From a virus (taxonomy: Duplodnaviria; Caudoviricetes): a stretch of 58,054 bases of DNA. Of this stretch, positions 1 through 58,054 are shown piece by piece. Every line of letters starts with the position of its first letter. Within the stretch, counting starts at the first letter, position 1. The stretch spans positions 1-58,054 of IMG/VR virus record IMGVR_UViG_3300032234_000118; one strand, given 5' to 3'. Below the pieces are notes generated by a model. That model was not told the DNA's origin and did no database searches. It was given only the letters and a program-made list of their open reading frames with translations. Position numbers and translations under genes: made by a program.

Positions 1-1
1 C

Positions 2-1381
2 TGTTTAGATTGTAATTGTTATAGGGTTAGATTTAAACCTGCAAATATACCAGGTGGTTCAGGAAGTACAACTATTTCATACTATACATGTAATGATAGC
101 GGAGCAGCTCCATTACCTGTGGGCGGAACATATGAAGTACCTAATGATGGTAGTTGGGGTGAAAAGGTATGTGCTAGGGATTTTGTATTTCTTACAAATG
201 TATATGAAATGCAAAGTGTAGGCGCATGTGACTCAGATGCTAATCCTATTTCACCAACCTATACATGTCCTAATTATTATACATTAGTAAGCTGTAAAAA
301 CCCAGCTGTTACAATATGTGTTAACAATGATTTAAGTCAATATTTAGGAAGTATAGTTGTTATAAATGGTAACCCAAATAATTGTTACTATGTACAAGAA
401 TCTACTGAACCATGCCTAGAACCTGTTAACGTAACTATAGTAGAATCATTTGCAACATGTGAAGAGTGTCAGCAAGAGACATTTTACCAATTATCTAATT
501 GTGATAATCCAAGTATAATAATATATACTCCAACAGATTTTTCTGCTAATGTAGGTCAAATTATTACAGTAAGTGAATACCCTGATGATTGTTGGTCAGT
601 AACTGAAGTAACAAGTGCTCTTGATCCTATTGCATTAACTTTAGTAAATAGTTTTGCTACTTGTGAAGAATGTCAACAAGTGTATTACTTACTTGAAGAT
701 TGTTTATCTGAAAATCCAAACATAATTACAGGAACTGATTTGTCAGCTTATGTAGGTCAAGTTATTACTTTACCTTACTGTCCTGATGTTTGTTGGGAAG
801 TAAGTGTAGCAGATACTAGTGTAGGAGCTGAGGCTGTAAGTGTAGGTTCAACATTTATTGATTGTGATGAATGTTTAGCTAATTTATTATGTTTATGTAG
901 TACAGTAACTAATACATCTAATACAGCAATTACATATGAGTATTATGATTGTGGATTAAAATCACAAGTTATTCGTGTAGAAGGTCAAGCAACAAGTCCT
1001 AAACTTTGTGTAAGAAAGTGGGTAACTACTGACAATGCAATATTTAATTATTATGGGGAATGTGTAGATGACAAATGTCCAGTTATACTTCCTCCAAAAA
1101 GAACAGTTACTCCAGGTTATAATACACCAGGGTGTTCTATAGAAAAGTATGAAAAGTATATGTGTAACTTCTCAGAAGGTATATACATGCAAGTTATGGT
1201 AGACAAGTATGGTATAGAGCCATGTTGTGGTGATGACAGTTATAAGTGGGAAATAAAGAAAGAACTTATTGAGTTAAAAGCAATAGAAGATCCAGATTAT
1301 GTTTGTATGTATTTAGATCCATGCGGATGTACTACAGGCCTTGGAGCACTGACAAGTTGCATTCCACCCACTCAAGTTTAG
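2..1381 (+). CDS. Cysteine-rich repeat virion protein (fibre/decoration-like), 5'-truncated by the window
   Basis: The frame is open from nt 2 (CLDCNCYRVRF...), so the listed start at 119 is internal. Three internal repeats ending CEEC/CEEC/CDEC; lies in the structural block. Confidence 0.7.
   Translation, partial: CLDCNCYRVRFKPANIPGGSGSTTISYYTCNDSGAAPLPVGGTYEVPNDGSWGEKVCARDFVFLTNVYEMQSVGACDSDANPISPTYTCPNYYTLVSCKNPAVTICVNNDLSQYLGSIVVINGNPNNCYYVQESTEPCLEPVNVTIVESFATCEECQQETFYQLSNCDNPSIIIYTPTDFSANVGQIITVSEYPDDCWSVTEVTSALDPIALTLVNSFATCEECQQVYYLLEDCLSENPNIITGTDLSAYVGQVITLPYCPDVCWEVSVADTSVGAEAVSVGSTFIDCDECLANLLCLCSTVTNTSNTAITYEYYDCGLKSQVIRVEGQATSPKLCVRKWVTTDNAIFNYYGECVDDKCPVILPPKRTVTPGYNTPGCSIEKYEKYMCNFSEGIYMQVMVDKYGIEPCCGDDSYKWEIKKELIELKAIEDPDYVCMYLDPCGCTTGLGALTSCIPPTQV
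275..874 (+). repeat. Three tandem ~67-aa protein repeats (YxLxxC...DxSxxxG...C[WY]xV...FxxCxEC)
   Basis: YYTLVSC..DLSQYLG..CYYV..FATCEEC; FYQLSNC..DFSANVG..CWSV..FATCEEC; YYLLEDC..DLSAYVG..CWEV..FIDCDEC. Confidence 0.9.
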
Positions 1382-1392
1382 GAATAGTAAAT

Positions 1393-1408
1393 AAATTTTG
1401 TTATATTA
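1393..1408 (+). promoter_or_regulatory. Candidate late-promoter motif ATTTT-N-TATATTA
   Basis: aaattttgttatatta just upstream of ATG 1415; similar motifs at 3374-3390 and 11744-11759. Confidence 0.4.
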
Positions 1409-1414
1409 TTATAT

Positions 1415-3019
1415 ATGAAACCTATAAATTTTAATACAGAGACTACAACAATCATATCATCTAATTCGATAGTATGGCAAGGTCCTGATTTACCATGTAT
1501 TAACTTGTGTAAAGGTGATACTATATCTGATATAGTATATAAACTAGCAATTGAGTTATGCAATGTACTTGATTCATTAGATATTAAAAACTATGACTTG
1601 TCATGTTTCAATATCAATTCATGTGCTCCATCTAACTTTCAACAGTTAATACAATTTTTGATTACACAAATTTGTAGTATTCAAGATACCATTAATTCTA
1701 GTACAACTACACCAGTAAGTGGATCATGTCCTGATTGTTTAGTTACTGTTGCTGATTGTTTTGTAAGTGAGTTAGGAACTACAGCTCAGTTAGTAGATTA
1801 TGTAAATGCAGCTGCAACTAAGATTTGTACATTAATACTACAGGTTTCAATCATAAATAGTACTCTTGCTAATTTAAATGCTAGAGTTACTACACTTGAA
1901 GGATACTTCCCGTTACCTGCTCCAGCACAACCACAGATCACACCTGTATGTGTATTACCAGCAACACCAACAAATATAAGTGTAGTGCTTTCTGCATTGG
2001 AAGCTGCCTATTGTGATTTAGTTGCACAGACAGGTACACCTGCAGAATTAATCAATACAATACTATCTCAGTGTGTAGCTGACGGAGATCTTAGAAAAGA
2101 TGGTGGTGGAACAATGAGTTCTATACCTGGATGGTTTTCATCTCCAGTAGCTAATATAGCTGAGTCTATTACTAATATATGGTTGACGGTATGTGATTTG
2201 AGAAATGCTCCTACAGTTACTGTTGCAGTTACAGATAGTCAAACAATTGATATGACTGTAACTGGAGCTCCTGCTTATAGTATTTCTGCAGAAGTAGTAG
2301 ATTCAGGATGGCACGATTTAGAAGGATTTGATTACTATTCTGGAGCAATGTTGGCTAGTAAGCCTAAAGCACGAAGAGTAGGCAATGTAATTCATTTTAA
2401 AGGACTTGTTTATGTTCCTTTAAGTTCTACTATAGATGGACTAACTTTAGTTCCTCTAACAGCTTCTACAACGTATAACTCAGAACCTACACCATATACT
2501 TTTGGAGGTATTGATGGTACTTATGGAAATGGTGTACAAATAAATGCTGCAGGATTAATTAGTTTTAATCAAAATGTAAATTGTGTTCCTGCTGCTGTAT
2601 GGGCTGGTTCTTTAGATGATCAATACATTCACGGTAATATAATTGCCACTAGAGAGATTAACTTAACAGTAACAAATGGAACTATCTTATCGTCTTTATT
2701 TTATGTGTATGTTACATCAGGAGGTGTTCTGTCTGTAGCTACTCTTAATAATCAAGAGATAAGTTCAACAAGACCTGCAGGTCAAATAGGTAGTGCTCCT
2801 TTAAGATTAATTACAAGTAATGTAAGATCTGGAGAATTTGTTCCTGATTACTTAGGTACTGGTACAGATATCCATAATGGTCCTTCTAATGCTAACTTCC
2901 CATTACTTTCAGATGTAACTGGAGACACTTGGCCTTTTAGCTGTGATGCTGGTAATCAAAATCAGATAGGAGGATTTACTTTTAAATTAGATGGTTTAAT
3001 GGCTTATGTAGCCCCTTAA
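1415..3019 (+). CDS. Cys-rich tail fibre/spike-like protein
   Basis: N-terminal half has Cys-studded helical repeats and a heptad segment (INSTLANLNARVTTLE). The C-terminal beta-rich domain begins DSGWHDL..ARRVGNVIHFKG, typical of fibre tip domains. Confidence 0.6.
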   Translation: MKPINFNTETTTIISSNSIVWQGPDLPCINLCKGDTISDIVYKLAIELCNVLDSLDIKNYDLSCFNINSCAPSNFQQLIQFLITQICSIQDTINSSTTTPVSGSCPDCLVTVADCFVSELGTTAQLVDYVNAAATKICTLILQVSIINSTLANLNARVTTLEGYFPLPAPAQPQITPVCVLPATPTNISVVLSALEAAYCDLVAQTGTPAELINTILSQCVADGDLRKDGGGTMSSIPGWFSSPVANIAESITNIWLTVCDLRNAPTVTVAVTDSQTIDMTVTGAPAYSISAEVVDSGWHDLEGFDYYSGAMLASKPKARRVGNVIHFKGLVYVPLSSTIDGLTLVPLTASTTYNSEPTPYTFGGIDGTYGNGVQINAAGLISFNQNVNCVPAAVWAGSLDDQYIHGNIIATREINLTVTNGTILSSLFYVYVTSGGVLSVATLNNQEISSTRPAGQIGSAPLRLITSNVRSGEFVPDYLGTGTDIHNGPSNANFPLLSDVTGDTWPFSCDAGNQNQIGGFTFKLDGLMAYVAP

Positions 3020-3030
3020 TATTTTTAGAA

Positions 3031-3276
3031 ATGGCTTGTACAAATAATAACTGTAAATGTGAAAACCAACCTTGTGGATGTGCTGATACTCCAATTGTAA
3101 CTCCTCTTCCATGTAACCCTATTGGCTGTCCTGAACCTTATCCATGTAGTGAGATAATGGATGCGCAATGTGTTATCTATACTGGTCCAGATATAGTTTG
3201 TGGACAAACTACTGTAGTTCCTACAAATACTAATATGGCAGACGCACTTGCTGCAATAGTAGCATACTTCTGCTAA
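3031..3276 (+). CDS. Small Cys-rich virion-associated protein
   Basis: 81 aa, very Cys-rich. CVIYTGPDIVC resembles SIVWQGPDLPC in the upstream gene. Confidence 0.7.
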   Translation: MACTNNNCKCENQPCGCADTPIVTPLPCNPIGCPEPYPCSEIMDAQCVIYTGPDIVCGQTTVVPTNTNMADALAAIVAYFC

Positions 3277-3313
3277 TAAGAATGTCGCAGTTTGTTGGTT
3301 TACTGTGATTGAC

Positions 3314-3352
3314 AAAAGAGGCCCTAGTGTAACATCTAGGGCTTTCTATTTT
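3314..3352 (+). terminator. Intrinsic terminator, possibly bidirectional
   Basis: aaaagag-gccctag-tgtaacat-ctagggc-tttctatttt. Confidence 0.7.
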
Positions 3353-3355
3353 TAG

Positions 3356-3390
3356 TATATTTGCTAATGAAGATAATTTTTCGTATATTA
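3356..3390 (+). promoter_or_regulatory. Promoter region: Bacteroidota -7 box TATATTTG plus ATTTTT-CG-TATATTA motif
   Basis: tatatttg at 3356-3363 matches TAnnTTTG; taatttttcgtatatta at 3374-3390; lies between a terminator and ATG 3402. Confidence 0.5.
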
Positions 3391-3401
3391 AATAATATAG
3401 C

Positions 3402-3989
3402 ATGGTTAGAGCATTTAAGAAACCAGATTTAAAGGGACCTAGGTTTAGAGAAAAGAGTGTAAAGGTACTAACGTTAGATCTCTATAAAAGATTCAGGTTA
3501 AAATACCCTGAGCATGATATAAGTTTTGAAGAGTTCAAGAAGATAGTTCAAACTTATAATACTAATATATGCGATGGTGTTATTGAACACAGAGATGGTG
3601 TTGAGCTACCAGAAGCATTAGGTTATATATTTATAGGTAGTTGTCCTGCATTGACTAAGAGAATAAATGTAGATTACAAGAAGTCAATACAGTATGGAGT
3701 AGTAACACAGCATAAGAACTGGGCCTCTGACAATAAAACTATGAAGATATTTTTTACTAACCAGTTAGTAAGATATAGGATACAGAATAAACAAATATGG
3801 ATGTTCCTTGCGGGAAGAGACTTTAAAAGGAAAGCATCTAAAATGTATATTGAAGATTACAACAAATACAGAGTAATCAACAATAACAAGAAGGTGTCCA
3901 TGTTATTTAAAATGTATGTGAACGCAATGCGTCAAAGAATGAAGGCAAATATAGTGACTTCAGAAAATTATAATGAATTTGATCTGTAG
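3402..3989 (+). CDS. IHF/HU-like DNA-binding protein (crAss-type)
   Basis: Basic 195-aa protein with ISFEEFKKIV..ICDGVIEHRDGVELPEALGYIFI, the IHF-like helix followed by a V-x-LP-xx-LG-x-I strand. Its position before the ring genes matches crAss-like phages. Confidence 0.6.
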   Translation: MVRAFKKPDLKGPRFREKSVKVLTLDLYKRFRLKYPEHDISFEEFKKIVQTYNTNICDGVIEHRDGVELPEALGYIFIGSCPALTKRINVDYKKSIQYGVVTQHKNWASDNKTMKIFFTNQLVRYRIQNKQIWMFLAGRDFKRKASKMYIEDYNKYRVINNNKKVSMLFKMYVNAMRQRMKANIVTSENYNEFDL

Positions 3990-3991
3990 AT

Positions 3992-4663
3992 ATGACAACA
4001 ATTAACGATGCGGTATCAAGAGTAAGAAACACTTTAAAAGGTGTTAATGAAGATGTATTTATGACTGATAGATATATTTACAGTATTATACTTAAGTATG
4101 CTAAGTTATTAGTGCGTAGACAAGATAATGAAAATAAGATATTTAAATTTCAAAGTCTATTTAAAACTATCCAGTGTTTAGAGCTTATTGAAGTAGATAA
4201 GATAGAAGCATGTTGTGAAGGTGTGCAATCTAACTGTAAGATAATGAGAAGTAGGGAAAAGATACCTCAAGTAATTGAGGGAGCATTTGGTCCTATTATA
4301 AGAACAGTATCTTCAATAGATGGATCTAATATTGTATTTAGAACATACCCTACTATATACACCAGGTTAACTAGAGCATCTGGATATAAATATAATAAAA
4401 GCAAGTACTACTGGTACTTAAACGGGTATCTATATCTACCTAATGTAGAGTGGGAAGCAATTAGTGTTACAGCATTATTTGAAGATGATATATCTGTATT
4501 TACTTCTGAGTCAGGAGATGACTGTAATCTAGTTCAAGATTCACCAATGCCTATACCAGAGTATCTATTTGCAGAAATAGAACAGTTTGCTGTAAAGGAA
4601 ATATTAACGTTAGGATCAGTTCCTGTTGATGCAGCGGATGATAAACAAAATATATTGAGATAA
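3992..4663 (+). CDS. Tail ring/tubular protein (P22 gp4-like)
   Basis: N-terminal helix TINDAVSRVRNTL, YYWYLNGYLYLPN, C-terminal PIPEYLFAEIE; size and position fit. Confidence 0.6.
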   Translation: MTTINDAVSRVRNTLKGVNEDVFMTDRYIYSIILKYAKLLVRRQDNENKIFKFQSLFKTIQCLELIEVDKIEACCEGVQSNCKIMRSREKIPQVIEGAFGPIIRTVSSIDGSNIVFRTYPTIYTRLTRASGYKYNKSKYYWYLNGYLYLPNVEWEAISVTALFEDDISVFTSESGDDCNLVQDSPMPIPEYLFAEIEQFAVKEILTLGSVPVDAADDKQNILR

Positions 4664-5628
4664 TGAGCTACAATTACACACTTAGATATAGAACATTTGA
4701 TCAGTTGATAGCTGACGTAGCTGTTGACTTTGAAATGTATGACTTAGAGAGTATGATACTACCTCAACAGTTAATCAAGGTAGCTAAAAAGATTAACTTT
4801 GATTTAGGCTTACGTGTATATCAAACTAAGGAGGCTATACTAGAAGTTGAGCATGGTAAAGTAAAACTACCTGATAACTTCTATGTATTAAACTTCTCAT
4901 TGCTTTGTGGAGACTATGAAGAGAAAGTATTACTCCCACAAGGTACTCATGTAGAAGAAAGGTTACTTACTCCTGAGTACAAGTGGCAACCTGCTACTGT
5001 AGATACATGTACTATACAAACAGCTACTCCTACATGTAATGTGTGTAACGCAAGTACTGATCCATGTAACTGTACAATACCTACACCGTGTGTACAATTG
5101 GACTGTAAAGGAAATGAATATTCATTAGTTCAAATACTTTCTTATGCGACAAGAAGATACAGGTTTCTTAGACAACTTAAAATTCTGGCTAATCCTATGT
5201 CAGTTGACTGTGATTGCCCTAATCTCTATTGGGATAGTCCTTACTCAGCGTGGATTAAGGACGGTTACTTATACACTAACTTTAGCCACGGTAAAGTCTA
5301 TATTAATTATCAAGGAATGCTGGAGGATGATAATGGTAATTTACTAGTACCAGATCATGACTTGTTAAATGAATACTATGAGTATGCTTTAAAGCAGAGA
5401 GTACTGGAGAATCTAATTATGAATGATGAGACAGTAAGTGCAGTTAAAGTACAACTAATAGAGGACAGATATAGAAAAGCACGTAATGCTGCTAAATCAT
5501 TTGTGAATACACCTAACTATGCAGAGCTTAAAAAGCTATTTGAATCTAATAGGAAGGCTATGTATTACAAATACTATGATATGTTTAAGAGTTACGCTGG
5601 TCCTTGGGGAGCACATCGCGGAGTTTAA
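4663..5628 (+). CDS. Second tail ring/tubular protein with Cys-rich insertion
   Basis: LEVEHGKVKLPDNF..IKDGYLYTNFSHGKVYINYQG..DDNGNLLVPD pattern; TAATG coupling to the previous gene. Confidence 0.6.
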   Translation: MSYNYTLRYRTFDQLIADVAVDFEMYDLESMILPQQLIKVAKKINFDLGLRVYQTKEAILEVEHGKVKLPDNFYVLNFSLLCGDYEEKVLLPQGTHVEERLLTPEYKWQPATVDTCTIQTATPTCNVCNASTDPCNCTIPTPCVQLDCKGNEYSLVQILSYATRRYRFLRQLKILANPMSVDCDCPNLYWDSPYSAWIKDGYLYTNFSHGKVYINYQGMLEDDNGNLLVPDHDLLNEYYEYALKQRVLENLIMNDETVSAVKVQLIEDRYRKARNAAKSFVNTPNYAELKKLFESNRKAMYYKYYDMFKSYAGPWGAHRGV

Positions 5629-5640
5629 TAATATTTTACA

Positions 5641-8600
5641 ATGGCTGAAGAAGAAGCAAAAGCTGGTACTGGTGACACTAAAGCACAGGGGTTTAGTAAA
5701 AACCTTGTAGAGGATGTATCTAATTATTTGACTGATGACAGTTCATGGACTCAGGCTAGGAATGCTATAAACAACTCTAAGACTGGTGATATTGGTTCAT
5801 TGGGTAATGAGCCTGCTAATATATTCTGTACTCAAGCACCATATACAATTATTGGGACTATACATTTGAAGTCTGATGCACACATGATATTCAGTACGGA
5901 TGATAGTAACTCAGAAATAGGGTTGTTCTTTGAAGAGTCTTGTACATACTATACGCTTGTAAATGATCCATGTCTTAGCTTCCTTAGAGCTCAGCTTATT
6001 AGTGGAGTATCTAAAGAGAACTTCCAATGCAGATGGGGTGTCTATTGGTCAGATGGTGTTAACCCTGATAGGACTATTACTATAGATGTAGACAACGTAG
6101 ATGTTAACCTTTATACAAACCCAGAGTCTCCTATACCTTGGATACAAAATTGTACTATAGATTCTAATGGTTGTCAGTTCTGTACTAATACTCCTCAGTT
6201 AGATTGTGATAAACTTAGACTAGAACCTATTGTTCAACAACCTTGTGTAAGAGTACAAAGGAGTGCTAGTGTAGGTGTTATACCTAACGGGTCTTATTAC
6301 GCTGTTATAGCGTATACATTACAAGAGCAACGCATAACTGATTACTGCTTACCTTCTAATGTTCAACCTCTCTTTATACATAAGAATACTGCGTCTTCCC
6401 TTGATATCATTATAGAAGAAATAGACAGCGTTAACTATGATGAGTTTGAGTTAGTCTTAGTTCAGTTCTTTAACGGGCAGACTGTTGCCACCAAAGTAGG
6501 TAATTATAGTACAAGACAGAAAAGAATTACTCTTGACTATATAGATAAAGCATGGCCGCAGATACTACTAGCTAATATACCACTTAGAACTTCTATTGCA
6601 GATAAGTCAGATGCTATATATGAAGCAGGACCTTATATGCTTAGAGTAGGACCTACAGATAAGTTTGATTTTAACTACCAACCTTTAGCTAATAGGATTA
6701 GAACTAAGTGGGTAAATGTAGAGTATCCTGAAGATTACTATAGACAAGGAGGGTCAAACGCAGGATACTTACGTGATGAAGTATATAGCTTCTTTATCAG
6801 ATGGGTATATAATACAGGCGATAAGTCTGCATCATTCCATATTCCTGGAAGACCAGCTACTGTAACTGACGTAGCTCCATTAACTGCTAATGATGCTCTT
6901 AATGCACAGCCAGAATTACAAGCGGGGATTCCTTTAGTAGATATAAAGAACTGGATGGTTAACAATACAGCAACTGTTACTGCAATACCTGGTACACAAT
7001 TATCAGATGGCGGTGTAGTAGTTGCTGAAGGTAATATGGGTTATTGGGAATCTACAGAACTATATGATGATGATACTCCTAATGTATGGAATGCATCAGC
7101 ACATCCTTGGTCAAGTTTAATATCTCCTCCATATGCGGGAACACAGATAAATGATTATGACTTATGTGGTGTACCTGTAAGACATCATAAGTTTCCAGAT
7201 AATGCAACTGACACAGGCACACAGAAGGTGACTAACCACTTTAAGCCAGGCGGGAATGCAATTAGAATCATGGGTGTTAGATTTGACAATGTTGTTCCTC
7301 CTGTAGATAATGCAGGAAATCCTATAACTAATATTGTTGGATATGAAATACTAAGAGGTTCAAGAGTAGGTAATGAAACTGTTATTGCAAAAGGAATGAT
7401 CAATAACATGTTTAAGTTTAATATTAACTCAACTCCTGATACTGGTGATAATGATGCTTCTGTTAACTTAGTAACTAACAGACAAGGATTATATCCTAAT
7501 TATCCATATAATGATTTGAACCCTGATAGATTTATATCTACTACAGCAACAAGTTGGTCAGGCACAGGTTATAATGATCTTAATCCTAACGCAGATTACT
7601 CTAAACAGCATTTTACTTTTCACTCACCAGATACTCAGTTTGTTGATCCATATTTAGCTGCTAGTGAAATAAAAATATATGGTAACTTATATGGAAATAC
7701 AGAAGGAGCTTTTGCATATCCAGATAAGCATCCAAGAGATAAGTTTGTAACAGATACTGCATTCATAGTATCTATTCTAGCAGGTGCAGGTATTGCTACA
7801 TTAGCAATGGTTAAGAAACGTACAGTAACACAAACTACTCCTTACTCAATTAACTTAGGAGGTGTTATAGCTGGACCTGGTATTGTGGGTGCGCAGCCTA
7901 CTGATTTTGGTGTATCTGCAGGAACATATATAACAACAAATGAAGTCACTAACTCAGCACTTCAAACTGTATTACAAAATACAGCATTAGTTACTGCTGC
8001 TTCAGGATTTGATGCTGCTGCCTTAGCATTTAATGCATTGAGTACAGCTAACTTAGGTGCTGCTATAGTTCCAGGAGTTGCAGGTGGGCATTATGAATAT
8101 GCGTCAGAAGAAACTCCGTATAGCTCATTACCTCCAATACTAAGGACAGCAAATAATACTGTGATGTTTTATAACTACCTTACTGAAGGAGTTGATGCTA
8201 CATTAAGATTAATTAAAGCATACAGTAGATATAATCAGTTTGCTTTACAGTATAACTCACATTGTAAGTATACAGGATTTGAAGCACCGCAGGCAACACC
8301 AATTGTAGGACCTCCAGTTGAGATAAATAAAAGAACTGTTATAGATTATGCAAGATATCTTGAGCCTTACTTACAAGACTTTGGAGCAGACTACAGAATT
8401 AATAATTTATATAGAAGTAGGTCAGTAGCATTAGAAACATATAACTTACTAAGAAATCCAACTCAAGATGACAATTCAAGAGCAACAGTAGGTCAAGCTA
8501 ATATATCTTATAATAAGCCTACAACTCCATTTAAGAGAACAGCTTCTTCCCACTATGTAGGATTAAAGCAACCACTTAGAAACCAGTATGGTAAAGTAGA

Positions 8601-10635
8601 AAGCATCATACAAGTTCCTGTTTCTACTTGTGCTGTAAATAAAAGTATTTCAGGTACAGATATTTTATTTAATGGAGATACATACGTTGGAAGATATACA
8701 GAAAAGAACACTATGTTTTATTTTTCTAATTGGATGTATGATGAACCAGATGGTAGTGAGTTTAATTATAGAATAAATAGAATGATTCCTTATTCATCTT
8801 TCTGGATGGATACAGAAGATTTTGACTGGAGTGATTTTATAAATAGTGTTACTGCTGCATTTTCTAACATAGGTAACTTCTTTTCTACTATAGTAACTCC
8901 ATCTGATTTACATTGTTTTGATAGACCAGGAACTGTAGGTACAGGATTTTTTACACTAAAGAACTGTTACATGTACTTGTTTAATTCAGGTGTGCGTGAC
9001 TTCTTTGTAGAGTCAAGTATAAATGTAGACCTTAGAGACTGGGGAGAGCCTACATTTGAAAGACACTATGATCCATATGAGTATACAGACTTATCTTCTC
9101 TGTTTAGTACAGATATAATTAAGTCAGGTAACTTCTTCAAGTATGACTTTAGTTTAAGTATAAATAAGTTATTCAATAACCTTATACCTTGGGGTAATGT
9201 TCATAGAAGAGACTATAATCCTTTTATAGCAGAGACGTGTTATGTATATAGACCTAAGAGGGTGATATACTCATTACCACAAACTCTTGAGAATAAGAAA
9301 GATAACTGGAGAGTATTCTTACCGCTAAACTATAAAGACTTCAATAGTAGAGTTACCTCAATTAAGAATATAAATCTTAATGGTGCTGTAATGTTATTTG
9401 AAGATTTATCTCCTATACAATTCTTGGGATCAGAACAGCTCACATTAGAATCTGGAACTAAGATTACTATTGGAGATGGCGGGTTATTTAATCAACCACT
9501 ACAATACTTAGATAACTCAGATAGACAATATGAGTATGGTTCATGTCAGAATAGATTAAGTATAGCTGCTACACCAGTAGGTATATTCTATATGTCACAA
9601 AATCAAGGTAAGATATTTGCAGTATCTGGTCAAGGTCTGCAAGAGATTACTTTACCTGGACAATTAAAGTGGTGGTTCTTACAATATTTACCATATGTAC
9701 TTACTGATGATTTTCCAGACTTTGAGTTAACAGATAATCCAGTTATAGGTATTGGTTGTCAAACTATATATGATAATCAAAACATGCTTGTATACTTCTG
9801 TAAAAAAGATTACAGGATAAGAAAAGATAATGGATATACATTAGACTACCGTGGTAATAATGTATTTACTGTTGTTGAGACAGGAGCTACTATTGAGCTA
9901 GGAGATCCTAACTTCTTCTTTGATGCATCTTGGACAGTAAGTTATGACCCTAAGCTTGGGCAGTTTATATCTTACCATGACTGGCATCCTAATCTATTAT
10001 TAGGTAGTAAAGATACATTCTTATCTATTAAAGATAATGCTATATGGAAACACAATACAGCATGTGATCATTACTGTAATTACTATGGGGTTGACTATCC
10101 ATTTGAGATAGAGTTTCAATCTAGTACAGTACAGAATGTAACTACGCTTAGAAGTATAGAGTACCAGTTAGAGTGTTATGTATATGCTGATAATTGTTAT
10201 GATAGATTCCATGTATTAGACTTTAACTTTGATGAGGCTATCATATATAACTCTGAGCAATGTTCTGGGTTGTTAAAACTTAACTTATCACCTAAGAATA
10301 ATCCTACACAAATTGTACAGTATCCAATTATTAATCCTAATAATATACAGATATTGTTTGACAAGGTAGAGAACAAGTACAGATTTAATCAATTCTGGGA
10401 TATTACAAAAGACAGAGGAGAATATACATCAGCACAAGAGACAATATTCTTAACGCAACCTAACGGATATGTAAAGAATCTTAATGCAGCTAACTTAGAC
10501 TATAATAAGTATCCTACACAGCGTAAGAAGTTTAGGCACTATAGACAAGTGGTATTATTAAGAAGACTTGTATCTGGTAATATCAAGATGTTGTTTAATA
10601 TTGCAAACGTTAAGAATCTTAATTCACCAAGGTAA
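5641..10635 (+). CDS. Tail stabilization/muzzle protein (P22 gp10-like)
   Basis: 1664-aa beta-rich protein with YWSDGVNPDR, GYLRDEVYSFFIRW, VRHHKFPD, GYEILRG, GDTYVGRY and SWTVSYDP..FISYHDWHP; follows the ring genes. Confidence 0.75.
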   Translation: MAEEEAKAGTGDTKAQGFSKNLVEDVSNYLTDDSSWTQARNAINNSKTGDIGSLGNEPANIFCTQAPYTIIGTIHLKSDAHMIFSTDDSNSEIGLFFEESCTYYTLVNDPCLSFLRAQLISGVSKENFQCRWGVYWSDGVNPDRTITIDVDNVDVNLYTNPESPIPWIQNCTIDSNGCQFCTNTPQLDCDKLRLEPIVQQPCVRVQRSASVGVIPNGSYYAVIAYTLQEQRITDYCLPSNVQPLFIHKNTASSLDIIIEEIDSVNYDEFELVLVQFFNGQTVATKVGNYSTRQKRITLDYIDKAWPQILLANIPLRTSIADKSDAIYEAGPYMLRVGPTDKFDFNYQPLANRIRTKWVNVEYPEDYYRQGGSNAGYLRDEVYSFFIRWVYNTGDKSASFHIPGRPATVTDVAPLTANDALNAQPELQAGIPLVDIKNWMVNNTATVTAIPGTQLSDGGVVVAEGNMGYWESTELYDDDTPNVWNASAHPWSSLISPPYAGTQINDYDLCGVPVRHHKFPDNATDTGTQKVTNHFKPGGNAIRIMGVRFDNVVPPVDNAGNPITNIVGYEILRGSRVGNETVIAKGMINNMFKFNINSTPDTGDNDASVNLVTNRQGLYPNYPYNDLNPDRFISTTATSWSGTGYNDLNPNADYSKQHFTFHSPDTQFVDPYLAASEIKIYGNLYGNTEGAFAYPDKHPRDKFVTDTAFIVSILAGAGIATLAMVKKRTVTQTTPYSINLGGVIAGPGIVGAQPTDFGVSAGTYITTNEVTNSALQTVLQNTALVTAASGFDAAALAFNALSTANLGAAIVPGVAGGHYEYASEETPYSSLPPILRTANNTVMFYNYLTEGVDATLRLIKAYSRYNQFALQYNSHCKYTGFEAPQATPIVGPPVEINKRTVIDYARYLEPYLQDFGADYRINNLYRSRSVALETYNLLRNPTQDDNSRATVGQANISYNKPTTPFKRTASSHYVGLKQPLRNQYGKVESIIQVPVSTCAVNKSISGTDILFNGDTYVGRYTEKNTMFYFSNWMYDEPDGSEFNYRINRMIPYSSFWMDTEDFDWSDFINSVTAAFSNIGNFFSTIVTPSDLHCFDRPGTVGTGFFTLKNCYMYLFNSGVRDFFVESSINVDLRDWGEPTFERHYDPYEYTDLSSLFSTDIIKSGNFFKYDFSLSINKLFNNLIPWGNVHRRDYNPFIAETCYVYRPKRVIYSLPQTLENKKDNWRVFLPLNYKDFNSRVTSIKNINLNGAVMLFEDLSPIQFLGSEQLTLESGTKITIGDGGLFNQPLQYLDNSDRQYEYGSCQNRLSIAATPVGIFYMSQNQGKIFAVSGQGLQEITLPGQLKWWFLQYLPYVLTDDFPDFELTDNPVIGIGCQTIYDNQNMLVYFCKKDYRIRKDNGYTLDYRGNNVFTVVETGATIELGDPNFFFDASWTVSYDPKLGQFISYHDWHPNLLLGSKDTFLSIKDNAIWKHNTACDHYCNYYGVDYPFEIEFQSSTVQNVTTLRSIEYQLECYVYADNCYDRFHVLDFNFDEAIIYNSEQCSGLLKLNLSPKNNPTQIVQYPIINPNNIQILFDKVENKYRFNQFWDITKDRGEYTSAQETIFLTQPNGYVKNLNAANLDYNKYPTQRKKFRHYRQVVLLRRLVSGNIKMLFNIANVKNLNSPR

Positions 10636-11717
10636 TGTATAATAAATCTCAATTATCTAAGGATCAGAAGCATGCGAAGCAGCCACGTAAGTTACCTAAA
10701 CCTACAGATATAGACTATGTATCTAAGATGGGTTATAGAGATGACTCACCATTTAATACACGTCCGTATATAGATATTAATACTCCTACAGGAGTTATTG
10801 ATATGACACATACTAGTATGCCGTTATATGCTAACAGGGTATATCTACCACCTAACTCAGGTATGCATCAGTTTAATACAACTAAGGTAAGAGAAGTACC
10901 TGTAACAGAAGAAGAGTATGCATATCTAACAGATGATGAAATAGCTGCCTACAGGGATGGAGGGTATGTAGTAGAAGAGATGGATACATATAAAGATGGA
11001 GGTACAGATATACGTTTTTCACCTAAGCATAATCCGGCTAATTCATTTACAGTAACTGATCCTAGATCAATGGGTACTGGAGGTAGTTATGTAGATGCAC
11101 AGATTACACACTTTCAAGATGGAGGAGAAGAAATTAATGAAGTAGAACAGGCATCTATTTTAACAAAAGGTCCTGATTATGACAGAACGCATACAGTTAA
11201 TCCTGGTGCGTATATCTATCCAACTTTTGAAGAAGATAGTTCAAATTTTTATAAGTATGGGTATATAGCTCCAACAGCTGATAAAACATTAGAAGGAGGA
11301 TTTGGATTTGGTTTACCAAAACAAGGTTTAGAGGCAAATTTCACAGGAGCAGTTCCTACAAGCTCAGAAGATTTAAATTATTGGAGAGGTTTTTATAATG
11401 CTAATTTATCTAAACAACTAGGAGATGTTAATTTAGGATTAGGTGTTAATACTGAAATTACAGGTCAACCCACGCCAGAAGGATTTGCAAGAGATAAAAT
11501 GAAATTTAATCCTTCTATAAGTTTTAGATATAACATACCCACTCGTCAAGATGGAGGTAATACAGATCCAGGTAACAATGCATTAGAACTCCATATGTTT
11601 TATGATAAAGACATTTACAAAAAAGAAGAAGGTGGTTCATACTATGATGATGAATTAACTGATGATGAGATACAAAGCCTTATTTCTCAAGGAATAAGGG
11701 TAGATGTGATTGAATAA
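10635..11717 (+). CDS. Putative internal (cargo) virion protein with xxDGG motifs
   Basis: YRDGG, YKDGG, FQDGG, RQDGG, KEEGG; duplicated LTDDEI module; TAATG-coupled to the muzzle gene. Confidence 0.65.
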   Translation: MYNKSQLSKDQKHAKQPRKLPKPTDIDYVSKMGYRDDSPFNTRPYIDINTPTGVIDMTHTSMPLYANRVYLPPNSGMHQFNTTKVREVPVTEEEYAYLTDDEIAAYRDGGYVVEEMDTYKDGGTDIRFSPKHNPANSFTVTDPRSMGTGGSYVDAQITHFQDGGEEINEVEQASILTKGPDYDRTHTVNPGAYIYPTFEEDSSNFYKYGYIAPTADKTLEGGFGFGLPKQGLEANFTGAVPTSSEDLNYWRGFYNANLSKQLGDVNLGLGVNTEITGQPTPEGFARDKMKFNPSISFRYNIPTRQDGGNTDPGNNALELHMFYDKDIYKKEEGGSYYDDELTDDEIQSLISQGIRVDVIE

Positions 11718-11743
11718 ATATATCATGTTTATTAAATAAAATT

Positions 11744-11759
11744 TATTTTTACTATATTA
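11744..11759 (+). promoter_or_regulatory. Candidate late-promoter motif
   Basis: tatttttactatatta upstream of ATG 11778. Confidence 0.4.
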
Positions 11760-11777
11760 TAATATACACTTAGTACT

Positions 11778-14312
11778 ATGCAAAAGAAAAAAGTAAGAAT
11801 ATATAAACCAAAGTTCCAGGATGGGGGTGCTCCAATGATGAATCCTGGAATGATGGGAGATGTAATGAATCCTGCTGCAGGTTCTGCTGATCAAGGACAA
11901 ACCACACAGGAAATACTAACTAGATATGCGCAGATAAGTGGAATGTCTCAAGAAGAAACTCTTAATCTTATAAATGAGTTTTCTAAGTTAGGTCCAGAGG
12001 AACAACAGAGTACGTTAGTTCAGATAACAGATAAGTTAAGAAATGCTACTCAAACACCTGTTGAACCTTTTAAGAAAGGAGGTAAGATAAATGAAACTAA
12101 AAAACTAATTCACAAAGCTATTGGTGGTGCAGCTGGACAGAACATGACAGCTGACAATGTTGTTGGAAATAGAAAGCAACAGATAATGAATGCTATTGGT
12201 GCTAATGTTGCTAGAAACTATGTAGACGAAACGTATAAGGAAGCGCAAGAAGCTAATACAATTCAGACATATAATCCAATGATGCAACAAGCTTTTCAAA
12301 TGGGTGGAGGAACTGGATTTGGTAGTGCTTTCTATGGAGGCATGGATCCTAATGATAATCCTTATTTATTAGATTATGAAACCAGACAAGCTAATGCAGA
12401 GAAAACACGTAAGAATTTTGGCAAATCTATATTAAATATAGGTAATGTACTTGACTATGCTGGTACTAAAGTTAAGGTAAGAGGTGATATGTTTGGTAAA
12501 CAAACGCCTTATGTAAGTACTGATCCTAATAAACTTACTTCTAATGAAGCTGCTGAAACTATGTTTGGTTTAAAGTATGGAGGTAGTTTACCTAAAGCTG
12601 CATATGGTATGTCTGTTGATGATGACACTGATACGTCATCTGATGTAACTGTACCCACAGGAATGATAGATATTGGTACAGGATATTATGATCCAGCAAC
12701 TAAAACTATCACAGGTACAGATGGTACATCAAGACCCGTAGAAGATGATGAAGCAAATTGGATTATGTCGCAAACACAATTTGGTAATTCATCTGCTGAC
12801 CAAACAACTACAGATGGAACTGCAACTGACGATACTTCAACTACTGTAGCTGATGATACAGACACTGGAGGATTCTTTACTGGTGTACAAGGAGATTATA
12901 TCTTTAAAGATGGTAAGATAGTAGGAACTGTAGGAGGTGCTCAAAACAGTATACTCAATCTTGCTGAGGGTAATTATATGTTTGGTAATAGAGGACCTAT
13001 ATTTACACAGGAAGGTGCTAAACAATTTGCTCAGTCATTACAGGCAATACAACCTGAGAATGTATACATGGATAAGTTTAAAGCTAGAACAGGACCATTT
13101 GGTAATAAAGTTAAAATGACTTGGGACTATGGTGATGGTACTGAACAAGCTAATGAAAATTTATTTGATAGAGCTAAAGGTATGTTTACAGGTAGAGGTG
13201 AATCAGAAGAACCTACACCTGTAATGGGAAGTAACTTTATTAATAGACTAAGAGCTAAAGCATTTGCAAATAGCAGTCCTGAAAGACAAGCAAGAGTTGC
13301 GGATAGACAACAAAGAAGGGAAGACAGAAGAGATTTTAGAAGATTTGGAACTGTTGATAATTCTACAGCAAATATGTTTCAAGGAGAATTACCAGAAGAA
13401 GCTGTTAATCCAGAAAGAAATTTATTTGAACAAAAAACAAAACCTATGGCTATTGGTGGTAGAGCAGGTAAATTAGTTATTAAAGATAAATACTCTGCAC
13501 CAGGTCTTGCATATGCAGGAGCTTTATTATCTGGTATGAATGCATTAGCAGCGGGTAAAGAGAAAGTATCTGAAGATGAATCAATGTATGATGTTAATCG
13601 TACTATGCCAGTACTTATGGATAGCAGAGAAAGAAATCCGTTAAGTAGAGGTTTGTGGGGAACAGGAGCATTGATTGGAGAAGAAACTCCAGACTTACAA
13701 CCAGCTAACTATGGATATAGATTTAGCCAAGGTAGTGGTAATCTTTTAAGTGGACAATCTGGATATTCACCATATGGTAAAAATGGAGGTACATATCAAA
13801 CAGGAGGTTTAGTTGGTGAGTTTGCTGGTAACTATCAAGAAGGTAATAACTATTATCTTGATGATAATGAAACTCAAGATATGTTTAAAAGAGGTGGTAA
13901 AGTATTTCAAGATGGAGGACTTTATGATTTAGCATTACAAGAACGTCAGTACTTCTTAAATAATCCTGACATGTGGGAATCTGATCCTGACATGAAAAAT
14001 GAAGATGGAAGCTTTAACCTATGTGTAGACTGTCTTAATGTAGATTACTCTAATCCTGAACATGTTCGTGACGTTGCAAGATTAATTAATGAAGGATATA
14101 GTAAAGGAACACATTACAATGCTGATGCATTTAATCAAGGATTAACAACATATGGTATTGCAACTCCTGTGTTTGGTTCAGCAAAACAACAAATGCCTAC
14201 CAACAAAAAAGGGGGTAGTACATTCTCATACAGAAAAGGTGGTGTATATTATCTTAATGATGATCAAGTAAAGAATATATTAAAGAATGGTGGTTCAATA
14301 GAATACATATAA
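11778..14312 (+). CDS. Putative internal (cargo) virion protein, G/Q/M/D-rich, multiple phi-x-x-GG motifs
   Basis: 844-aa ORF with about 12 GG motifs (FQDGG, FKKGG, FQMGG, LKYGG, MAIGG, YQTGG, FKRGG, YRKGG...). Confidence 0.65.
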   Translation: MQKKKVRIYKPKFQDGGAPMMNPGMMGDVMNPAAGSADQGQTTQEILTRYAQISGMSQEETLNLINEFSKLGPEEQQSTLVQITDKLRNATQTPVEPFKKGGKINETKKLIHKAIGGAAGQNMTADNVVGNRKQQIMNAIGANVARNYVDETYKEAQEANTIQTYNPMMQQAFQMGGGTGFGSAFYGGMDPNDNPYLLDYETRQANAEKTRKNFGKSILNIGNVLDYAGTKVKVRGDMFGKQTPYVSTDPNKLTSNEAAETMFGLKYGGSLPKAAYGMSVDDDTDTSSDVTVPTGMIDIGTGYYDPATKTITGTDGTSRPVEDDEANWIMSQTQFGNSSADQTTTDGTATDDTSTTVADDTDTGGFFTGVQGDYIFKDGKIVGTVGGAQNSILNLAEGNYMFGNRGPIFTQEGAKQFAQSLQAIQPENVYMDKFKARTGPFGNKVKMTWDYGDGTEQANENLFDRAKGMFTGRGESEEPTPVMGSNFINRLRAKAFANSSPERQARVADRQQRREDRRDFRRFGTVDNSTANMFQGELPEEAVNPERNLFEQKTKPMAIGGRAGKLVIKDKYSAPGLAYAGALLSGMNALAAGKEKVSEDESMYDVNRTMPVLMDSRERNPLSRGLWGTGALIGEETPDLQPANYGYRFSQGSGNLLSGQSGYSPYGKNGGTYQTGGLVGEFAGNYQEGNNYYLDDNETQDMFKRGGKVFQDGGLYDLALQERQYFLNNPDMWESDPDMKNEDGSFNLCVDCLNVDYSNPEHVRDVARLINEGYSKGTHYNADAFNQGLTTYGIATPVFGSAKQQMPTNKKGGSTFSYRKGGVYYLNDDQVKNILKNGGSIEYI

Positions 14313-14316
14313 CACT

Positions 14317-16935
14317 ATGAAACATAAAGTAAGAATAACAGCTTTACCTAAAGCACAGCAAGGATTATATACAAAAGCAAAGTTAACTAATAATGCTTTT
14401 CAATTTCCTGTTAACTTCAAAGAAGGAATGAAGCCTGGCTTTGATGTTAAGAAAAACTTAGGTCCTATTGAAAGAGATAAAGCTAATATAGAAGCTGAGA
14501 AAGGAGAAACCATCATTACACCAATGGGTGATGACGCATGGACTAAAACTATTCCTAAGACATATGTTATTGGTGGTAAGAAACACTATAAAGGTGGAAC
14601 TCCATTAAGCGTACCAGAAGGAAGTTTTATTTTCTCTGATCACTTAAAAGAAAAGAATCCAGAGGTACACAAACTATTCAATAGACCTGTAAAGAAATCA
14701 GGATATACCTATGCTGATTTATCTAAACCATTTATGGTTAATGAAGATATACGTAGACTATTAGATAATGATTCTGATAAGATAACTAAAGATACAGCCA
14801 GACTTAACATAATGAATAAGGTAGATAAGTTAGGTTTAATATCTTTATTACAAGAATCGCAAAAAGGGTTTACTGATGATGAAGGTCAAATAGATATTCC
14901 TACTGTAGGTGTTCCTTATTTAGAAAAGACAGGAATAAATATAGAGGAAGCTGTACAACCTTTCTTAGATGCAATTAAGCAGCCAGTGCCACAACAGCCA
15001 CAACAACAGATGATGGGTCAGCCAGGAATGATGTCTCCTGAAATGATGCCTGAAATGATGATGCCTCCTCAAATGATGCAGCAACAACCTATGCAACCAG
15101 AGATGCCTATGAAATTAGGTGGTCTTGTTAGAATGAAAAAAGGTGGTGCTGTAAAACAAAAGAAGTATCAAAATGGTGGTGGTGTTATTGGTGAAGATGA
15201 AAGAGTAAGATATGATGCTGCAAGAGATGTATATGAAGTAGTTAACTCAGCTGGACAAGTTGTAGGTATAATGAACGTATCAGGTAAAACAGTTAAGATA
15301 AAGAAAAGTGAAGTACCTGCTGATGCTGTCATTGTAAAAAGAAGTGATTATGATTCTGATACAGAATTTGAAAAAGCAAAGAAAACAGCTTATGACAATG
15401 CAGGTGGTAAATCTGTAGTAGTTGAAAAAGATGGAGCGTATAAAATACTTTCTCAAAAGAAAGCATCCCCTGCGTATACAGGTTCTAAAGAAGATTTAGA
15501 TAAATTCTTTGCTGGTAATTCAAAAATTGCTGGACAGTATGAGTATATCCAAAGTAAGTTTGGTGAGGAAAGTGTAAAAAAAGAATTAGCTAAAAGAGCA
15601 GTTACTGCACTTAAGAATCCTGCAAATAGAGGAAAGAGTATGACAGCTACAGAAGTAGACAATTTAGTTGCTAAACTAGAAGGTCCTGATGGTCCTGAAG
15701 TAGCATATAAAATGTTTATGGATATGCAGAAGAGAAATCTAGCTACAGTTGCCAATGCTCAAGCAGGTAATATAAAATCCATAGCTGATCACCAAGATGC
15801 TGCAGATGCTGGTAAATCTAGTAATGCAGATTTTGAAGCATCATGGAATAAGATAGGATTAAATATACCAACTGAAGAAGAAGCTAAATTAGAACAAGCT
15901 CTTTACATTGGTTATAAAGATCTAGTTACAGATTATAAAGATGGAAAAATAACTGATGACAATTTAAAAGCACAGATAGCTGATTTTGATATTGGTCAAT
16001 TAGGTGCAAGAGATGCAGCTGATATATCTGGTACAGGATCAGGTAAGATATCTATTATTGATGGTGACTATACTAATACTACTACAGGGCAAGTTGTAGC
16101 AGTAGGAGATGTTACGTCATTAGAAGAAGGTGCTCTTCCAGAAAAAGAAGAAACATCTTCTACTGAAACTCCAGAGTATGTTAAGCCAGCACCAGTAGGA
16201 GGTTGGACTGCTCCAGATATTATGAATTACTATGGTGCAGTAAATGAAATATATGCAGATCAACCACAGACTCCATTTGTAGCACAACCAGGAGTATATC
16301 TACCAGGAGTAGCTGTAATGTCTCCTGAAGATATGCAGAGACAAATTAGAGGTACGCTAGGACAACAAGCAGAAACAATGCAAGCTTATGCAGGACCTCA
16401 AGCGGTTATGTCTGCATTATCTGCTTCAACAGGAGCTGATGCAATAGCAAGTCAAACAGCTGCTGTACATAATGCTAATATTGGTATTATCAATCAAGCT
16501 GAACAGAATAAAGCTGCTACGCTGAATCAAGCAGCATTGAACTCTGCCAATCTTACTACTACACTTAGAGATAGATGGGCACAGCTTAAAGATAATTTAC
16601 AGGCACGTAAGTCAGCTGCTAAGGCAGAAGCTAGAAAAGCATTTGGTATAGGTGAGTCTAATGAGGGTGCTTTCCAAGCAATGAATTTACAGACTCCTAA
16701 TTATCAGTGGGATCCATTTACACAAGACTTTGCAGGGTTTACTCCTTCAGGTCCAATAGAACCTACTACAGAGTCAGGCAAGACAAGCGCAGACTTATTT
16801 GCTGAATATAAAAATAGATTCCCAGGAGCAAGTGATACTGCGCTTACACAACTAGTAAAAGCAGATATGGGTATACCAGAAACACAAGCTGATTACTGGT
16901 CTGCAATGGCTGCTAATAGGGAGGGAATACAGTAA
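14317..16935 (+). CDS. Putative cargo/ejection protein
   Basis: N-terminal ANIEAEKGE..GKKHYKGG..FIFSD module, Q/M/P low-complexity tract, A/Q-rich helical C-terminus; no Cys seen. Confidence 0.6.
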   Translation: MKHKVRITALPKAQQGLYTKAKLTNNAFQFPVNFKEGMKPGFDVKKNLGPIERDKANIEAEKGETIITPMGDDAWTKTIPKTYVIGGKKHYKGGTPLSVPEGSFIFSDHLKEKNPEVHKLFNRPVKKSGYTYADLSKPFMVNEDIRRLLDNDSDKITKDTARLNIMNKVDKLGLISLLQESQKGFTDDEGQIDIPTVGVPYLEKTGINIEEAVQPFLDAIKQPVPQQPQQQMMGQPGMMSPEMMPEMMMPPQMMQQQPMQPEMPMKLGGLVRMKKGGAVKQKKYQNGGGVIGEDERVRYDAARDVYEVVNSAGQVVGIMNVSGKTVKIKKSEVPADAVIVKRSDYDSDTEFEKAKKTAYDNAGGKSVVVEKDGAYKILSQKKASPAYTGSKEDLDKFFAGNSKIAGQYEYIQSKFGEESVKKELAKRAVTALKNPANRGKSMTATEVDNLVAKLEGPDGPEVAYKMFMDMQKRNLATVANAQAGNIKSIADHQDAADAGKSSNADFEASWNKIGLNIPTEEEAKLEQALYIGYKDLVTDYKDGKITDDNLKAQIADFDIGQLGARDAADISGTGSGKISIIDGDYTNTTTGQVVAVGDVTSLEEGALPEKEETSSTETPEYVKPAPVGGWTAPDIMNYYGAVNEIYADQPQTPFVAQPGVYLPGVAVMSPEDMQRQIRGTLGQQAETMQAYAGPQAVMSALSASTGADAIASQTAAVHNANIGIINQAEQNKAATLNQAALNSANLTTTLRDRWAQLKDNLQARKSAAKAEARKAFGIGESNEGAFQAMNLQTPNYQWDPFTQDFAGFTPSGPIEPTTESGKTSADLFAEYKNRFPGASDTALTQLVKADMGIPETQADYWSAMAANREGIQ

Positions 16936-16991
16936 TAAATATGAGAGGTTTAATAAACTTATATTATTTTTGATTATAAATAAAAAATATT

Positions 16992-19900
16992 ATGTCAACT
17001 TATTTATCAGGCACACCAACGTTTTTACCATCTGTACAACCATATGAACCAAATCTTCAGTTGTATGCAGGTGCGCTGCAAATGAAGCAGACACAATATG
17101 ATACTAACCGCAAAAAGATTAGTAATTTATATGGTTCATTACTCAACTCATCATTAACAAGACAGAACAATATTAACGCAAGAGATGAGTTCTTTAACAC
17201 TATTGACTATGAGATAAAGAAACTAGCTAATGTGGATTTATCTTTAGAGCAAAATGTATCTCAGGCTACTAAGTTATTTTCTGGATTATACGAAAACAAA
17301 AACATCATTAAAGATATGATGTGGACAAAGAACTATCAGTCTCAAGTAGAAAGAGGTGAGGGTTTTAGAAATTGTGTTGATCCAGAAAAATGTGGTGGTC
17401 AGTTTTGGCAAGGAGGACTTGATGCTCTTGAATATCAAAGACAAGAGTTTCAAAACATGTCTGATGATGAAGCAATGGGATACCATGATGTTACATATAC
17501 ACCTTTTATTAATGTAGGAGAAAAAGCTAATCAGATATTTAAAGACTACGGTTGGAATGTAAAAATGGATAGTCCTTCTGCTGATGGTAAGTGGATTATT
17601 ACAACTAAAAATGGTGAACAGATAATAGGGCCTGTTTATTCACACCTTCAAAGTATTATAGGTAAAGATCCTGCTATTGCAGAATACTATAGAACTAAAT
17701 CTTATTTAGATAGAAAGACTTGGGTTTCTGGAAATACAGCTCAATATGGTTCTGAGGATGCTGCTCTACAAGAATACATTAATCAAAAATCAAAAGAAAT
17801 CAATGATGCTATAGGAAATATAAATCAAGATGCTCAGTATGCTAAAGAAAATACAAAGAGAAGAGCTGAAGATTTAAAAGAAAATATAGAATCAGGAAAA
17901 GTAAGAGATACAACATCTGCTCAATCTGAATATGAAAGATTATTTGGAGAATCAGAATCTCATGCAGAAACAGAAAAGGTAACGTCAACTGCATTAACTT
18001 CTACTCAAAATAGTTTAGCTAGTCAGAATTTAAGATACCAAGCAGAAACTCTTGATGGTGCTTCTGCTTTATTAAATCTTAATATGGACTTATATGACTC
18101 TGCTAAGATACTTGCATATAAAGATTATGAACAAACATATAAGGTAAATGACTATGCATTATCTCAACAGAATCATATGTTTAGAATGCAAGAGGCTAAG
18201 TATAAATCTGATCTAGAATATGAGAATGATAAAAAGCTTCTTGATTTAGAAATGCAAGGTCAACAAATGCTTAATGAACGATTCTTAGGTGCATTAGCTT
18301 CAGATGTTGATACAGACCCTAACGCAGCGTTTAATAGAGTTAATGAATTAGCCAATGAAGCTACTGCAACAGCCTATACTAATACACAAGAAGTATTTAG
18401 AAGAACATATGATGCTGCTAAAACTAAAGTACAGGAGGGAGGCAATGGTTCTGCGCAGGCAGAATTAGATTTAATTAAAATGACAGATGAGTTTTTAAAT
18501 CAATATGTATCTCAAGCTACGCAACAAGGAGCAGCTGATGCTGGAGAGATGGGTAAAATGTATGAAAAGTTTAAAAACGGTACTACTCAGTATAAGTTAG
18601 CTTTTGCTAAGTCTTATGATATGAGTAAAGACTTTGGTAAACTAAATCAAAACATGTTGAATGCTGCTTATAAGTATAGTGTTAAAGGTATGTATTCAGG
18701 AGATCAGTCAAATATAAATAGAACATATTTAGGAGGTATTCGTGAACAATTATCATATAAAGTTCTTGCTGCAGACGAAGCACTAACAAGTGTAGAGAAA
18801 TGGAAAGAAGCTAAAGTAGATGTTTATAAAAGAGCTGCAGAAGTTGCAAGAACAAAAGGTGATACTAAGTATGCAGATTACTATGAAAGTTTAGTTACTA
18901 AACAAGGAGGTATAGCAAACGAAAATCAATTTGCACTCAACGTTGCTGAAAAAGCAATGAAGAATGCACAAAATGCTTCTAGTCAAGCAACTTTAGATGA
19001 TTATAAAAAAATATTCAATGAGAATTTTGCTACTAGAAAACAATGGATAGATCAAAATCTTTCTACTAAATTAAGTGAATCAGAAAGAAAAGCATTAGCA
19101 AATGGTACAGGCGATTATGCAGAAGCATATGAAATGGCAAAAAATAAATTTGCAGAACAAATGGTTAAATCTGATACACAAAAAAGAACAGATGCAAAAG
19201 GACAACCAATAGAGCCAGGGATAGATAAAAAGAATTTACCAAATGTATATATTACAAAAGGTGGTATAGCAGATGGTGGAGGATTCTTTGATGGTGAAAG
19301 AGTAGCTGTACCATACACAGAGTTCTTTGATGATAACGGACTTGTAAGAGCTAAGTACGCTAAATATGCAGATACATGGGAACACGATGATAATGCATTT
19401 TGGCAAACCTATAATGAGGCAAAAGCTTTATATAAAGGTGACGCAAAACCAGGAGGTGTTCTTGGAGCAGCAGGATTGGGAGCTGCTACTGGTGGAGCAT
19501 TTGGAGGACCTATAGGAGCTGGTATAGGGGCCTTATTTGCAGGACCATTAAATTATATGTATGGAGGCGAGGGACCTACAATAAATGATGAGTTCCTTAA
19601 TTCATTTAAAGAAGTATTTACTGATAAATATGTTACGGGTGCTGCTGAAGAACAATTAGGGTTAATGGGAATTGGTTCAGGTACAACTCAAAGTTTAGAT
19701 GGGTATGTAGATTACAGTGCTCCACTATCTAAAAATGTATTAGAAGAACAATCATTTTTACGTGATGCCTTTGGTGCAATTAGAGATAAAGATGTATTCT
19801 TTAGTTTTGGTAAAGCAGGTAATAGTTTACCAGGTATGAGTAACGTACAAGCAGAACAGTTTGTAAAACAACTTCTTGGTCAAGCAATTAAAAGTGGTAA

Positions 19901-20426
19901 AGGTTCTAAACCTACATGGTTAGGAAGTTATAATGCTACAGCGGGTGGTTCAAGAGATTGGCAATCATATACCATTATGGTTAATGATCCTACTTTCTTA
20001 AAAGATTTTGTTGGTACTAAAGATAATCCAGGAATGTACTATGAGTACTTTAAAGATAATAAAGAAGGAGCTGTAACAATGTATCTTAAAGATTCAGCAG
20101 CACAAAATGCTTTACATGTACAGACTAAAGTTCCTGAAATAGAAAAACTATTAACTGTAAAAGGTAGTGTTCCAATTGCATATGGTAAGTATGACGGAGG
20201 TATATCTAAACTTACTATGACAAGAAACCCAACAGGAGGATACTATGTTAATGGAAGTGTAGCAACAGGTGTAGATGATGTAACTAATGACTTCATTTAT
20301 GAACCGTTAAATTTAGTTTTTAATTCAGGTGCAGATAATGCTAGTTTGATTAATGAGCAATTGACTCAAGTACTTGATCAACTTAATTTGAATGTAATAT
20401 CTCAGATGAATAACTTAATGCGATAA
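16992..20426 (+). CDS. Ejection/cargo protein with glycine-zipper hydrophobic segment
   Basis: 1144-aa helical protein containing GGVLGAAGLGAATGGAFGGPIGAGIGALFAGP; lies just before the giant genes. Confidence 0.6.
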   Translation: MSTYLSGTPTFLPSVQPYEPNLQLYAGALQMKQTQYDTNRKKISNLYGSLLNSSLTRQNNINARDEFFNTIDYEIKKLANVDLSLEQNVSQATKLFSGLYENKNIIKDMMWTKNYQSQVERGEGFRNCVDPEKCGGQFWQGGLDALEYQRQEFQNMSDDEAMGYHDVTYTPFINVGEKANQIFKDYGWNVKMDSPSADGKWIITTKNGEQIIGPVYSHLQSIIGKDPAIAEYYRTKSYLDRKTWVSGNTAQYGSEDAALQEYINQKSKEINDAIGNINQDAQYAKENTKRRAEDLKENIESGKVRDTTSAQSEYERLFGESESHAETEKVTSTALTSTQNSLASQNLRYQAETLDGASALLNLNMDLYDSAKILAYKDYEQTYKVNDYALSQQNHMFRMQEAKYKSDLEYENDKKLLDLEMQGQQMLNERFLGALASDVDTDPNAAFNRVNELANEATATAYTNTQEVFRRTYDAAKTKVQEGGNGSAQAELDLIKMTDEFLNQYVSQATQQGAADAGEMGKMYEKFKNGTTQYKLAFAKSYDMSKDFGKLNQNMLNAAYKYSVKGMYSGDQSNINRTYLGGIREQLSYKVLAADEALTSVEKWKEAKVDVYKRAAEVARTKGDTKYADYYESLVTKQGGIANENQFALNVAEKAMKNAQNASSQATLDDYKKIFNENFATRKQWIDQNLSTKLSESERKALANGTGDYAEAYEMAKNKFAEQMVKSDTQKRTDAKGQPIEPGIDKKNLPNVYITKGGIADGGGFFDGERVAVPYTEFFDDNGLVRAKYAKYADTWEHDDNAFWQTYNEAKALYKGDAKPGGVLGAAGLGAATGGAFGGPIGAGIGALFAGPLNYMYGGEGPTINDEFLNSFKEVFTDKYVTGAAEEQLGLMGIGSGTTQSLDGYVDYSAPLSKNVLEEQSFLRDAFGAIRDKDVFFSFGKAGNSLPGMSNVQAEQFVKQLLGQAIKSGKGSKPTWLGSYNATAGGSRDWQSYTIMVNDPTFLKDFVGTKDNPGMYYEYFKDNKEGAVTMYLKDSAAQNALHVQTKVPEIEKLLTVKGSVPIAYGKYDGGISKLTMTRNPTGGYYVNGSVATGVDDVTNDFIYEPLNLVFNSGADNASLINEQLTQVLDQLNLNVISQMNNLMR

Positions 20427-20437
20427 AATTATTTATA

Positions 20438-23400
20438 ATGGCCATTAAACAACTTGTTGATTTAGCTGATTACTTTCCACAAACTAATGTTAAATCTAAT
20501 GATCCTATAAAGCAAGCATCTCAGTCTTCTCCTTCTGATGATGCTTTTGCAATACTTAATAGAGAGTTACCAAAAGTTCAACAAAATGTTATTGATCCTT
20601 ATATGCGTGGTAAAGAACGTGTGTGGGGCGCTGACATGAACAACATGAAGTATGAGAGGTATTATAATCACCCTCAGTTCAATAGATTAGGTTTTAATCC
20701 ATTTATAGACAACGAAGCAAAGTATAATGCTAATAGTTCATGGACAGATGATTTAGCCAGAGCATCTACACAGTGGGGTACTTTAGCACAAATAGGTTTT
20801 GGATTAGGACCAAGTTCAGATAGAGAGGAAGCTAAATTATATAAACGTGCAGCAGATATAGGTACATCTACAAGAGGTGGTCTAGGAGGTTTTGCTACTA
20901 ACTTATATCTTAACTCAGGATACACCTTTGGTTTGATGGGTGAAATAATCCTAGAAGAAATAGGATTGGCAGTAGCTACAGCAGCTACGGGTGGGGGTGC
21001 AGGAGCAGCTGCATTAGCACGTACTGGTGTGAACGCTAGCAGATTGGCAAGAGGATTTCAAAAAACAGGGCAGTTCTTTAAGAGCACTAATAAGATAGTT
21101 AATGCTCTTGATGATATGGCTGATGTTAATGTCTTTAGAAAAATATATCAAGCAGCTAAAACAGGAGAAATTGGTATTGGTAAATTTGCTGCTAATAGTG
21201 CTAGGTTTGCTGGTAAACAAATTGCTGGTGAAACTTATAATTTTTTATCAAACTTTAATAAGTTAGATAACTTAACTGGAATGGCCAAAACTACATTAGG
21301 TTTGGGGTCTGCATATAGAGATATAAGAAATGTAAGATTAGCATTTGCAGAGTCAGGACTTGAAGGAGGAATGGTAGAGAATCAAATGCTTGATGATTTA
21401 TACTCTGACTTTGTAAGTAAGAATGGTAGAGCTCCAAATGAAGAAGAGGCTGCTAAAATTAGAGGAGTTGCTAAACAAGCAGGCGGAGATACAATTTCTC
21501 AAAACATGCCTGTAATTTATTTTAGTAACAATATTGCATTTGGTTCTTTATTTAAGGCTATCAATCCTATGCGAAAGATAGTTCCTGAGTTAGGTAATAA
21601 TTTTGCCAAACTTATTTTAGATAAAAAGAAAGGATTTGAAGTAGTAGAGAAAGGTTTTAAAACATCAATAAAAGCTTTAGCTAAACCTAAAACATATGGT
21701 AAGATGGCACTTAGTTATATGAGTGCTAACTTAGCGGAAGGTCTTCAAGAAATTGCACAGGAAGTTATATCTGGTACAAATACAGATTACTATAAAAATT
21801 TATATAGTAATGGAGCAAGAGGTGGTTATTATGACTCATTAGCAAAAAATATTAGCAGTCAGTTTTCATCTCAAGGTTTTGAAACATTTACATCAGGCTT
21901 CCTTATGGGAGGTTTAGTATCTCCTGTGTCATCAGTATTATCTGGAGTAGGTGGTAAGTTTAATGCACTTACTGATAAAAACTATCAAACTACTAAAGAA
22001 CAAGCTATTGCAGATCTTAATAAGAAAGCTAATATATTAAATGATCTTTATAAGGATCCTCTTAAAATGCACAACTTAAATTTAAATAATCTAGTTGAGC
22101 AGAAAGAGATGAGCCAAACAATGAGTGAGGCAGAACAAGAGGGTGATACTAAAAAGTTCTATGATACAAAGTATAGATCTATGGCTAACCATTTCTATAC
22201 TGTATTAGAGAATGGTATGGAAGATACCTTTAAACAAAGATTTAAAGAGTTATCTTCATTAACAGATGATGAACTTATGGAGGCATTGCCTACTGCAGGA
22301 GATGTAGAACAGGCTAGAAAGAACCTTCAAGAAATGAGTACTAAAGTTGATGAGTTTAAAAAATCCTATAAGTTTGTAAAAGAGAATTTTAAAAATCCAT
22401 TTGACCCAAGTAAGTATAAAGCAGATACTCCAGAATATCAACAAGAAGCTTTTGCATATATATCTTTTCAAGAGGCGCAGAAGGATGTAATTTTTATGAG
22501 AGAAGGTTTTAGAACCTCGCTTGTAAGAATGAATAGTATTTTAAATGAAGCTGTAAAAGATGTAGGTGTAAGTACAATAAATACAAGTGACATAACTAAC
22601 CTATTCTCTATACAAGGAGTACAGACTGAAATAAATAATCTTAAAGAAGAATTAGCTGTATATGGTGAGCAAGAACTTGTTACACCACAAGCTAAAAAAC
22701 TATTTACTCAAAAGAAAGAAAAGTTAGATGCGTTACAACAATTTGATACAGCATTAACAGATTTGCTTTCAAATATTAATACGGATACTGAAACGTTGAA
22801 CAAAGACCTTGAAGGAGGTACTAAGAAAGTGGTAGATGTTAAACAACGTGAAGTAGATCAAAAAGTATATAATAAAGCATTAGATGCATATAAGAATTAT
22901 ATAAAGACTCTTGCTGGCAGAGCTCCAGTTACAGATAAAAATTTAGAGGCAGCGTTTGATAAACTAGTTGACTATTATAACCTTGATAGTGAAGGTGTAA
23001 ATATGAACAACGCAGTTAACACATTAATGAACCCAGAGGCATTCTTTGAATATGCTGCAAGAAAACAACAAGTAATAGCATCTGAACACGCAAATAGAAA
23101 GATAAGAATTACTGAGGCACTTAATGAGTATAGGAAAGGAATGGAAGGTAATAAACTTCTACAAAAACTATATGAAAAAGATATGTTCTTTGACATAGCG
23201 GATTATGAAGCTCTTGTCAATGAGGGTAAGATGCCTAGAAGAATATATAATATTTCTAATAATGATGAGATAAAAACTACTTCTTTACAATATGAAGAAG
23301 CAATATCCATATTTAGAGACTTTGCAATTGAAGTATTAGATATTCCATTAGATTACAACAGAGCTCTTGACCAGTACAATACTGAGGCTAGAGAGAAGTT

Positions 23401-25156
23401 CCCTTTTGACGAAAGAACTTATACAGACTTAGCTGAACAATATGGGTTTGACCCTACAGCAAGTACATCCAAAGTACCATTAAAGCAAGTATTGGAAGCT
23501 ATAGTTGACAGTGAATTTGCAACAGACCAAGAGAAGGCCTTAGCAAGAAGACTTGTTAAATTTGCTAAACCAAATGAGACAGTTACATTTGTTAAAAACT
23601 TAGCTGGTCCAGGTAAGTATACTACTGAAGATCAATCAGTTATAGATGCAAGATACTCTGCTAGTGAGTTTAAATCAAATGCTCAAAGTTATCCACTTGA
23701 AGTTTCCATTCTACGAGAAGAAGTAAATAGAAGATTATACAATGGACTTAAAGAAGATCCAGAGTTCAAAACTAATATGCAAAATTTATTTAATAGTGCT
23801 GTTCAGTACTATAGAGATAATGAGCAGTTTTATGATAAACCATTCATAGGTCTTGTATCATTAGAAGATTTCATGCGGGAGACTATGACAAGTGATGCGT
23901 TTAGAACATTCTTGTCAGAAGTAGAGTTTGAAGGTAAAACCACTACAGGATGGGTAGATTTTGTAAATAAGTCTACAGACTATATACAGAGTGTATTCTC
24001 AAATGAGTCTACAAATACTGCGCTTAATGGAGCTATTGCAGCTATAACAACTAGAATAGACAAAGCATATAAGCAAGCGCAGGAAGTTAAAGGTGAAACT
24101 GTAGAAGAAGAAGTTGTTAGACCTGAGAACATGACTGTTGAAGAGCTCAATGAAACTAGTCCAGAGTTAATGGCTGAGTTAGTTGAGGCATTTAAAGAGT
24201 ATAAGATAAATACAACTGGTCTAGCAGTACAGACTCCTGCAGAAACTGTAGAGGATGAAATAGAATTGATTAAAAACAGTACTGACTTTGAAGCATTTTT
24301 AAAACTTAAAACTCCAAGAGTATTAGCGTTGTATGAAAAGTACTTCCCTCAAGCTGGGCCTAGAGTTATTCAAAGAAGACCAGGTATTAAGCAGACACAA
24401 ACACAGACTGATCAGACATTCTTACTTACAGAACAAATAAATAAACTTAAAGACCTAGGATATACCCAAGCTGAAATAGAACAGATGGATGTATTAGAGG
24501 GAATTAATATTGTACTGCAAGGAGAAACTAAAGAAGAAACATTAGCAAGGGTAAGAGCTGAGCAAGAAGACCTTGACCAGCAAAGAGAAGACGCAAGAAA
24601 AGAAATAGTAGATAGATTAAATGCTATAGAAAACTTTAATGATTTTGAAATTTTTGATGCTGAGTTAATAGCTGATGTAACTCTTAGAAATACTTCTGGG
24701 TTTAAACCATCTGAAATCAATGAGATGTTATTAAACAAGAAGAAAGAACTTGCATATAAGACAAATTTTGACGATATTAATGTAGATGATTATTTGGTTA
24801 TAAATAATCTAGAGAAAGGAATACAAAGTGTCTGGAGGATTGCTAAGAAGACTAAAAATCAATTAACTTTGGTTAGTCTTAAAGATGCTACTTCTACATT
24901 CACAATTAATAGAAGTGACTTTGCTAAGGATAATACAAAGAGACTTATATTTAAATACGATATTAATATGGCTCCAGAAGATATGAAAATGAATGAAGTT
25001 ACTCCTGAAGGTCAAGCTACTTCTAATGAAAACGTACAAGTATTTGAAAACTTATCAGAAGAAGAAATAGATGCTGCATTTAAAGCTTCTAAAAATATAA
25101 ACCCTGATGCTGCCTTAAATAACTTTTTAGATAATCTTAATAACGCTTGTAAATAA
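20438..25156 (+). CDS. Giant virion/ejection protein 1 (hydrophobic N-terminal helices, degenerate zincin-like domain)
   Basis: IGLAVATAATGGGAGAAALA and EGLQEIAQ..GFLMGG motifs; REEVN followed by GLVSLEDFMRE; first of the three giant genes. Confidence 0.7.
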   Translation: MAIKQLVDLADYFPQTNVKSNDPIKQASQSSPSDDAFAILNRELPKVQQNVIDPYMRGKERVWGADMNNMKYERYYNHPQFNRLGFNPFIDNEAKYNANSSWTDDLARASTQWGTLAQIGFGLGPSSDREEAKLYKRAADIGTSTRGGLGGFATNLYLNSGYTFGLMGEIILEEIGLAVATAATGGGAGAAALARTGVNASRLARGFQKTGQFFKSTNKIVNALDDMADVNVFRKIYQAAKTGEIGIGKFAANSARFAGKQIAGETYNFLSNFNKLDNLTGMAKTTLGLGSAYRDIRNVRLAFAESGLEGGMVENQMLDDLYSDFVSKNGRAPNEEEAAKIRGVAKQAGGDTISQNMPVIYFSNNIAFGSLFKAINPMRKIVPELGNNFAKLILDKKKGFEVVEKGFKTSIKALAKPKTYGKMALSYMSANLAEGLQEIAQEVISGTNTDYYKNLYSNGARGGYYDSLAKNISSQFSSQGFETFTSGFLMGGLVSPVSSVLSGVGGKFNALTDKNYQTTKEQAIADLNKKANILNDLYKDPLKMHNLNLNNLVEQKEMSQTMSEAEQEGDTKKFYDTKYRSMANHFYTVLENGMEDTFKQRFKELSSLTDDELMEALPTAGDVEQARKNLQEMSTKVDEFKKSYKFVKENFKNPFDPSKYKADTPEYQQEAFAYISFQEAQKDVIFMREGFRTSLVRMNSILNEAVKDVGVSTINTSDITNLFSIQGVQTEINNLKEELAVYGEQELVTPQAKKLFTQKKEKLDALQQFDTALTDLLSNINTDTETLNKDLEGGTKKVVDVKQREVDQKVYNKALDAYKNYIKTLAGRAPVTDKNLEAAFDKLVDYYNLDSEGVNMNNAVNTLMNPEAFFEYAARKQQVIASEHANRKIRITEALNEYRKGMEGNKLLQKLYEKDMFFDIADYEALVNEGKMPRRIYNISNNDEIKTTSLQYEEAISIFRDFAIEVLDIPLDYNRALDQYNTEAREKFPFDERTYTDLAEQYGFDPTASTSKVPLKQVLEAIVDSEFATDQEKALARRLVKFAKPNETVTFVKNLAGPGKYTTEDQSVIDARYSASEFKSNAQSYPLEVSILREEVNRRLYNGLKEDPEFKTNMQNLFNSAVQYYRDNEQFYDKPFIGLVSLEDFMRETMTSDAFRTFLSEVEFEGKTTTGWVDFVNKSTDYIQSVFSNESTNTALNGAIAAITTRIDKAYKQAQEVKGETVEEEVVRPENMTVEELNETSPELMAELVEAFKEYKINTTGLAVQTPAETVEDEIELIKNSTDFEAFLKLKTPRVLALYEKYFPQAGPRVIQRRPGIKQTQTQTDQTFLLTEQINKLKDLGYTQAEIEQMDVLEGINIVLQGETKEETLARVRAEQEDLDQQREDARKEIVDRLNAIENFNDFEIFDAELIADVTLRNTSGFKPSEINEMLLNKKKELAYKTNFDDINVDDYLVINNLEKGIQSVWRIAKKTKNQLTLVSLKDATSTFTINRSDFAKDNTKRLIFKYDINMAPEDMKMNEVTPEGQATSNENVQVFENLSEEEIDAAFKASKNINPDAALNNFLDNLNNACK

Positions 25157-28100
25157 TGTTCTGTTCTTTAAATTCTGAAGAAGGTAAGAAGGCATATATT
25201 GCTCTTACAACTTATGTAGGTTCTGTAATGAACAACATTGCTTTTTCTCCTGTAGATAAGTTTGATATTGACAAGCTTATGAAGGATACATATGACAATG
25301 TTTATAATTCAACAAATAATTATGAGCAAGCAATAGATATAACTAGAGCAATACCACGCATCGTACTTTCATTAGCTCCAAGAGATATTAGTATATTGTC
25401 AACACTTATACCTAAAGGTTTAAATTTATCATCAATAGCAGAGTATGCAACACAGGCTAATGAAGAAAAAACAGGAATAAGTTTTATTGAAGATAAGCTA
25501 GGAGTTTCTCAAGACATACTACAAGAAGTTAAAGATGCACAAGAGGGTACAGTAAAACAAGAAGTTCCTGAAGAGAAGATAGAAAGTGAGTTACCTGAAA
25601 TACAAGTACCAGGAGAACAACTTACTTTTTCATTTGATGAGAATGGTGAAGTAGAAACTGTAGACGTTACTGAAGAAGTAACTAAACAGAAAACTGATAT
25701 AGAAGCTAAGAAAGCTGATATAGAAAGAAGAAGACAAAAGGCAATTGAATTTAATAAAGGAGCTAAACCTGTTACTGAAGAAGATTATAAAGAATTTGAT
25801 AAAGATTTTGTACTTACAGAAGAATATAAAAAATTATTAGGTACGTATGATTTTGATTTAGATCCAGAATCTAGATCTGATGATGATTTAGTAGGTAATA
25901 TTAAATCTATACAAGAAGGTATGGATTTAATCAATGCTAAATATGATGCAGAATTGGCTGCTTTAGAAGATACTGAAGAACAAATTATATTACCTGAAGA
26001 CAAAGTATTTGAAGCAGTAGCTCCGCATGTACTTAAGGATACAGATAATGAAGCTCTTAGTATGGATAAGGCTAGTTCTAAATTTAATGTAATTGATCCT
26101 GCAAAAAAGCTGTTCTATAAAGTAAAAAGAAATATAGTAAGAGCAATAAGAGGTGGAGCTAAGTCTTCAGAGATAAACTACCCTGGCGTAGGTGCATTGT
26201 ACCTTAAAGCACAGAGCTCATCTCTACTACCTGAAGATGTAAAACTTAAAGATTCATCTCCAGTAGTACTAGTAGTTGTAGATAAAGATGGTAACGCTGT
26301 TAAGTTTGATGACAATGGAAACGTGTCACCTACTGGTAAGATATCATTCTATAATTTACGTACACCATTTGATATAGATGGTAAGTATGAGAAGAAAAGA
26401 ATAACTGCACTAGCAAAGCAATTTAAAATAAGTGAAGAGGTTGCTAAAAAAGTATTATTAAAAGAGAGAGGTGTTGTTGAAGAGGTACTTGATTATGTAT
26501 CTAAGGATATAAACAATACTGTTATTATGGATATTACGGGAGGTACACTTGGTCACTTAGGTAGCCAAGCAGAACCTTACCTTATATCTAAAGTTGCATT
26601 TGGTAAAGATGTGTTCCGTGTAGACTATGACGGTAAAGGAAACTATACATTCAGATTACCAAGTGTAAGTGATGACGCAATTAGAATTGGTAGAACAGAA
26701 ACTAAAGATTCACCAGCACTAGTAGATTTGTTATCTGACTTCATTGTAAATGACATCTATACTACTAGCGGTGCATTATTAACTAATAAGGAAAAGAAAG
26801 ATATTCTAAGCAGATATCTTATGCTTAGCTCTTCACAGGTATCTGTACTTTCAACTGGTCCAATATTACTTGGAGAAAAAATGCAAGTAAATACTCCTGA
26901 AGAAAGAGTAGCAGCCAAAGAAGCACTAGTAAAGTATTTCAATAACTTATTCCCATACAAAGTATTAGATAAGGGAGAAGTAAATGACAGAGTAAGGAAC
27001 GGAGCTAGAATAGTTTCTGATATTAATGATGCTACAAATAGGGGAGATATACTAGCAAAGACAGATGTTAATACTGGAGAGTTAGTGTATCAGTTATTGA
27101 CGTATCCTACATTAAACATTACTAAGGCAGGACTTGATGCTGGTATGCATTTTAGTCTAGCTAAGGATGATGTTAATGGTGGTATGCGTATGACTCCAAT
27201 TGTCAATGGATATACTGAGAACTATATAAAAGAAAACTATAAGATTGACAAGCTATTAAATGCTGAGAATCAGTTAGTTGCGTTAAATGCATATCTTACA
27301 TTTGAGCCAGTATCTTATGAGACAGGAAAGATAGATCCTGTTACTACTAAAGAAGAAGAGGAAGAGCTTGATGACTACGATGCATTTCTTGAACAATTAA
27401 CAGCTGAACAAAAAGCAGCTTATGATGCGCTTCCTGCTGAGACTAAAGAGGCAATGGCTATTATTAAAAATGCTAATGCTAATTTACCATTTAACGGTAT
27501 TCTATCTCAGCAAACAGTTCTTACGTTTGAAAATAATCTAAGAGGTGGTTTATACGACAGAAACTTTGCAGTAGAAGTATTGACTCAACTTAAAGATCAA
27601 ATTAAATTAAGTGCAGAGCAGATACGTATTGCTGAAGCTAACATAAGGAAGTTTACTAAACCAGTACAAGCTCCTATATCACCAGTTCCTGTTACAGGAT
27701 CAACTAATATTACAGCTACTATACAACCTGTTGTAAATAAAGAAGGTAAAGTAAATATCTATGATGGTACAAAAGAAAATGCACATCTTAGTAATTTTGC
27801 TGAACGCCCATTTGTATATGAGGGTACAGAGTTCCCTACTGTAGAACATGCATTTCAATATGCAAAAGGTAAGTTTTATAATGAGTACGCAATAGATCCT
27901 TCAAGTGATGAAACTCCTGATCAACGTAGAGCTTTAGTTGATAAACATCTACAGAAAATTCTTAATGCTAAGACTGCTGCAGAAGCCAAACGTCTAGGGC
28001 GTGCGCAAATTGGAGTAGACTTTGAGGATGATATGTGGGATGAGGCTTCTCCAGCTATAATGAAGAAGTTAATTGAAGAATCATTTAAACAAAATCCAGA

Positions 28101-31100
28101 AGCACTTGCTAACTTATTAACTACAGGTAATTTAGAATTTACACATACACAAGATAAAAGTAGATGGGGTACAGAGTTTCCTAAACTTCTTATGGAAGTT
28201 AGAAATGAATTAAAAACTACACCACTTGCTGAATCTAATACAGTAGAGATACAAGATCCTGCTGATGCTAAAGCTGAGCCAGATAGTAAACTAGATAAGA
28301 AAAGAAAAGTATCTGGTAGAAAAGTAACTAGAGGTGGTAAAATCAATTTAAGTGATGATACTTTTGGTAAGCAGATAGATAATGATGAAGAACACTTTAA
28401 ATTATATGCTCAGAAATCTGTTAATCCTAAAGCTACAATGGCTCAAATTGAAGCTGCTAGAAAATGGTATGAGTCTAATCCAATAAGTAAGTACTTTCCA
28501 TTTAGACAGCTATTTGATTTAGTTAATGAGAAGAATCCTGATTCTGTAGCTACATGGTCTATGAACGGTGTAATGCTATACAAAGGTTCAGACTTTACAG
28601 ATTTGTATCATGAGGCATGGCATGGATTTACTCAGGCATTAATGTCTACTGAACAAAGAGATGAAATATATTCTGAAGTTAGAAAGAAGTCTGGTTCATT
28701 TACAGATTATGAAGGTAAGATAGTACAGTTTAAAGATGCTAATAATAAGCAGTTAGAAGAGTACTTAGCTGAAGACTTCAGAAAGTACATGCTATCTAAA
28801 GGTAAGAAAGTAGAGAAAGGAGCACCTAAGAAGAATACATTCTTTAGGAAGTTAATGAATCTACTTGAGTTCTTATTTGGTAATGCAACTATACAAGAAG
28901 TAACAGCTGATAATAAAGCTACTAGTAGACTACAAGAAGTTTATGAGAAGCTTAGTGCTGGAGAGTTTAGTGATTATGCGTTTAACAAAGATAACGCTGA
29001 GTTTGGATCACTTAATAAGAGTGGTATACAAGCTATAACTGAAGAGGATACATTTAAAAACTTTAGTGCTAAAGAATCTAAGTTACTTTTAGACTCTATG
29101 GATGCATGGATTGCTGAGGCAATACTAGCAGCTAACTCTGGTATAGAAAACCGTAAAGAGTATGAGGAGTTTAATAAGAAGTCAATTGACATGTTTTTAA
29201 ATAAAATGACTCCACAACAAATGGAGGAATTTAGAATTGAGATGGCTCCTAAATTAACTTATGGTCAGACAGCTAAATACTTACGTACTAAGGAGGGAAG
29301 AACCAATGCGTATAAAGCTGTTCAATATAAGTTAGCTGAATTAGTAAATAGAGTATTTGATGAACAAGAAGCAGAAAAAGATCCTGCTAAGAAGTTAAAA
29401 CTAAGAGAAACTCATACGCTATTATATAAAGCATTTACCAACTTTGGTGATGTTACTAATATAGAAAATAATCAACCAGGTAAAAACGGAGAATTAAAAG
29501 GTCTTATTACTTACCACATGGCTAAATCAAAAGAGTTTAGTGGTAAGATGACAGACTTATTAGATGAAGCTGAAGCATCAGACGAAACTAAATCTTCTAG
29601 ATCTGAGTATTCAGATAAGTCAGGTAATGATACATCATTAAGAGACCTTGCTAAAGCTGAGGTTATATACATGTTTAAGACATTATATAAGTATGATCCT
29701 AAAACAGGTCAGCCTGTACTTAATGAAATAGGTGCACCAATTCTTATGGATATAACAGCTACATGGAATAAGGTAGCTCTTATATTAGAGAATGAAAGGA
29801 ATGTAACTAGGATGTATGAAAAGTTATTAGCGTATGCACAGAATCCTGAGCAAACTGAAATGACTTATGCAATACGTCAGTTGCTTACTAAAATGGGACC
29901 TAAAGGAGTTAGTGGAGAAAACCTAGGACATCTTCAGAATAAGGATAGTGAGAATCTATGGACAGACTTTTGGTCTGTATTCTCTACAAGACGTATTCCT
30001 TTGATAGCAATGACTACTGAGATGAAAATGAGTAAGGGTGAAGTTGAGTCTATTTCTACTAGAATAGGTAGAGGTATCAACCCTAATATTCAAATTGGTA
30101 AAGCATGGAATAGTTTATTTAAGTCTGATGCTACTAATAAATACATGACACGTGTTGATGGTATTCCTAGATTAAACTTGGATAAAGTTCTTGAAGACTT
30201 TAAAGATGCTGATTATGTAATCAATAATAATAAAGTATTTGATTTCTTAGATGCAATAGGTGTTAAACTTACTAGAAATAAAGAGATTGAATTAGCATTA
30301 AGAGATGGTGATTCTGAACTTGGTATACCAGGTGATTACAAAATAGTTAAAGCGTTGCTAACTCCTACTCTTAATAGAGTAAAAGAAGATCCAGAATATA
30401 AAAAGATTTACAGTACTATAGTACAAAAGAATGTTGAAAGAAGATCTTTATTACAGATACTAAATGAGAATGGTGTATGGATACAGCAACCATCTGATAT
30501 ATTTGAAGCTAGAGAGGGAATGTTTGTTGCTGGTAGAGAAAAACTTAATCCAGGTACACCAGAAGAATCATACAGAGATATTAAAATAGGTAAACTAACT
30601 GGAGAGAAATCTAACTGGAACCAAGCATTAGCTTTGGAAGGTCAGTATGGCCAAGGTGTAGTTAGCTTCATGGTTACTACAGCTTCTGGTACTACACAGT
30701 TTGAACACTCATTAAATAGTACTATGTCTATCATGGTAACTTCATTAAATGAAGTACAAGATGATGAGAATAGTTCAGCATATGAGAAGCTTATAAAGAT
30801 GCCTCATATGTCTCACTTTGATATAGAGCGTAATCCAAATGCAAAGAGATATGCGTGGTTGAAGAATATGTTTTATATTGATGATGCATATAAGAATACT
30901 GCATTGTGGGGAAGAAGAAAAGAAGTTAAAGGTGTTCCTGTTAAATTAGATTTGTATAATATTAGTGGTGCACAGTTAGCTGGAGAAGAGGGAGTATCCT
31001 CTGCATCAGCTGACCCATTTACTAAGTTTATTTTTGATTTACATTTAGTGACTCAAAAAGGTTTAGGTGAATTTATGAAGCATTCAGATAAAAGTTCGTC

Positions 31101-34100
31101 TTATGCTGCTGCACTAAACTATATATTGTCTCCTGATGGGTTAGATGATCCTCAGCGGGGTATGTATATCACTAACAAAGACTTCTTAAAAAGTAGGAAT
31201 GCATATCACAGAAGAGCTTTCCAAAATTACATTCTTCCAAATATAATCTCTGAACACACACGTATAATGAAACTACGTGCTAAGAAAGAAGAGATTGATA
31301 ACATATTAAAGCAAATACAAAAAGAAAAGAAAGAAGGTAAGCAAATTACCCCAACTCCTGTGTATGATTTTACATACTTAAAGGAAGGTCAAAAGTTTCA
31401 TGTATTTGGAAATGTACTTAACAAAAACACTAAGGATAAGCTACTTAAGATAGATGACTTAGAGCAATTCTTTAATTCTGATGTTAATGAAGCACAGCAG
31501 AAGTTAATGGATGACCTTGTTGTAGAAACTCAAATGTACTTTGAAAAGAAGTTTAAAGAGAATAAAGAGTTATTTGATGAAGCAGGATTTATTTCTGATA
31601 CTCAGTTTGATGCCGTTATTGAAAGTTTAAAACTAGCTGATGGGGAACCTGCTCCAAATAGGCAAGAACTTACTGAGGCCATATTAAACTCTTTCACATA
31701 TAATAACTGGATACACAATTTAGAGTCTATTAATATGCTTTATGGTGACTTAGCATTGTATAATCATTTGAAAGAAGAGTTTCATAAACGTAATGCAGGT
31801 ATTGCTTCAACTGGTAAGGGTTATAGAACTGATAATGACATGATTAACTTCATTAATAATTATGGTTCTAGAGAGTTTGAAAATCAAGTACGTAGTGCAC
31901 AAGGCCTAGCTGCAAGACAGTATGATGGTACTTTGAATACAGGTGTGATGCGTGACAAGATAACACGTAGCGAGTACCTAGAAGAAATAGGCTTTAACCT
32001 TTATAATCAACTGAAGGAAAAAGCTATGAAGAACAAACCTTCAGATAAAACTGAAGCAGAAGTAGAAAAAGAATTAAAGACCAAGTTATTTGGTAAAAAA
32101 TATAGTGATATAGATATCAAGACTGTTGAATCTCTTAAAGATGTTGTTCCACAAGATCGCAGCATTATGAGTAATTACTATTCAATGAATGAAGCTGATG
32201 CTCAAGGTTGGATTAGTTTTGATGCCTATAGAATATTATCTATGTCACAGAATGTGTGGTCTCCTGCACAGGAAAACATGTACAAGGCAATGCTTAAAGG
32301 AGAAGAAATTCCAGGAGATAAAATTGGAACATTCTTCCCACCTATAAAAGCACAGTACTGGGGTAATCTTAAAACAAATGATTTACCTATTGTGGCTTTC
32401 CATAAATTCCAGTTAACACCTATTACACCATCTCTTACTAAAACTAGCCCTAAGATGGCTCAGCTACATGAAAAGATGATGTTGGAAGGTATTGACTATG
32501 CATTGTTTGAGTCTGGTTCTAAAGTAGGTACACTTACTACTGCACAGTTTGATGAAAAAGGTGAAGTAATAAGAGATGAAGAAGGTAATGTGAAGTCTCT
32601 TAAAGATGATGTTTATAATAAAGATCGTGAGATAACAGATAGTCCATTTACTGTAAACACAATATATGTAGAATACTTAAAGAATCAGTTGTCTATTGAG
32701 CCTAAGTATAAAGGAAAGGTAACTATACCTACTCAGATACGTAAGCTTATTGAGGTAGATATGACTGAGAATGGTATACCTACAGATTATCAAGTTGGTA
32801 AAGCACTTGAAGATAGAATTGAAAGTTGGTTTGGATTAACTGAAAAACAAAAACTTGATGCTTCTGATAAGTATAAGAAGATAAGAAGGTATGAGGATTC
32901 AGTAATGAAATTGACACTAATTAAGAAACAACAGTTACTAAATAAGGCTAAGCTTAAAGTTAATTCTGATGGAGAGCTTGTAGGTAACATGGATAACTTA
33001 ATTAAGTTTGTTAAGTCTCAGCTTACAGCTCAAGATATTGCAGACCATGAGTTAGACTTTATAGATTTTGATTACACTAGTGGTAAGATGAAGAATGATT
33101 TGTCATTCTCACTTAGTGCAGATAAAATTGAGAATCTACTTAATGCTCTTGTGTACAAGACAATGATTCGCCAGACTACAAAAGGTGAGTCACTTATCCA
33201 GGTATCTGGAGCTATGTTGGAAGGTCAAAAACTAACAGCTGCTACTGAGGAAATTCTAGCTAAGTATGGTACAAATGGTCTTACATATTACAGGATTAAT
33301 AAAGAGAAGGGTATAATCAATGCTATGAAGATTAAGATCTCTATGCAAGGAGATTTTGAAAAGCTATTGTACTTACCAGATGTTGCTGTATTTAAAACTA
33401 AAACTGACGAGCAAAATAAAACTGTAACAAGAAAAGGTGTACCTATTCAAGAACTTGATTATAATGCTTCTCTTGAAAATCTTAATAGATTAATTAAAGA
33501 TGAGACATGGTTAGATAAAGGTGACAATAGACAGATGATTAGTCTACATGGGGATCGTATTCCTATTCAAGGACTTAACTCTGATGAGTTTGCTGAGGTA
33601 TATGAGTTCCTTCCTAAAGATGTGGGTAACGTAGTTATTTTACCAGCAGAGATAGTGGCTAAGTCAGGTGGTGACTTTGATATTGATAAGATCACTTGGA
33701 TGATGCCTAACATATCTTTGAATATGAATACTGATGCAAATGATAATTCAGTGTATGATGTTTCTCTTTATAAGGCGTTTTCAGATGATCAGTATAAAAA
33801 GAAATATGAAGAATATAAAACAAAGGCAGCTGAAAAAGTTATTACTGAAGGATTTGAACCAGGTTTAGATAGAACTATGGCAATCTTTACTTACTACAAA
33901 TTATTTGGTGGTAAGGAAGTTGTAAATAGTCAAATTACAGATGCTCTAATAGAAGAAGGTGAACTATTAACCTTTGAGGAGTTTGTATTGAAAGATCAAG
34001 AAAAAGCTGCTCAAAATGAATTACTATTCTCTATTAATAACTTGTCTAGTCAAACTGATAACTATATTAACTTAGTTAGACCTAATGGTATTGATATACT

Positions 34101-37100
34101 TGAGCCTGTAGTTAATGACCTGAAAAAGGTATATAGAGATTATAGGGCACAGATAACTACCAATGACGAGGATGCTCCATCAAAAGGTATACATGCAACA
34201 AGAGTTCTTGAATATAGATATAATTTATCTAAACAAACTCATAATAACTATGGTAAGAAAGCTTTAGGTATTGGTGCTGTGGACAATACATACAACGAGT
34301 TATTTAACAGAGTTGGTATGTACTTGATTCCTAATAATAGAGAGTTTGTTAAAGGATTAGAGAGTGCTGATATTGAAGCTTCTGTAAAAAGGGCGTTGGC
34401 ATTTAGAAATGCTAGTGATTTAATAAATAATAAAAAGAAAGAGAAGCAAGAAATTACATCTGATGATTGGAGTGCATTTAATAAAGCTAAGAAAGAATTT
34501 ACTCAAGAAGATAAAGAAATAATTTCAAACTTCCAAAGACAAACGCTTTACTTACCACATAATAAAATGACAGCTAAAGATGCTTCTGGTGTTAAATACA
34601 AAGACAAGGCTATCTCTCTGTCACATATTATGGATGCTAAGGGTGAGAACAAAATTGGAGATGTCATATCTCAGCTAATGAACGGTTGGGTGGATATTGC
34701 TAAAGATCCTTGGATATTCTATATAAGAGGTGATGAAAAGCTTGGACCAATGTTATTATTCCTTGTACAAGCAGGAGTACCAGTTGATCATGCTGCGCAT
34801 TTATTAAGTCAGCCTGTTGTAGTAGACTACATGGAAACTGTATCTAAATTACAAAGCCAGTTCTCTGATGCTATATTTAAAACTGATACTGAGGGAGAAG
34901 CTAAAGAAAAGATTACTAGAGATAAGGCTATACTTAGAGCTAAGGAAATCATCATGGAAAAACTTGGCTATGAGATTACAGGTGTTGGTAAATCAAGGAT
35001 TGCAAATCTTAATAAAAAAATCTCAGAGGAAAGTGTATATGTCCTTGATAAAGTGCTTAAGGATGGTGAGTTTGCAATGGATGACTTGAAAGATCAGTTG
35101 GATTATGTTAAAACAAAGTATAATAAGTTTGGTAAAGATGGTTTATTAGTTGGTGATCAAACTGAAATTGATTATTCAGATCCTAAGATAGCTGATTACC
35201 AGAGATCTGTATTCTTACATTTCTTGCAGATAGCAGATATGGAGAGTGCGTTAAAAGATGTTAAGCTTAGAACTAACTTTGATACTAGCAAAACATCTAA
35301 TTTATTTGAAGCACAAAACAAGATGCTTCAGTTGATGGAACTTAAGAGAAGTAGAACTGATTCTAATACACAAAAGAAGTACTGGAGATTACCTTCAGAA
35401 GTTATTGACAGAATGGTTCCTACTATTAAGGATGCAAGTGGTAATGATACTGGTTTACTTGATGAGTCTAAGGTTGGTGCTATTGTTGGTGGATTCTATC
35501 AACAGCCTTTCCAATTACAGTTGTGGAAGGACTTGTTCCCACTAAGAAACAACCCTATACTAAACTCATTTATGATTGATATGTCCTTTACTAAAAAGGA
35601 TGATTCAAAATCAGCAACATTCTTCAAAGATGATACTCAGTTAATGAGTGCATTTAAGAGTTCATTGTTGCCTATTATATTCCAGAACTCATTCTTAGGA
35701 TTTGATGCTTCTCAGTTAACTTCAAGAAACCTTGATACTGTTAAGTTTAAAGGAATGGATTTGAAGGTTGCTACTGTTGGTGCATTTGAGACTGGAGCAT
35801 TTGTTAAGAATGCAGGTTCTGTAGTTGACGGTGTTAAACTAGAACAGCCTGTGTTGTACTTTGATATAAATGCATTATGGTCTCAGTTTAATGAAGGGTT
35901 CTATGCCACTAAAGGCTACTCTAAACTAGGATTAGCTAAGCTTGATCAAGGAACGTTTACATCTTTCAACGAATACATAAAGTTTGTATTTGAAAGAGAG
36001 ACCTTAAGATCTCAGTATGTTGGTGAAGGAAGTAAGAAAAGTATGAAGGCTCTGCAAGAAACTCCAGAGTACAAAGAATACTTTAAGGATTCAATCAACG
36101 ATGTAAAGAGAAAAGAAACTGATGGTGTTAAAGAGTCTACATATGATTGGAATAAGCGTAGACATAGACTTGCATTTGAAAGATACATAAAAGATAAGGC
36201 ACTTCAAAATGCTTATAACTTATATGCTATGTTCAATGGGCAAACAGCATATGCTTATGAGGTTACTAAAATTAAATTTGATCCTAGATTTGAAGGACTA
36301 GTTGATAAGTTTCCTGTACTTAATAATCTAATTCCTGACTCTGAGCAATCTCAAGTATCTAAGAAACAGCGTATTAACTTAGCATTCTTAGACGCACCAA
36401 CTACAGGTGATGAAATCAATAACTATTATGAGCAGTTACAAGATCTTGCTAATGAGGTGCAGATTTCTAAGGCAATGCCAGAACTTAAATCAGATGAATT
36501 GAATGAGATTGCTACTGTGTTTAGAAAGCTACCTATAGCTGCGTTCTTACAATCTGGTATGAGTACAGTGGGTAGATATTCATTAGTACGTGTAGTTAAT
36601 CAGGATACTATTACTTCTATGATACTTCAACCAGTGAAGGAGTTTATAGATAAGATATCTGAAGACAATGCAAATGGTAACTATGAAACACTTAACAATT
36701 ACTGGGATGCGTTCGTATCTGCTAATAAGATCTATGATGCTCGTGGTAAAAACTTTGTAATTAAGACAAACATTGAAGGTAAGGCTGTTGAGGATCTTAG
36801 ACAAGCTAGATTTACAGTTGAAGATCCTACTGCGTATGGTGTTAAAAGAACTTATAATCCATTCTTTATAGATGAGAATGGAGTTCCTACAGAATCATAC
36901 AGTAAGGTAGGTGATCAAATAGATGTAGTGTTTACAGTTAGCGGTAAAGATTTTGTAAGCAAAGGTCACATTCTTAGCTTAGAATGGAAAGATAACAGAG
37001 TCATTGCTACTGTTGAGAATGACAATAACCGTAACCTATATACGTTTAAGTTCAATTTATCTGGTGAATTAACAGAGTATATTAAGGATGATCTTTCTGA

Positions 37101-38286
37101 TAAAGGGCCTGTTGTAAGTAATAAAAATATAGTAAAGCCTTCTATTATAATCAATGAAGATTTGATTAAGACTTTATTAGGTGAAGAGTCTGTTGGTTAT
37201 ACTATCCCTGGTGAAGAGATAGGTATCACATATACTATTGATGGTGAAAAGGTAAACAGCAGAATTGAGGTACAAGAAATTGAAGACATTGGTTACTCTG
37301 CTGATAGCTTCCCTACAGGAAACGCATATGTAAGTAACGAAAGTAATTTCTTAGTTAAGGTTAAAGGTGTCAAGAGTGGAAAAGTATCTCAGTATATTGT
37401 TAATGCTTACGGAGATGTAATATACAATGTAAAAGACAATGGTGAAATTTCTCTTTCAAGAAGTAGTACTAAGTTAGATATTGACTTACCACTTAAGAGA
37501 AAGAAAGCTGGATACATTGTAAAGAGTTATACTGAGATTGATAACTTAATCCAGAATACAGGTATTCTTCCAGGTACAATAATAGACTTGATGGAACCAC
37601 ATCCTAAAGTTAAGACTACTAAGAGTACACTATTGTTATACGATGCATTGACGCTTACTCTTGTTCCTGTTACTGATACATATGATGATGTAATTGAGGA
37701 GAAAGAACTAGCTGAGGATGACTCTAATTTCTTTATGGTTTACAATGGTGCAACTTCTCCTAGAGGTAACATCTATCAAGAGAGACCTTCAGCAACTGCT
37801 GCTCCTGGTGGTAAAGGGTCTGTTGATTTAAAAGATAGGTTCATACACCACAGTGAGTATACTAATAAGGTTGGTTTAATAACTAGATTAACCTATGGTG
37901 GTGGTACTACAGTAGAATTTATTACAGATGAAATAGATCCTGAAACTGGAGCTGCAAGCGTAAGACCTGAAATTAAAGAAGCAATAGATTTAGGCATTGA
38001 AGAAATCAAAAATAAAATAGAAAAAGAAAATCTAAAACCAAGATTTAGTAGTGCAGGTTATGGTCAGTATATGATTGGTGCTGATGACATGACCTCAGAG
38101 ATAATTGGTGATCCTATAGCTAAGGAAACTTTCATATATTTGTCTAAGAAACTATTAGAGCTAGGCTATATTAATCCTAACTTTATAGAGAAAGCAGAAG
38201 GTTTGAAAGATGTTGCCAGTGCTACTAAGCAACCAGTGACTGATGAAGAGTTTGTAGATCTAATGAATAAATGTTTTAACATATAA
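25156..38286 (+). CDS. Virion-packaged single-chain (crAss-type) DNA-dependent RNA polymerase
   Basis: 4376 aa. RIPIQG...AKSGGDFDIDK with the catalytic DFDID at 33673-33687, as in phi14:2 gp66; also KRNAG, DAQG, VDIAKDP and a HEAWH zincin motif at 28609-28623. Confidence 0.92.
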   Translation: MFCSLNSEEGKKAYIALTTYVGSVMNNIAFSPVDKFDIDKLMKDTYDNVYNSTNNYEQAIDITRAIPRIVLSLAPRDISILSTLIPKGLNLSSIAEYATQANEEKTGISFIEDKLGVSQDILQEVKDAQEGTVKQEVPEEKIESELPEIQVPGEQLTFSFDENGEVETVDVTEEVTKQKTDIEAKKADIERRRQKAIEFNKGAKPVTEEDYKEFDKDFVLTEEYKKLLGTYDFDLDPESRSDDDLVGNIKSIQEGMDLINAKYDAELAALEDTEEQIILPEDKVFEAVAPHVLKDTDNEALSMDKASSKFNVIDPAKKLFYKVKRNIVRAIRGGAKSSEINYPGVGALYLKAQSSSLLPEDVKLKDSSPVVLVVVDKDGNAVKFDDNGNVSPTGKISFYNLRTPFDIDGKYEKKRITALAKQFKISEEVAKKVLLKERGVVEEVLDYVSKDINNTVIMDITGGTLGHLGSQAEPYLISKVAFGKDVFRVDYDGKGNYTFRLPSVSDDAIRIGRTETKDSPALVDLLSDFIVNDIYTTSGALLTNKEKKDILSRYLMLSSSQVSVLSTGPILLGEKMQVNTPEERVAAKEALVKYFNNLFPYKVLDKGEVNDRVRNGARIVSDINDATNRGDILAKTDVNTGELVYQLLTYPTLNITKAGLDAGMHFSLAKDDVNGGMRMTPIVNGYTENYIKENYKIDKLLNAENQLVALNAYLTFEPVSYETGKIDPVTTKEEEEELDDYDAFLEQLTAEQKAAYDALPAETKEAMAIIKNANANLPFNGILSQQTVLTFENNLRGGLYDRNFAVEVLTQLKDQIKLSAEQIRIAEANIRKFTKPVQAPISPVPVTGSTNITATIQPVVNKEGKVNIYDGTKENAHLSNFAERPFVYEGTEFPTVEHAFQYAKGKFYNEYAIDPSSDETPDQRRALVDKHLQKILNAKTAAEAKRLGRAQIGVDFEDDMWDEASPAIMKKLIEESFKQNPEALANLLTTGNLEFTHTQDKSRWGTEFPKLLMEVRNELKTTPLAESNTVEIQDPADAKAEPDSKLDKKRKVSGRKVTRGGKINLSDDTFGKQIDNDEEHFKLYAQKSVNPKATMAQIEAARKWYESNPISKYFPFRQLFDLVNEKNPDSVATWSMNGVMLYKGSDFTDLYHEAWHGFTQALMSTEQRDEIYSEVRKKSGSFTDYEGKIVQFKDANNKQLEEYLAEDFRKYMLSKGKKVEKGAPKKNTFFRKLMNLLEFLFGNATIQEVTADNKATSRLQEVYEKLSAGEFSDYAFNKDNAEFGSLNKSGIQAITEEDTFKNFSAKESKLLLDSMDAWIAEAILAANSGIENRKEYEEFNKKSIDMFLNKMTPQQMEEFRIEMAPKLTYGQTAKYLRTKEGRTNAYKAVQYKLAELVNRVFDEQEAEKDPAKKLKLRETHTLLYKAFTNFGDVTNIENNQPGKNGELKGLITYHMAKSKEFSGKMTDLLDEAEASDETKSSRSEYSDKSGNDTSLRDLAKAEVIYMFKTLYKYDPKTGQPVLNEIGAPILMDITATWNKVALILENERNVTRMYEKLLAYAQNPEQTEMTYAIRQLLTKMGPKGVSGENLGHLQNKDSENLWTDFWSVFSTRRIPLIAMTTEMKMSKGEVESISTRIGRGINPNIQIGKAWNSLFKSDATNKYMTRVDGIPRLNLDKVLEDFKDADYVINNNKVFDFLDAIGVKLTRNKEIELALRDGDSELGIPGDYKIVKALLTPTLNRVKEDPEYKKIYSTIVQKNVERRSLLQILNENGVWIQQPSDIFEAREGMFVAGREKLNPGTPEESYRDIKIGKLTGEKSNWNQALALEGQYGQGVVSFMVTTASGTTQFEHSLNSTMSIMVTSLNEVQDDENSSAYEKLIKMPHMSHFDIERNPNAKRYAWLKNMFYIDDAYKNTALWGRRKEVKGVPVKLDLYNISGAQLAGEEGVSSASADPFTKFIFDLHLVTQKGLGEFMKHSDKSSSYAAALNYILSPDGLDDPQRGMYITNKDFLKSRNAYHRRAFQNYILPNIISEHTRIMKLRAKKEEIDNILKQIQKEKKEGKQITPTPVYDFTYLKEGQKFHVFGNVLNKNTKDKLLKIDDLEQFFNSDVNEAQQKLMDDLVVETQMYFEKKFKENKELFDEAGFISDTQFDAVIESLKLADGEPAPNRQELTEAILNSFTYNNWIHNLESINMLYGDLALYNHLKEEFHKRNAGIASTGKGYRTDNDMINFINNYGSREFENQVRSAQGLAARQYDGTLNTGVMRDKITRSEYLEEIGFNLYNQLKEKAMKNKPSDKTEAEVEKELKTKLFGKKYSDIDIKTVESLKDVVPQDRSIMSNYYSMNEADAQGWISFDAYRILSMSQNVWSPAQENMYKAMLKGEEIPGDKIGTFFPPIKAQYWGNLKTNDLPIVAFHKFQLTPITPSLTKTSPKMAQLHEKMMLEGIDYALFESGSKVGTLTTAQFDEKGEVIRDEEGNVKSLKDDVYNKDREITDSPFTVNTIYVEYLKNQLSIEPKYKGKVTIPTQIRKLIEVDMTENGIPTDYQVGKALEDRIESWFGLTEKQKLDASDKYKKIRRYEDSVMKLTLIKKQQLLNKAKLKVNSDGELVGNMDNLIKFVKSQLTAQDIADHELDFIDFDYTSGKMKNDLSFSLSADKIENLLNALVYKTMIRQTTKGESLIQVSGAMLEGQKLTAATEEILAKYGTNGLTYYRINKEKGIINAMKIKISMQGDFEKLLYLPDVAVFKTKTDEQNKTVTRKGVPIQELDYNASLENLNRLIKDETWLDKGDNRQMISLHGDRIPIQGLNSDEFAEVYEFLPKDVGNVVILPAEIVAKSGGDFDIDKITWMMPNISLNMNTDANDNSVYDVSLYKAFSDDQYKKKYEEYKTKAAEKVITEGFEPGLDRTMAIFTYYKLFGGKEVVNSQITDALIEEGELLTFEEFVLKDQEKAAQNELLFSINNLSSQTDNYINLVRPNGIDILEPVVNDLKKVYRDYRAQITTNDEDAPSKGIHATRVLEYRYNLSKQTHNNYGKKALGIGAVDNTYNELFNRVGMYLIPNNREFVKGLESADIEASVKRALAFRNASDLINNKKKEKQEITSDDWSAFNKAKKEFTQEDKEIISNFQRQTLYLPHNKMTAKDASGVKYKDKAISLSHIMDAKGENKIGDVISQLMNGWVDIAKDPWIFYIRGDEKLGPMLLFLVQAGVPVDHAAHLLSQPVVVDYMETVSKLQSQFSDAIFKTDTEGEAKEKITRDKAILRAKEIIMEKLGYEITGVGKSRIANLNKKISEESVYVLDKVLKDGEFAMDDLKDQLDYVKTKYNKFGKDGLLVGDQTEIDYSDPKIADYQRSVFLHFLQIADMESALKDVKLRTNFDTSKTSNLFEAQNKMLQLMELKRSRTDSNTQKKYWRLPSEVIDRMVPTIKDASGNDTGLLDESKVGAIVGGFYQQPFQLQLWKDLFPLRNNPILNSFMIDMSFTKKDDSKSATFFKDDTQLMSAFKSSLLPIIFQNSFLGFDASQLTSRNLDTVKFKGMDLKVATVGAFETGAFVKNAGSVVDGVKLEQPVLYFDINALWSQFNEGFYATKGYSKLGLAKLDQGTFTSFNEYIKFVFERETLRSQYVGEGSKKSMKALQETPEYKEYFKDSINDVKRKETDGVKESTYDWNKRRHRLAFERYIKDKALQNAYNLYAMFNGQTAYAYEVTKIKFDPRFEGLVDKFPVLNNLIPDSEQSQVSKKQRINLAFLDAPTTGDEINNYYEQLQDLANEVQISKAMPELKSDELNEIATVFRKLPIAAFLQSGMSTVGRYSLVRVVNQDTITSMILQPVKEFIDKISEDNANGNYETLNNYWDAFVSANKIYDARGKNFVIKTNIEGKAVEDLRQARFTVEDPTAYGVKRTYNPFFIDENGVPTESYSKVGDQIDVVFTVSGKDFVSKGHILSLEWKDNRVIATVENDNNRNLYTFKFNLSGELTEYIKDDLSDKGPVVSNKNIVKPSIIINEDLIKTLLGEESVGYTIPGEEIGITYTIDGEKVNSRIEVQEIEDIGYSADSFPTGNAYVSNESNFLVKVKGVKSGKVSQYIVNAYGDVIYNVKDNGEISLSRSSTKLDIDLPLKRKKAGYIVKSYTEIDNLIQNTGILPGTIIDLMEPHPKVKTTKSTLLLYDALTLTLVPVTDTYDDVIEEKELAEDDSNFFMVYNGATSPRGNIYQERPSATAAPGGKGSVDLKDRFIHHSEYTNKVGLITRLTYGGGTTVEFITDEIDPETGAASVRPEIKEAIDLGIEEIKNKIEKENLKPRFSSAGYGQYMIGADDMTSEIIGDPIAKETFIYLSKKLLELGYINPNFIEKAEGLKDVASATKQPVTDEEFVDLMNKCFNI
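27751..28215 (+). other. NADAR (YbiA/DUF1768-like) domain within the virion RNA polymerase
   Basis: LSNFAERPFVYEGTEFPTVEHAFQYAK..ILNAKTAAEAKRLGR..WD..IMKKLIEESFKQNP..LLTTG..DKSRWG..PKLLMEVR. Confidence 0.85.
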
Positions 38287-38289
38287 GAA

Positions 38290-41200
38290 ATGAGTGTTTG
38301 TCCTAATATTAATTTACCTGAATGGCAAGCTTTAGAAAAAGCAGTTGGAAGATTTGAAGCGTATAAAGATTTTGTAGAATCTGGTTATGAGATCAGATCT
38401 GTTGAAGAAGTACAGGAAAAGATTGATAAGAGAAGAGAAGGCATAACTAAAGCTAAGGTATATCCTCATACTCAAGGACTTATGTCTGGAAACTTATATG
38501 AGGTAGAACAAGCCTTAGCTGATTCTTCACAGCCAAATATTGAGAATATGGCTAAAAGGATAGCTAATGACTCCAATGTTACAAGAGCAATGGAGATAGC
38601 TAGGAAACTATCAAATTCATTAGGGGTAAACTTTGACATCATCAATGCTGAAAGAGCACAGCAGATTACTGCAGGTACTAAGAATCCTTGGACAGGACAG
38701 CCAGCATTTTACTATGGTGGACAAGTATACTTTGTAGGTGAGACTTTATCTGTAAACAATGTATTGCATGAGTTTGCTCACCCTTTAATACGTCAGATAC
38801 AGGTAGATAATCCTGCATTGTTTCAGAATCTATACAATAAGTTAGCTGCTACTGATGAGGGTGTGCAGATAATTAATAATGTAAAGAATAACAATCCTGA
38901 TCTTATGCAGGATGGTCAGATGTTCCAGGAAGAGGTAATGGTTAAGGCTCTTGAGAAGGCAGCTGTTGATCAAGAACAAACAAGTAAGTTTGCTGCATTT
39001 ATTAGAGATATCTTATTTGCAATAAAGAAAGTATTACGTAATGCTTTAGGTAAAATAGAGGTAAGCTCACTAGATCAGAATACTACATTGGATCAACTAG
39101 CATACATGCTAACCAATGACCAGTTCCAAATAAATACTGAGCTAATTACTGAGGAGGATGTAGTTGCGTATGTGCGTGATTATCAGCAGGAGATAAATGA
39201 TATGGCTCGTATAGATAAGGTACAGCTACAAGCACTTATTAAACAGGCATATGACTTAGCTGCGGGACAGTTAACAGAACTACGTAATAATGAAAACTAT
39301 AAAGAGTTAGCATTAATCCTTAGAGACCAGTATAAGGTTCCTGAGATGGAGGTAATCATGAATGATCTTAGGAAGTACAGATCTGAGATAGATAAGATTG
39401 TTGATGATGAAGTGGCTTCTATGGAGAGATTGGAGTCACAGGCTAATGCATTAGTAAGTACTGTATATAACATAGATACTGTTATTAGCAAGATCCAGAT
39501 ACATATGGATGACATCTATAAGACTGGGGATAGCCAAAGCAACATGGCTAAGATGCACTATTATGCTAAGATAGTTAAGTACTGGGGTAAGTATATCCAA
39601 CAGTTAGAGGAAGAGTTTAATAAGCCTGGTTCTGGTGTAAGTTCTTCATCTAAGATATATCAAGTAATCAATAACATCAATACCAATCTTAAGAAGATTG
39701 AGAATGTGGCTGATGAAATGGCAGCTGATGGTGCAAGGGATACTTTATATTCTGAGTTAGAACCTATAACTAGAGATGTAAAAGCTCGCTATGAAGAAAT
39801 CATTTCTGGTCTTAAAAAGAAGGGTGCTCCTCAAAGAGCTATTGATAGATGGCATAAAGAGTACTATGGTCTAACAGAGGATGCATATAAGCGTTATTCT
39901 GAGCTGCGAGAGAAGCTGCGTAATAAACAATACATGTCTAATGCTGAACAGTTAGAATATGCTAACATGCGTATTGATGCTGCTAAAGGATTAGAGTTAA
40001 CTCCTGAGAAGATTGAGGATTTACTAAAGGGTAAGATTGGTGACGCTAACTGGTATAGTTCATACTTGGAAGGGTACTTGTCTAATCCTGATCCTATTGT
40101 GGGTGGACTAGCACTATTTGTAAAGAATAGAATGAATGAGGTGATGGCTAGAGCACAGGCTAAGTTCAATGACTTCTCTGAGGATATATCACAAGCACTT
40201 AAAGATTATGGGTATAACCCAACCAATATAGGTAAGCTAGGTAGAGATACTGGCTTTGAGGATATTGTAGCTGTGGAAGAAGAAGGGCAGTTGGTACAGA
40301 AGAAAGTATGGACATTCCTTAATCCTTTTAAAGATTATAGATATGATCTTAAGGTGATGAATAAGAACCTTGATGAGGCAGAAATAGAATACTCTACTAC
40401 AGGTACTGATGAGTCACTGGCTAAGTTGAGAAATGCTGTTGCTGAGAAGAAGGAGTTCATGAGAAAGTATTTCCACCAGGAATATAAACCTGAGTTCTAT
40501 AAAAGACAAGAGTTACTAGAAAGAGATGAGATAGGTAAGATAGCATCTCATATGCGTGAAACTATTATAGAGAAGATTCGTAAGGAAAGTAAGCTAGGGC
40601 AAAATGAAACTGAACAGTTAGAATCTACTCAGAATATAGATAGATTATGGAGAGAGTATAGACAATTACATTCCTTATTTGATTTGTTTGGTAATAAGAA
40701 AACAGGTCAGGACTTGCAAATAGCTGAAAGGTTGCGTGAGTATAGAGATCAATCTAGAGAGTTCTATAACTGGAAGGAAAGAGCTGGTGTATTCCAAAGT
40801 TTATTAAATAAGTATGAGGATGAACTAGCTGCTAGGTTCTCTAAGGATGACCCTATGTATAGTACACTCCGTGATGAATGGATTAGAAAGAATACAAGGG
40901 TAGTTATTAAGCCTTCATTCTATACTAGAAGACAAGAGATATTCCAGAAAATTAAAGATATCTTAGATACTTTACCTGATTCCCAAAAGAAGGAGGCTGA
41001 TTTATCTGTACTGCATAATGCTATTATAGATATCAAAGCTGGATTTAGAGATGAGGATGGGCAACCTAACCCAGCTGAAATGACTAAAGAAGCAGTAGAG
41101 AAAGTTAAGAGACTGGAAGAAGAACTGCAAGAAAGAAAGAAAGCATATATTGGACTAAATGGTTTAACTGGTGAAGACCAGGCTAGACTAAGTGAATTGT

Positions 41201-43863
41201 ATTCTATTAAAGCTACTCGTGATTTAACAGCACTAGAAGCATCTGAGTTAAATACTTTGTATGCTAGGAAGTCAACGAACCAGTTAGACAAGTACTCTAA
41301 GGCTGCACTAGAAGAAGCATATAGAGAGTTGGAGGAAATGTCTTCTACTGAGGCTACTAATTACTATACTGATATAGTTAACAACTACCTTCAGAGAATG
41401 GACACTGACTTTATGCAAAGCAGGACAGGTTCTAGAATAATTACTGAAACTAATGCTGATGGCTTGTTAGATGATGAATTGATTACTAACTTGAAATCTC
41501 AAGATGCAGAATTTGCTAGATGGTTTGATGCTAACCACGTTAAAACTACTGATTATAAAGGTGATATAAAATATAAAAGAGTATCTGTATGGTCTGTAGT
41601 TAGACCTGCTGATTCTCAGTACTTAGAGAAAACAGAAATTAAAGATCGTAGTGGTAGAGTAATTGAGGTGATTGATGGATTACCTACTTTGAAATACTAT
41701 AAGCAGGAGGTTAAGGAAGAGTATAAAACTGATTTGATAATTGGTAAGACTATAGATAACAAGGGTAACTTCTTACCTAAAGCATTAGAAGATAGAGATC
41801 CAGGTGTTGATGATAAGTATATCAACCAAGAATACTACAGGATTAAAAATACTAATCCTCAGTTATTCAACATCTTAGAAAAACTAAAAGAACATCACTT
41901 AAGAAACCAGCAAGGACTAGATGCATACTCTAAGTTGTATTTAGATTTCCCTAGGTTTACTAAAGGTAAGTTTGAAACTATTCAATCTGCTGATTTAACA
42001 CAGTATGTAGGACGTGTAAGAGAGTTCTTTAAGGGAGCTAAAGATGATGCTGAGTCAGGATTTAACTACAACAATCAGTCTAACATGGTTAAGTTAGATA
42101 TGTTTGATGATGAAGTTACTAAAGTTCCAATAGCAGGATTGTATAATCTGGATGCTAAAGATGTATCTACTGATATCATTACATCTATGATGAGATATTC
42201 ATTGTCTGCTGAAAGACAAAAGCAGTTGATTGAAATAAGTCCGTTAGCTAGAGCAGTACAAAAGGTAGTAAACAATCCTAACAATACTGTAGATTTAGAG
42301 AAGATAAACAAGTGGAACTTTGTACATAGACAGCTTATCACATATAAGAAAAAGAAAGGTACAAGTGTAAGAGCAAGTGCTGTAAACAATTTCCTTGAAA
42401 GAGAGTTTGAAGGGCAGACACAAAAAGGTGTAGCCTCTGAGTCTGCGTTCATTAACAACTTTACTAATTTACTATTTAAGAATGCATCTAGACAGTTCTT
42501 TGCATTGAATATACCGTCTGCTCTTAAGAACTACTATAGTGCTAAATGGCAGACAGTCATTGAGACATCAGCAGGTAGATATCTTAATCCTATCTCTGCT
42601 GGTAAAGGTAATGCGTGGGCATTTGCTGCTATGGGTGAAATGAGTTTTACAAATCAGCTATATAAGAAAGGACCTAAGTCTTTGAATATGCAGTTGATAG
42701 AAATATTTGATCCATCACAAGGTAGGTCTGAACAAAGATATGGTAGTTCCATGTCAAGAACAATTGCTAAAGATGTACTAGAGGGTAGCTGGTTATATAG
42801 TCCTAGAAAGTGGTTAGAACTTCAAGCTACTCTGCAAGTATTTGCTGGTATGATGTATCACGTAAATGATATAGAAAGAAAACTTCCTAATGGTACTGTA
42901 CAGAAAATTAGCTACATGGATGCTTGGGAGTTAAGAGATAATAAGATTCAGCTAAAAGAAGGAGTTGATCCTAAGTGGGGTATTACCTATGATGAAAATG
43001 GTGAGTTAAAAGTTGGGACTGAGTTCAATAGATTTAAGAACAGAATGCAACAGGTGATGAATAATCTCAATGGTGCATATGCTGAATTTGATCAACCTGA
43101 AGCTCAAAGATATGTAGCATTTAGAATGGTAAGTTTCATGCGTAAATACTTTACCTCAATGGTAATGAACCGTATGGGGCATAAAGGTCCATTGTGGAAA
43201 GCTAGTCCTAGAATGAACTACGGAATGGGTGAGCAGCATATGGGATTCTATGTACAGACTCTTATGACTATAAAGAATGCTGCATTAAATGCTGACGTTA
43301 CTTTAAAGTATGCTACTAAAGAAGAGAAAGCTGCTGCAATGAGAATGCTTACTGAAATAGCATTGTTGATGTTAGCATCCTATGTTATCTATGCACTGTT
43401 TGGATATGACCCAGATGATGATGAAAAGTGGGATAAACTAAAAAATCTATCTGGCCCATTACCTTTCCCATTTGTTGAAACTGACAGAGACTTTAATGCT
43501 ATGGGTTATCTTAAACTACATGCATTAAATCAAGTAATGTCTGTAAGAGCAGAGAATGAACAGTTCTTACCATTACCAGGAGTAGGTTTAGATGATTACT
43601 TAAATCTTACTGACTTAAAGTCTATTGCATTAGGACCAACAACTGATACATGGACAGCTGCATTTGAAGATTTATATGCTATTGTAACTAATAGTGATGA
43701 TGCATACTATACCAGAGATGTAGGACCTTATTCTTTCCAAAAGAAAGAGAGTCCTAAACTTATAGCTAAGCTTGCTAAGTTGGCAGGATTTACAGGTACA
43801 TCATTAGACCCTGCACAAGGAATTAAGAACTTTGTTGGTGCACAAGCACTCGCAAGAAGATAA
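38290..43863 (+). CDS. Giant virion/ejection protein 3 with N-terminal zincin-like motif
   Basis: 1857 aa. AFYYGGQVYF..LHEFAHP (38767-38781)..EEV; hydrophobic helix LTEIALLMLASYVIYALF near the C-terminus. Confidence 0.75.
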   Translation: MSVCPNINLPEWQALEKAVGRFEAYKDFVESGYEIRSVEEVQEKIDKRREGITKAKVYPHTQGLMSGNLYEVEQALADSSQPNIENMAKRIANDSNVTRAMEIARKLSNSLGVNFDIINAERAQQITAGTKNPWTGQPAFYYGGQVYFVGETLSVNNVLHEFAHPLIRQIQVDNPALFQNLYNKLAATDEGVQIINNVKNNNPDLMQDGQMFQEEVMVKALEKAAVDQEQTSKFAAFIRDILFAIKKVLRNALGKIEVSSLDQNTTLDQLAYMLTNDQFQINTELITEEDVVAYVRDYQQEINDMARIDKVQLQALIKQAYDLAAGQLTELRNNENYKELALILRDQYKVPEMEVIMNDLRKYRSEIDKIVDDEVASMERLESQANALVSTVYNIDTVISKIQIHMDDIYKTGDSQSNMAKMHYYAKIVKYWGKYIQQLEEEFNKPGSGVSSSSKIYQVINNINTNLKKIENVADEMAADGARDTLYSELEPITRDVKARYEEIISGLKKKGAPQRAIDRWHKEYYGLTEDAYKRYSELREKLRNKQYMSNAEQLEYANMRIDAAKGLELTPEKIEDLLKGKIGDANWYSSYLEGYLSNPDPIVGGLALFVKNRMNEVMARAQAKFNDFSEDISQALKDYGYNPTNIGKLGRDTGFEDIVAVEEEGQLVQKKVWTFLNPFKDYRYDLKVMNKNLDEAEIEYSTTGTDESLAKLRNAVAEKKEFMRKYFHQEYKPEFYKRQELLERDEIGKIASHMRETIIEKIRKESKLGQNETEQLESTQNIDRLWREYRQLHSLFDLFGNKKTGQDLQIAERLREYRDQSREFYNWKERAGVFQSLLNKYEDELAARFSKDDPMYSTLRDEWIRKNTRVVIKPSFYTRRQEIFQKIKDILDTLPDSQKKEADLSVLHNAIIDIKAGFRDEDGQPNPAEMTKEAVEKVKRLEEELQERKKAYIGLNGLTGEDQARLSELYSIKATRDLTALEASELNTLYARKSTNQLDKYSKAALEEAYRELEEMSSTEATNYYTDIVNNYLQRMDTDFMQSRTGSRIITETNADGLLDDELITNLKSQDAEFARWFDANHVKTTDYKGDIKYKRVSVWSVVRPADSQYLEKTEIKDRSGRVIEVIDGLPTLKYYKQEVKEEYKTDLIIGKTIDNKGNFLPKALEDRDPGVDDKYINQEYYRIKNTNPQLFNILEKLKEHHLRNQQGLDAYSKLYLDFPRFTKGKFETIQSADLTQYVGRVREFFKGAKDDAESGFNYNNQSNMVKLDMFDDEVTKVPIAGLYNLDAKDVSTDIITSMMRYSLSAERQKQLIEISPLARAVQKVVNNPNNTVDLEKINKWNFVHRQLITYKKKKGTSVRASAVNNFLEREFEGQTQKGVASESAFINNFTNLLFKNASRQFFALNIPSALKNYYSAKWQTVIETSAGRYLNPISAGKGNAWAFAAMGEMSFTNQLYKKGPKSLNMQLIEIFDPSQGRSEQRYGSSMSRTIAKDVLEGSWLYSPRKWLELQATLQVFAGMMYHVNDIERKLPNGTVQKISYMDAWELRDNKIQLKEGVDPKWGITYDENGELKVGTEFNRFKNRMQQVMNNLNGAYAEFDQPEAQRYVAFRMVSFMRKYFTSMVMNRMGHKGPLWKASPRMNYGMGEQHMGFYVQTLMTIKNAALNADVTLKYATKEEKAAAMRMLTEIALLMLASYVIYALFGYDPDDDEKWDKLKNLSGPLPFPFVETDRDFNAMGYLKLHALNQVMSVRAENEQFLPLPGVGLDDYLNLTDLKSIALGPTTDTWTAAFEDLYAIVTNSDDAYYTRDVGPYSFQKKESPKLIAKLAKLAGFTGTSLDPAQGIKNFVGAQALARR

Positions 43864-43876
43864 CGGCAACTACAGT

Positions 43877-43901
43877 AAAAAAAGGGGGAGTTAATCTCCC
43901 C
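43877..43901. terminator. Intrinsic terminator between the convergent gene blocks
   Basis: A7 run, then g-ggggag-ttaat-ctcccc; U-tract on the - strand. Confidence 0.75.
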
Positions 43902-44083
43902 TATTCTTCTTCTTCACAACAGTCACAGTCTTCTGCTTCCTGTGGTCCATATTCATTATCAAACCATTCTCTAGCTTGTGATTTGTTAGGCATTTCATAA
44001 CAGCCACAATACATACTACTTGCACCTGCAAGGTATGCCTCTAACAATGCTTTCTTAAAGGCTACTGGGTGCATCTGTATCAA
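43901..44083 (-). CDS. Small acidic Cys-containing hypothetical protein
   Basis: 60-aa ORF filling the space between the MazG-like gene and the terminator; ends DCDCCEEEE. Confidence 0.55.
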   Translation of the reverse strand: MIQMHPVAFKKALLEAYLAGASSMYCGCYEMPNKSQAREWFDNEYGPQEAEDCDCCEEEE

Positions 44084-44462
44084 CTTTAATAAACTTACTA
44101 ATATCTGGTCTGTGATAACCAGGCCCTTTTAGTATTTTACCATCTTGTCTAAGTACAGGCTTTCCATCTTCGCCTAGTTTACTCATGTTACTTGACTGTA
44201 TCTCATCAAATACATCAAAAATTATATGCTGCATACCATGTTTAAGTATAGTACCACATAAGATATACAACTGATCACCTAAAGCATCAGCAATTTCTAC
44301 TAAAGATTTTTTATGACAAGCTTCTAGATATTCATCATTTTCTTCTTTCATTAGAGTATGTCTTAAATCAAACTCACCCCAAGGAATTAATGTTGGCCAT
44401 TTACCATCCTTCTGACCAAATGCTTTGTGGAACTCTGCCACTGCCTCTAATTGTTTCTTCAT
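44055..44462 (-). CDS. MazG-like NTP pyrophosphohydrolase (DR2231/PRA-PH type, putative dUTPase)
   Basis: VAEFHKAF..EENDEY..EIADALGDQLYI..SNMSKLGEDGKP..DGKILKGP. Confidence 0.88.
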   Translation of the reverse strand: MKKQLEAVAEFHKAFGQKDGKWPTLIPWGEFDLRHTLMKEENDEYLEACHKKSLVEIADALGDQLYILCGTILKHGMQHIIFDVFDEIQSSNMSKLGEDGKPVLRQDGKILKGPGYHRPDISKFIKVDTDAPSSL

Positions 44463-44476
44463 GTATTAATTTTTTA

Positions 44477-44484
44477 CAAAGATA
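44477..44484 (-). promoter_or_regulatory. Bacteroidota-type -7 promoter box TATCTTTG
   Basis: Reverse complement of caaagata, 14 nt upstream of ATG 44462, right after a terminator. Confidence 0.55.
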
Positions 44485-44522
44485 AAAAAAGGAGGATGAA
44501 CGTTAACACCCTCCTTTCTTTT
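44484..44522. terminator. Intrinsic terminator hairpin
   Basis: aaaaaaaggagg...cctcctttcttttt. Confidence 0.65.
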
Positions 44523-44549
44523 GTTGACCTACCTATGTCAAGTAGACTT

Positions 44550-45605
44550 TTAAATGCTTTCAACACCTAGAAACAGCTCTTCTCCATTTGCCATTTCTAT
44601 TGTATACGTGTCTTCATCCAAAGATACTACAAACTGTCCATTATATCCAAGGCTATCAGTGAGTAATTGTTTAATAGAATCAATGACATATTTATCAGTA
44701 ATGTGATTGTCAGGCAGTGCTTTATCCCATACTTTAAGATCTTCAATCATTTCTTTTTCTAGTCTCTCTACAAAAGTATCTGCTTCTTCTTCTATTTCTT
44801 CACGGATAGTAGCTTCTTCCGTAGTTAAATCTTCTTCATATGGCATTTCAGCAACCCATTCTTCTGTAGCTCTTTCTGTTACTACTAAAGACCAGGCATA
44901 TGAAATTAGATGACTGTGTAAGAATCTCTGTTGATTAAGCCACGTCTTAGGATGTGAGCTTTTAATAACAGTAAGGATATTACGATATAGTTCCCATAGT
45001 GTATTCTCTGCTGGTTCCATGAAGAGGAAAGTTGGTTTGATAGTCTCCCTCTTGATAGCACTAAGTTGTTCTATAGTAATCATGTCATGTAGTATATAGA
45101 GTTCACCTAGGATATGAGCAATTTCTTTTTGTTCTATTACTGTACCAAGCATTGCATTCTTATCTTCTATAATAGTTAAAGCATACTCTTCTATATCATT
45201 TATCATATTTATTATGGTAGCTTCTGCTAACTCATCTGCATTTCCTGTGTGCTTACGTATAAATGGTTTGATTTCTTTACCAATTATACTAGCCTCATTC
45301 TCAGTAATATAGCCACCAATAGCACAACTAAATCTTGTAGATTTATCATATGAGTTAACCCAGTTAAATGTAAAATGTTTACCAGGGTTGTCTTTATGTT
45401 CTATTACATAAGTACATCTTGCAATCTGTAATGTGCTGGTTGCTCTGTAAGTTTCACTAACAATCTGATAGTTATTCTCCTCTAATTTTCTTTTTACTGT
45501 ATCTACAATGAATTTATAGGAAATAACTGTGTATGTGTCAGTACCCACTGGAAGGGGCACTGCATATAATTCTTCTTTCGTAACTAATTTTGTTGTTTTT
45601 GACAT
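44550..45605 (-). CDS. DUF932/DUF945-like protein with acidic C-terminal extension
   Basis: TYTVISY..NSYDKSTRFSCAIG..RKHTG..TLWELY pattern. Confidence 0.6.
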   Translation of the reverse strand: MSKTTKLVTKEELYAVPLPVGTDTYTVISYKFIVDTVKRKLEENNYQIVSETYRATSTLQIARCTYVIEHKDNPGKHFTFNWVNSYDKSTRFSCAIGGYITENEASIIGKEIKPFIRKHTGNADELAEATIINMINDIEEYALTIIEDKNAMLGTVIEQKEIAHILGELYILHDMITIEQLSAIKRETIKPTFLFMEPAENTLWELYRNILTVIKSSHPKTWLNQQRFLHSHLISYAWSLVVTERATEEWVAEMPYEEDLTTEEATIREEIEEEADTFVERLEKEMIEDLKVWDKALPDNHITDKYVIDSIKQLLTDSLGYNGQFVVSLDEDTYTIEMANGEELFLGVESI

Positions 45606-45616
45606 AACTAATAATT

Positions 45617-47608
45617 TTAAAATAAACGTAATTGCTTTTCAAATAAATGCGGGACTATGTTTCTAAGCTCTTTCTTAATCTTATCTAGATAAAACTTATC
45701 ATTGATATCATATAGTTCCCAGTCTTTATCTTCTCTTGTATTAAATACTGTCTGTAACCACTTCCCTGTTTCAAGCTGGATCTCTCTACCATCTGTTTTG
45801 TGATGTTTAATAATCTTACTTCCATTGTTAGATATGAAATACCTCAATGTCTTCTGTAAGCTAGTGACGGAGAGTTCTCCTTCTGTAACCTTATGCTCCT
45901 TAAACTCCCAGCTACCTTTGATCTTTACACCACCACAATAATCCATGATGTTATGGTTGGATGCTAGATAGTCTGCTGGCTCTATACCATTTAGGAAATA
46001 GTGATAGATGGCTTTACGGATGATAAGGAAACTCTTGTTCTTGTGTAGGGCCAGACCTTCAAATTCAAATCTACCTTTACACTTTACAGGTGCATGGTAA
46101 TACTTATTATCTACTTGCTTTATTATACGATGTGGATTTTGTTTTAACTTGTCATACTCTTCTTGAGTAACCTCTTTATAATTATTAACGGCAATATAGT
46201 TGTTTACATCAGCCAGGATAATCTTTTGATACTCATCATGTTCTAGCTGAAGGTTGGTTAACTTTTCCCAGTCTTCACATATATCCAGATACATTTGTTT
46301 GTAGTGTACAGGAATCATCATCTCTAGACCATCTGTATTCTGCATGAGTGGAATAGCACCTGGTACTTTCTCTGCAAGCATCTCATAGAGCATAGCTAGA
46401 CTAAGCTGACCATTGATGGTAATACGCATGGTAAACTCAGGGTCATATAGAAAGCTATTAGCATCGTTAGAGAGACCGTAAGTAGAGTTAAGAATAATCT
46501 TATACACATAGTTACGTGGGTCTTTCTTAGGGATCTTCTTTCTCTCCTCAAAGAACCATTCATACTGTTCACAAAACTCTTCTTTAGGTATATGAGCTGG
46601 GGCCCATTTATTCCTAATAGCAAGGTTAGGATAGAATGAAGTAACGTCAGATGTCATGATGATCATACCATCCTTAGCTTCATAGATACCAGACTGCTTA
46701 GCACCATGTAGACCACCAAGTGCAAAGGTAGTTTCTACACCTCTATACTTGAGGATGTGTTCAAATGCCTTTTTGGTTTCTCTAGGATTGATGATAAGCT
46801 TTTTGAATGCTTCATGTAGAGCTTGAAACTCAGGACGCTTGAAGGAAATGTATGATAGTAAAATATCCTTGACGACTATGCGTTCTCTATATGTCTGCAT
46901 GTTTCTAAGGTCATACTTCTTGATACCTGTCTTACTACTTAAGAAATGCAAGAAGAGCTCTTTACTTATCTTTGGTTCAGATGCAGAGTATAGGTCTATG
47001 TTATACTCAGATGTCAGCGTACCTCTTAGGTTGATTTGCTCCTTAGACCTATGCATTATTTCCTTAGTGGACTTAACGTCATTGATACAATACTGGATTA
47101 TCATATCTTGCTCCTTCTCACTCTCTATTATATAGGTGTGGTGTAGGGGCATGTCTACTATATTGTCCCAGTCCATACTATACTGTATCCACTTTAGACT
47201 GCTCATCTTAGCCTTATTGTCCCAGTGGTTAAGTTTGAATACATCTATTTGCTTTATATACAAATCTCTAGGACTATATTCCTGGAACTCTTGCGCATCA
47301 GACCTACCTATAGTATCCTGTGCCTTCTCATATATAAATTCTACAATAGACTCAGCGTTCATATACACTAGTTCTCCTGCATGATTTAGTATGTGCTGAG
47401 TAATCTGACTGTCAAAGTTTAAACCATTATACGATATGTGCCATTCTTTCTTTACTAGATTGTCTTTAAGAAATTCTAAAAAGGGTATGAAGTCATTTCT
47501 AAATCTACTTACTACAAATACTTTTGTATCATCATTTTTGAAATCTTCAAACACTGCTACAAAGCATGACTTCATAGTCTCATAGTCCATTACCCAGTGT
47601 GTCCTCAT
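45617..47608 (-). CDS. polB: DNA polymerase, family B
   Basis: Exonuclease motifs DYE, YNGLNFD and YCINDV; polymerase motifs SDVTSFYPN, KIILNSTYG and NTDG. Confidence 0.93.
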   Translation of the reverse strand: MRTHWVMDYETMKSCFVAVFEDFKNDDTKVFVVSRFRNDFIPFLEFLKDNLVKKEWHISYNGLNFDSQITQHILNHAGELVYMNAESIVEFIYEKAQDTIGRSDAQEFQEYSPRDLYIKQIDVFKLNHWDNKAKMSSLKWIQYSMDWDNIVDMPLHHTYIIESEKEQDMIIQYCINDVKSTKEIMHRSKEQINLRGTLTSEYNIDLYSASEPKISKELFLHFLSSKTGIKKYDLRNMQTYRERIVVKDILLSYISFKRPEFQALHEAFKKLIINPRETKKAFEHILKYRGVETTFALGGLHGAKQSGIYEAKDGMIIMTSDVTSFYPNLAIRNKWAPAHIPKEEFCEQYEWFFEERKKIPKKDPRNYVYKIILNSTYGLSNDANSFLYDPEFTMRITINGQLSLAMLYEMLAEKVPGAIPLMQNTDGLEMMIPVHYKQMYLDICEDWEKLTNLQLEHDEYQKIILADVNNYIAVNNYKEVTQEEYDKLKQNPHRIIKQVDNKYYHAPVKCKGRFEFEGLALHKNKSFLIIRKAIYHYFLNGIEPADYLASNHNIMDYCGGVKIKGSWEFKEHKVTEGELSVTSLQKTLRYFISNNGSKIIKHHKTDGREIQLETGKWLQTVFNTREDKDWELYDINDKFYLDKIKKELRNIVPHLFEKQLRLF

Positions 47609-47955
47609 TCTTGAAATTTTGGAACAGTATATCCTGCCGCAGCCATTAATGCTACAAATTCATCTACAGTTTTCTTACCTACCTGATACCATTTACTAAA
47701 ACTATATTCATTTATATCAGTAAATATTTCTAGTGTTGGAGATTCACCTCTTTCAACTACATAGTTGTTTTTAAAATAATCATATAGTACAGCCGCAAGT
47801 TTACTACTTACTAATTTCTTACTATATAATTCTTTAAGTGTAGTTGATAATGTAATTTCCGCAGTACTTAATCTATCTTTCTGTAGTTCTATTTGCTCTT
47901 GTTTATATTGCTCTATAATTTTAAGAGCATGCTTATAACTTCTTTCTGATACCAT
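47605..47955 (-). CDS. Hypothetical protein with RNA polymerase alpha-CTD/HhH-like C-terminal pattern
   Basis: VSSKLAAVL..TLEIFTDINEYSFSKWYQVGKKTVDEF resembles LSVR..L..T...L...GKKSxxE. Confidence 0.45.
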   Translation of the reverse strand: MVSERSYKHALKIIEQYKQEQIELQKDRLSTAEITLSTTLKELYSKKLVSSKLAAVLYDYFKNNYVVERGESPTLEIFTDINEYSFSKWYQVGKKTVDEFVALMAAAGYTVPKFQE

Positions 47956-47998
47956 AACGTCTGTGTTCAGTTAAGCTGTCCCCCCATTTTAATTAGAC

Positions 47999-48024
47999 AA
48001 AAAGAGGGAGCATTTAACTCCCTC
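47999..48024 (-). terminator. Intrinsic terminator
   Basis: aaaaa-gagggag-catttaa-ctccctc. Confidence 0.7.
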
Positions 48025-48046
48025 CTTCTACATGTACATTATGTAA

Positions 48047-48496
48047 TTACTTTGTAAGCACCTCACCTTCTAGGCTAATGATTGGTGCTTTCTCAGGAAC
48101 AATTACTTCTGATTTCTTACGACTAGCTTCAATGTAAGCTGTATAGTTGAACGCATCACTATTTACTCCAAATGATTTTACAAAGTCAATAATCTCTGAT
48201 TCTTCAATTAGATAGTACTCTTGGAAAGTCTCAATAGTTCTTCTTTCTTCCTTGTAGGTCTTTCCATTTTCACGCTTACCCATCTTCATGTAGATCATAT
48301 CCCCATTGTCATCTATCTTAGGGACATTGTGAAATACTTGCTTCTTGCTTTTTCCAATGATTGCCAACAGTCCTGTTGTTGGGTCATACATTGCTTCTAA
48401 ATAAGGACAGTCATTACTTATTGGGATTAACTTAAAGCTTTTAGCCTCACCCCAATAAGTTGAAACAATCAACATATTCTTTCCATATTCTTTCAT
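48047..48496 (-). CDS. Hypothetical phage protein
   Basis: 149-aa ORF in operon orientation, preceded by a TACATTTG box. Confidence 0.75.
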   Translation of the reverse strand: MKEYGKNMLIVSTYWGEAKSFKLIPISNDCPYLEAMYDPTTGLLAIIGKSKKQVFHNVPKIDDNGDMIYMKMGKRENGKTYKEERRTIETFQEYYLIEESEIIDFVKSFGVNSDAFNYTAYIEASRKKSEVIVPEKAPIISLEGEVLTK

Positions 48497-48500
48497 ATAC

Positions 48501-49082
48501 TTAATTTTGTTTTAACAAATGTAGAAAATTATTTACGATTTCACTAGTCATTGGTTTGCTTATTAATGTTTCTTGTTCCATGTCTGGTTTACTACACAGC
48601 TCACCTACAGATTCAAGCAGGTCTATATCACAATTTAGCATATCTGAATACTTATCAAAATACTTACTTGGATATAGATAACTCTCTATATAGACTTGCT
48701 GTAATAGATTACAATTGAAATAGTTTAAGATTTTAAACTTAAACATACTTGATAATTCAGAATATTTACCTGTGCATACTCTAATATACTCTTCCATATA
48801 ATCACTGAAATCAAATACATAAGCTACCATATCCTCTGCCAGATTAAAGTAATCATGGAACAAAGGGTTAGTAATAAGCTTATCCATTTCAAAGTTTCTG
48901 TAACTATCTGTATTCTCTTTTTTGAATATACATATTAGTTTACAGTCCTTCTCAGTGTACATTTCATACCAGCGTATATAAGTATTCACAGGTTTAAATT
49001 CTGAGTCTTCACTAATCCCTAGATGGGGATAAAGGAAGAGCGTACTTTTTTGATAATATTTACCATAGATGTCCTCAAACAT
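48501..49082 (-). CDS. Hypothetical phage protein
   Basis: 193-aa ORF (KSTLFLYPHLG..GKYSELS) directly downstream of the exonuclease gene. Confidence 0.75.
   Translation of the reverse strand: MFEDIYGKYYQKSTLFLYPHLGISEDSEFKPVNTYIRWYEMYTEKDCKLICIFKKENTDSYRNFEMDKLITNPLFHDYFNLAEDMVAYVFDFSDYMEEYIRVCTGKYSELSSMFKFKILNYFNCNLLQQVYIESYLYPSKYFDKYSDMLNCDIDLLESVGELCSKPDMEQETLISKPMTSEIVNNFLHLLKQN
48516..48523 (-). promoter_or_regulatory. Bacteroidota-type -7 promoter box TACATTTG
   Basis: Reverse complement of caaatgta, 19 nt upstream of ATG 48496. Confidence 0.45.
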
Positions 49083-49095
49083 AATTTTAAAGTGT

Positions 49096-50136
49096 TTATA
49101 ACAATACCTCTTCTGCTACAAATCTATAAGGTAACGTATAATCATGTGATTCATAATGATACTTTGCTTCTTGTAGTGCACAATGTAAATCAACACTCCA
49201 GGCACGCATGCTATCTTCACTTACTTTAAAAGGATATACTTGATTGTATTTATCAATAACAATAAAGTTAAACTCAATAGTCCACGTATCATCTATTACC
49301 TTACTTAGGAAGTCCTTTGCCAGCTCTACATAAATAGCTGCTTGTAGCCAATACTTCCAATATACTACTGCTTCTGGAAATTCACTGATGGATTTACTAC
49401 TGGTCTTTACGTCATTTATTCTGACTAGTTTCTGCTCTACGTCTACTACTAAGTTATCTAAAATTCCTTTAATACCAAAGGGATAGTCCTTATATTTATA
49501 AACAAATATTGGTAGCTCATTATATGTAGCAAACTCATCTGTAGCTACTCTATCCTGTCCTAGTAGTTCTACTATTTTAGGATTAGCTTTCAACGCTTCT
49601 GCTGCCTGGCTACACTTATCTAGAGTTGATTGATCTATGATATCTCTACCTGCCTTAGTCTTTAGGAAATCAAAATAAGATATACATTCTTTAGTAAGAA
49701 TTTTCTCTAATCTTTTTTCATCCCCTGTCTTTTGTACACCATCTTTATCAGGCTTCTTATCATCTACTAGTTTCTGGTGAAGGTTAATCTGTCTTAATGT
49801 TTCTAATATAACATCTGAATAGTAACTCAAAGGTTTATCCTCACCTTCAGGAACCACTGCATACACCACGTCAACTACATCTTTAGAGTTACCTGTGGGT
49901 AGTGATTCAGGTGATAATATAAACCTGTCACTAAATGACGCATCTTCTAACATTAGATAATGCGTTAGCTTACCTTCTATTAAATGTGCATCTGTTCTTA
50001 TTTCCTTAATTCCTAAAACATATTCATTATAGAATATATTAGGAGAGTACAGCAGCTTGTTTAAACTACTGTAACTAAACCTGAATATGTCTGCATAGAA
50101 CTCAGACTCTTTCATTATTCTTTCTGTAGGACTCAT
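49096..50136 (-). CDS. PD-(D/E)XK exonuclease (RecE/ExoVIII, DUF3799-like)
   Basis: FSYSSL..GKLTH..NE..KGILDNL..INDVKT..YWLQAAIY. Confidence 0.85.
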   Translation of the reverse strand: MSPTERIMKESEFYADIFRFSYSSLNKLLYSPNIFYNEYVLGIKEIRTDAHLIEGKLTHYLMLEDASFSDRFILSPESLPTGNSKDVVDVVYAVVPEGEDKPLSYYSDVILETLRQINLHQKLVDDKKPDKDGVQKTGDEKRLEKILTKECISYFDFLKTKAGRDIIDQSTLDKCSQAAEALKANPKIVELLGQDRVATDEFATYNELPIFVYKYKDYPFGIKGILDNLVVDVEQKLVRINDVKTSSKSISEFPEAVVYWKYWLQAAIYVELAKDFLSKVIDDTWTIEFNFIVIDKYNQVYPFKVSEDSMRAWSVDLHCALQEAKYHYESHDYTLPYRFVAEEVLL

Positions 50137-50483
50137 CAGTCTTCAATTTTAATTGTTCTTATCATCCATTGTGGTGGGGTAGCATCATTAACATGGTCTA
50201 CCCATTCTTTTGCTGTAGGTATATAACCAAAGCAATCTTCCTTTACATGTTGTTCCCCTACATACCTTGTGTATACAGTCTTACCATCTGAATTGATAAA
50301 GCTGCGGCCAAATACTTTCTCACATTCAAATATCCCCTCACTGTGATGTCTAAACATTCTATGTTTACTATGACCTATCCAAGCCTTAGTTGCATCAAAC
50401 CATTCATGTATATGCATGTAATCACTAGGCGTACCTCCAAACTTTCTTACAGAGGATTTAGCATGTTCATATGGATGTGCCAT
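50136..50483 (-). CDS. DUF6915-like His-rich protein
   Basis: HPYEHAKSSVRKFGG..IHEWFDATK..HRMFRHHSEGIFECE..EQHVKED. Confidence 0.75.
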   Translation of the reverse strand: MAHPYEHAKSSVRKFGGTPSDYMHIHEWFDATKAWIGHSKHRMFRHHSEGIFECEKVFGRSFINSDGKTVYTRYVGEQHVKEDCFGYIPTAKEWVDHVNDATPPQWMIRTIKIED

Positions 50484-50904
50484 ATTCTTCTATTTGCGGG
50501 AGTTTTAATTCATCCTCAGTTAGTTCTATATCAAGAGCTTTTCCGTTATGAGAATACTCATTATATTCTGTGTATCTTATAGAAACATCAATTACAAATT
50601 CTCCAGAAGGAATATGTATATACATGTCTCCATTACCACCATCATTATTCCACCAGTCTTCTATATTATTTAATTGATCATATGCAAAGTTTTCAATAAC
50701 TGTCTCTAGATCTTTAGATAATGAACTAAGTCTATTAGTGTGCACACTATGAAACTCATTTCTTACATCATCTGCATCTTCAAACCTATCTACTGAATAA
50801 TACATTTCTTCTATTGCTCCACTGTCTCCACCACCTTCAAAAAATATACGTACACCTGTTACACCTAACTTATGTAATTCTTTTATTGCTTCTTTAATTT
50901 CCAT
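50467..50904 (-). CDS. DUF6878-like acidic protein
   Basis: GVTGVRIFFEGGGDSGAIE..DWWNNDGGNG. Confidence 0.7.
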   Translation of the reverse strand: MEIKEAIKELHKLGVTGVRIFFEGGGDSGAIEEMYYSVDRFEDADDVRNEFHSVHTNRLSSLSKDLETVIENFAYDQLNNIEDWWNNDGGNGDMYIHIPSGEFVIDVSIRYTEYNEYSHNGKALDIELTEDELKLPQIEEYGTSI

Positions 50905-50908
50905 AACC

Positions 50909-51136
50909 TTAATTATTTTCTTCTTCTGATTGTACTACAATGTCAAATACATCCCCTACCTTTCTCAGGGTTGTAGACAACATCTTACATAAATTTACTA
51001 ATGCTTCTTTCTCTAATGTACTAAGCCATTTATCCTGCGTCTCTTCAGTGCAATCTTCAAAGCACGTAGGTTCTCTACTTTCTTCATCTTCAAACTTCTC
51101 AAAGATGTATATACCACTTAAGTTTCTTCTTTTCAT
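50909..51136 (-). CDS. Hypothetical phage protein
   Basis: 75-aa ORF with ATGA overlap to the upstream gene. Confidence 0.7.
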   Translation of the reverse strand: MKRRNLSGIYIFEKFEDEESREPTCFEDCTEETQDKWLSTLEKEALVNLCKMLSTTLRKVGDVFDIVVQSEEENN

Positions 51137-51324
51137 AATTTTTCTAGTTCTTGTTTAACTTCTTGCCAGTAATTAATTTCAGCCTGTGATAAAAATATTA
51201 ACCCTAATATCTCATCTACTGCAATTAAAGCGCATCTTTTAGCAAGTCTAGTATGCATTACTACATCGTACCCATCTCTTAAAAATGAATCAACTAAATC
51301 TTCTGCTTTCTCTTTTGGTGTCAT
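51133..51324 (-). CDS. Small hypothetical phage protein
   Basis: MTPKEKAEDL..AKRCALIAVDEIL..YWQEVKQELEKL, tightly packed in the operon. Confidence 0.75.
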   Translation of the reverse strand: MTPKEKAEDLVDSFLRDGYDVVMHTRLAKRCALIAVDEILGLIFLSQAEINYWQEVKQELEKL

Positions 51325-51325
51325 A

Positions 51326-51742
51326 TTACTTTACTTTATAAAATTTACCTAGTATGTTAGAGTTTAAAAACTCTTCTCTACTTAATACATCATTACAGAA
51401 TAAATACTTTGCTTCCTGGTATGTAAGTTCCTGGTTACTAAAACATATCATAAGTATCTCACGCTTAATAACATAGCCGTCTTTATGAGCTTTCTTTAGT
51501 ACATCATTACTGCTATAGTATTTTTCATATGCAAGTTTAGATACCCGCTTATATGTCTTCAACCTTTTATCAGTAGGCATTGCCTTCTTACCCAGCTTTA
51601 CTTTGGTGTTACTATAGAAATTCTTTTTACCAATGTACCTGTATGATTTACCATCAATGATTACGCTCATCTCATATATAAATCCTACAGCTCCATATGG
51701 GATCATCTCATTAGTAAACTCTACATTATTATATACCCACAT
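51326..51742 (-). CDS. GIY-YIG-like nuclease
   Basis: GFIY...YIGKK, Y.SS, REIL, E, C-terminal LNSNI. Confidence 0.65.
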   Translation of the reverse strand: MWVYNNVEFTNEMIPYGAVGFIYEMSVIIDGKSYRYIGKKNFYSNTKVKLGKKAMPTDKRLKTYKRVSKLAYEKYYSSNDVLKKAHKDGYVIKREILMICFSNQELTYQEAKYLFCNDVLSREEFLNSNILGKFYKVK

Positions 51743-51759
51743 AACTAAATATATTTTAT

Positions 51760-52764
51760 TTATAAAAACTTCATTCGTCCTGTTAACTTTTCACTGAGCA
51801 TAGGATACAGTACAATCCTAGTATTTTGAATACCATGTTCTCTTACTGAGTCTGCAATATCCTTCTCCATCTGCAATTGTATATATGGTAGACCATACAT
51901 TTTATTATACTTCATCATTGCTTTTAAACCTGCTGCATCATTATCTAGTATGATGCAAATCCTTGAGTATCTGAATCTTAACTGCTGAATATACATTGGT
52001 GACAATATGGTGTTCTCACTGTCTGGAGCTATAGCATCTATACCTTTGAACCCTAATGCTAGGAAAGACATTACATCTTTTAGTGAGCTGCAGATTACAA
52101 GAAATTTATTTGATTTGTTAAGTTGATCTGATCCCTGGACATATTCTGTAGCTAATTTAATAAATTTTCTTTGTTTAATCAAGGGCTGATAAATCTTATA
52201 TATTTCTCCTTCCTTAGTAAAGTAACCATAAATATTATTCCTATTAACAGTAAAGGATGAGACCTCAACACCATTAACAAGTTTGCTCATCTTATAACTA
52301 TCCAAAGGTCTTACATTATATTTATCTAGTAGGTCTGATCCAATCCCAAACTTCTGCCAGTATGTAGCATCTGTTTGTTTCCATGTACTTATTGAATAGT
52401 CAGTGACATCATACTTTTCATGATTAATCTCTATGAGACTAGGTCTAGTGCTGTCTTTAGTTTTTAGATATGAATTATAGTCAGCAAGTATTTTATTAAT
52501 AGCATCAGGATATGATAAGTTGAATAGCTTACATACTAGTATAATACCATCACCACCATATGAACTGGAGAAGTCCATAAACAAATACGAACATGTTGTA
52601 ACGGAATAATAAATACACAATGATGGTGTTTTCTCATCTGTAAATACTGATAATATCTTTACGGATTGTCCTGTTAATGTTCTATCTAAGTTTAAGTAAT
52701 GCTCAAATATCCATGACGATGGTACGTCATTTATGAAAAATACATAATCTCTATTCTTAAACAT
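51760..52764 (-). CDS. DNA primase (TOPRIM)
   Basis: DEKTPSL..FMDFS..GGD N-terminal domain; SSLKDVM..APDSE..LDNDAAG..KDIAD. Confidence 0.85.
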   Translation of the reverse strand: MFKNRDYVFFINDVPSSWIFEHYLNLDRTLTGQSVKILSVFTDEKTPSLCIYYSVTTCSYLFMDFSSSYGGDGIILVCKLFNLSYPDAINKILADYNSYLKTKDSTRPSLIEINHEKYDVTDYSISTWKQTDATYWQKFGIGSDLLDKYNVRPLDSYKMSKLVNGVEVSSFTVNRNNIYGYFTKEGEIYKIYQPLIKQRKFIKLATEYVQGSDQLNKSNKFLVICSSLKDVMSFLALGFKGIDAIAPDSENTILSPMYIQQLRFRYSRICIILDNDAAGLKAMMKYNKMYGLPYIQLQMEKDIADSVREHGIQNTRIVLYPMLSEKLTGRMKFL

Positions 52765-52776
52765 ATTGATAAAATT

Positions 52777-52805
52777 AAAAAAGGGGGACGTATTAAATCC
52801 CCCTT
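52777..52805 (-). terminator. Intrinsic terminator
   Basis: aaaaaaggggga-cgtattaaa-tccccctt. Confidence 0.7.
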
Positions 52806-52823
52806 CCTAATTATTTATTTAGA

Positions 52824-53570
52824 TTATAGTATATCAAATCCTTCTAGATCTAAGTCTAGTGGTTTGATGTCTACGTCTACAATAGTATCATCTGCTTTGA
52901 ATCCTTCTACAGGTTCATTCTGTGCTCTCTTAAAGTGAGTAGCTTCATCAAACTGAAGTAAAGGTTTCTGAGATGTAAGAGCTTTGTATGGGATGTGCCA
53001 TTGGTTATCTATCTTTTGAGGCTTAGGTAAATAAAGAGTAGTTCTCATCTTACCTTCCTTGTTGATATATTCATCACCAGCAATACAGAAGTCTAAATAC
53101 TTATCCTTATATGGCATGTCTGCATTGAATGCATCAACCCATTCTTGGATAGTATCATACTTACCGTGTGCATCTCTAAACCATTGTACACAATCTAACT
53201 CTATACAGAATGCTAGGATTGCTTTCAAGATTTCTTCATCTCTATCTACATCTGAATTGGTTCTAGTATTAAAACCATTCTTAAATGCAAATGTACTTGA
53301 CTTAACATTACCTATAAGACCATCATACTTAGGTCCATTAGGATCATTCTCATCAATTGGATAACCTTCAAAGTCTTTACTAGGCTTTAATGTTTCTAAT
53401 TTAAGTACAAGGAATAAAGCATTTTCTTCTGGCTTCCAGTTCTGTTGCCACAATTCAAACTTATTTATTCTAGCAATATAATTACCTGGTACAATTCCTT
53501 TAAATGCACCTGTTTTTTCGTTATTCTTACCAGCTCCTGGTAATTCAATGTTTAAAGTATCTAAACCCAT
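52824..53570 (-). CDS. Putative single-stranded DNA-binding protein
   Basis: Likely start is MGLDTL at 53570. IVPGNYIARI motif and acidic tail LDLDLEGFDIL; follows the Sak4-like ATPase. Confidence 0.6.
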   Translation of the reverse strand: MGLDTLNIELPGAGKNNEKTGAFKGIVPGNYIARINKFELWQQNWKPEENALFLVLKLETLKPSKDFEGYPIDENDPNGPKYDGLIGNVKSSTFAFKNGFNTRTNSDVDRDEEILKAILAFCIELDCVQWFRDAHGKYDTIQEWVDAFNADMPYKDKYLDFCIAGDEYINKEGKMRTTLYLPKPQKIDNQWHIPYKALTSQKPLLQFDEATHFKRAQNEPVEGFKADDTIVDVDIKPLDLDLEGFDIL

Positions 53571-53586
53571 TTCTTCTTTTTTAAAA

Positions 53587-54360
53587 TTAATCAATATAAA
53601 CTTTGTCCCAGTGAGTACTAAATGTCTCACCCTTTAATTCTGATAATACTATTTCCTGATTTCTTAAGTGAACAGGTCTTGCACCACATGTCACATCATC
53701 CTTAGTCTTGAAGGTTAATATGTTTTCATTACCCTTGCGATAAAGATAACCAATTGCATCTGACTGCGAAGATACTATTCTCTTAATCTTACCTGTTAAA
53801 TCTAAATCCATAGAGTTAACTTCTCCTCCTGACTTTTCTATCTGAGCATCTTTAACGTGCCCCAATAGAATAACTCTAGGAGCAAGAGTTTTGATATACT
53901 CTATAGTTCTTACAATTGCGTCTCTTAAATACCCATAGCCTTGACCATTAGGTAAGTTCAAAACGTTACCATACTTAAACTTTAATGAAGCAGGATCAAT
54001 ACTTCCGTCTGGCTTTTTCTTAATCCATCCAGTACCCATTGGAGTACTCATATACATCCTCTCTGCTTCTTTTACACACATTGCTTCAAGTGCAGTAATT
54101 GTATCTACAGCAATATACTGATAAGGTCTATCAGCTTCTATGATTGCTTGACCAATCTCTTTAATTTCCTGTACACTTGTTGCCTTTAACTTAATTGCAT
54201 CTACATAATCTGAGCCTGATTCTAAATCTAATATCAAACAGTTAGGTAGCTCAGCAATTAAACTGGTCTTACCAACTTTAGGCTTTGAGAATATGATTAG
54301 ATTCTTAGGACTCTTTGTTTCCGCTGACACTCTTGCCGTTGGAAGAACTATCTTACTCAT
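53587..54360 (-). CDS. AAA_24 / Sak4-like ATPase (ssDNA-annealing)
   Basis: FSKPKVGKTS Walker A, LDLESG, IAVDTIT, VILLGH, DAIGY. Confidence 0.85.
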   Translation of the reverse strand: MSKIVLPTARVSAETKSPKNLIIFSKPKVGKTSLIAELPNCLILDLESGSDYVDAIKLKATSVQEIKEIGQAIIEADRPYQYIAVDTITALEAMCVKEAERMYMSTPMGTGWIKKKPDGSIDPASLKFKYGNVLNLPNGQGYGYLRDAIVRTIEYIKTLAPRVILLGHVKDAQIEKSGGEVNSMDLDLTGKIKRIVSSQSDAIGYLYRKGNENILTFKTKDDVTCGARPVHLRNQEIVLSELKGETFSTHWDKVYID

Positions 54361-54914
54361 AACTTCTTTTTATTTTTAATTATATCATTTAACCATTGCT
54401 TTCTGCTCACAGGTTTCTTTAGCATTATTGCTGCTAAGTCCCTGATTGTCATCTGGTCAAGTGGTAAATCTGAATTTGGATCAGGTATATCATCTTCTAT
54501 ATTGAACTCTGGAGTTACTACAATACCTTCTGATTTAACACCAGTATATCTTCTGATGTATTCATCATCAATTAACTCTAGTTCATCTACTGGTACAATA
54601 TAGCGTATATGTCCTGTGTCTGGATGGGGATCTGATTTTTTGTACTCAGTTTCATAGTAAGGATTATAAGTCCATTTCCATAATCTGTTTTTTGGATCTT
54701 CAGAATCATAACCTTTACTTACAAAATGAGTATAGATGTCTTGTCTTTTTCTTAGGTCTTGCTCAAAGAATGATACTACCTTTTCTAATTCACCAATAGG
54801 CGTATAACAAATCCTTGGTATGAATAGAGGCTTCTCTATTCCAAGTTTATCAAACGTCTCTGTGTGAAGTTCTTTTAGTTCTTTAATTTTCTCACTTACT
54901 GTTTTCTTTTCCAC
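54357..54914 (-). CDS. Hypothetical replication-module protein
   Basis: 185-aa ORF ending MTIRDLAAIMLKKPVSRKQWLN. Confidence 0.7.
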   Translation of the reverse strand: MEKKTVSEKIKELKELHTETFDKLGIEKPLFIPRICYTPIGELEKVVSFFEQDLRKRQDIYTHFVSKGYDSEDPKNRLWKWTYNPYYETEYKKSDPHPDTGHIRYIVPVDELELIDDEYIRRYTGVKSEGIVVTPEFNIEDDIPDPNSDLPLDQMTIRDLAAIMLKKPVSRKQWLNDIIKNKKKL

Positions 54915-54930
54915 ATTACTTTTAATTTAA

Positions 54931-55926
54931 TTACTTACTTCTTTTACTTATAGTATGACGAGGTGGGGTTTCCATCTCCTCAATTTCCATTGTTTTATAC
55001 TTAGCTCTGAAAAAACTCATCCTGGTATCTCCGTTCCTACACTTTATAAAATGAAAAACTAAAACTGAATTGTCTGCGATAATAAATCTCTCTGGTCCAT
55101 AGAAGTTGATAAACTTCATCTTAGGTCTGTTGATACCTATTACTAAGTCAGCGTGTTGTAGCAAAGCATCTGCTCCAAATAAATCTGATTCAAGAATGTA
55201 GTTACCATACTTTCCATCTTCATTTCTTTCTGGTGCTTCTACTGCTCTATTCAACTGACTAAGTATGATGAATATAATTGGATACTTTCTCTTAAGCTTG
55301 GTACATGTTTCACCTAACTCATATAATATTTCCTGCTTGTTGATACCTTTGATTAGAATTGAATGGTCTAGAGTGATTACTGTGTTGCAATAAATTTTGT
55401 TACCATCTTCTACAGTTGCATATTGGTTCATATACTTTTCTATAGTAGCCTCAAATTCTAATATAGAAGGTGGCATTTCTACTTCATCTACTGGATATTT
55501 ACTTGCTTCAATTGCATAGTCTCTACACTTCATTAAGTCTTCCTTTCTTAGCTCCCCTTCCTCTTTGTCAGAGTTACATAAATACTTGTATGACTTCTGT
55601 GCGACACTACAAAATTCTCTTAGTCTTGCTTTTTCTGATACCATTTCTAGAGTAAACTCTAAGACTCTTATGTTCTGTCCTTTGTTTAATCTGAAACCCT
55701 CTCTTATGATCTGATCTTTGATAAGTGTTTTACCTGTTCCTGGTCTACCTCCAATGACTAACATTGAATGCCATTCTATGCCATCTACTCCTGCATCATT
55801 TACTTTTTCCCAAGGGGTTCTATAAGTATGGATAGTACCTTTAAGTCTACCTACCATATAGTTTAAGGCTTTCTTATATCCCTCCCCTCTACTTGACCAT
55901 TCAAGTGGTTTAACTTTCTCTGACAT
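54931..55926 (-). CDS. dnaB: DnaB-like (SF4) replicative helicase, motor domain only
   Basis: GGRPGTGKT, FTLEM, LDH, LSQLNR, DLFGADALLQHAD, KCRNG. Likely start is MSEKVK at 55926. Confidence 0.9.
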   Translation of the reverse strand: MSEKVKPLEWSSRGEGYKKALNYMVGRLKGTIHTYRTPWEKVNDAGVDGIEWHSMLVIGGRPGTGKTLIKDQIIREGFRLNKGQNIRVLEFTLEMVSEKARLREFCSVAQKSYKYLCNSDKEEGELRKEDLMKCRDYAIEASKYPVDEVEMPPSILEFEATIEKYMNQYATVEDGNKIYCNTVITLDHSILIKGINKQEILYELGETCTKLKRKYPIIFIILSQLNRAVEAPERNEDGKYGNYILESDLFGADALLQHADLVIGINRPKMKFINFYGPERFIIADNSVLVFHFIKCRNGDTRMSFFRAKYKTMEIEEMETPPRHTISKRSK

Positions 55927-55966
55927 CTGTTGGTTTATGTATGTAAATATAATAAATATATCAGAT

Positions 55967-56572
55967 TTATACAACTTTTACTGCATGAATTATTGGTTCT
56001 TCTACTTCATCAGAGAGTATCATTTCACAATAATTTGCAAGGTCAGAACTATAAGACTTGTCCGTATCTTGTTTACGAATAAAGTATTTAGATGTACGCA
56101 TATATTTATACCCACTGGTGACATAGTCATCTACATACTTCTCAGTAGCATCTAGTATTACATCCCATGAATAGTCATAGTTATTGAAGAACCATTTGAA
56201 TGCATTCTTGATATTGGGCTTACTGTCTCTAGCATACTTACCTGTGGGTAATTTAATTGCAGGGAATATATTTATATACTCCTGTATCTTATCCTCCCAG
56301 TCATTACCTAGTATATCACCCGCTGCATTTTCTGCCTGCTTGGTAAATATAGATTCTATTTTCTTAACAAGATTCTTACCCCGCTGAGTTACATATAACT
56401 TATTCTCATTAGTTACTATGACATACTCACGTGTTACTAGTACATCCAACTCTTCAGTAATTTCGATAAGTTCAGTTGGTGACTGGTCTACTATAGACAT
56501 CAGTACATAATACTGGTTAGGTGTTAGCTTGAGTGTGGTGATTGCCTTAAATAATTCTTTCTGCTTCAACAT
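55967..56572 (-). CDS. Putative winged-helix replication initiator/helicase partner
   Basis: N-terminal wHTH pattern (LTPNQYYVL..LVTREYV..VTQRG) and C-terminal FP..ATEKYV..YMRTSKYFIRK..SDLANYC; adjacent to DnaB. Confidence 0.5.
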   Translation of the reverse strand: MLKQKELFKAITTLKLTPNQYYVLMSIVDQSPTELIEITEELDVLVTREYVIVTNENKLYVTQRGKNLVKKIESIFTKQAENAAGDILGNDWEDKIQEYINIFPAIKLPTGKYARDSKPNIKNAFKWFFNNYDYSWDVILDATEKYVDDYVTSGYKYMRTSKYFIRKQDTDKSYSSDLANYCEMILSDEVEEPIIHAVKVV

Positions 56573-56573
56573 A

Positions 56574-56783
56574 CTATTCGTTATCTATTCTAATATAATA
56601 AAACTGTGGAAGACTTCTAGTATTATGATGCATCTCAAAGTCTTTAGTAGATAGTACCCAGCCAATTTCTTTTGCTATATTCTTGAACTCATCTAGAGGT
56701 ATAGCATTTGCAGATACATCATGCTCTTCACAATACTCCTGGAGCTTGTGATCATTCTCAATTAAATAAATCATATTTACCAT
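56574..56783 (-). CDS. Hypothetical protein
   Basis: 69-aa ORF packed between ung and the wHTH gene. Confidence 0.6.
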   Translation of the reverse strand: MVNMIYLIENDHKLQEYCEEHDVSANAIPLDEFKNIAKEIGWVLSTKDFEMHHNTRSLPQFYYIRIDNE

Positions 56784-57253
56784 TTTATTTCTGTATTATA
56801 TTTTTCTTTTACTAATCTACTTACTTCAGTAAATACTCCATTGCTATCCCATATACCTTCCTTACTGTATACAGCTGAGGCGGGATGAGAACATTTAAGT
56901 ATGTGATTCCTCTCCTCTGATATGTATGGTATCCAAGCCTGGGCTGCATTACCCATGAATACATATACTATACCTGTAGTAGACTCATCTAGTACTTGAA
57001 ATAAGTATGTCATAAATGGAGTCCATAAATCTTTATGAGCTCCTGCTATACCGACTCTAGTTGTCAGTGCACTATTAAGCATTAAGATACCTTGATTACT
57101 CCAATCCTGTAGATTGTATGTATGGAAGTGTTCTATTCCTTCAGCATCTAATCCTTTGTATATAAACTTTAGACTAGGTTGTATCTGTGACGGATGACTA
57201 GTATGGCTGCAACTAAATGCAATACCATCTGCTACTCCTTCCTTTGGGTACGG
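56777..57253 (-). CDS. ung: Uracil-DNA glycosylase (family 1), exon 2
   Basis: PYPKEGVADGIAFS..QPSL..DWSNQGILMLNSALT..H..LW..VFMG..SHPAS; in frame with exon 1 GQD. Confidence 0.92.
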   Translation of the reverse strand, partial: PYPKEGVADGIAFSCSHTSHPSQIQPSLKFIYKGLDAEGIEHFHTYNLQDWSNQGILMLNSALTTRVGIAGAHKDLWTPFMTYLFQVLDESTTGIVYVFMGNAAQAWIPYISEERNHILKCSHPASAVYSKEGIWDSNGVFTEVSRLVKEKYNTEIKW

Positions 57254-58045
57254 CTACCCTATTTTACTCATGTTTCCATGAGGATCGGACTATATCATCA
57301 CTTATTTTTATTATAAGTGGAGGATGCTCTGGGCTCACCTTAGTGTCCCTAGTCTCTGAACCTTCCTTGATCTTCCCCAAGGCTCGGCTGCTGATTGGCA
57401 TATCTATTATGACTTAGCTTTCCAGCAATTCTTCCTCTTTATACAGGACCCGTCTTAAATTTTTTGTTAATAGTTCTAGTTCATCAATAGATAAATTTTG
57501 TTTAGCAGTATTAGCTCTATGTGAAATAACTAATATGTTATTTTTGACATATCCTAAATCTGGTATTATTCTATCTAACGATGGACTATTTGATGAATGT
57601 TTTTTATCATTTACATGTAATGGAATATTTAATAAAGGACATACTTTGGGTATTACAATATCAGTATATGAAATATCAAAAGGTACCCCTTTATTAATTG
57701 CTCTTTTTTTTGCATGAGCAATCATTACTTTTCTAGGATCTTTATGATATCTAACTTTCCTTGATTCTTTAGATGAATACCTATCAATTCGTATTGCATT
57801 TAATGAACATTTTTTACAGGTACTTCTATAATAAAGAGTTTTGCATTTTTTAGATGGATCTTTAGTAGTTGGACTTGCCATTCTTATTCTACTACTAAAG
57901 CAATCTAACGGTAGCCATACCATACATGACGTACATTTTCTTGTATTATTATCTTTATTATAATTTTTCATCGGTGCTATTCTTAGTTCCATATACAATA
58001 ATTTTATTGCACAAGGTACTAACAAAAAATTTAATTTCCAAATTA
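57254..58045 (-). mobile_element. Group I self-splicing intron (792 nt) inserted in the ung GQD|PY motif
   Basis: 5' exon ends in U and the intron ends in G. Core elements are P GAAUUGCUGGAA (57420-57431), Q AAUCAGCAGCC (57386-57396), R GUUCAGAGACUA (57350-57361) and S GAUAUAGUCC (57287-57296). There is a P9 GAAA hairpin (57267-57282) and an IGS ACGG-GUCCUGU (57443-57453). Confidence 0.93.
57414..57992 (-). CDS. Intron-encoded His-Me finger (HNH-like) homing endonuclease
   Basis: CTSC..CKKC zinc finger; CPLL..SPSLDRIIPDLGYVKNNILVISHRANTAK. ATG at 57992 (or 57971). Confidence 0.8.
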   Translation of the reverse strand: MELRIAPMKNYNKDNNTRKCTSCMVWLPLDCFSSRIRMASPTTKDPSKKCKTLYYRSTCKKCSLNAIRIDRYSSKESRKVRYHKDPRKVMIAHAKKRAINKGVPFDISYTDIVIPKVCPLLNIPLHVNDKKHSSNSPSLDRIIPDLGYVKNNILVISHRANTAKQNLSIDELELLTKNLRRVLYKEEELLES

Positions 58046-58054
58046 ATCCTGTCC
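58046..58054 (-). CDS. ung: Uracil-DNA glycosylase, 3' end of exon 1 (truncated by the window)
   Basis: GGA CAG GAT = G-Q-D, which joins CCG TAC (P-Y) to give GQDPY. Confidence 0.85.

Follow-up and report, generated by a model that had tools for sequence, protein, structure and literature searches.

No phages are more abundant in the human gut than crassviruses, and the pattern reported here bears on the storage, ordering and injection of their cargo proteins, which amount to megadaltons. The crassvirus proteins associated with RNA polymerase (RNAP) are packaged in the virion and ejected from it (Bayfield 2023, PMC10172136; Drobysheva preprint; Yutin 2021, PMC7886860; a 2023 review), and the portions of these four sources available to us contain nothing on the cysteines of the cargo proteins. 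As far as the accessible parts of the literature describe it, crassviruses have in common with phages that carry the N4-like ejection operon (N4 gp50-52; DEV gp71-73) that a giant virion RNA polymerase passes through a narrow tail in a loosely folded or unfolded state. In the ejected proteins of N4 and DEV, cysteine is markedly suppressed (PMC11445570 and PMC13434306, in the sections available), and the accessible text of the latter source portrays the single-chain N4 vRNAP as beads on a string, a form thought to help ejection. The same 2026 paper on N4 (PMC13434306) states, in the part at hand, that how the three RNAP-associated proteins of crassviruses relate to the single-chain polymerase of N4 still needs study. 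Bayfield 2023 (PMC10172136), in its available portion, also describes T7 gp14/15/16 and P22 gp7/16/20 as internal virion proteins that are ejected in order before the DNA, and reports inter-subunit disulfides in the crAss001 virion that connect the tail hub to the ring proteins R1 and R2.

The window, by which we mean the whole stretch of 58,054 nucleotides analysed here, is part of a crassvirus genome. Downstream of CrAss_Ring_2, CrAss_Ring_1 and crAss_MUZ (all recognised by Pfam) it encodes four Cys-poor proteins followed by three giant ones, termed A, B and C below, with these features:

10635..20426, plus strand: four Cys-poor proteins of 360, 844, 872 and 1144 aa, between the muzzle gene and A
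20438..25156, plus strand: protein A, 1572 aa, opening the proposed chain, Cys-free except for Cys1571
25148..25150, plus strand: TGT codon of Cys1571, the penultimate residue of A (tail ..NNACK), found by script count with its coordinates checked
25156..38286, plus strand: protein B, virion RNA polymerase of the crassvirus type (4376 aa), middle member, with Cys3 and Cys4373 as its only Cys
25162..25164, plus strand: TGT codon of Cys3 of B (MFCSLN..), invariant in a 40-sequence alignment
27748..28221, plus strand: NADAR domain of B, aa 865-1022 by match to PHROG 1017 and 652
28609..28623, plus strand: HEAWH, zincin-like HExxH motif of B (His1152-His1156), with H1152, E1153 and H1156 invariant in 40 sequences
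33673..33687, plus strand: DFDID, crassvirus virion RNA polymerase catalytic motif (Asp2840-Asp2844 of B)
38272..38274, plus strand: TGT codon for Cys4373 of B, followed by three final residues (..NKCFNI) and unchanged in all 40 aligned sequences
38290..43863, plus strand: protein C, 1857 aa, closing the proposed chain; zincin-like domain at its N-terminus and Cys4 as its only Cys
38299..38301, plus strand: TGT codon of Cys4 of C (MSVCPNINLPEW..), invariant in two alignments
38767..38781, plus strand: HEFAH, zincin motif of C (His160-His164), coordinates checked

Counted by script, A, B and C together contain 4 Cys in 7,805 aa (0.05%), each of them no more than four residues from one of the two facing junctions, and the outer ends (the N-end of A and the C-end of C) contain none; a first-pass annotation of this DNA had arrived by eye at the same count, the same Cys-free outer ends and the same four codon positions. 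For comparison, the Cys content of most other ORFs of at least 100 aa in the window is about 0.5-8%, and the four ORFs at 10635-20426 and two small ones on the minus strand are likewise Cys-poor or Cys-free. The 360-, 844-, 872- and 1144-aa proteins have 0, 2 (C749, C752), 0 and 2 (C128, C134) Cys, respectively, and were not counted as chain members because none has a terminal Cys. By our arithmetic, random placement of four Cys would put all of them into the 16 facing-terminus positions with a probability of about (16/7805)^4, or 2e-11. Cysteine is strongly suppressed in A, B and C, as it is in ejection proteins of the N4/DEV type, but the complete absence of conserved Cys that goes with that type is not found here, the terminal Cys being nearly invariant.

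The first-pass annotation had labelled the 4376-aa protein an RNA polymerase, and this assignment is supported by the DFDID motif and by homology to phi14:2 gp66. The three Asp residues of the motif (D2840, D2842, D2844) do not vary among 40 homologues, and in alignment the motif coincides with those of the phi14:2, Kehishuvirus and cr11_1 polymerases. Three collinear blastp segments connect B with phi14:2 g066 (8e-10, 2e-8 and 3e-5), tblastn matches were obtained to g066 (E = 4e-5), cr108_1 (1e-8) and cr128_1 (2e-5), and B is also homologous to the 'putative RNA polymerase' of Kehishuvirus; a direct phmmer search of the PDB chains with B returned no polymerase. B has about twice the length of its counterpart of the phi14:2/crAss001 type, and its zincin-like region around HEAWH, which blastp aligns with the C-terminal part of protein A of Kehishuvirus, belongs to A in that genus. 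NADAR (Pfam PF08719 at aa 873-1008 of B, E = 4.9e-13) was the sole named domain that PHROGs and Pfam returned across the region, and neither megablast with the region nor tblastn with C gave matches in the phage collection.

The family profile of C matches phi14:2 g065 (4.9e-23) and a gp49-like protein of Kehishuvirus (1.2e-30), and its HExxH with a downstream Glu (H160, E161, H164, E215) is invariant or nearly so in the alignments. A predicted model of aa 1-300 of C (mean pLDDT 77.5) had no Foldseek match in the PDB at E <= 0.001, the weak rows including the metalloproteases PPEP-3, ArdC and lethal factor. For the A family of the window, blastp and profile searches gave no match to phi14:2 g067 or Kehishuvirus A, and an A-B fusion protein at another locus, L151, matches g067 with its N-terminal part (4e-13). 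A is a putative gp67/gp47-type protein by its position upstream of the polymerase, its size and its C-terminal Cys. Judged by position and, for B and C, also by homology, the three proteins probably correspond to phi14:2 gp67/gp66/gp65 and to crAss001 gp47/gp50/gp49. The clades are very divergent (22-29% identity), and phi14:2 and Kehishuvirus, the genus of crAss001, have the same setting of ring and muzzle genes and the same terminal Cys pattern as the window.

This pattern recurs among the homologues of A, B and C, in which the terminal Cys is usually the sole Cys of its protein. Within the last 8 residues, a Cys is present in 83 of 87 A homologues, none of which (0/87) has one near the N-end. 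Among the 120 B homologues listed, 119 have the C-end Cys and 106 the N-end Cys, and over the 234,607 aa of complete B ORFs 121 of the 131 Cys are terminal. An N-end Cys (first 12 residues) was found in all 101 C homologues, 84 of them without any further Cys, as well as in 127 of 139 further C representatives of 50%-identity clusters. Some of the 14 listed B homologues and of the three full-length C representatives (P0340, P0419 and P0423) that have no N-terminal Cys may be genuine exceptions to the rule, as judged from their sequences. Counted from the N-end, the Cys is at position 2-12, with 3-6 accounting for 204 of 207 sequences; counted from the C-end, it is at position 1-8, with 1-6 accounting for 201 of 202. 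Both junction Cys persist at 21-25% identity and between families.

In phi14:2, Cys is the last residue of g067, g066 has Cys3 and a Cys at -2, and g065 has Cys3. The terminal Cys are likewise present in Kehishuvirus, cr112_1, cr128_1 and DAC15, while the A|B part of the pattern is found in crAss002 and the p-crAssphage-like LMMB and the B|C part in Fpv20, cr1_1 and cr109_1; cultured phages with the pattern are phi14:2, DAC15, crAss002 and Fpv20, to which Kehishuvirus adds the genus of crAss001. Gene A is encoded on the opposite strand in Kehishuvirus, Mahlunavirus and DAC15 and retains its single C-terminal Cys there. Because gene A still encodes this Cys from the other strand, the terminal Cys is a protein-level feature that is independent of gene adjacency, and a nucleotide-level signal at the gene junctions is ruled out. 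Since the terminal Cys are kept in several hundred homologues, these comparisons indicate that the pattern is under selection and no accident, with chance excluded.

The first-pass annotation had further proposed that facing termini are joined pairwise, in which case terminal Cys should be conserved and paired across junctions. Counting unique junctions on contigs, we found both Cys at 62 A|B junctions, a single Cys at 0 and neither at 1; the corresponding numbers are 60, 0 and 2 for the junctions between B and the next protein, and 60, 0 and 1 in a junction set built around the third protein. Junctions thus carry both Cys or neither and never a single one, and the two 'neither' cases downstream of B are frameshift breaks rather than gene ends. 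The junction at locus L079, ambiguous in the contig data, may speak against coupling.

Gene splits and fusions bear on the same proposal. Eight loci with an extra protein, X (209-754 aa), between B and C were examined. In 7 of the 8, X carries a Cys at either end and no others, and is followed by a protein with an N-terminal Cys, the eighth locus being cut off; at L138 the result is a five-member chain. X, in which a Pfam search found no domain, matches the N-terminal part of one-piece C proteins that have a single, N-terminal Cys only, and these matches identify it as a split-off piece of a protein that is whole in relatives, where Cys is missing at that point. The A-B fusions show the reverse, as the 4665-aa protein of L151 has its sole Cys at -5, Fpv20 gp33 (4419 aa) has a single Cys at -2 and the mapped joint of the cr108_1 fusion has no Cys nearby; cr1_1 encodes another A-B fusion protein, of 4551 aa. 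Splits were expected to gain junction Cys and fusions to lack them, and this is what we observe, with Cys at both ends of X and none at the A-B joints. Covarying Cys on two chains, the mark of translocated proteins that are tethered by an interchain disulfide, are therefore seen at junctions, splits and fusions alike, and all three support the functional coupling of facing termini.

The B-C fusion of the Intestiviridae gave no significant match to small profiles of the Steigviridae B C-end and C N-end. One conserved Intestiviridae Cys (cr11_1 2319, LMMB 2220, crAss002 2140) may lie near the B-C joint, where it would run against a pure rule of pair or nothing, which does not predict it. Two other candidates for a retained junction Cys, in 'kktCLTSD' (cr108_1 Cys2406) and 'aefieseC' (cr11_1 Cys3427), were discarded, since the blastp map puts both far from the joint.

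From the observed pattern, pairing and contrast between splits and fusions, it is probable that a head-to-tail thiol link between facing Cys, most simply a disulfide, chains the cargo in the order A-B-C. Cys has been purged from all three cargo proteins, in the manner of ejected proteins, except for one at each facing end. We infer that a link between these would work as follows. The C-end Cys of one protein would pair with the N-end Cys of the next, the intermolecular disulfide forming after the proteins lie packed in the particle. A, B and C would in this manner become one linear beads-on-a-string chain, as would the four to five pieces found in some relatives. Because only 0-5 residues dangle beyond each Cys, the joint would add little to the width of one strand and might travel through portal and tail as a polyprotein does, after which the reducing cytoplasm would open the links and free the polymerase and its partners. 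The assembly of virions in a reducing cytoplasm and the oxygen-free habitat of gut phages speak against the ready formation of a disulfide. The flanking motifs of the two C-ends are alike, as are those of the two N-ends, so that mis-pairing (A to C, or B to B) might be expected, a point that speaks against coupling. Word searches of the literature found no description of a head-to-tail Cys link between ejected proteins.

The same tethering role could be played by a metal ion (Zn, Fe or Ni) that joins the facing Cys in a terminal clip and lets go when metal availability or the redox state changes. The evidence from pairing, splits and fusions fits any pairwise thiol-mediated link, and a metal clip needs no oxidant, which would suit anaerobic hosts; the amino group of an N-terminal M-x-C could, by our reasoning, serve as an extra ligand. 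We nevertheless consider a metal clip unlikely. Two thiolates by themselves make a weak site, no conserved His, Asp, Glu or second Cys stands at a fixed offset from the terminal Cys, and a defined coordination site would not tolerate a Cys whose position varies from 2 to 12 from the N-end and from 1 to 8 from the C-end. A conserved His or second Cys anywhere beside the terminal Cys was not found in the homologues' termini, and this fits a disulfide better than a metal site.

Each terminal Cys might instead act independently, as the ligand of a zincin cysteine switch or as an anchor to portal, capsid or DNA. HExxH does lie near a Cys junction in two layouts, namely in C of the window (residue 160) and in the C-terminal part of Intestiviridae A, and order is predicted for residues 1-50 of C. 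Yet independent roles would leave unexplained why junctions have both Cys or neither, why the outer ends are Cys-free and why fused joints are without both Cys. A cysteine switch, moreover, employs one inhibitory Cys per zincin domain, whereas Cys pairs stand at every break, including B|X and X|C at loci L143 and L148, whose X and C proteins have no HExxH. We regard independent roles as very unlikely.

It is highly improbable, too, that the Cys are functionless scars of gene breakage, left by inteins (at the Cys1/Cys+1 sites) or other mobile elements. Introns, inteins and homing endonucleases are plentiful in crAss-like phages (Yutin 2021, PMC7886860, in the part available), and a GIY-YIG endonuclease gene is located exactly between X and C at locus L130, but scars would not be expected to survive on both sides to 21-25% identity and across families in proteins purged of Cys, with no single-side loss. 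Split inteins would leave a fragment of tens of residues around Cys1/Cys+1, and the 0-7 residues after the C-terminal Cys and 1-11 (usually 2-5) before the N-terminal Cys are too few for a split-intein fold. Chance or wrong gene calls can be dismissed as having practically no probability, given the p of about 2e-11 and the recurrence of the pattern in annotated genomes of named phages as well as in several hundred sequences that were assembled independently.

Two other arrangements of the four Cys were considered and rejected. In a single four-Cys cluster (Zn or Fe-S) that binds all three proteins there would be no place for the six or eight terminal Cys of four- and five-member chains. Cyclisation of B through its own two Cys does not agree with the fusions, which lose the N-terminal Cys of B together with the Cys of A, while the C-terminal Cys of B stays with that of C.

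A head-to-tail link, most simply a disulfide, between facing Cys lends itself to a more general statement, which we hold to be evenly balanced between true and false: the cargo would be a redox-cleavable train of giant proteins with one terminal Cys pair per joint, packaged and threaded as a polyprotein and parted in the cytoplasm, for which fusion and split are interchangeable. Evolution would then move freely between joining by a peptide bond, in fusions, and joining by a Cys pair, in splits, which would account for the free drift of gene boundaries in this block, and new cargo would join the train by way of a Cys at both ends, amounting to a portable loading and ordering rule for a phage particle. 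Such a train would also account for how equal numbers and a fixed order of cargo proteins could be secured and for the few Cys that survive in proteins otherwise excluding them. In practice, terminal Cys would offer a simple way to annotate chain members whose function is unknown, the X proteins among them.

The tail disulfides of crAss001, as far as they are described in the accessible text, are a precedent for inter-subunit S-S bonds in crassvirus particles, but they stabilise a fixed, Cys-containing tail assembly and do not link otherwise Cys-free ejected cargo. The ejection proteins of T7 and P22 associate non-covalently, unlike what is proposed here for crassviruses, and we know of no covalent end-to-end link between them. 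Di-chain AB toxins (compare PMC6899712) share the proposed logic of unfolded passage through a narrow pore, a tether consisting of a single disulfide and cytosolic reduction that frees the chain; these toxins are made as one chain that is then nicked and their bond is not end to end, whereas the crassvirus proteins are separate gene products that would be joined end to end, and the likeness would be one of mechanism only, an analogy without membership. In N4, a single polypeptide comprises the N-terminal part, polymerase core and C-terminal part, and no ejection protein has a Cys, whereas crassviruses carry the equivalent mass in 2-5 polypeptides, with a Cys pair flanking every break.

The three giant consecutive proteins of the putative ejected cargo chain are encoded as follows:

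20438-25156, + strand: A, an ORF of 1572 aa whose sole Cys is residue 1571 (..NNACK)
25156-38286, + strand: B, an ORF of 4376 aa with Cys at residues 3 (MFC..) and 4373 (..NKCFNI) only
38290-43863, + strand: C, an ORF of 1857 aa whose sole Cys is residue 4 (MSVC..)

A script count reproduced every detail that the first-pass annotation had claimed for the number and positions of these cysteines: A, B and C together hold 4 Cys in 7,805 aa, all encoded by TGT (25148-25150, 25162-25164, 38272-38274 and 38299-38301), and Cys makes up ~0.5-8% of most other ORFs of the window. By simple arithmetic, the chance that four random Cys all fall ≤4 residues from the four facing ends is ~2e-11. The A and B genes share one base (TAATG), and the B and C genes are in a common frame, with only TAA GAA between the last codon of B and the start codon of C (38284-38292).

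Judged by its sequence, the window is that of a crassvirus, with the following features upstream of A:

3992-4663: CrAss_Ring_2 (Pfam)
4663-5628: CrAss_Ring_1 (Pfam)
5641-10635: crassvirus muzzle protein (Pfam)
11778-14312: 844-aa Cys-poor protein with a close internal Cys pair, C749/C752
16992-20426: 1144-aa Cys-poor protein with a close internal Cys pair, C128/C134

The ring and muzzle genes are followed by four Cys-poor proteins and then A-B-C, and the replication genes lie on the opposite strand to A-B-C. The earlier label of B as an RNA polymerase is upheld by homology and motif, and B is on these grounds the predicted virion RNA polymerase: at 22-29% identity (tblastn) it matches phi14:2 g066, annotated as 'catalytic RNA polymerase subunit', and a 'putative RNA polymerase' in each of Kehishuvirus (the genus of crAss001), cr112_1 and cr128_1; it aligns with g066 in three collinear segments (blastp), and it carries a DFDID (aa 2840-2844) that is conserved without exception among 40 homologues and lines up with known polymerases. 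B also contains a NADAR domain and a zincin-like region (window 28345-28983, aa 1064-1276) whose HEAWH at 1152 is invariant in the alignment of homologues. Since this region matches the C-terminal part of protein A in Kehishuvirus and the A portion of a cr108_1 fusion, the domain has crossed the A|B boundary in evolution. In C, HEFAH and Glu215 are invariant or nearly so in alignments of homologues, and the profile of the C family matches phi14:2 g065 and the Kehishuvirus gp49-like protein. A match of A to phi14:2 g067 or to the Kehishuvirus A protein (gp47 type) was undetectable by blastp or profile, and we equate A with these proteins by position, size and Cys pattern only.

The terminal cysteines are conserved in relatives. 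All 101 C homologues, down to 21-24% identity, carry Cys among residues 1-12 (at positions 3-5 in 95 of them), and 84 have no further Cys. Searching 1.84 billion cluster representatives with the first 300 aa of C yielded 139 new proteins, which together contain 174 Cys in 262,531 aa; the N-terminal Cys is present in 127, and the remainder are mostly fragments. Among 120 listed out of a total of 271 B homologues, Cys occurs in the last 6 residues of 119 and in the first 6 residues of 106, and most of the 120 have exactly two Cys in >3,000 aa. For A, 83/87 homologues have a Cys, usually the sole one of the protein, in the last 8 residues, and 0/87 have one at the N-end. No conserved His or second Cys was found next to the terminal Cys in homologues of A, B or C.

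In phi14:2, the last residue of g067 (1797 aa) is its sole Cys, g066 (2180 aa) has Cys3 and Cys2179, and g065 (1421 aa) has Cys3; this layout recurs, with ≤3 extra internal Cys, in Kehishuvirus 'tikkala', cr112_1, cr128_1 and DAC15. In these four phages gene A lies on the other strand, apart from the start of B, and its product retains the single C-terminal Cys, so that this is a feature of the proteins and not of the DNA at gene junctions. In the Intestiviridae (cr11_1, cr110_1, LMMB and crAss002) A ends with Cys and the following protein, a B-C fusion by blastp with 5-7 internal Cys, begins MSC (in crAss002 with Met33 taken as start); one internal Cys may lie near the joint, which a profile search did not locate. 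Upstream of A lies a smaller cargo-like protein whose only Cys is at -2 in LMMB (6536-9121) and at -8 in crAss002 (6456-8129), and the protein after it has no N-terminal Cys, so this C-end Cys has no visible partner. In-frame stops in annotated cargo-block genes of cr109_1 (4261-6135 and 19141-23286) fit the reassignment of stop codons that has been reported in some crAss-like phages. Thioredoxin-like proteins are annotated in cr108_1 (33130-33399) and cr128_1 (13392-13637); Pfam revealed none in the window, which is possibly not a whole genome.

Two scans of viral contigs, 80 loci each, one anchored on C and the other on the polymerase core, supported the proposal that the terminal Cys are paired across junctions (the facing ends of neighbouring chain members), as both sides or neither had Cys and no one-sided case occurred. 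In the polymerase-anchored set, unique A|B junctions had both Cys in 62 cases, one in 0 and neither in 1, and the counts at the junction of B with the next member were 60, 0 and 2. Both of these 'neither' cases are frameshifts, overlapping-frame breaks within B and not gene ends: in L093 the polymerase ORF changes frame at a run of Lys codons (about 14985-15028) and in L118 a shift into an overlapping frame interrupts it (about 10834-10840), either of which could be sequencing error or programmed slippage. The C-anchored set (13 duplicates, 6 loci not judgeable) gave 60, 0 and 1, B|C counts that are not independent of those of the other scan because contigs are common to both sets. Its sole junction lacking terminal Cys on both sides (L079, about 4650-4950) has a Cys one stop codon past the end of B, possibly reflecting a reassigned stop or an error.

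The first-pass annotation had asked whether split or fused genes gain or lose junction Cys: where the chain is further split, junction Cys are gained, and where A and B are fused they are absent. In 7/8 loci examined for a short protein after B, this extra protein X (209-754 aa) contains two Cys and no more, one at either terminus, and the protein that follows carries Cys at its N-end; the eighth locus, L141, ends within X. L138 encodes a chain of five members, with Cys at the C-end of pre-A, at both ends of A', B and X, and at the N-end of C. A C-terminal Cys is never present on the last chain member. By its matches X is a split-off part and not a foreign insert: X of L130 matches residues 1-117 of the C homologues P0075, P0078 and P0079 and residues 254-515 of P0085, X of L143 and L148 matches residues 1-170 of P0086, P0088, P0089, P0091, P0092 and P0094, and the only Cys of these unsplit relatives is residue 3 or 4, with none where the split would fall. 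In L130 a gene for a GIY-YIG homing endonuclease (15736-16329; 197 aa with 3 Cys, an ordinary content) lies exactly between X and C, and its insertion may have given rise to this split.

Two A-B fusions have no junction Cys. In L151 the sole Cys of the 4665-aa B is at -5. A match to phi14:2 g067 (E = 4e-13) covers aa 108-407 of this protein, and that to the B profile begins at aa 746; its upstream neighbour is Cys-free, and the 148-kb record yielded no separate A. The 2967-aa protein of cr108_1 aligns first with the N- and C-terminal regions of Kehishuvirus A and then with B, and its two Cys (1534 and 2406) are both away from the joint at ~residue 1690; the separate B|C junction of this phage retains both Cys. 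Its polymerase gene is split directly after 'GSD' of the catalytic motif by ~290 non-coding bases (21888-22177), past which the ORF restarts with 'YDIDK' and the family profile is gapless (positions 2265/2266), so that the interruption looks like an intron inside the active-site motif. From size and position we infer two more fusions: Fpv20 gp33 (4419 aa, one Cys at -2, neighbour gp34 beginning MAC), whose polymerase core lies ~1,900 residues farther from the N-end than in phi14:2 gp66, and a 4551-aa protein of cr1_1 (HExxH at 2001, DFDxD at 3445, Cys at 4026 and -4), followed by a protein beginning MSIIC.

One Cys pair per break, with none at fused joints or outer ends, is the pattern expected of a pairwise end-to-end link, and this rule excludes both a single four-Cys cluster and cyclisation of B. 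We favour a disulfide as the putative link. A metal clip joining the facing Cys is less favoured because conserved co-ligands are lacking, the offset of the Cys is variable, and inter-subunit disulfides exist in crAss001 particles (Bayfield 2023, PMC10172136, in the portions available). An independent role for each terminal Cys is hard to reconcile with Cys pairs that occur also at breaks between proteins without any HExxH. Were the Cys a mere scar, they would not persist at 21-25% identity in proteins from which Cys is otherwise excluded. The position of the proposed disulfide a few residues from the ends would fit threading, as the joint would bear only two short stubs.

A word search of main-text passages in the literature found no description of terminal Cys in crassvirus cargo proteins. 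The words cysteine and disulfide are absent from the available portions of the phi14:2 preprint, Yutin 2021 (PMC7886860), a 2023 review and the 2026 N4 paper (PMC13434306); 'disulfide' occurs 7 times in Bayfield 2023 (PMC10172136), where, among 12 of 22 matching places, one disulfide passage has the tail as its subject. According to excerpts of the phi14:2 preprint, some phages have the three proteins in fused form, 'likely cleaved', and Cys suppression in N4-like ejection proteins is already known from the part of PMC11445570 available. The N4 single-chain polymerase has a beads-on-a-string form thought to aid ejection (PMC13434306, in part), and a coupled A-B-C would be its split equivalent.

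Follow-up and report, generated by a model that had tools for sequence, protein, structure and literature searches.

The window analysed here (the whole 58,054-nt phage record, estimated to be 48% complete) ends within a uracil-DNA glycosylase (UDG) gene that is read on the minus strand and split by a group I intron. Most of the intron is filled by an endonuclease gene, which was absent from an earlier, sequence-only reading of this DNA. In the direction of transcription, the locus comprises the following features.

58046..58054, minus: last 9 bases of UDG exon 1; the remainder lies past the contig end, and relatives have VGQD here
57254..58045, minus: group I intron of 792 nt, with bounds set by intronless alleles and the Rfam match
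58043..58045, minus: in-frame UAA, the first intron codon, which ends exon-1 translation at the splice site
57414..57992, minus: endonuclease gene in the P1 loop, 192 codons plus stop (57414-57416), with a match to phrog_3322
57443..57453, minus: internal guide sequence ACGG-GUCCUGU, within the endonuclease ORF and just 5′ of P3
57254..57254, minus: terminal G of the intron, read from the sequence
56777..57253, minus: UDG exon 2, 158 codons (PYPKEGVADGIAFSC ... SHPASA ...) plus stop (56777-56779)

The split glycosylase gene

On the minus strand, the window end reads GGACAGGAU, which encodes the G-Q-D that closes exon 1. The reverse complement of 58046-58054 is GGACAGGAT, with the codons GGA CAG GAU, and these 9 bases are the part of exon 1 visible in this phage. 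In runs X1, X3, X6 and X20, contigs over 57912-58054 are lacking. At the other boundary, the G at 57254 is followed directly by CCGTACCCAAAGGA, and CCGUAC (P-Y) begins exon 2. The intron bounds cannot be moved even by one base, because any shift breaks GAU|CCG. The sequence-only reading had relied on the same landmarks, a G-Q-D at the end of exon 1, an in-frame UAA immediately after it and CCGUAC following a terminal G, and was correct to the base. It had also put the insertion inside GQDPY, after the codon for D and before that for P, and alleles that lack the intron agree. VGQD|PYPKEG is unbroken in 9/9 close relatives (62-67% identity in exon 2). In addition, two freshwater runs, X3 and X6, contain intronless contigs that agree with exon 2 as far as 57247, beyond which the next 30 letters encode K-V-V-F-V-G-Q-D-P-Y on the minus strand. 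Where the intron is present and exon 1 is visible, a stop occupies the first intron codon in all nine alleles (TAA in 6, TAG in 2 and TGA in 1).

From 57253 the exon-2 frame stays open for 158 codons; as had been pointed out, the ORF lister shows only a 101-aa fragment of the UDG (56777-57082). The exon-2 product scores 28.7 bits against Pfam UDG (cut-off 24.3), matches positions 68-227 of 227 in phrog_12143, and aligns with NCBIfam ung models from position 61-69 on (E 1.8e-29). These matches start inside the models, and approximately 67 to 78 N-terminal residues are therefore missing. A full-length relative, L002, scores 49.2 bits against the Pfam UDG superfamily. It also hits UNGs of solved structure (3tr7, E 4.6e-24) in an alignment that brings GQDPY and the HP motif into register; by way of L002, the SHPASA of exon 2 aligns with HPSP of the solved enzymes. 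GQDPY is the water-activating motif of family-1 UNG, and a His-Pro motif lies near the C-terminus. The versions found here are GQDPYP and HPASA, instead of GQDPYH and HPSPLS. The NCBIfam ung equivalog cut-off (162 bits) is reached neither by exon 2 alone (103.1) nor by L002 (157.8), which also falls below the TIGR00628 cut-off (142.7 against 185.75 bits). The solved UNGs and ung models uphold the earlier naming of the host gene, which we call family-1-type because it belongs to a divergent clade below the equivalog cut-offs. Enzyme activity on uracil is predicted.

The nearest UDGs, those of crAss-like and Flavobacterium phages, are only 35-40% identical to this one, and the DNA polymerase of the window is nearest to assorted phages at 32-34%. 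Two large structural ORFs had no tblastn match in 50,697 phage records, and PHROG scans of 24 ORFs gave no placement of the phage, in Crassvirales or elsewhere.

Ribozyme core and guide sequence

The Rfam group I intron model covers the core from end to end (model positions 1-253 of 253, E 4.6e-23), and is the sole Rfam match at gathering in a scan of the whole window. Within and around this match, the helices are arranged as follows.

57266..57502, minus: stretch matching Rfam RF00028 (Intron_gpI), 88.9 bits (gathering score, 50 bits)
57433-57437 with 57320-57324 (span 57320..57437), minus: P3, enclosing P4, P5, P6, the P7 5′ strand and the extra hairpin
57422-57427 with 57389-57394, minus: P4, within P3
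57395-57421, minus: P5, within P3
57378-57382 with 57365-57369, minus: P6, with outer pairs 57387-57388 with 57360-57361
57350-57354, minus: P7 5′ strand, within P3
57331-57349, minus: extra hairpin of P7.1 type, within P3
57299..57319, minus: P8 hairpin, from fold and alignment
57288..57292, minus: P7 3′ strand, UAGUC, invariant in 25/25 sequences
57267..57282, minus: P9 hairpin with a GAAA loop; 6/6 pairs change on both sides

All 44 core pairs are standard in the window. Across the core alignment 98.5% of 1061 cells are paired, and 23/44 pairs show compensatory change on both sides, a level of covariation that was reached by 0/500 shuffles; slid controls were 30-42% paired. Folded by itself, the core has an energy only modestly better than that of shuffles (z -1.87). 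The P7.1-type hairpin, 19 nt long, lies between P7 and P3′ and has a compensatory change in one of its pairs. Extra P7.1/P7.2 helices in this position are the criterion for subgroup IA.

Both exons can be aligned on one guide sequence. Guide bases 57443-57449 (GUCCUGU) pair with 58046-58052 of exon 1 (ACAGGAU, 7/7) to give P1, in which G57449 lies opposite the splice-site U as a U.G pair, and bases 57450-57453 pair with exon 2 bases 57250-57253 (CCGU/ACGG, 4/4) to give P10. This is the sole site in the 792-nt intron that pairs at least 6 bases with the end of exon 1. Among 11 distinct alleles, P10 reads CCGU/ACGG in 3, CCUU/AAGG in 5 and CCAU/AUGG in 2, so that three covarying states account for 10/11, and the remaining allele has one mismatch. 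The seventh P1 pair, scored in the nine alleles with a visible exon 1, is A-U in 2, U-A in 6 and G.G in 1. P1 and P10 follow synonymous exon changes between alleles, for which selection for splicing is the sole explanation we can offer. The model match, the exon pairings, the terminal G and the covariation all concur with the group I assignment first made from the sequence alone.

With an nhmmer profile of the core, we found one copy in the window and, among 80 exon-1 loci, copies only in L025 and L044. In both of these, exon 1 has 82 codons and closes with GQD and a stop, and a homologous endonuclease ORF and exon 2 accompany it; they score 73.9 and 84.8 bits, respectively, against RF00028. 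Multi-locus Rfam scans missed six sister introns (5/11 were found in one scan and 0/6 in another). One of those missed, L123, scored 93.5 bits when searched alone, and the lack of a hit in multi-locus or whole-window Rfam scans is therefore weak evidence of absence.

The same ribozyme lineage occurs in other genes. An intron in a polymerase/primase gene of Dulem virus 41 (PP511520.1) is 77.5% identical over 173 nt and scores 71.7 bits against RF00028, and sister introns lie in DNA_pol_A (L117) and NAPRTase-family genes (L118, L120). These four have the P7/P7.1 sequence in common with the window and show compensatory changes in P3, P6, P8 and P9, but they sit in different host genes and have other guide sequences. 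The intron of Dulem virus 41 is short and is without the endonuclease gene of the window.

The endonuclease gene and the distribution of the intron

Relatives of 192 aa led us to place the endonuclease start at ATG 57992; the ORF lister begins at TTG 58025. The guide sequence, P3, P4 and P5 are formed from the last 13 codons and the stop. This protein has 93 relatives. It matches phrog_3322 'endonuclease' (E 2.4e-32), and the PHROG families it matches are those named endonuclease, endonuclease VII or HNH. Used singly, it had no sequence match in Pfam, NCBIfam or PDB and none in viral contigs; 0/42 family members matched a Pfam HNH or Endonuclease_7 model at E 0.01. The best Foldseek matches of its AlphaFold model (mean pLDDT 88.1) are Hpy99I, PacI and the Gme HNH nuclease. 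In the family profile, invariant D-R, G-Y and N align to PacI VDRSDSFEGYSPQN (profile E 0.1). D140, Y148, N152 and N161 are invariant in 42 endonuclease sequences, and D140, Y148 and N152/N161 align, in the same profile comparison, with PacI residues 91-135. No histidine is invariant in the 42, and D-R is invariant in place of D-H.

Self-splicing group I introns in the phage T4 genes for nucleotide and DNA metabolism, td, nrdB and nrdD (sunY), have an ORF for a homing endonuclease that is extruded from the ribozyme as a loop, a stop codon soon after the 5′ splice site, and an extra hairpin between P7 and P3′ of the sort by which subgroup IA is defined. The window intron likewise has a looped-out ORF, for a putative endonuclease, an early stop and a hairpin in that position. 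It differs in that its host gene is a UDG, its ORF occupies the P1 loop and continues through the guide, P3, P4 and P5, no P2 is apparent, the P7.1-type hairpin is single, and the endonuclease is PacI-like and not GIY-YIG. Group I introns of Bacillus phages, likewise in DNA metabolism genes, carry the HNH homing endonucleases I-HmuI and I-HmuII. Here the likeness would be a beta-beta-alpha-metal nuclease in a phage group I intron, but the Bacillus enzymes keep the catalytic histidine, and no Pfam HNH model matches the window family (0/42).

PacI (PDB 3ldy/3m7k) is assigned to His-Me finger group 20 in PMC5714182, and has in common with the window protein the order D-R ... G-Y ... N ... N-x-x-K and the lack of a catalytic histidine. 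N-terminal Cys pairs are also present in both. According to PMC5714182 and PMC4081073, Asp and Asn of PacI bind metal and Tyr acts as the base. In contrast to PacI, the window protein is encoded by an intron, and its target is presumably a long UDG sequence. From its sequence and predicted structure, the protein appears to resemble most closely PacI, a beta-beta-alpha-metal nuclease of HNH type with tyrosine for histidine; because this likeness rests on weak scores (Foldseek E 0.056, probability 0.89), the nuclease activity of the putative endonuclease is not assured. A setting of this kind has a precedent: as Yutin et al. 2021 (PMC7886860) describe, group I introns that carry endonuclease ORFs interrupt core genes in crAss-like phages, likewise large phages known from metagenomes, and complicate ORF calling.

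Three sister alleles have a LAGLIDADG gene in place of the PacI-like one. The LAGLIDADG_2 and PacI-like genes occupy the same P1 loop and run in the same frame through the guide and P3-P5 to the same UAA, and proteins of both families end in ...VLxKEEELLES, a tail encoded by the ribozyme.

A survey of phage ung alleles, as the sequence-only reading had suggested, yielded both occupied and empty sites. Ten further distinct occupied alleles were found, making 11 with the window, and the element is widespread at the GQD|PY site in related freshwater phages. That reading had further regarded ung as an unusual host gene, and this stands for the published literature, since no report of an intron in a UDG gene was found in a full-text search. 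It does not stand for nature: 13 of the 28 loci in a P7-signature scan of viral sequences lie at this UDG site, and 14/20 short UDG N-terminal proteins end exactly at GQD. The exact 5′ junction and gapped 3′ junction pattern of the window had no match in viral contigs; in metagenome contigs the gapped pattern returned 6 loci, all rejected as chance matches in unrelated genes with no Rfam match. A second insertion site after PYPQG, where L033-L035, L056 and L080 diverge, was also rejected. L033 is a single unbroken frame of 256 aa into which some 20 aa have been inserted in frame, and its divergence is not an intron because the ORF is uninterrupted; L034, L035, L056 and L080 were judged only by their similarity to L033 after PYPQG.

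Occupied alleles are scattered across the UDG tree, and their distribution is patchy. In an exon-2 tree of 75 rows, a non-random sample in which occupied rows were found via the intron and empty rows via exon 1, 9 changes are required to explain the 11 occupied rows, and well-supported branches force at least 5 of these. A clade with 100% support unites the UDG of the window with 5 empty alleles. The ribozyme core of the window is 96.8% identical to that of L116 and 94.9% to that of L123.

These patterns bear on whether the intron still moves by means of its own enzyme. It could splice and have lost such mobility, the ORF specifying an inactive protein or an RNA- or DNA-binding one (a maturase, for example) and the intron spreading vertically or by reverse splicing. 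The missing invariant histidine, with D-R replacing the D-H of HNH and Endonuclease VII, and the lack of a Pfam nuclease family match would suit this account. So would the related intron of L125, which occupies another UDG site: its exon-intron junction and that of the window have 14 bases in common, a pattern that fits reverse splicing into a guide-matching site. The four invariant residues nonetheless align with the Asp, Tyr and Asn of PacI, itself an active nuclease without the histidine. Furthermore, the intron is patchy among UDG alleles whose exon-2 proteins are only 42-47% identical, yet the cores are 88-97% identical, and the replacement of the ORF by a LAGLIDADG gene in three alleles argues for ongoing selection for a nuclease. 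We consider loss of mobility unlikely.

Proposed splicing and homing, and their consequences

We conclude, with a probability of roughly nine in ten, that a mobile group I intron occupies the position between the Asp and Pro codons of GQDPY in a phage family-1-type UDG gene. In the proposed reaction, one guide sequence would align both exons, the final 7 bases of exon 1 pairing with its 3′ part and the opening 4 of exon 2 with its 5′ part, and the U.G pair would mark the cleavage point at the end of exon 1. A guanosine-initiated, two-step reaction finishing at the terminal G would then join GAU to CCG and restore one UDG frame. On unspliced RNA, the UAA at the first intron codon would release ribosomes at the splice site. 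The endonuclease would presumably cut intronless UDG alleles of co-infecting phages, into which the intron would be copied by homing.

GQD and the remainder of the enzyme sit in different exons, and for this reason UDG should be makeable only from spliced RNA; the dependence of UDG activity on splicing, anticipated in the sequence-only reading, would follow from the exon split itself. None of the listed holders of the window sequence is on record as RNA. One possible RNA run (X20) contains only related intron cores joined to other sequence, and is uninformative on splicing at this locus.

Splicing could also have been lost, leaving a disrupted UDG pseudogene and a decaying relic of a real intron. 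No spliced RNA was found among the sequences on record, and all but 9 bases of exon 1 lie past the record end. A decaying element would not, however, be expected to combine an exon 2 that is open over 158 codons and keeps the conserved motifs of its family with an intact endonuclease ORF and intact pairing in the window (44 core pairs, 7/7 in P1 and 4/4 in P10). Nor would it account for the tracking of synonymous exon changes by P1 and P10, which is explained only by selection for splicing. Decay of this kind is accordingly improbable.

The least credible reading, a misjoining at the contig end of the intron and endonuclease to exon 2 from a mixed population in which the real gene is unbroken, could appeal to a contig that stops 9 bases into exon 1, to L048, which stops at the same junction, and to intronless variants about 97-98% identical in exon 2 in X3 and X6, but the join between exon 2 and intron is spanned, with no differences, by independent contigs (X1, 56500-57552; X3, 57236-57473), the guide of the window fits its own exon-2 codons (CCGU/ACGG) where the intronless variant has CCU UAU, and short-read assemblers produce contig ends where two alleles diverge.

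A more speculative extension of the mobile-intron reading, possible although on balance doubtful, is that the ribozyme serves as a common frame in which endonuclease genes of unrelated families can dock, and also as a switch between endonuclease synthesis and maturation of the UDG mRNA. A ribosome on the endonuclease gene would have to unwind the guide sequence and the P3-P5 core, so that the two processes would be mutually exclusive on any one transcript, and a ribosome completing exon 1 would halt on the P1 strand. If this were true, the phage could have a timed or dosed supply of UDG, and PacI-type tyrosine nucleases would be a genuine class of homing endonuclease.

For annotation, the consequence is that ORF pipelines split such genes into an 80-aa 'hypothetical' protein, an 'HNH endonuclease' and a truncated UDG, and contigs tend to break at the GQD|PY insertion site. 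The eleven alleles form a natural experiment in which a ribozyme guide sequence tracks synonymous codon changes, and the allele set includes two endonuclease families with a common ribozyme-encoded tail. The PacI-like protein is a candidate tyrosine-type His-Me homing enzyme, with a putative target that is a defined, highly conserved stretch of 20-30 bp. UDG is a new entry among the phage genes colonised by group I introns, and because the codon for the catalytic Asp is separated from the remainder of the enzyme, uracil repair in these phages would hang on RNA splicing.

Insertion site and host gene

We put at about 0.88 the probability that the insert is a functional, mobile group I intron, splicing of which would restore the reading frame of an interrupted uracil-DNA glycosylase (UDG) gene. 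Its parts are as follows.

57254–58045, minus strand: intron insert, 792 nt, coordinates exact
58043–58045, minus strand: in-frame UAA, the first intron codon, directly after GAU
57992, minus strand: start ATG of an endonuclease ORF, placed by relatives of 192–193 aa
Just 5′ of P3, minus strand: guide sequence ACGG-GUCCUGU
56777–56779, minus strand: stop of UDG exon 2, after 158 open codons from 57253

On the minus strand, the last nine bases of the window read GGA CAG GAU (G-Q-D) and those directly after G57254 read CCG UAC CCA AAG GAA, which puts the insert between the Asp and Pro codons of the UDG GQDPY motif. The boundaries are fixed, since a one-base shift would destroy GAU/CCG. These nine bases are all that is visible of exon 1, and the window is the entire record, a 58,054-base virus contig with an estimated completeness of 48%. 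Nine viral-contig relatives of the exon-2 product (62–67% identity) all have an empty site, in which VGQD is followed without a gap by PYPKEGVADG, and four of them, read end to end, are uninterrupted proteins of 234–235 aa. The sequence-only reading had placed the insert at 57254–58045, in the catalytic motif of a phage UDG, and had remarked that the ORF track shows only a 101-aa fragment. Both junctions, read on the minus strand, give exactly those coordinates, the uninterrupted relatives bear out the motif, and the mechanical ORF list indeed represents the exon-2 frame by a 101-aa piece only.

The exon-2 product matched the Pfam UDG family with 28.7 bits (cut-off 24.3), aligned with positions 68–227 of 227 in phrog_12143, and aligned with the NCBIfam ung models from position 61–69 onward (best E 1.8e-29), scoring below their equivalog cut-offs. 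One relative (L002; L-numbers denote viral-contig loci compared with the window) aligned to solved family-1 UNGs (3tr7, E 4.6e-24) with the GQDPY and His-Pro motifs in register. On these matches, the relatives and the L002 alignment, the gene is identified as a divergent family-1-type UDG. Identity to UDGs of crAss-like and Flavobacterium phages was 35–40%. Our full-text literature search found no report placing an intron in a UDG gene.

As to a possible place of the phage in Crassvirales, the nearest relatives of the window's DNA polymerase are assorted phages, and for two large structural ORFs (534 and 844 aa) tblastn found no counterpart among 50,697 phage records. A giant ORF of 4376 aa (25156–38286, plus strand) matches only phrog_1017 and phrog_652, over residues 865–1022; further giant ORFs at 5641–10635, 20438–25156 and 38290–43863 (1664, 1572 and 1857 aa) have almost no family matches.

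Ribozyme core and intron-encoded protein

Rfam model RF00028 matched window positions 57266–57502 over its whole length with 88.9 bits (gathering score 50; E 4.6e-23). Helices P3, P4, P5, P6, P7, P8 and P9, the last with a GAAA loop, can be read from the sequence together with the terminal G and an extra hairpin between P7 and P3′, and energy folding of the core recovered all nested helices (z −1.87). No P2 is apparent in the window intron. Two 5′ hairpins in the Rfam alignment contain mismatches and fall within coding sequence, ahead of the guide sequence.

Within the 792 nt, GUCCUGU is the sole site at which at least six bases pair with the exon-1 end; it forms P1 with ACAGGAU, a G facing the splice-site U, and the adjoining ACGG pairs with CCGU, the first four bases of exon 2, to form P10. 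Predicted P1 and P10 on one guide sequence are the classical arrangement. The classical introns of the T4 and Bacillus phages are the comparison system here, and we propose that the window intron works like them. The covariance-model match, the P1/P10 pairing and the covariation described below uphold the earlier assignment to group I, as the reading of the helices does for the core elements and P9; the feature is real and was correctly interpreted.

Missing from the sequence-only reading is an ORF that occupies most of the intron. The P1 loop, bounded by the 5′ splice site and the guide sequence, holds this ORF, whose last 13 codons (R-V-L-Y-K-E-E-E-L-L-E-S in the window) and UAA double as the guide sequence, P3 and P4, and a portion of P5. 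The PHROG matches of its product (best E 2.4e-32) are families called endonuclease, endonuclease VII and HNH endonuclease, and distant relatives in GenBank phages are annotated as HNH or restriction endonucleases; neither it nor any of 42 family members matched a Pfam family. Residues C118, P119, D140, R141, G147, Y148, N152, A160, N161 and K164 are invariant in the family alignment, which has no invariant histidine. A confident AlphaFold model (mean pLDDT 88.1) gave best Foldseek matches, all weak, to Hpy99I (E 0.014), PacI (E 0.056, probability 0.89) and a Geobacter HNH nickase, which are beta-beta-alpha-metal enzymes, and the family profile aligned D-R ... G-Y ... N ... N-x-x-K with PacI residues 91–135 (weak E, 0.1). 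In PacI, according to published accounts, Asp and Asn hold the metal and a tyrosine replaces the catalytic histidine (PMC5714182, PMC3384342, PMC4081073). We take the product, with moderate confidence, for a nuclease of the PacI type with a putative activity and target. It is unlikely that the intron splices and its protein is not an active homing nuclease, a reading favored by the missing histidine and the weakness of the PacI link.

Covariation of guide sequence and core

Among the nine alleles with visible exon 1, pair 7 of P1 is A-U in 2, U-A in 6 and G·G in 1, tracking the third base of the Gly codon. P10, compared in all 11 occupied alleles, is CCGU/ACGG in 3, CCUU/AAGG in 5 and CCAU/AUGG in 2, with a mismatch in L116; it tracks the Pro codon. 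Such tracking of synonymous codon choices is explained only if selection acts to align the exons during splicing. In 9 of 9 alleles with visible exon 1 (window, L098, L099, L106, L107, L108, L114, L121 and L123) the intron opens with a stop codon: TAA in six, TAG in two and TGA in one. The use of all three suggests that selection favors halting ribosomes at the predicted splice site.

We aligned 25 cores, comprising 11 from UDG genes at the window's site (window included), one from a second UDG site (L125) and 13 from other genes. Standard pairs fill 98.5% of 1061 cells, and both partners change in 23 of 44 pairs; none of 500 shuffles reached the observed values, and slid controls were 30–42% paired. 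P4, P7 and most of the extra hairpin are invariant and so carry no information either way. Rfam scans of several loci at once found the sister introns in 5 of 11 and 0 of 6, and L123 searched alone scored 93.5 bits; the blanks are speed-filter losses, and a blank from a whole-window or multi-locus scan should not count as absence. All core pairs are intact in the window. A non-splicing relic is very improbable, as it would have to combine intact core pairs and intact ORFs with a guide sequence that tracks its exons.

Occupied and empty alleles

Freshwater metagenome runs contain the window sequence, and contigs of four runs were compared (X-numbers denote runs). Contigs in X1 and X3 bridge exon 2 and the intron without differences. 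That the junction is an assembly chimera is scarcely credible, given these independent contigs and a window guide sequence that matches its own exon 2. Other contigs in X3 and X6 agree with exon 2 as far as 57247, apart from one or two differences, and then read K-V-V-F-V-G-Q-D-P-Y on the minus strand, which marks them as an intronless allele from a close relative. In an X6 contig over 57246–57302 the intron's 3′ end, differing at 2 of 57 bases, is attached to a UDG exon 2 other than the window's (PYPQIHVADGIAF), so the same intron occurs in several UDG backgrounds within one sample.

The first 78 residues of a relative's UDG, searched among proteins of 42–137 aa, gave 20 short N-terminal matches, 14 of which end exactly in GQD. 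An alignment of these 14 served as the query for viral loci; among the best 80 of 572, 77 continue in frame through the junction and L048 ends at it. In L025 and L044 a stop directly follows GQD and exon 2 is found 853 and 803 nt further on; the two loci have RF00028 scores of 73.9 and 84.8 bits and ORFs homologous to that of the window intron. Scanning with 19 bases from the P7 region of the window returned 28 loci, 14 flanked by UDG exons (13 at the window's site, one, L125, at another). The survey of phage ung alleles suggested by the sequence-only reading thus returned both kinds of site, with 11 distinct occupied alleles once duplicates were removed and the window counted.

The window (at 58054) and L048 are independent contigs that both end no more than 10 bases from the 5′ splice site. 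Intron-containing and intronless alleles co-occur in the same runs; assemblies probably break at this polymorphic site. UDGs of L033–L035, L056 and L080 diverge from the rest of their clade just after PYPQG. A second intron site there was ruled out in L033: its 256-aa ORF is uninterrupted, and about 20 extra in-frame residues (GPVTVREGKDGMVREVSRYP) separate the PYP part of the active-site loop from the ADGI part; the others were compared at the junction only.

The window's core is 96.8% identical to that of L116 and 94.9% to that of L123, and their exon-2 proteins are only 42–47% identical to the window's. On a tree of 75 distinct exon-2 proteins (identical rows merged; L068 dropped as too short), the 11 occupied rows need 9 state changes (shuffled mean 10.4), of which well-supported branches force at least 5. 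An empty allele is paired with each of L107 and L099, and the window's own clade, with 100% support, contains five empty alleles. The way in which the rows were found biases the sample; even so, a single ancient insertion followed by vertical descent does not fit.

In L098 (standing also for L100 and L112), L106 and L114, a LAGLIDADG_2 gene (E 6e-36 to 1.4e-32) takes the place of the PacI-like gene, with the same ribozyme, insertion site, P1 loop and frame. The two kinds of ORF share the ending ...VLxKEEELLES, whose codons are the guide sequence, P3, P4 and P5.

The UDG that hosts the L125 intron is more canonical; oriented so that the intron reads forward, exon 1 extends to about 585+39 and the core is at ~1200–1412. 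As read, the intron splices inside the Leu codon of ...GQDPYHNGAATG-L-AFGVRSG, at a junction sharing 14 bases with the window's (ACAGGAT/TAATTTG) in a different reading frame. It scores 79.7 bits against RF00028, has a P2 hairpin and, by eye, its own P1 (GGAU/GUCC) and P10 (UAGC/GCUA), and carries an ORF of classical Endonuclease VII type that includes the DHxH motif. It fits spread to a new site matching the guide sequence. The window ribozyme is of the same lineage as introns in DNA_pol_A and NAPRTase-family genes and in Dulem virus 41: its P7/P7.1 sequence recurs in introns of the family A DNA polymerase gene of L117, like Dulem virus 41, and of the NAPRTase-family genes of L118 and L120; L101, L103 and L104 belong to the same group. 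Endonuclease_7 ORFs occur in L103 and L104, and in L115 the core is followed by a LAGLIDADG ORF.

Three details were unexpected: a P1-loop ORF whose frame runs on through the core of the ribozyme, the replacement of one endonuclease family by another and, with moderate confidence, a PacI-type enzyme as the candidate intron-encoded nuclease.
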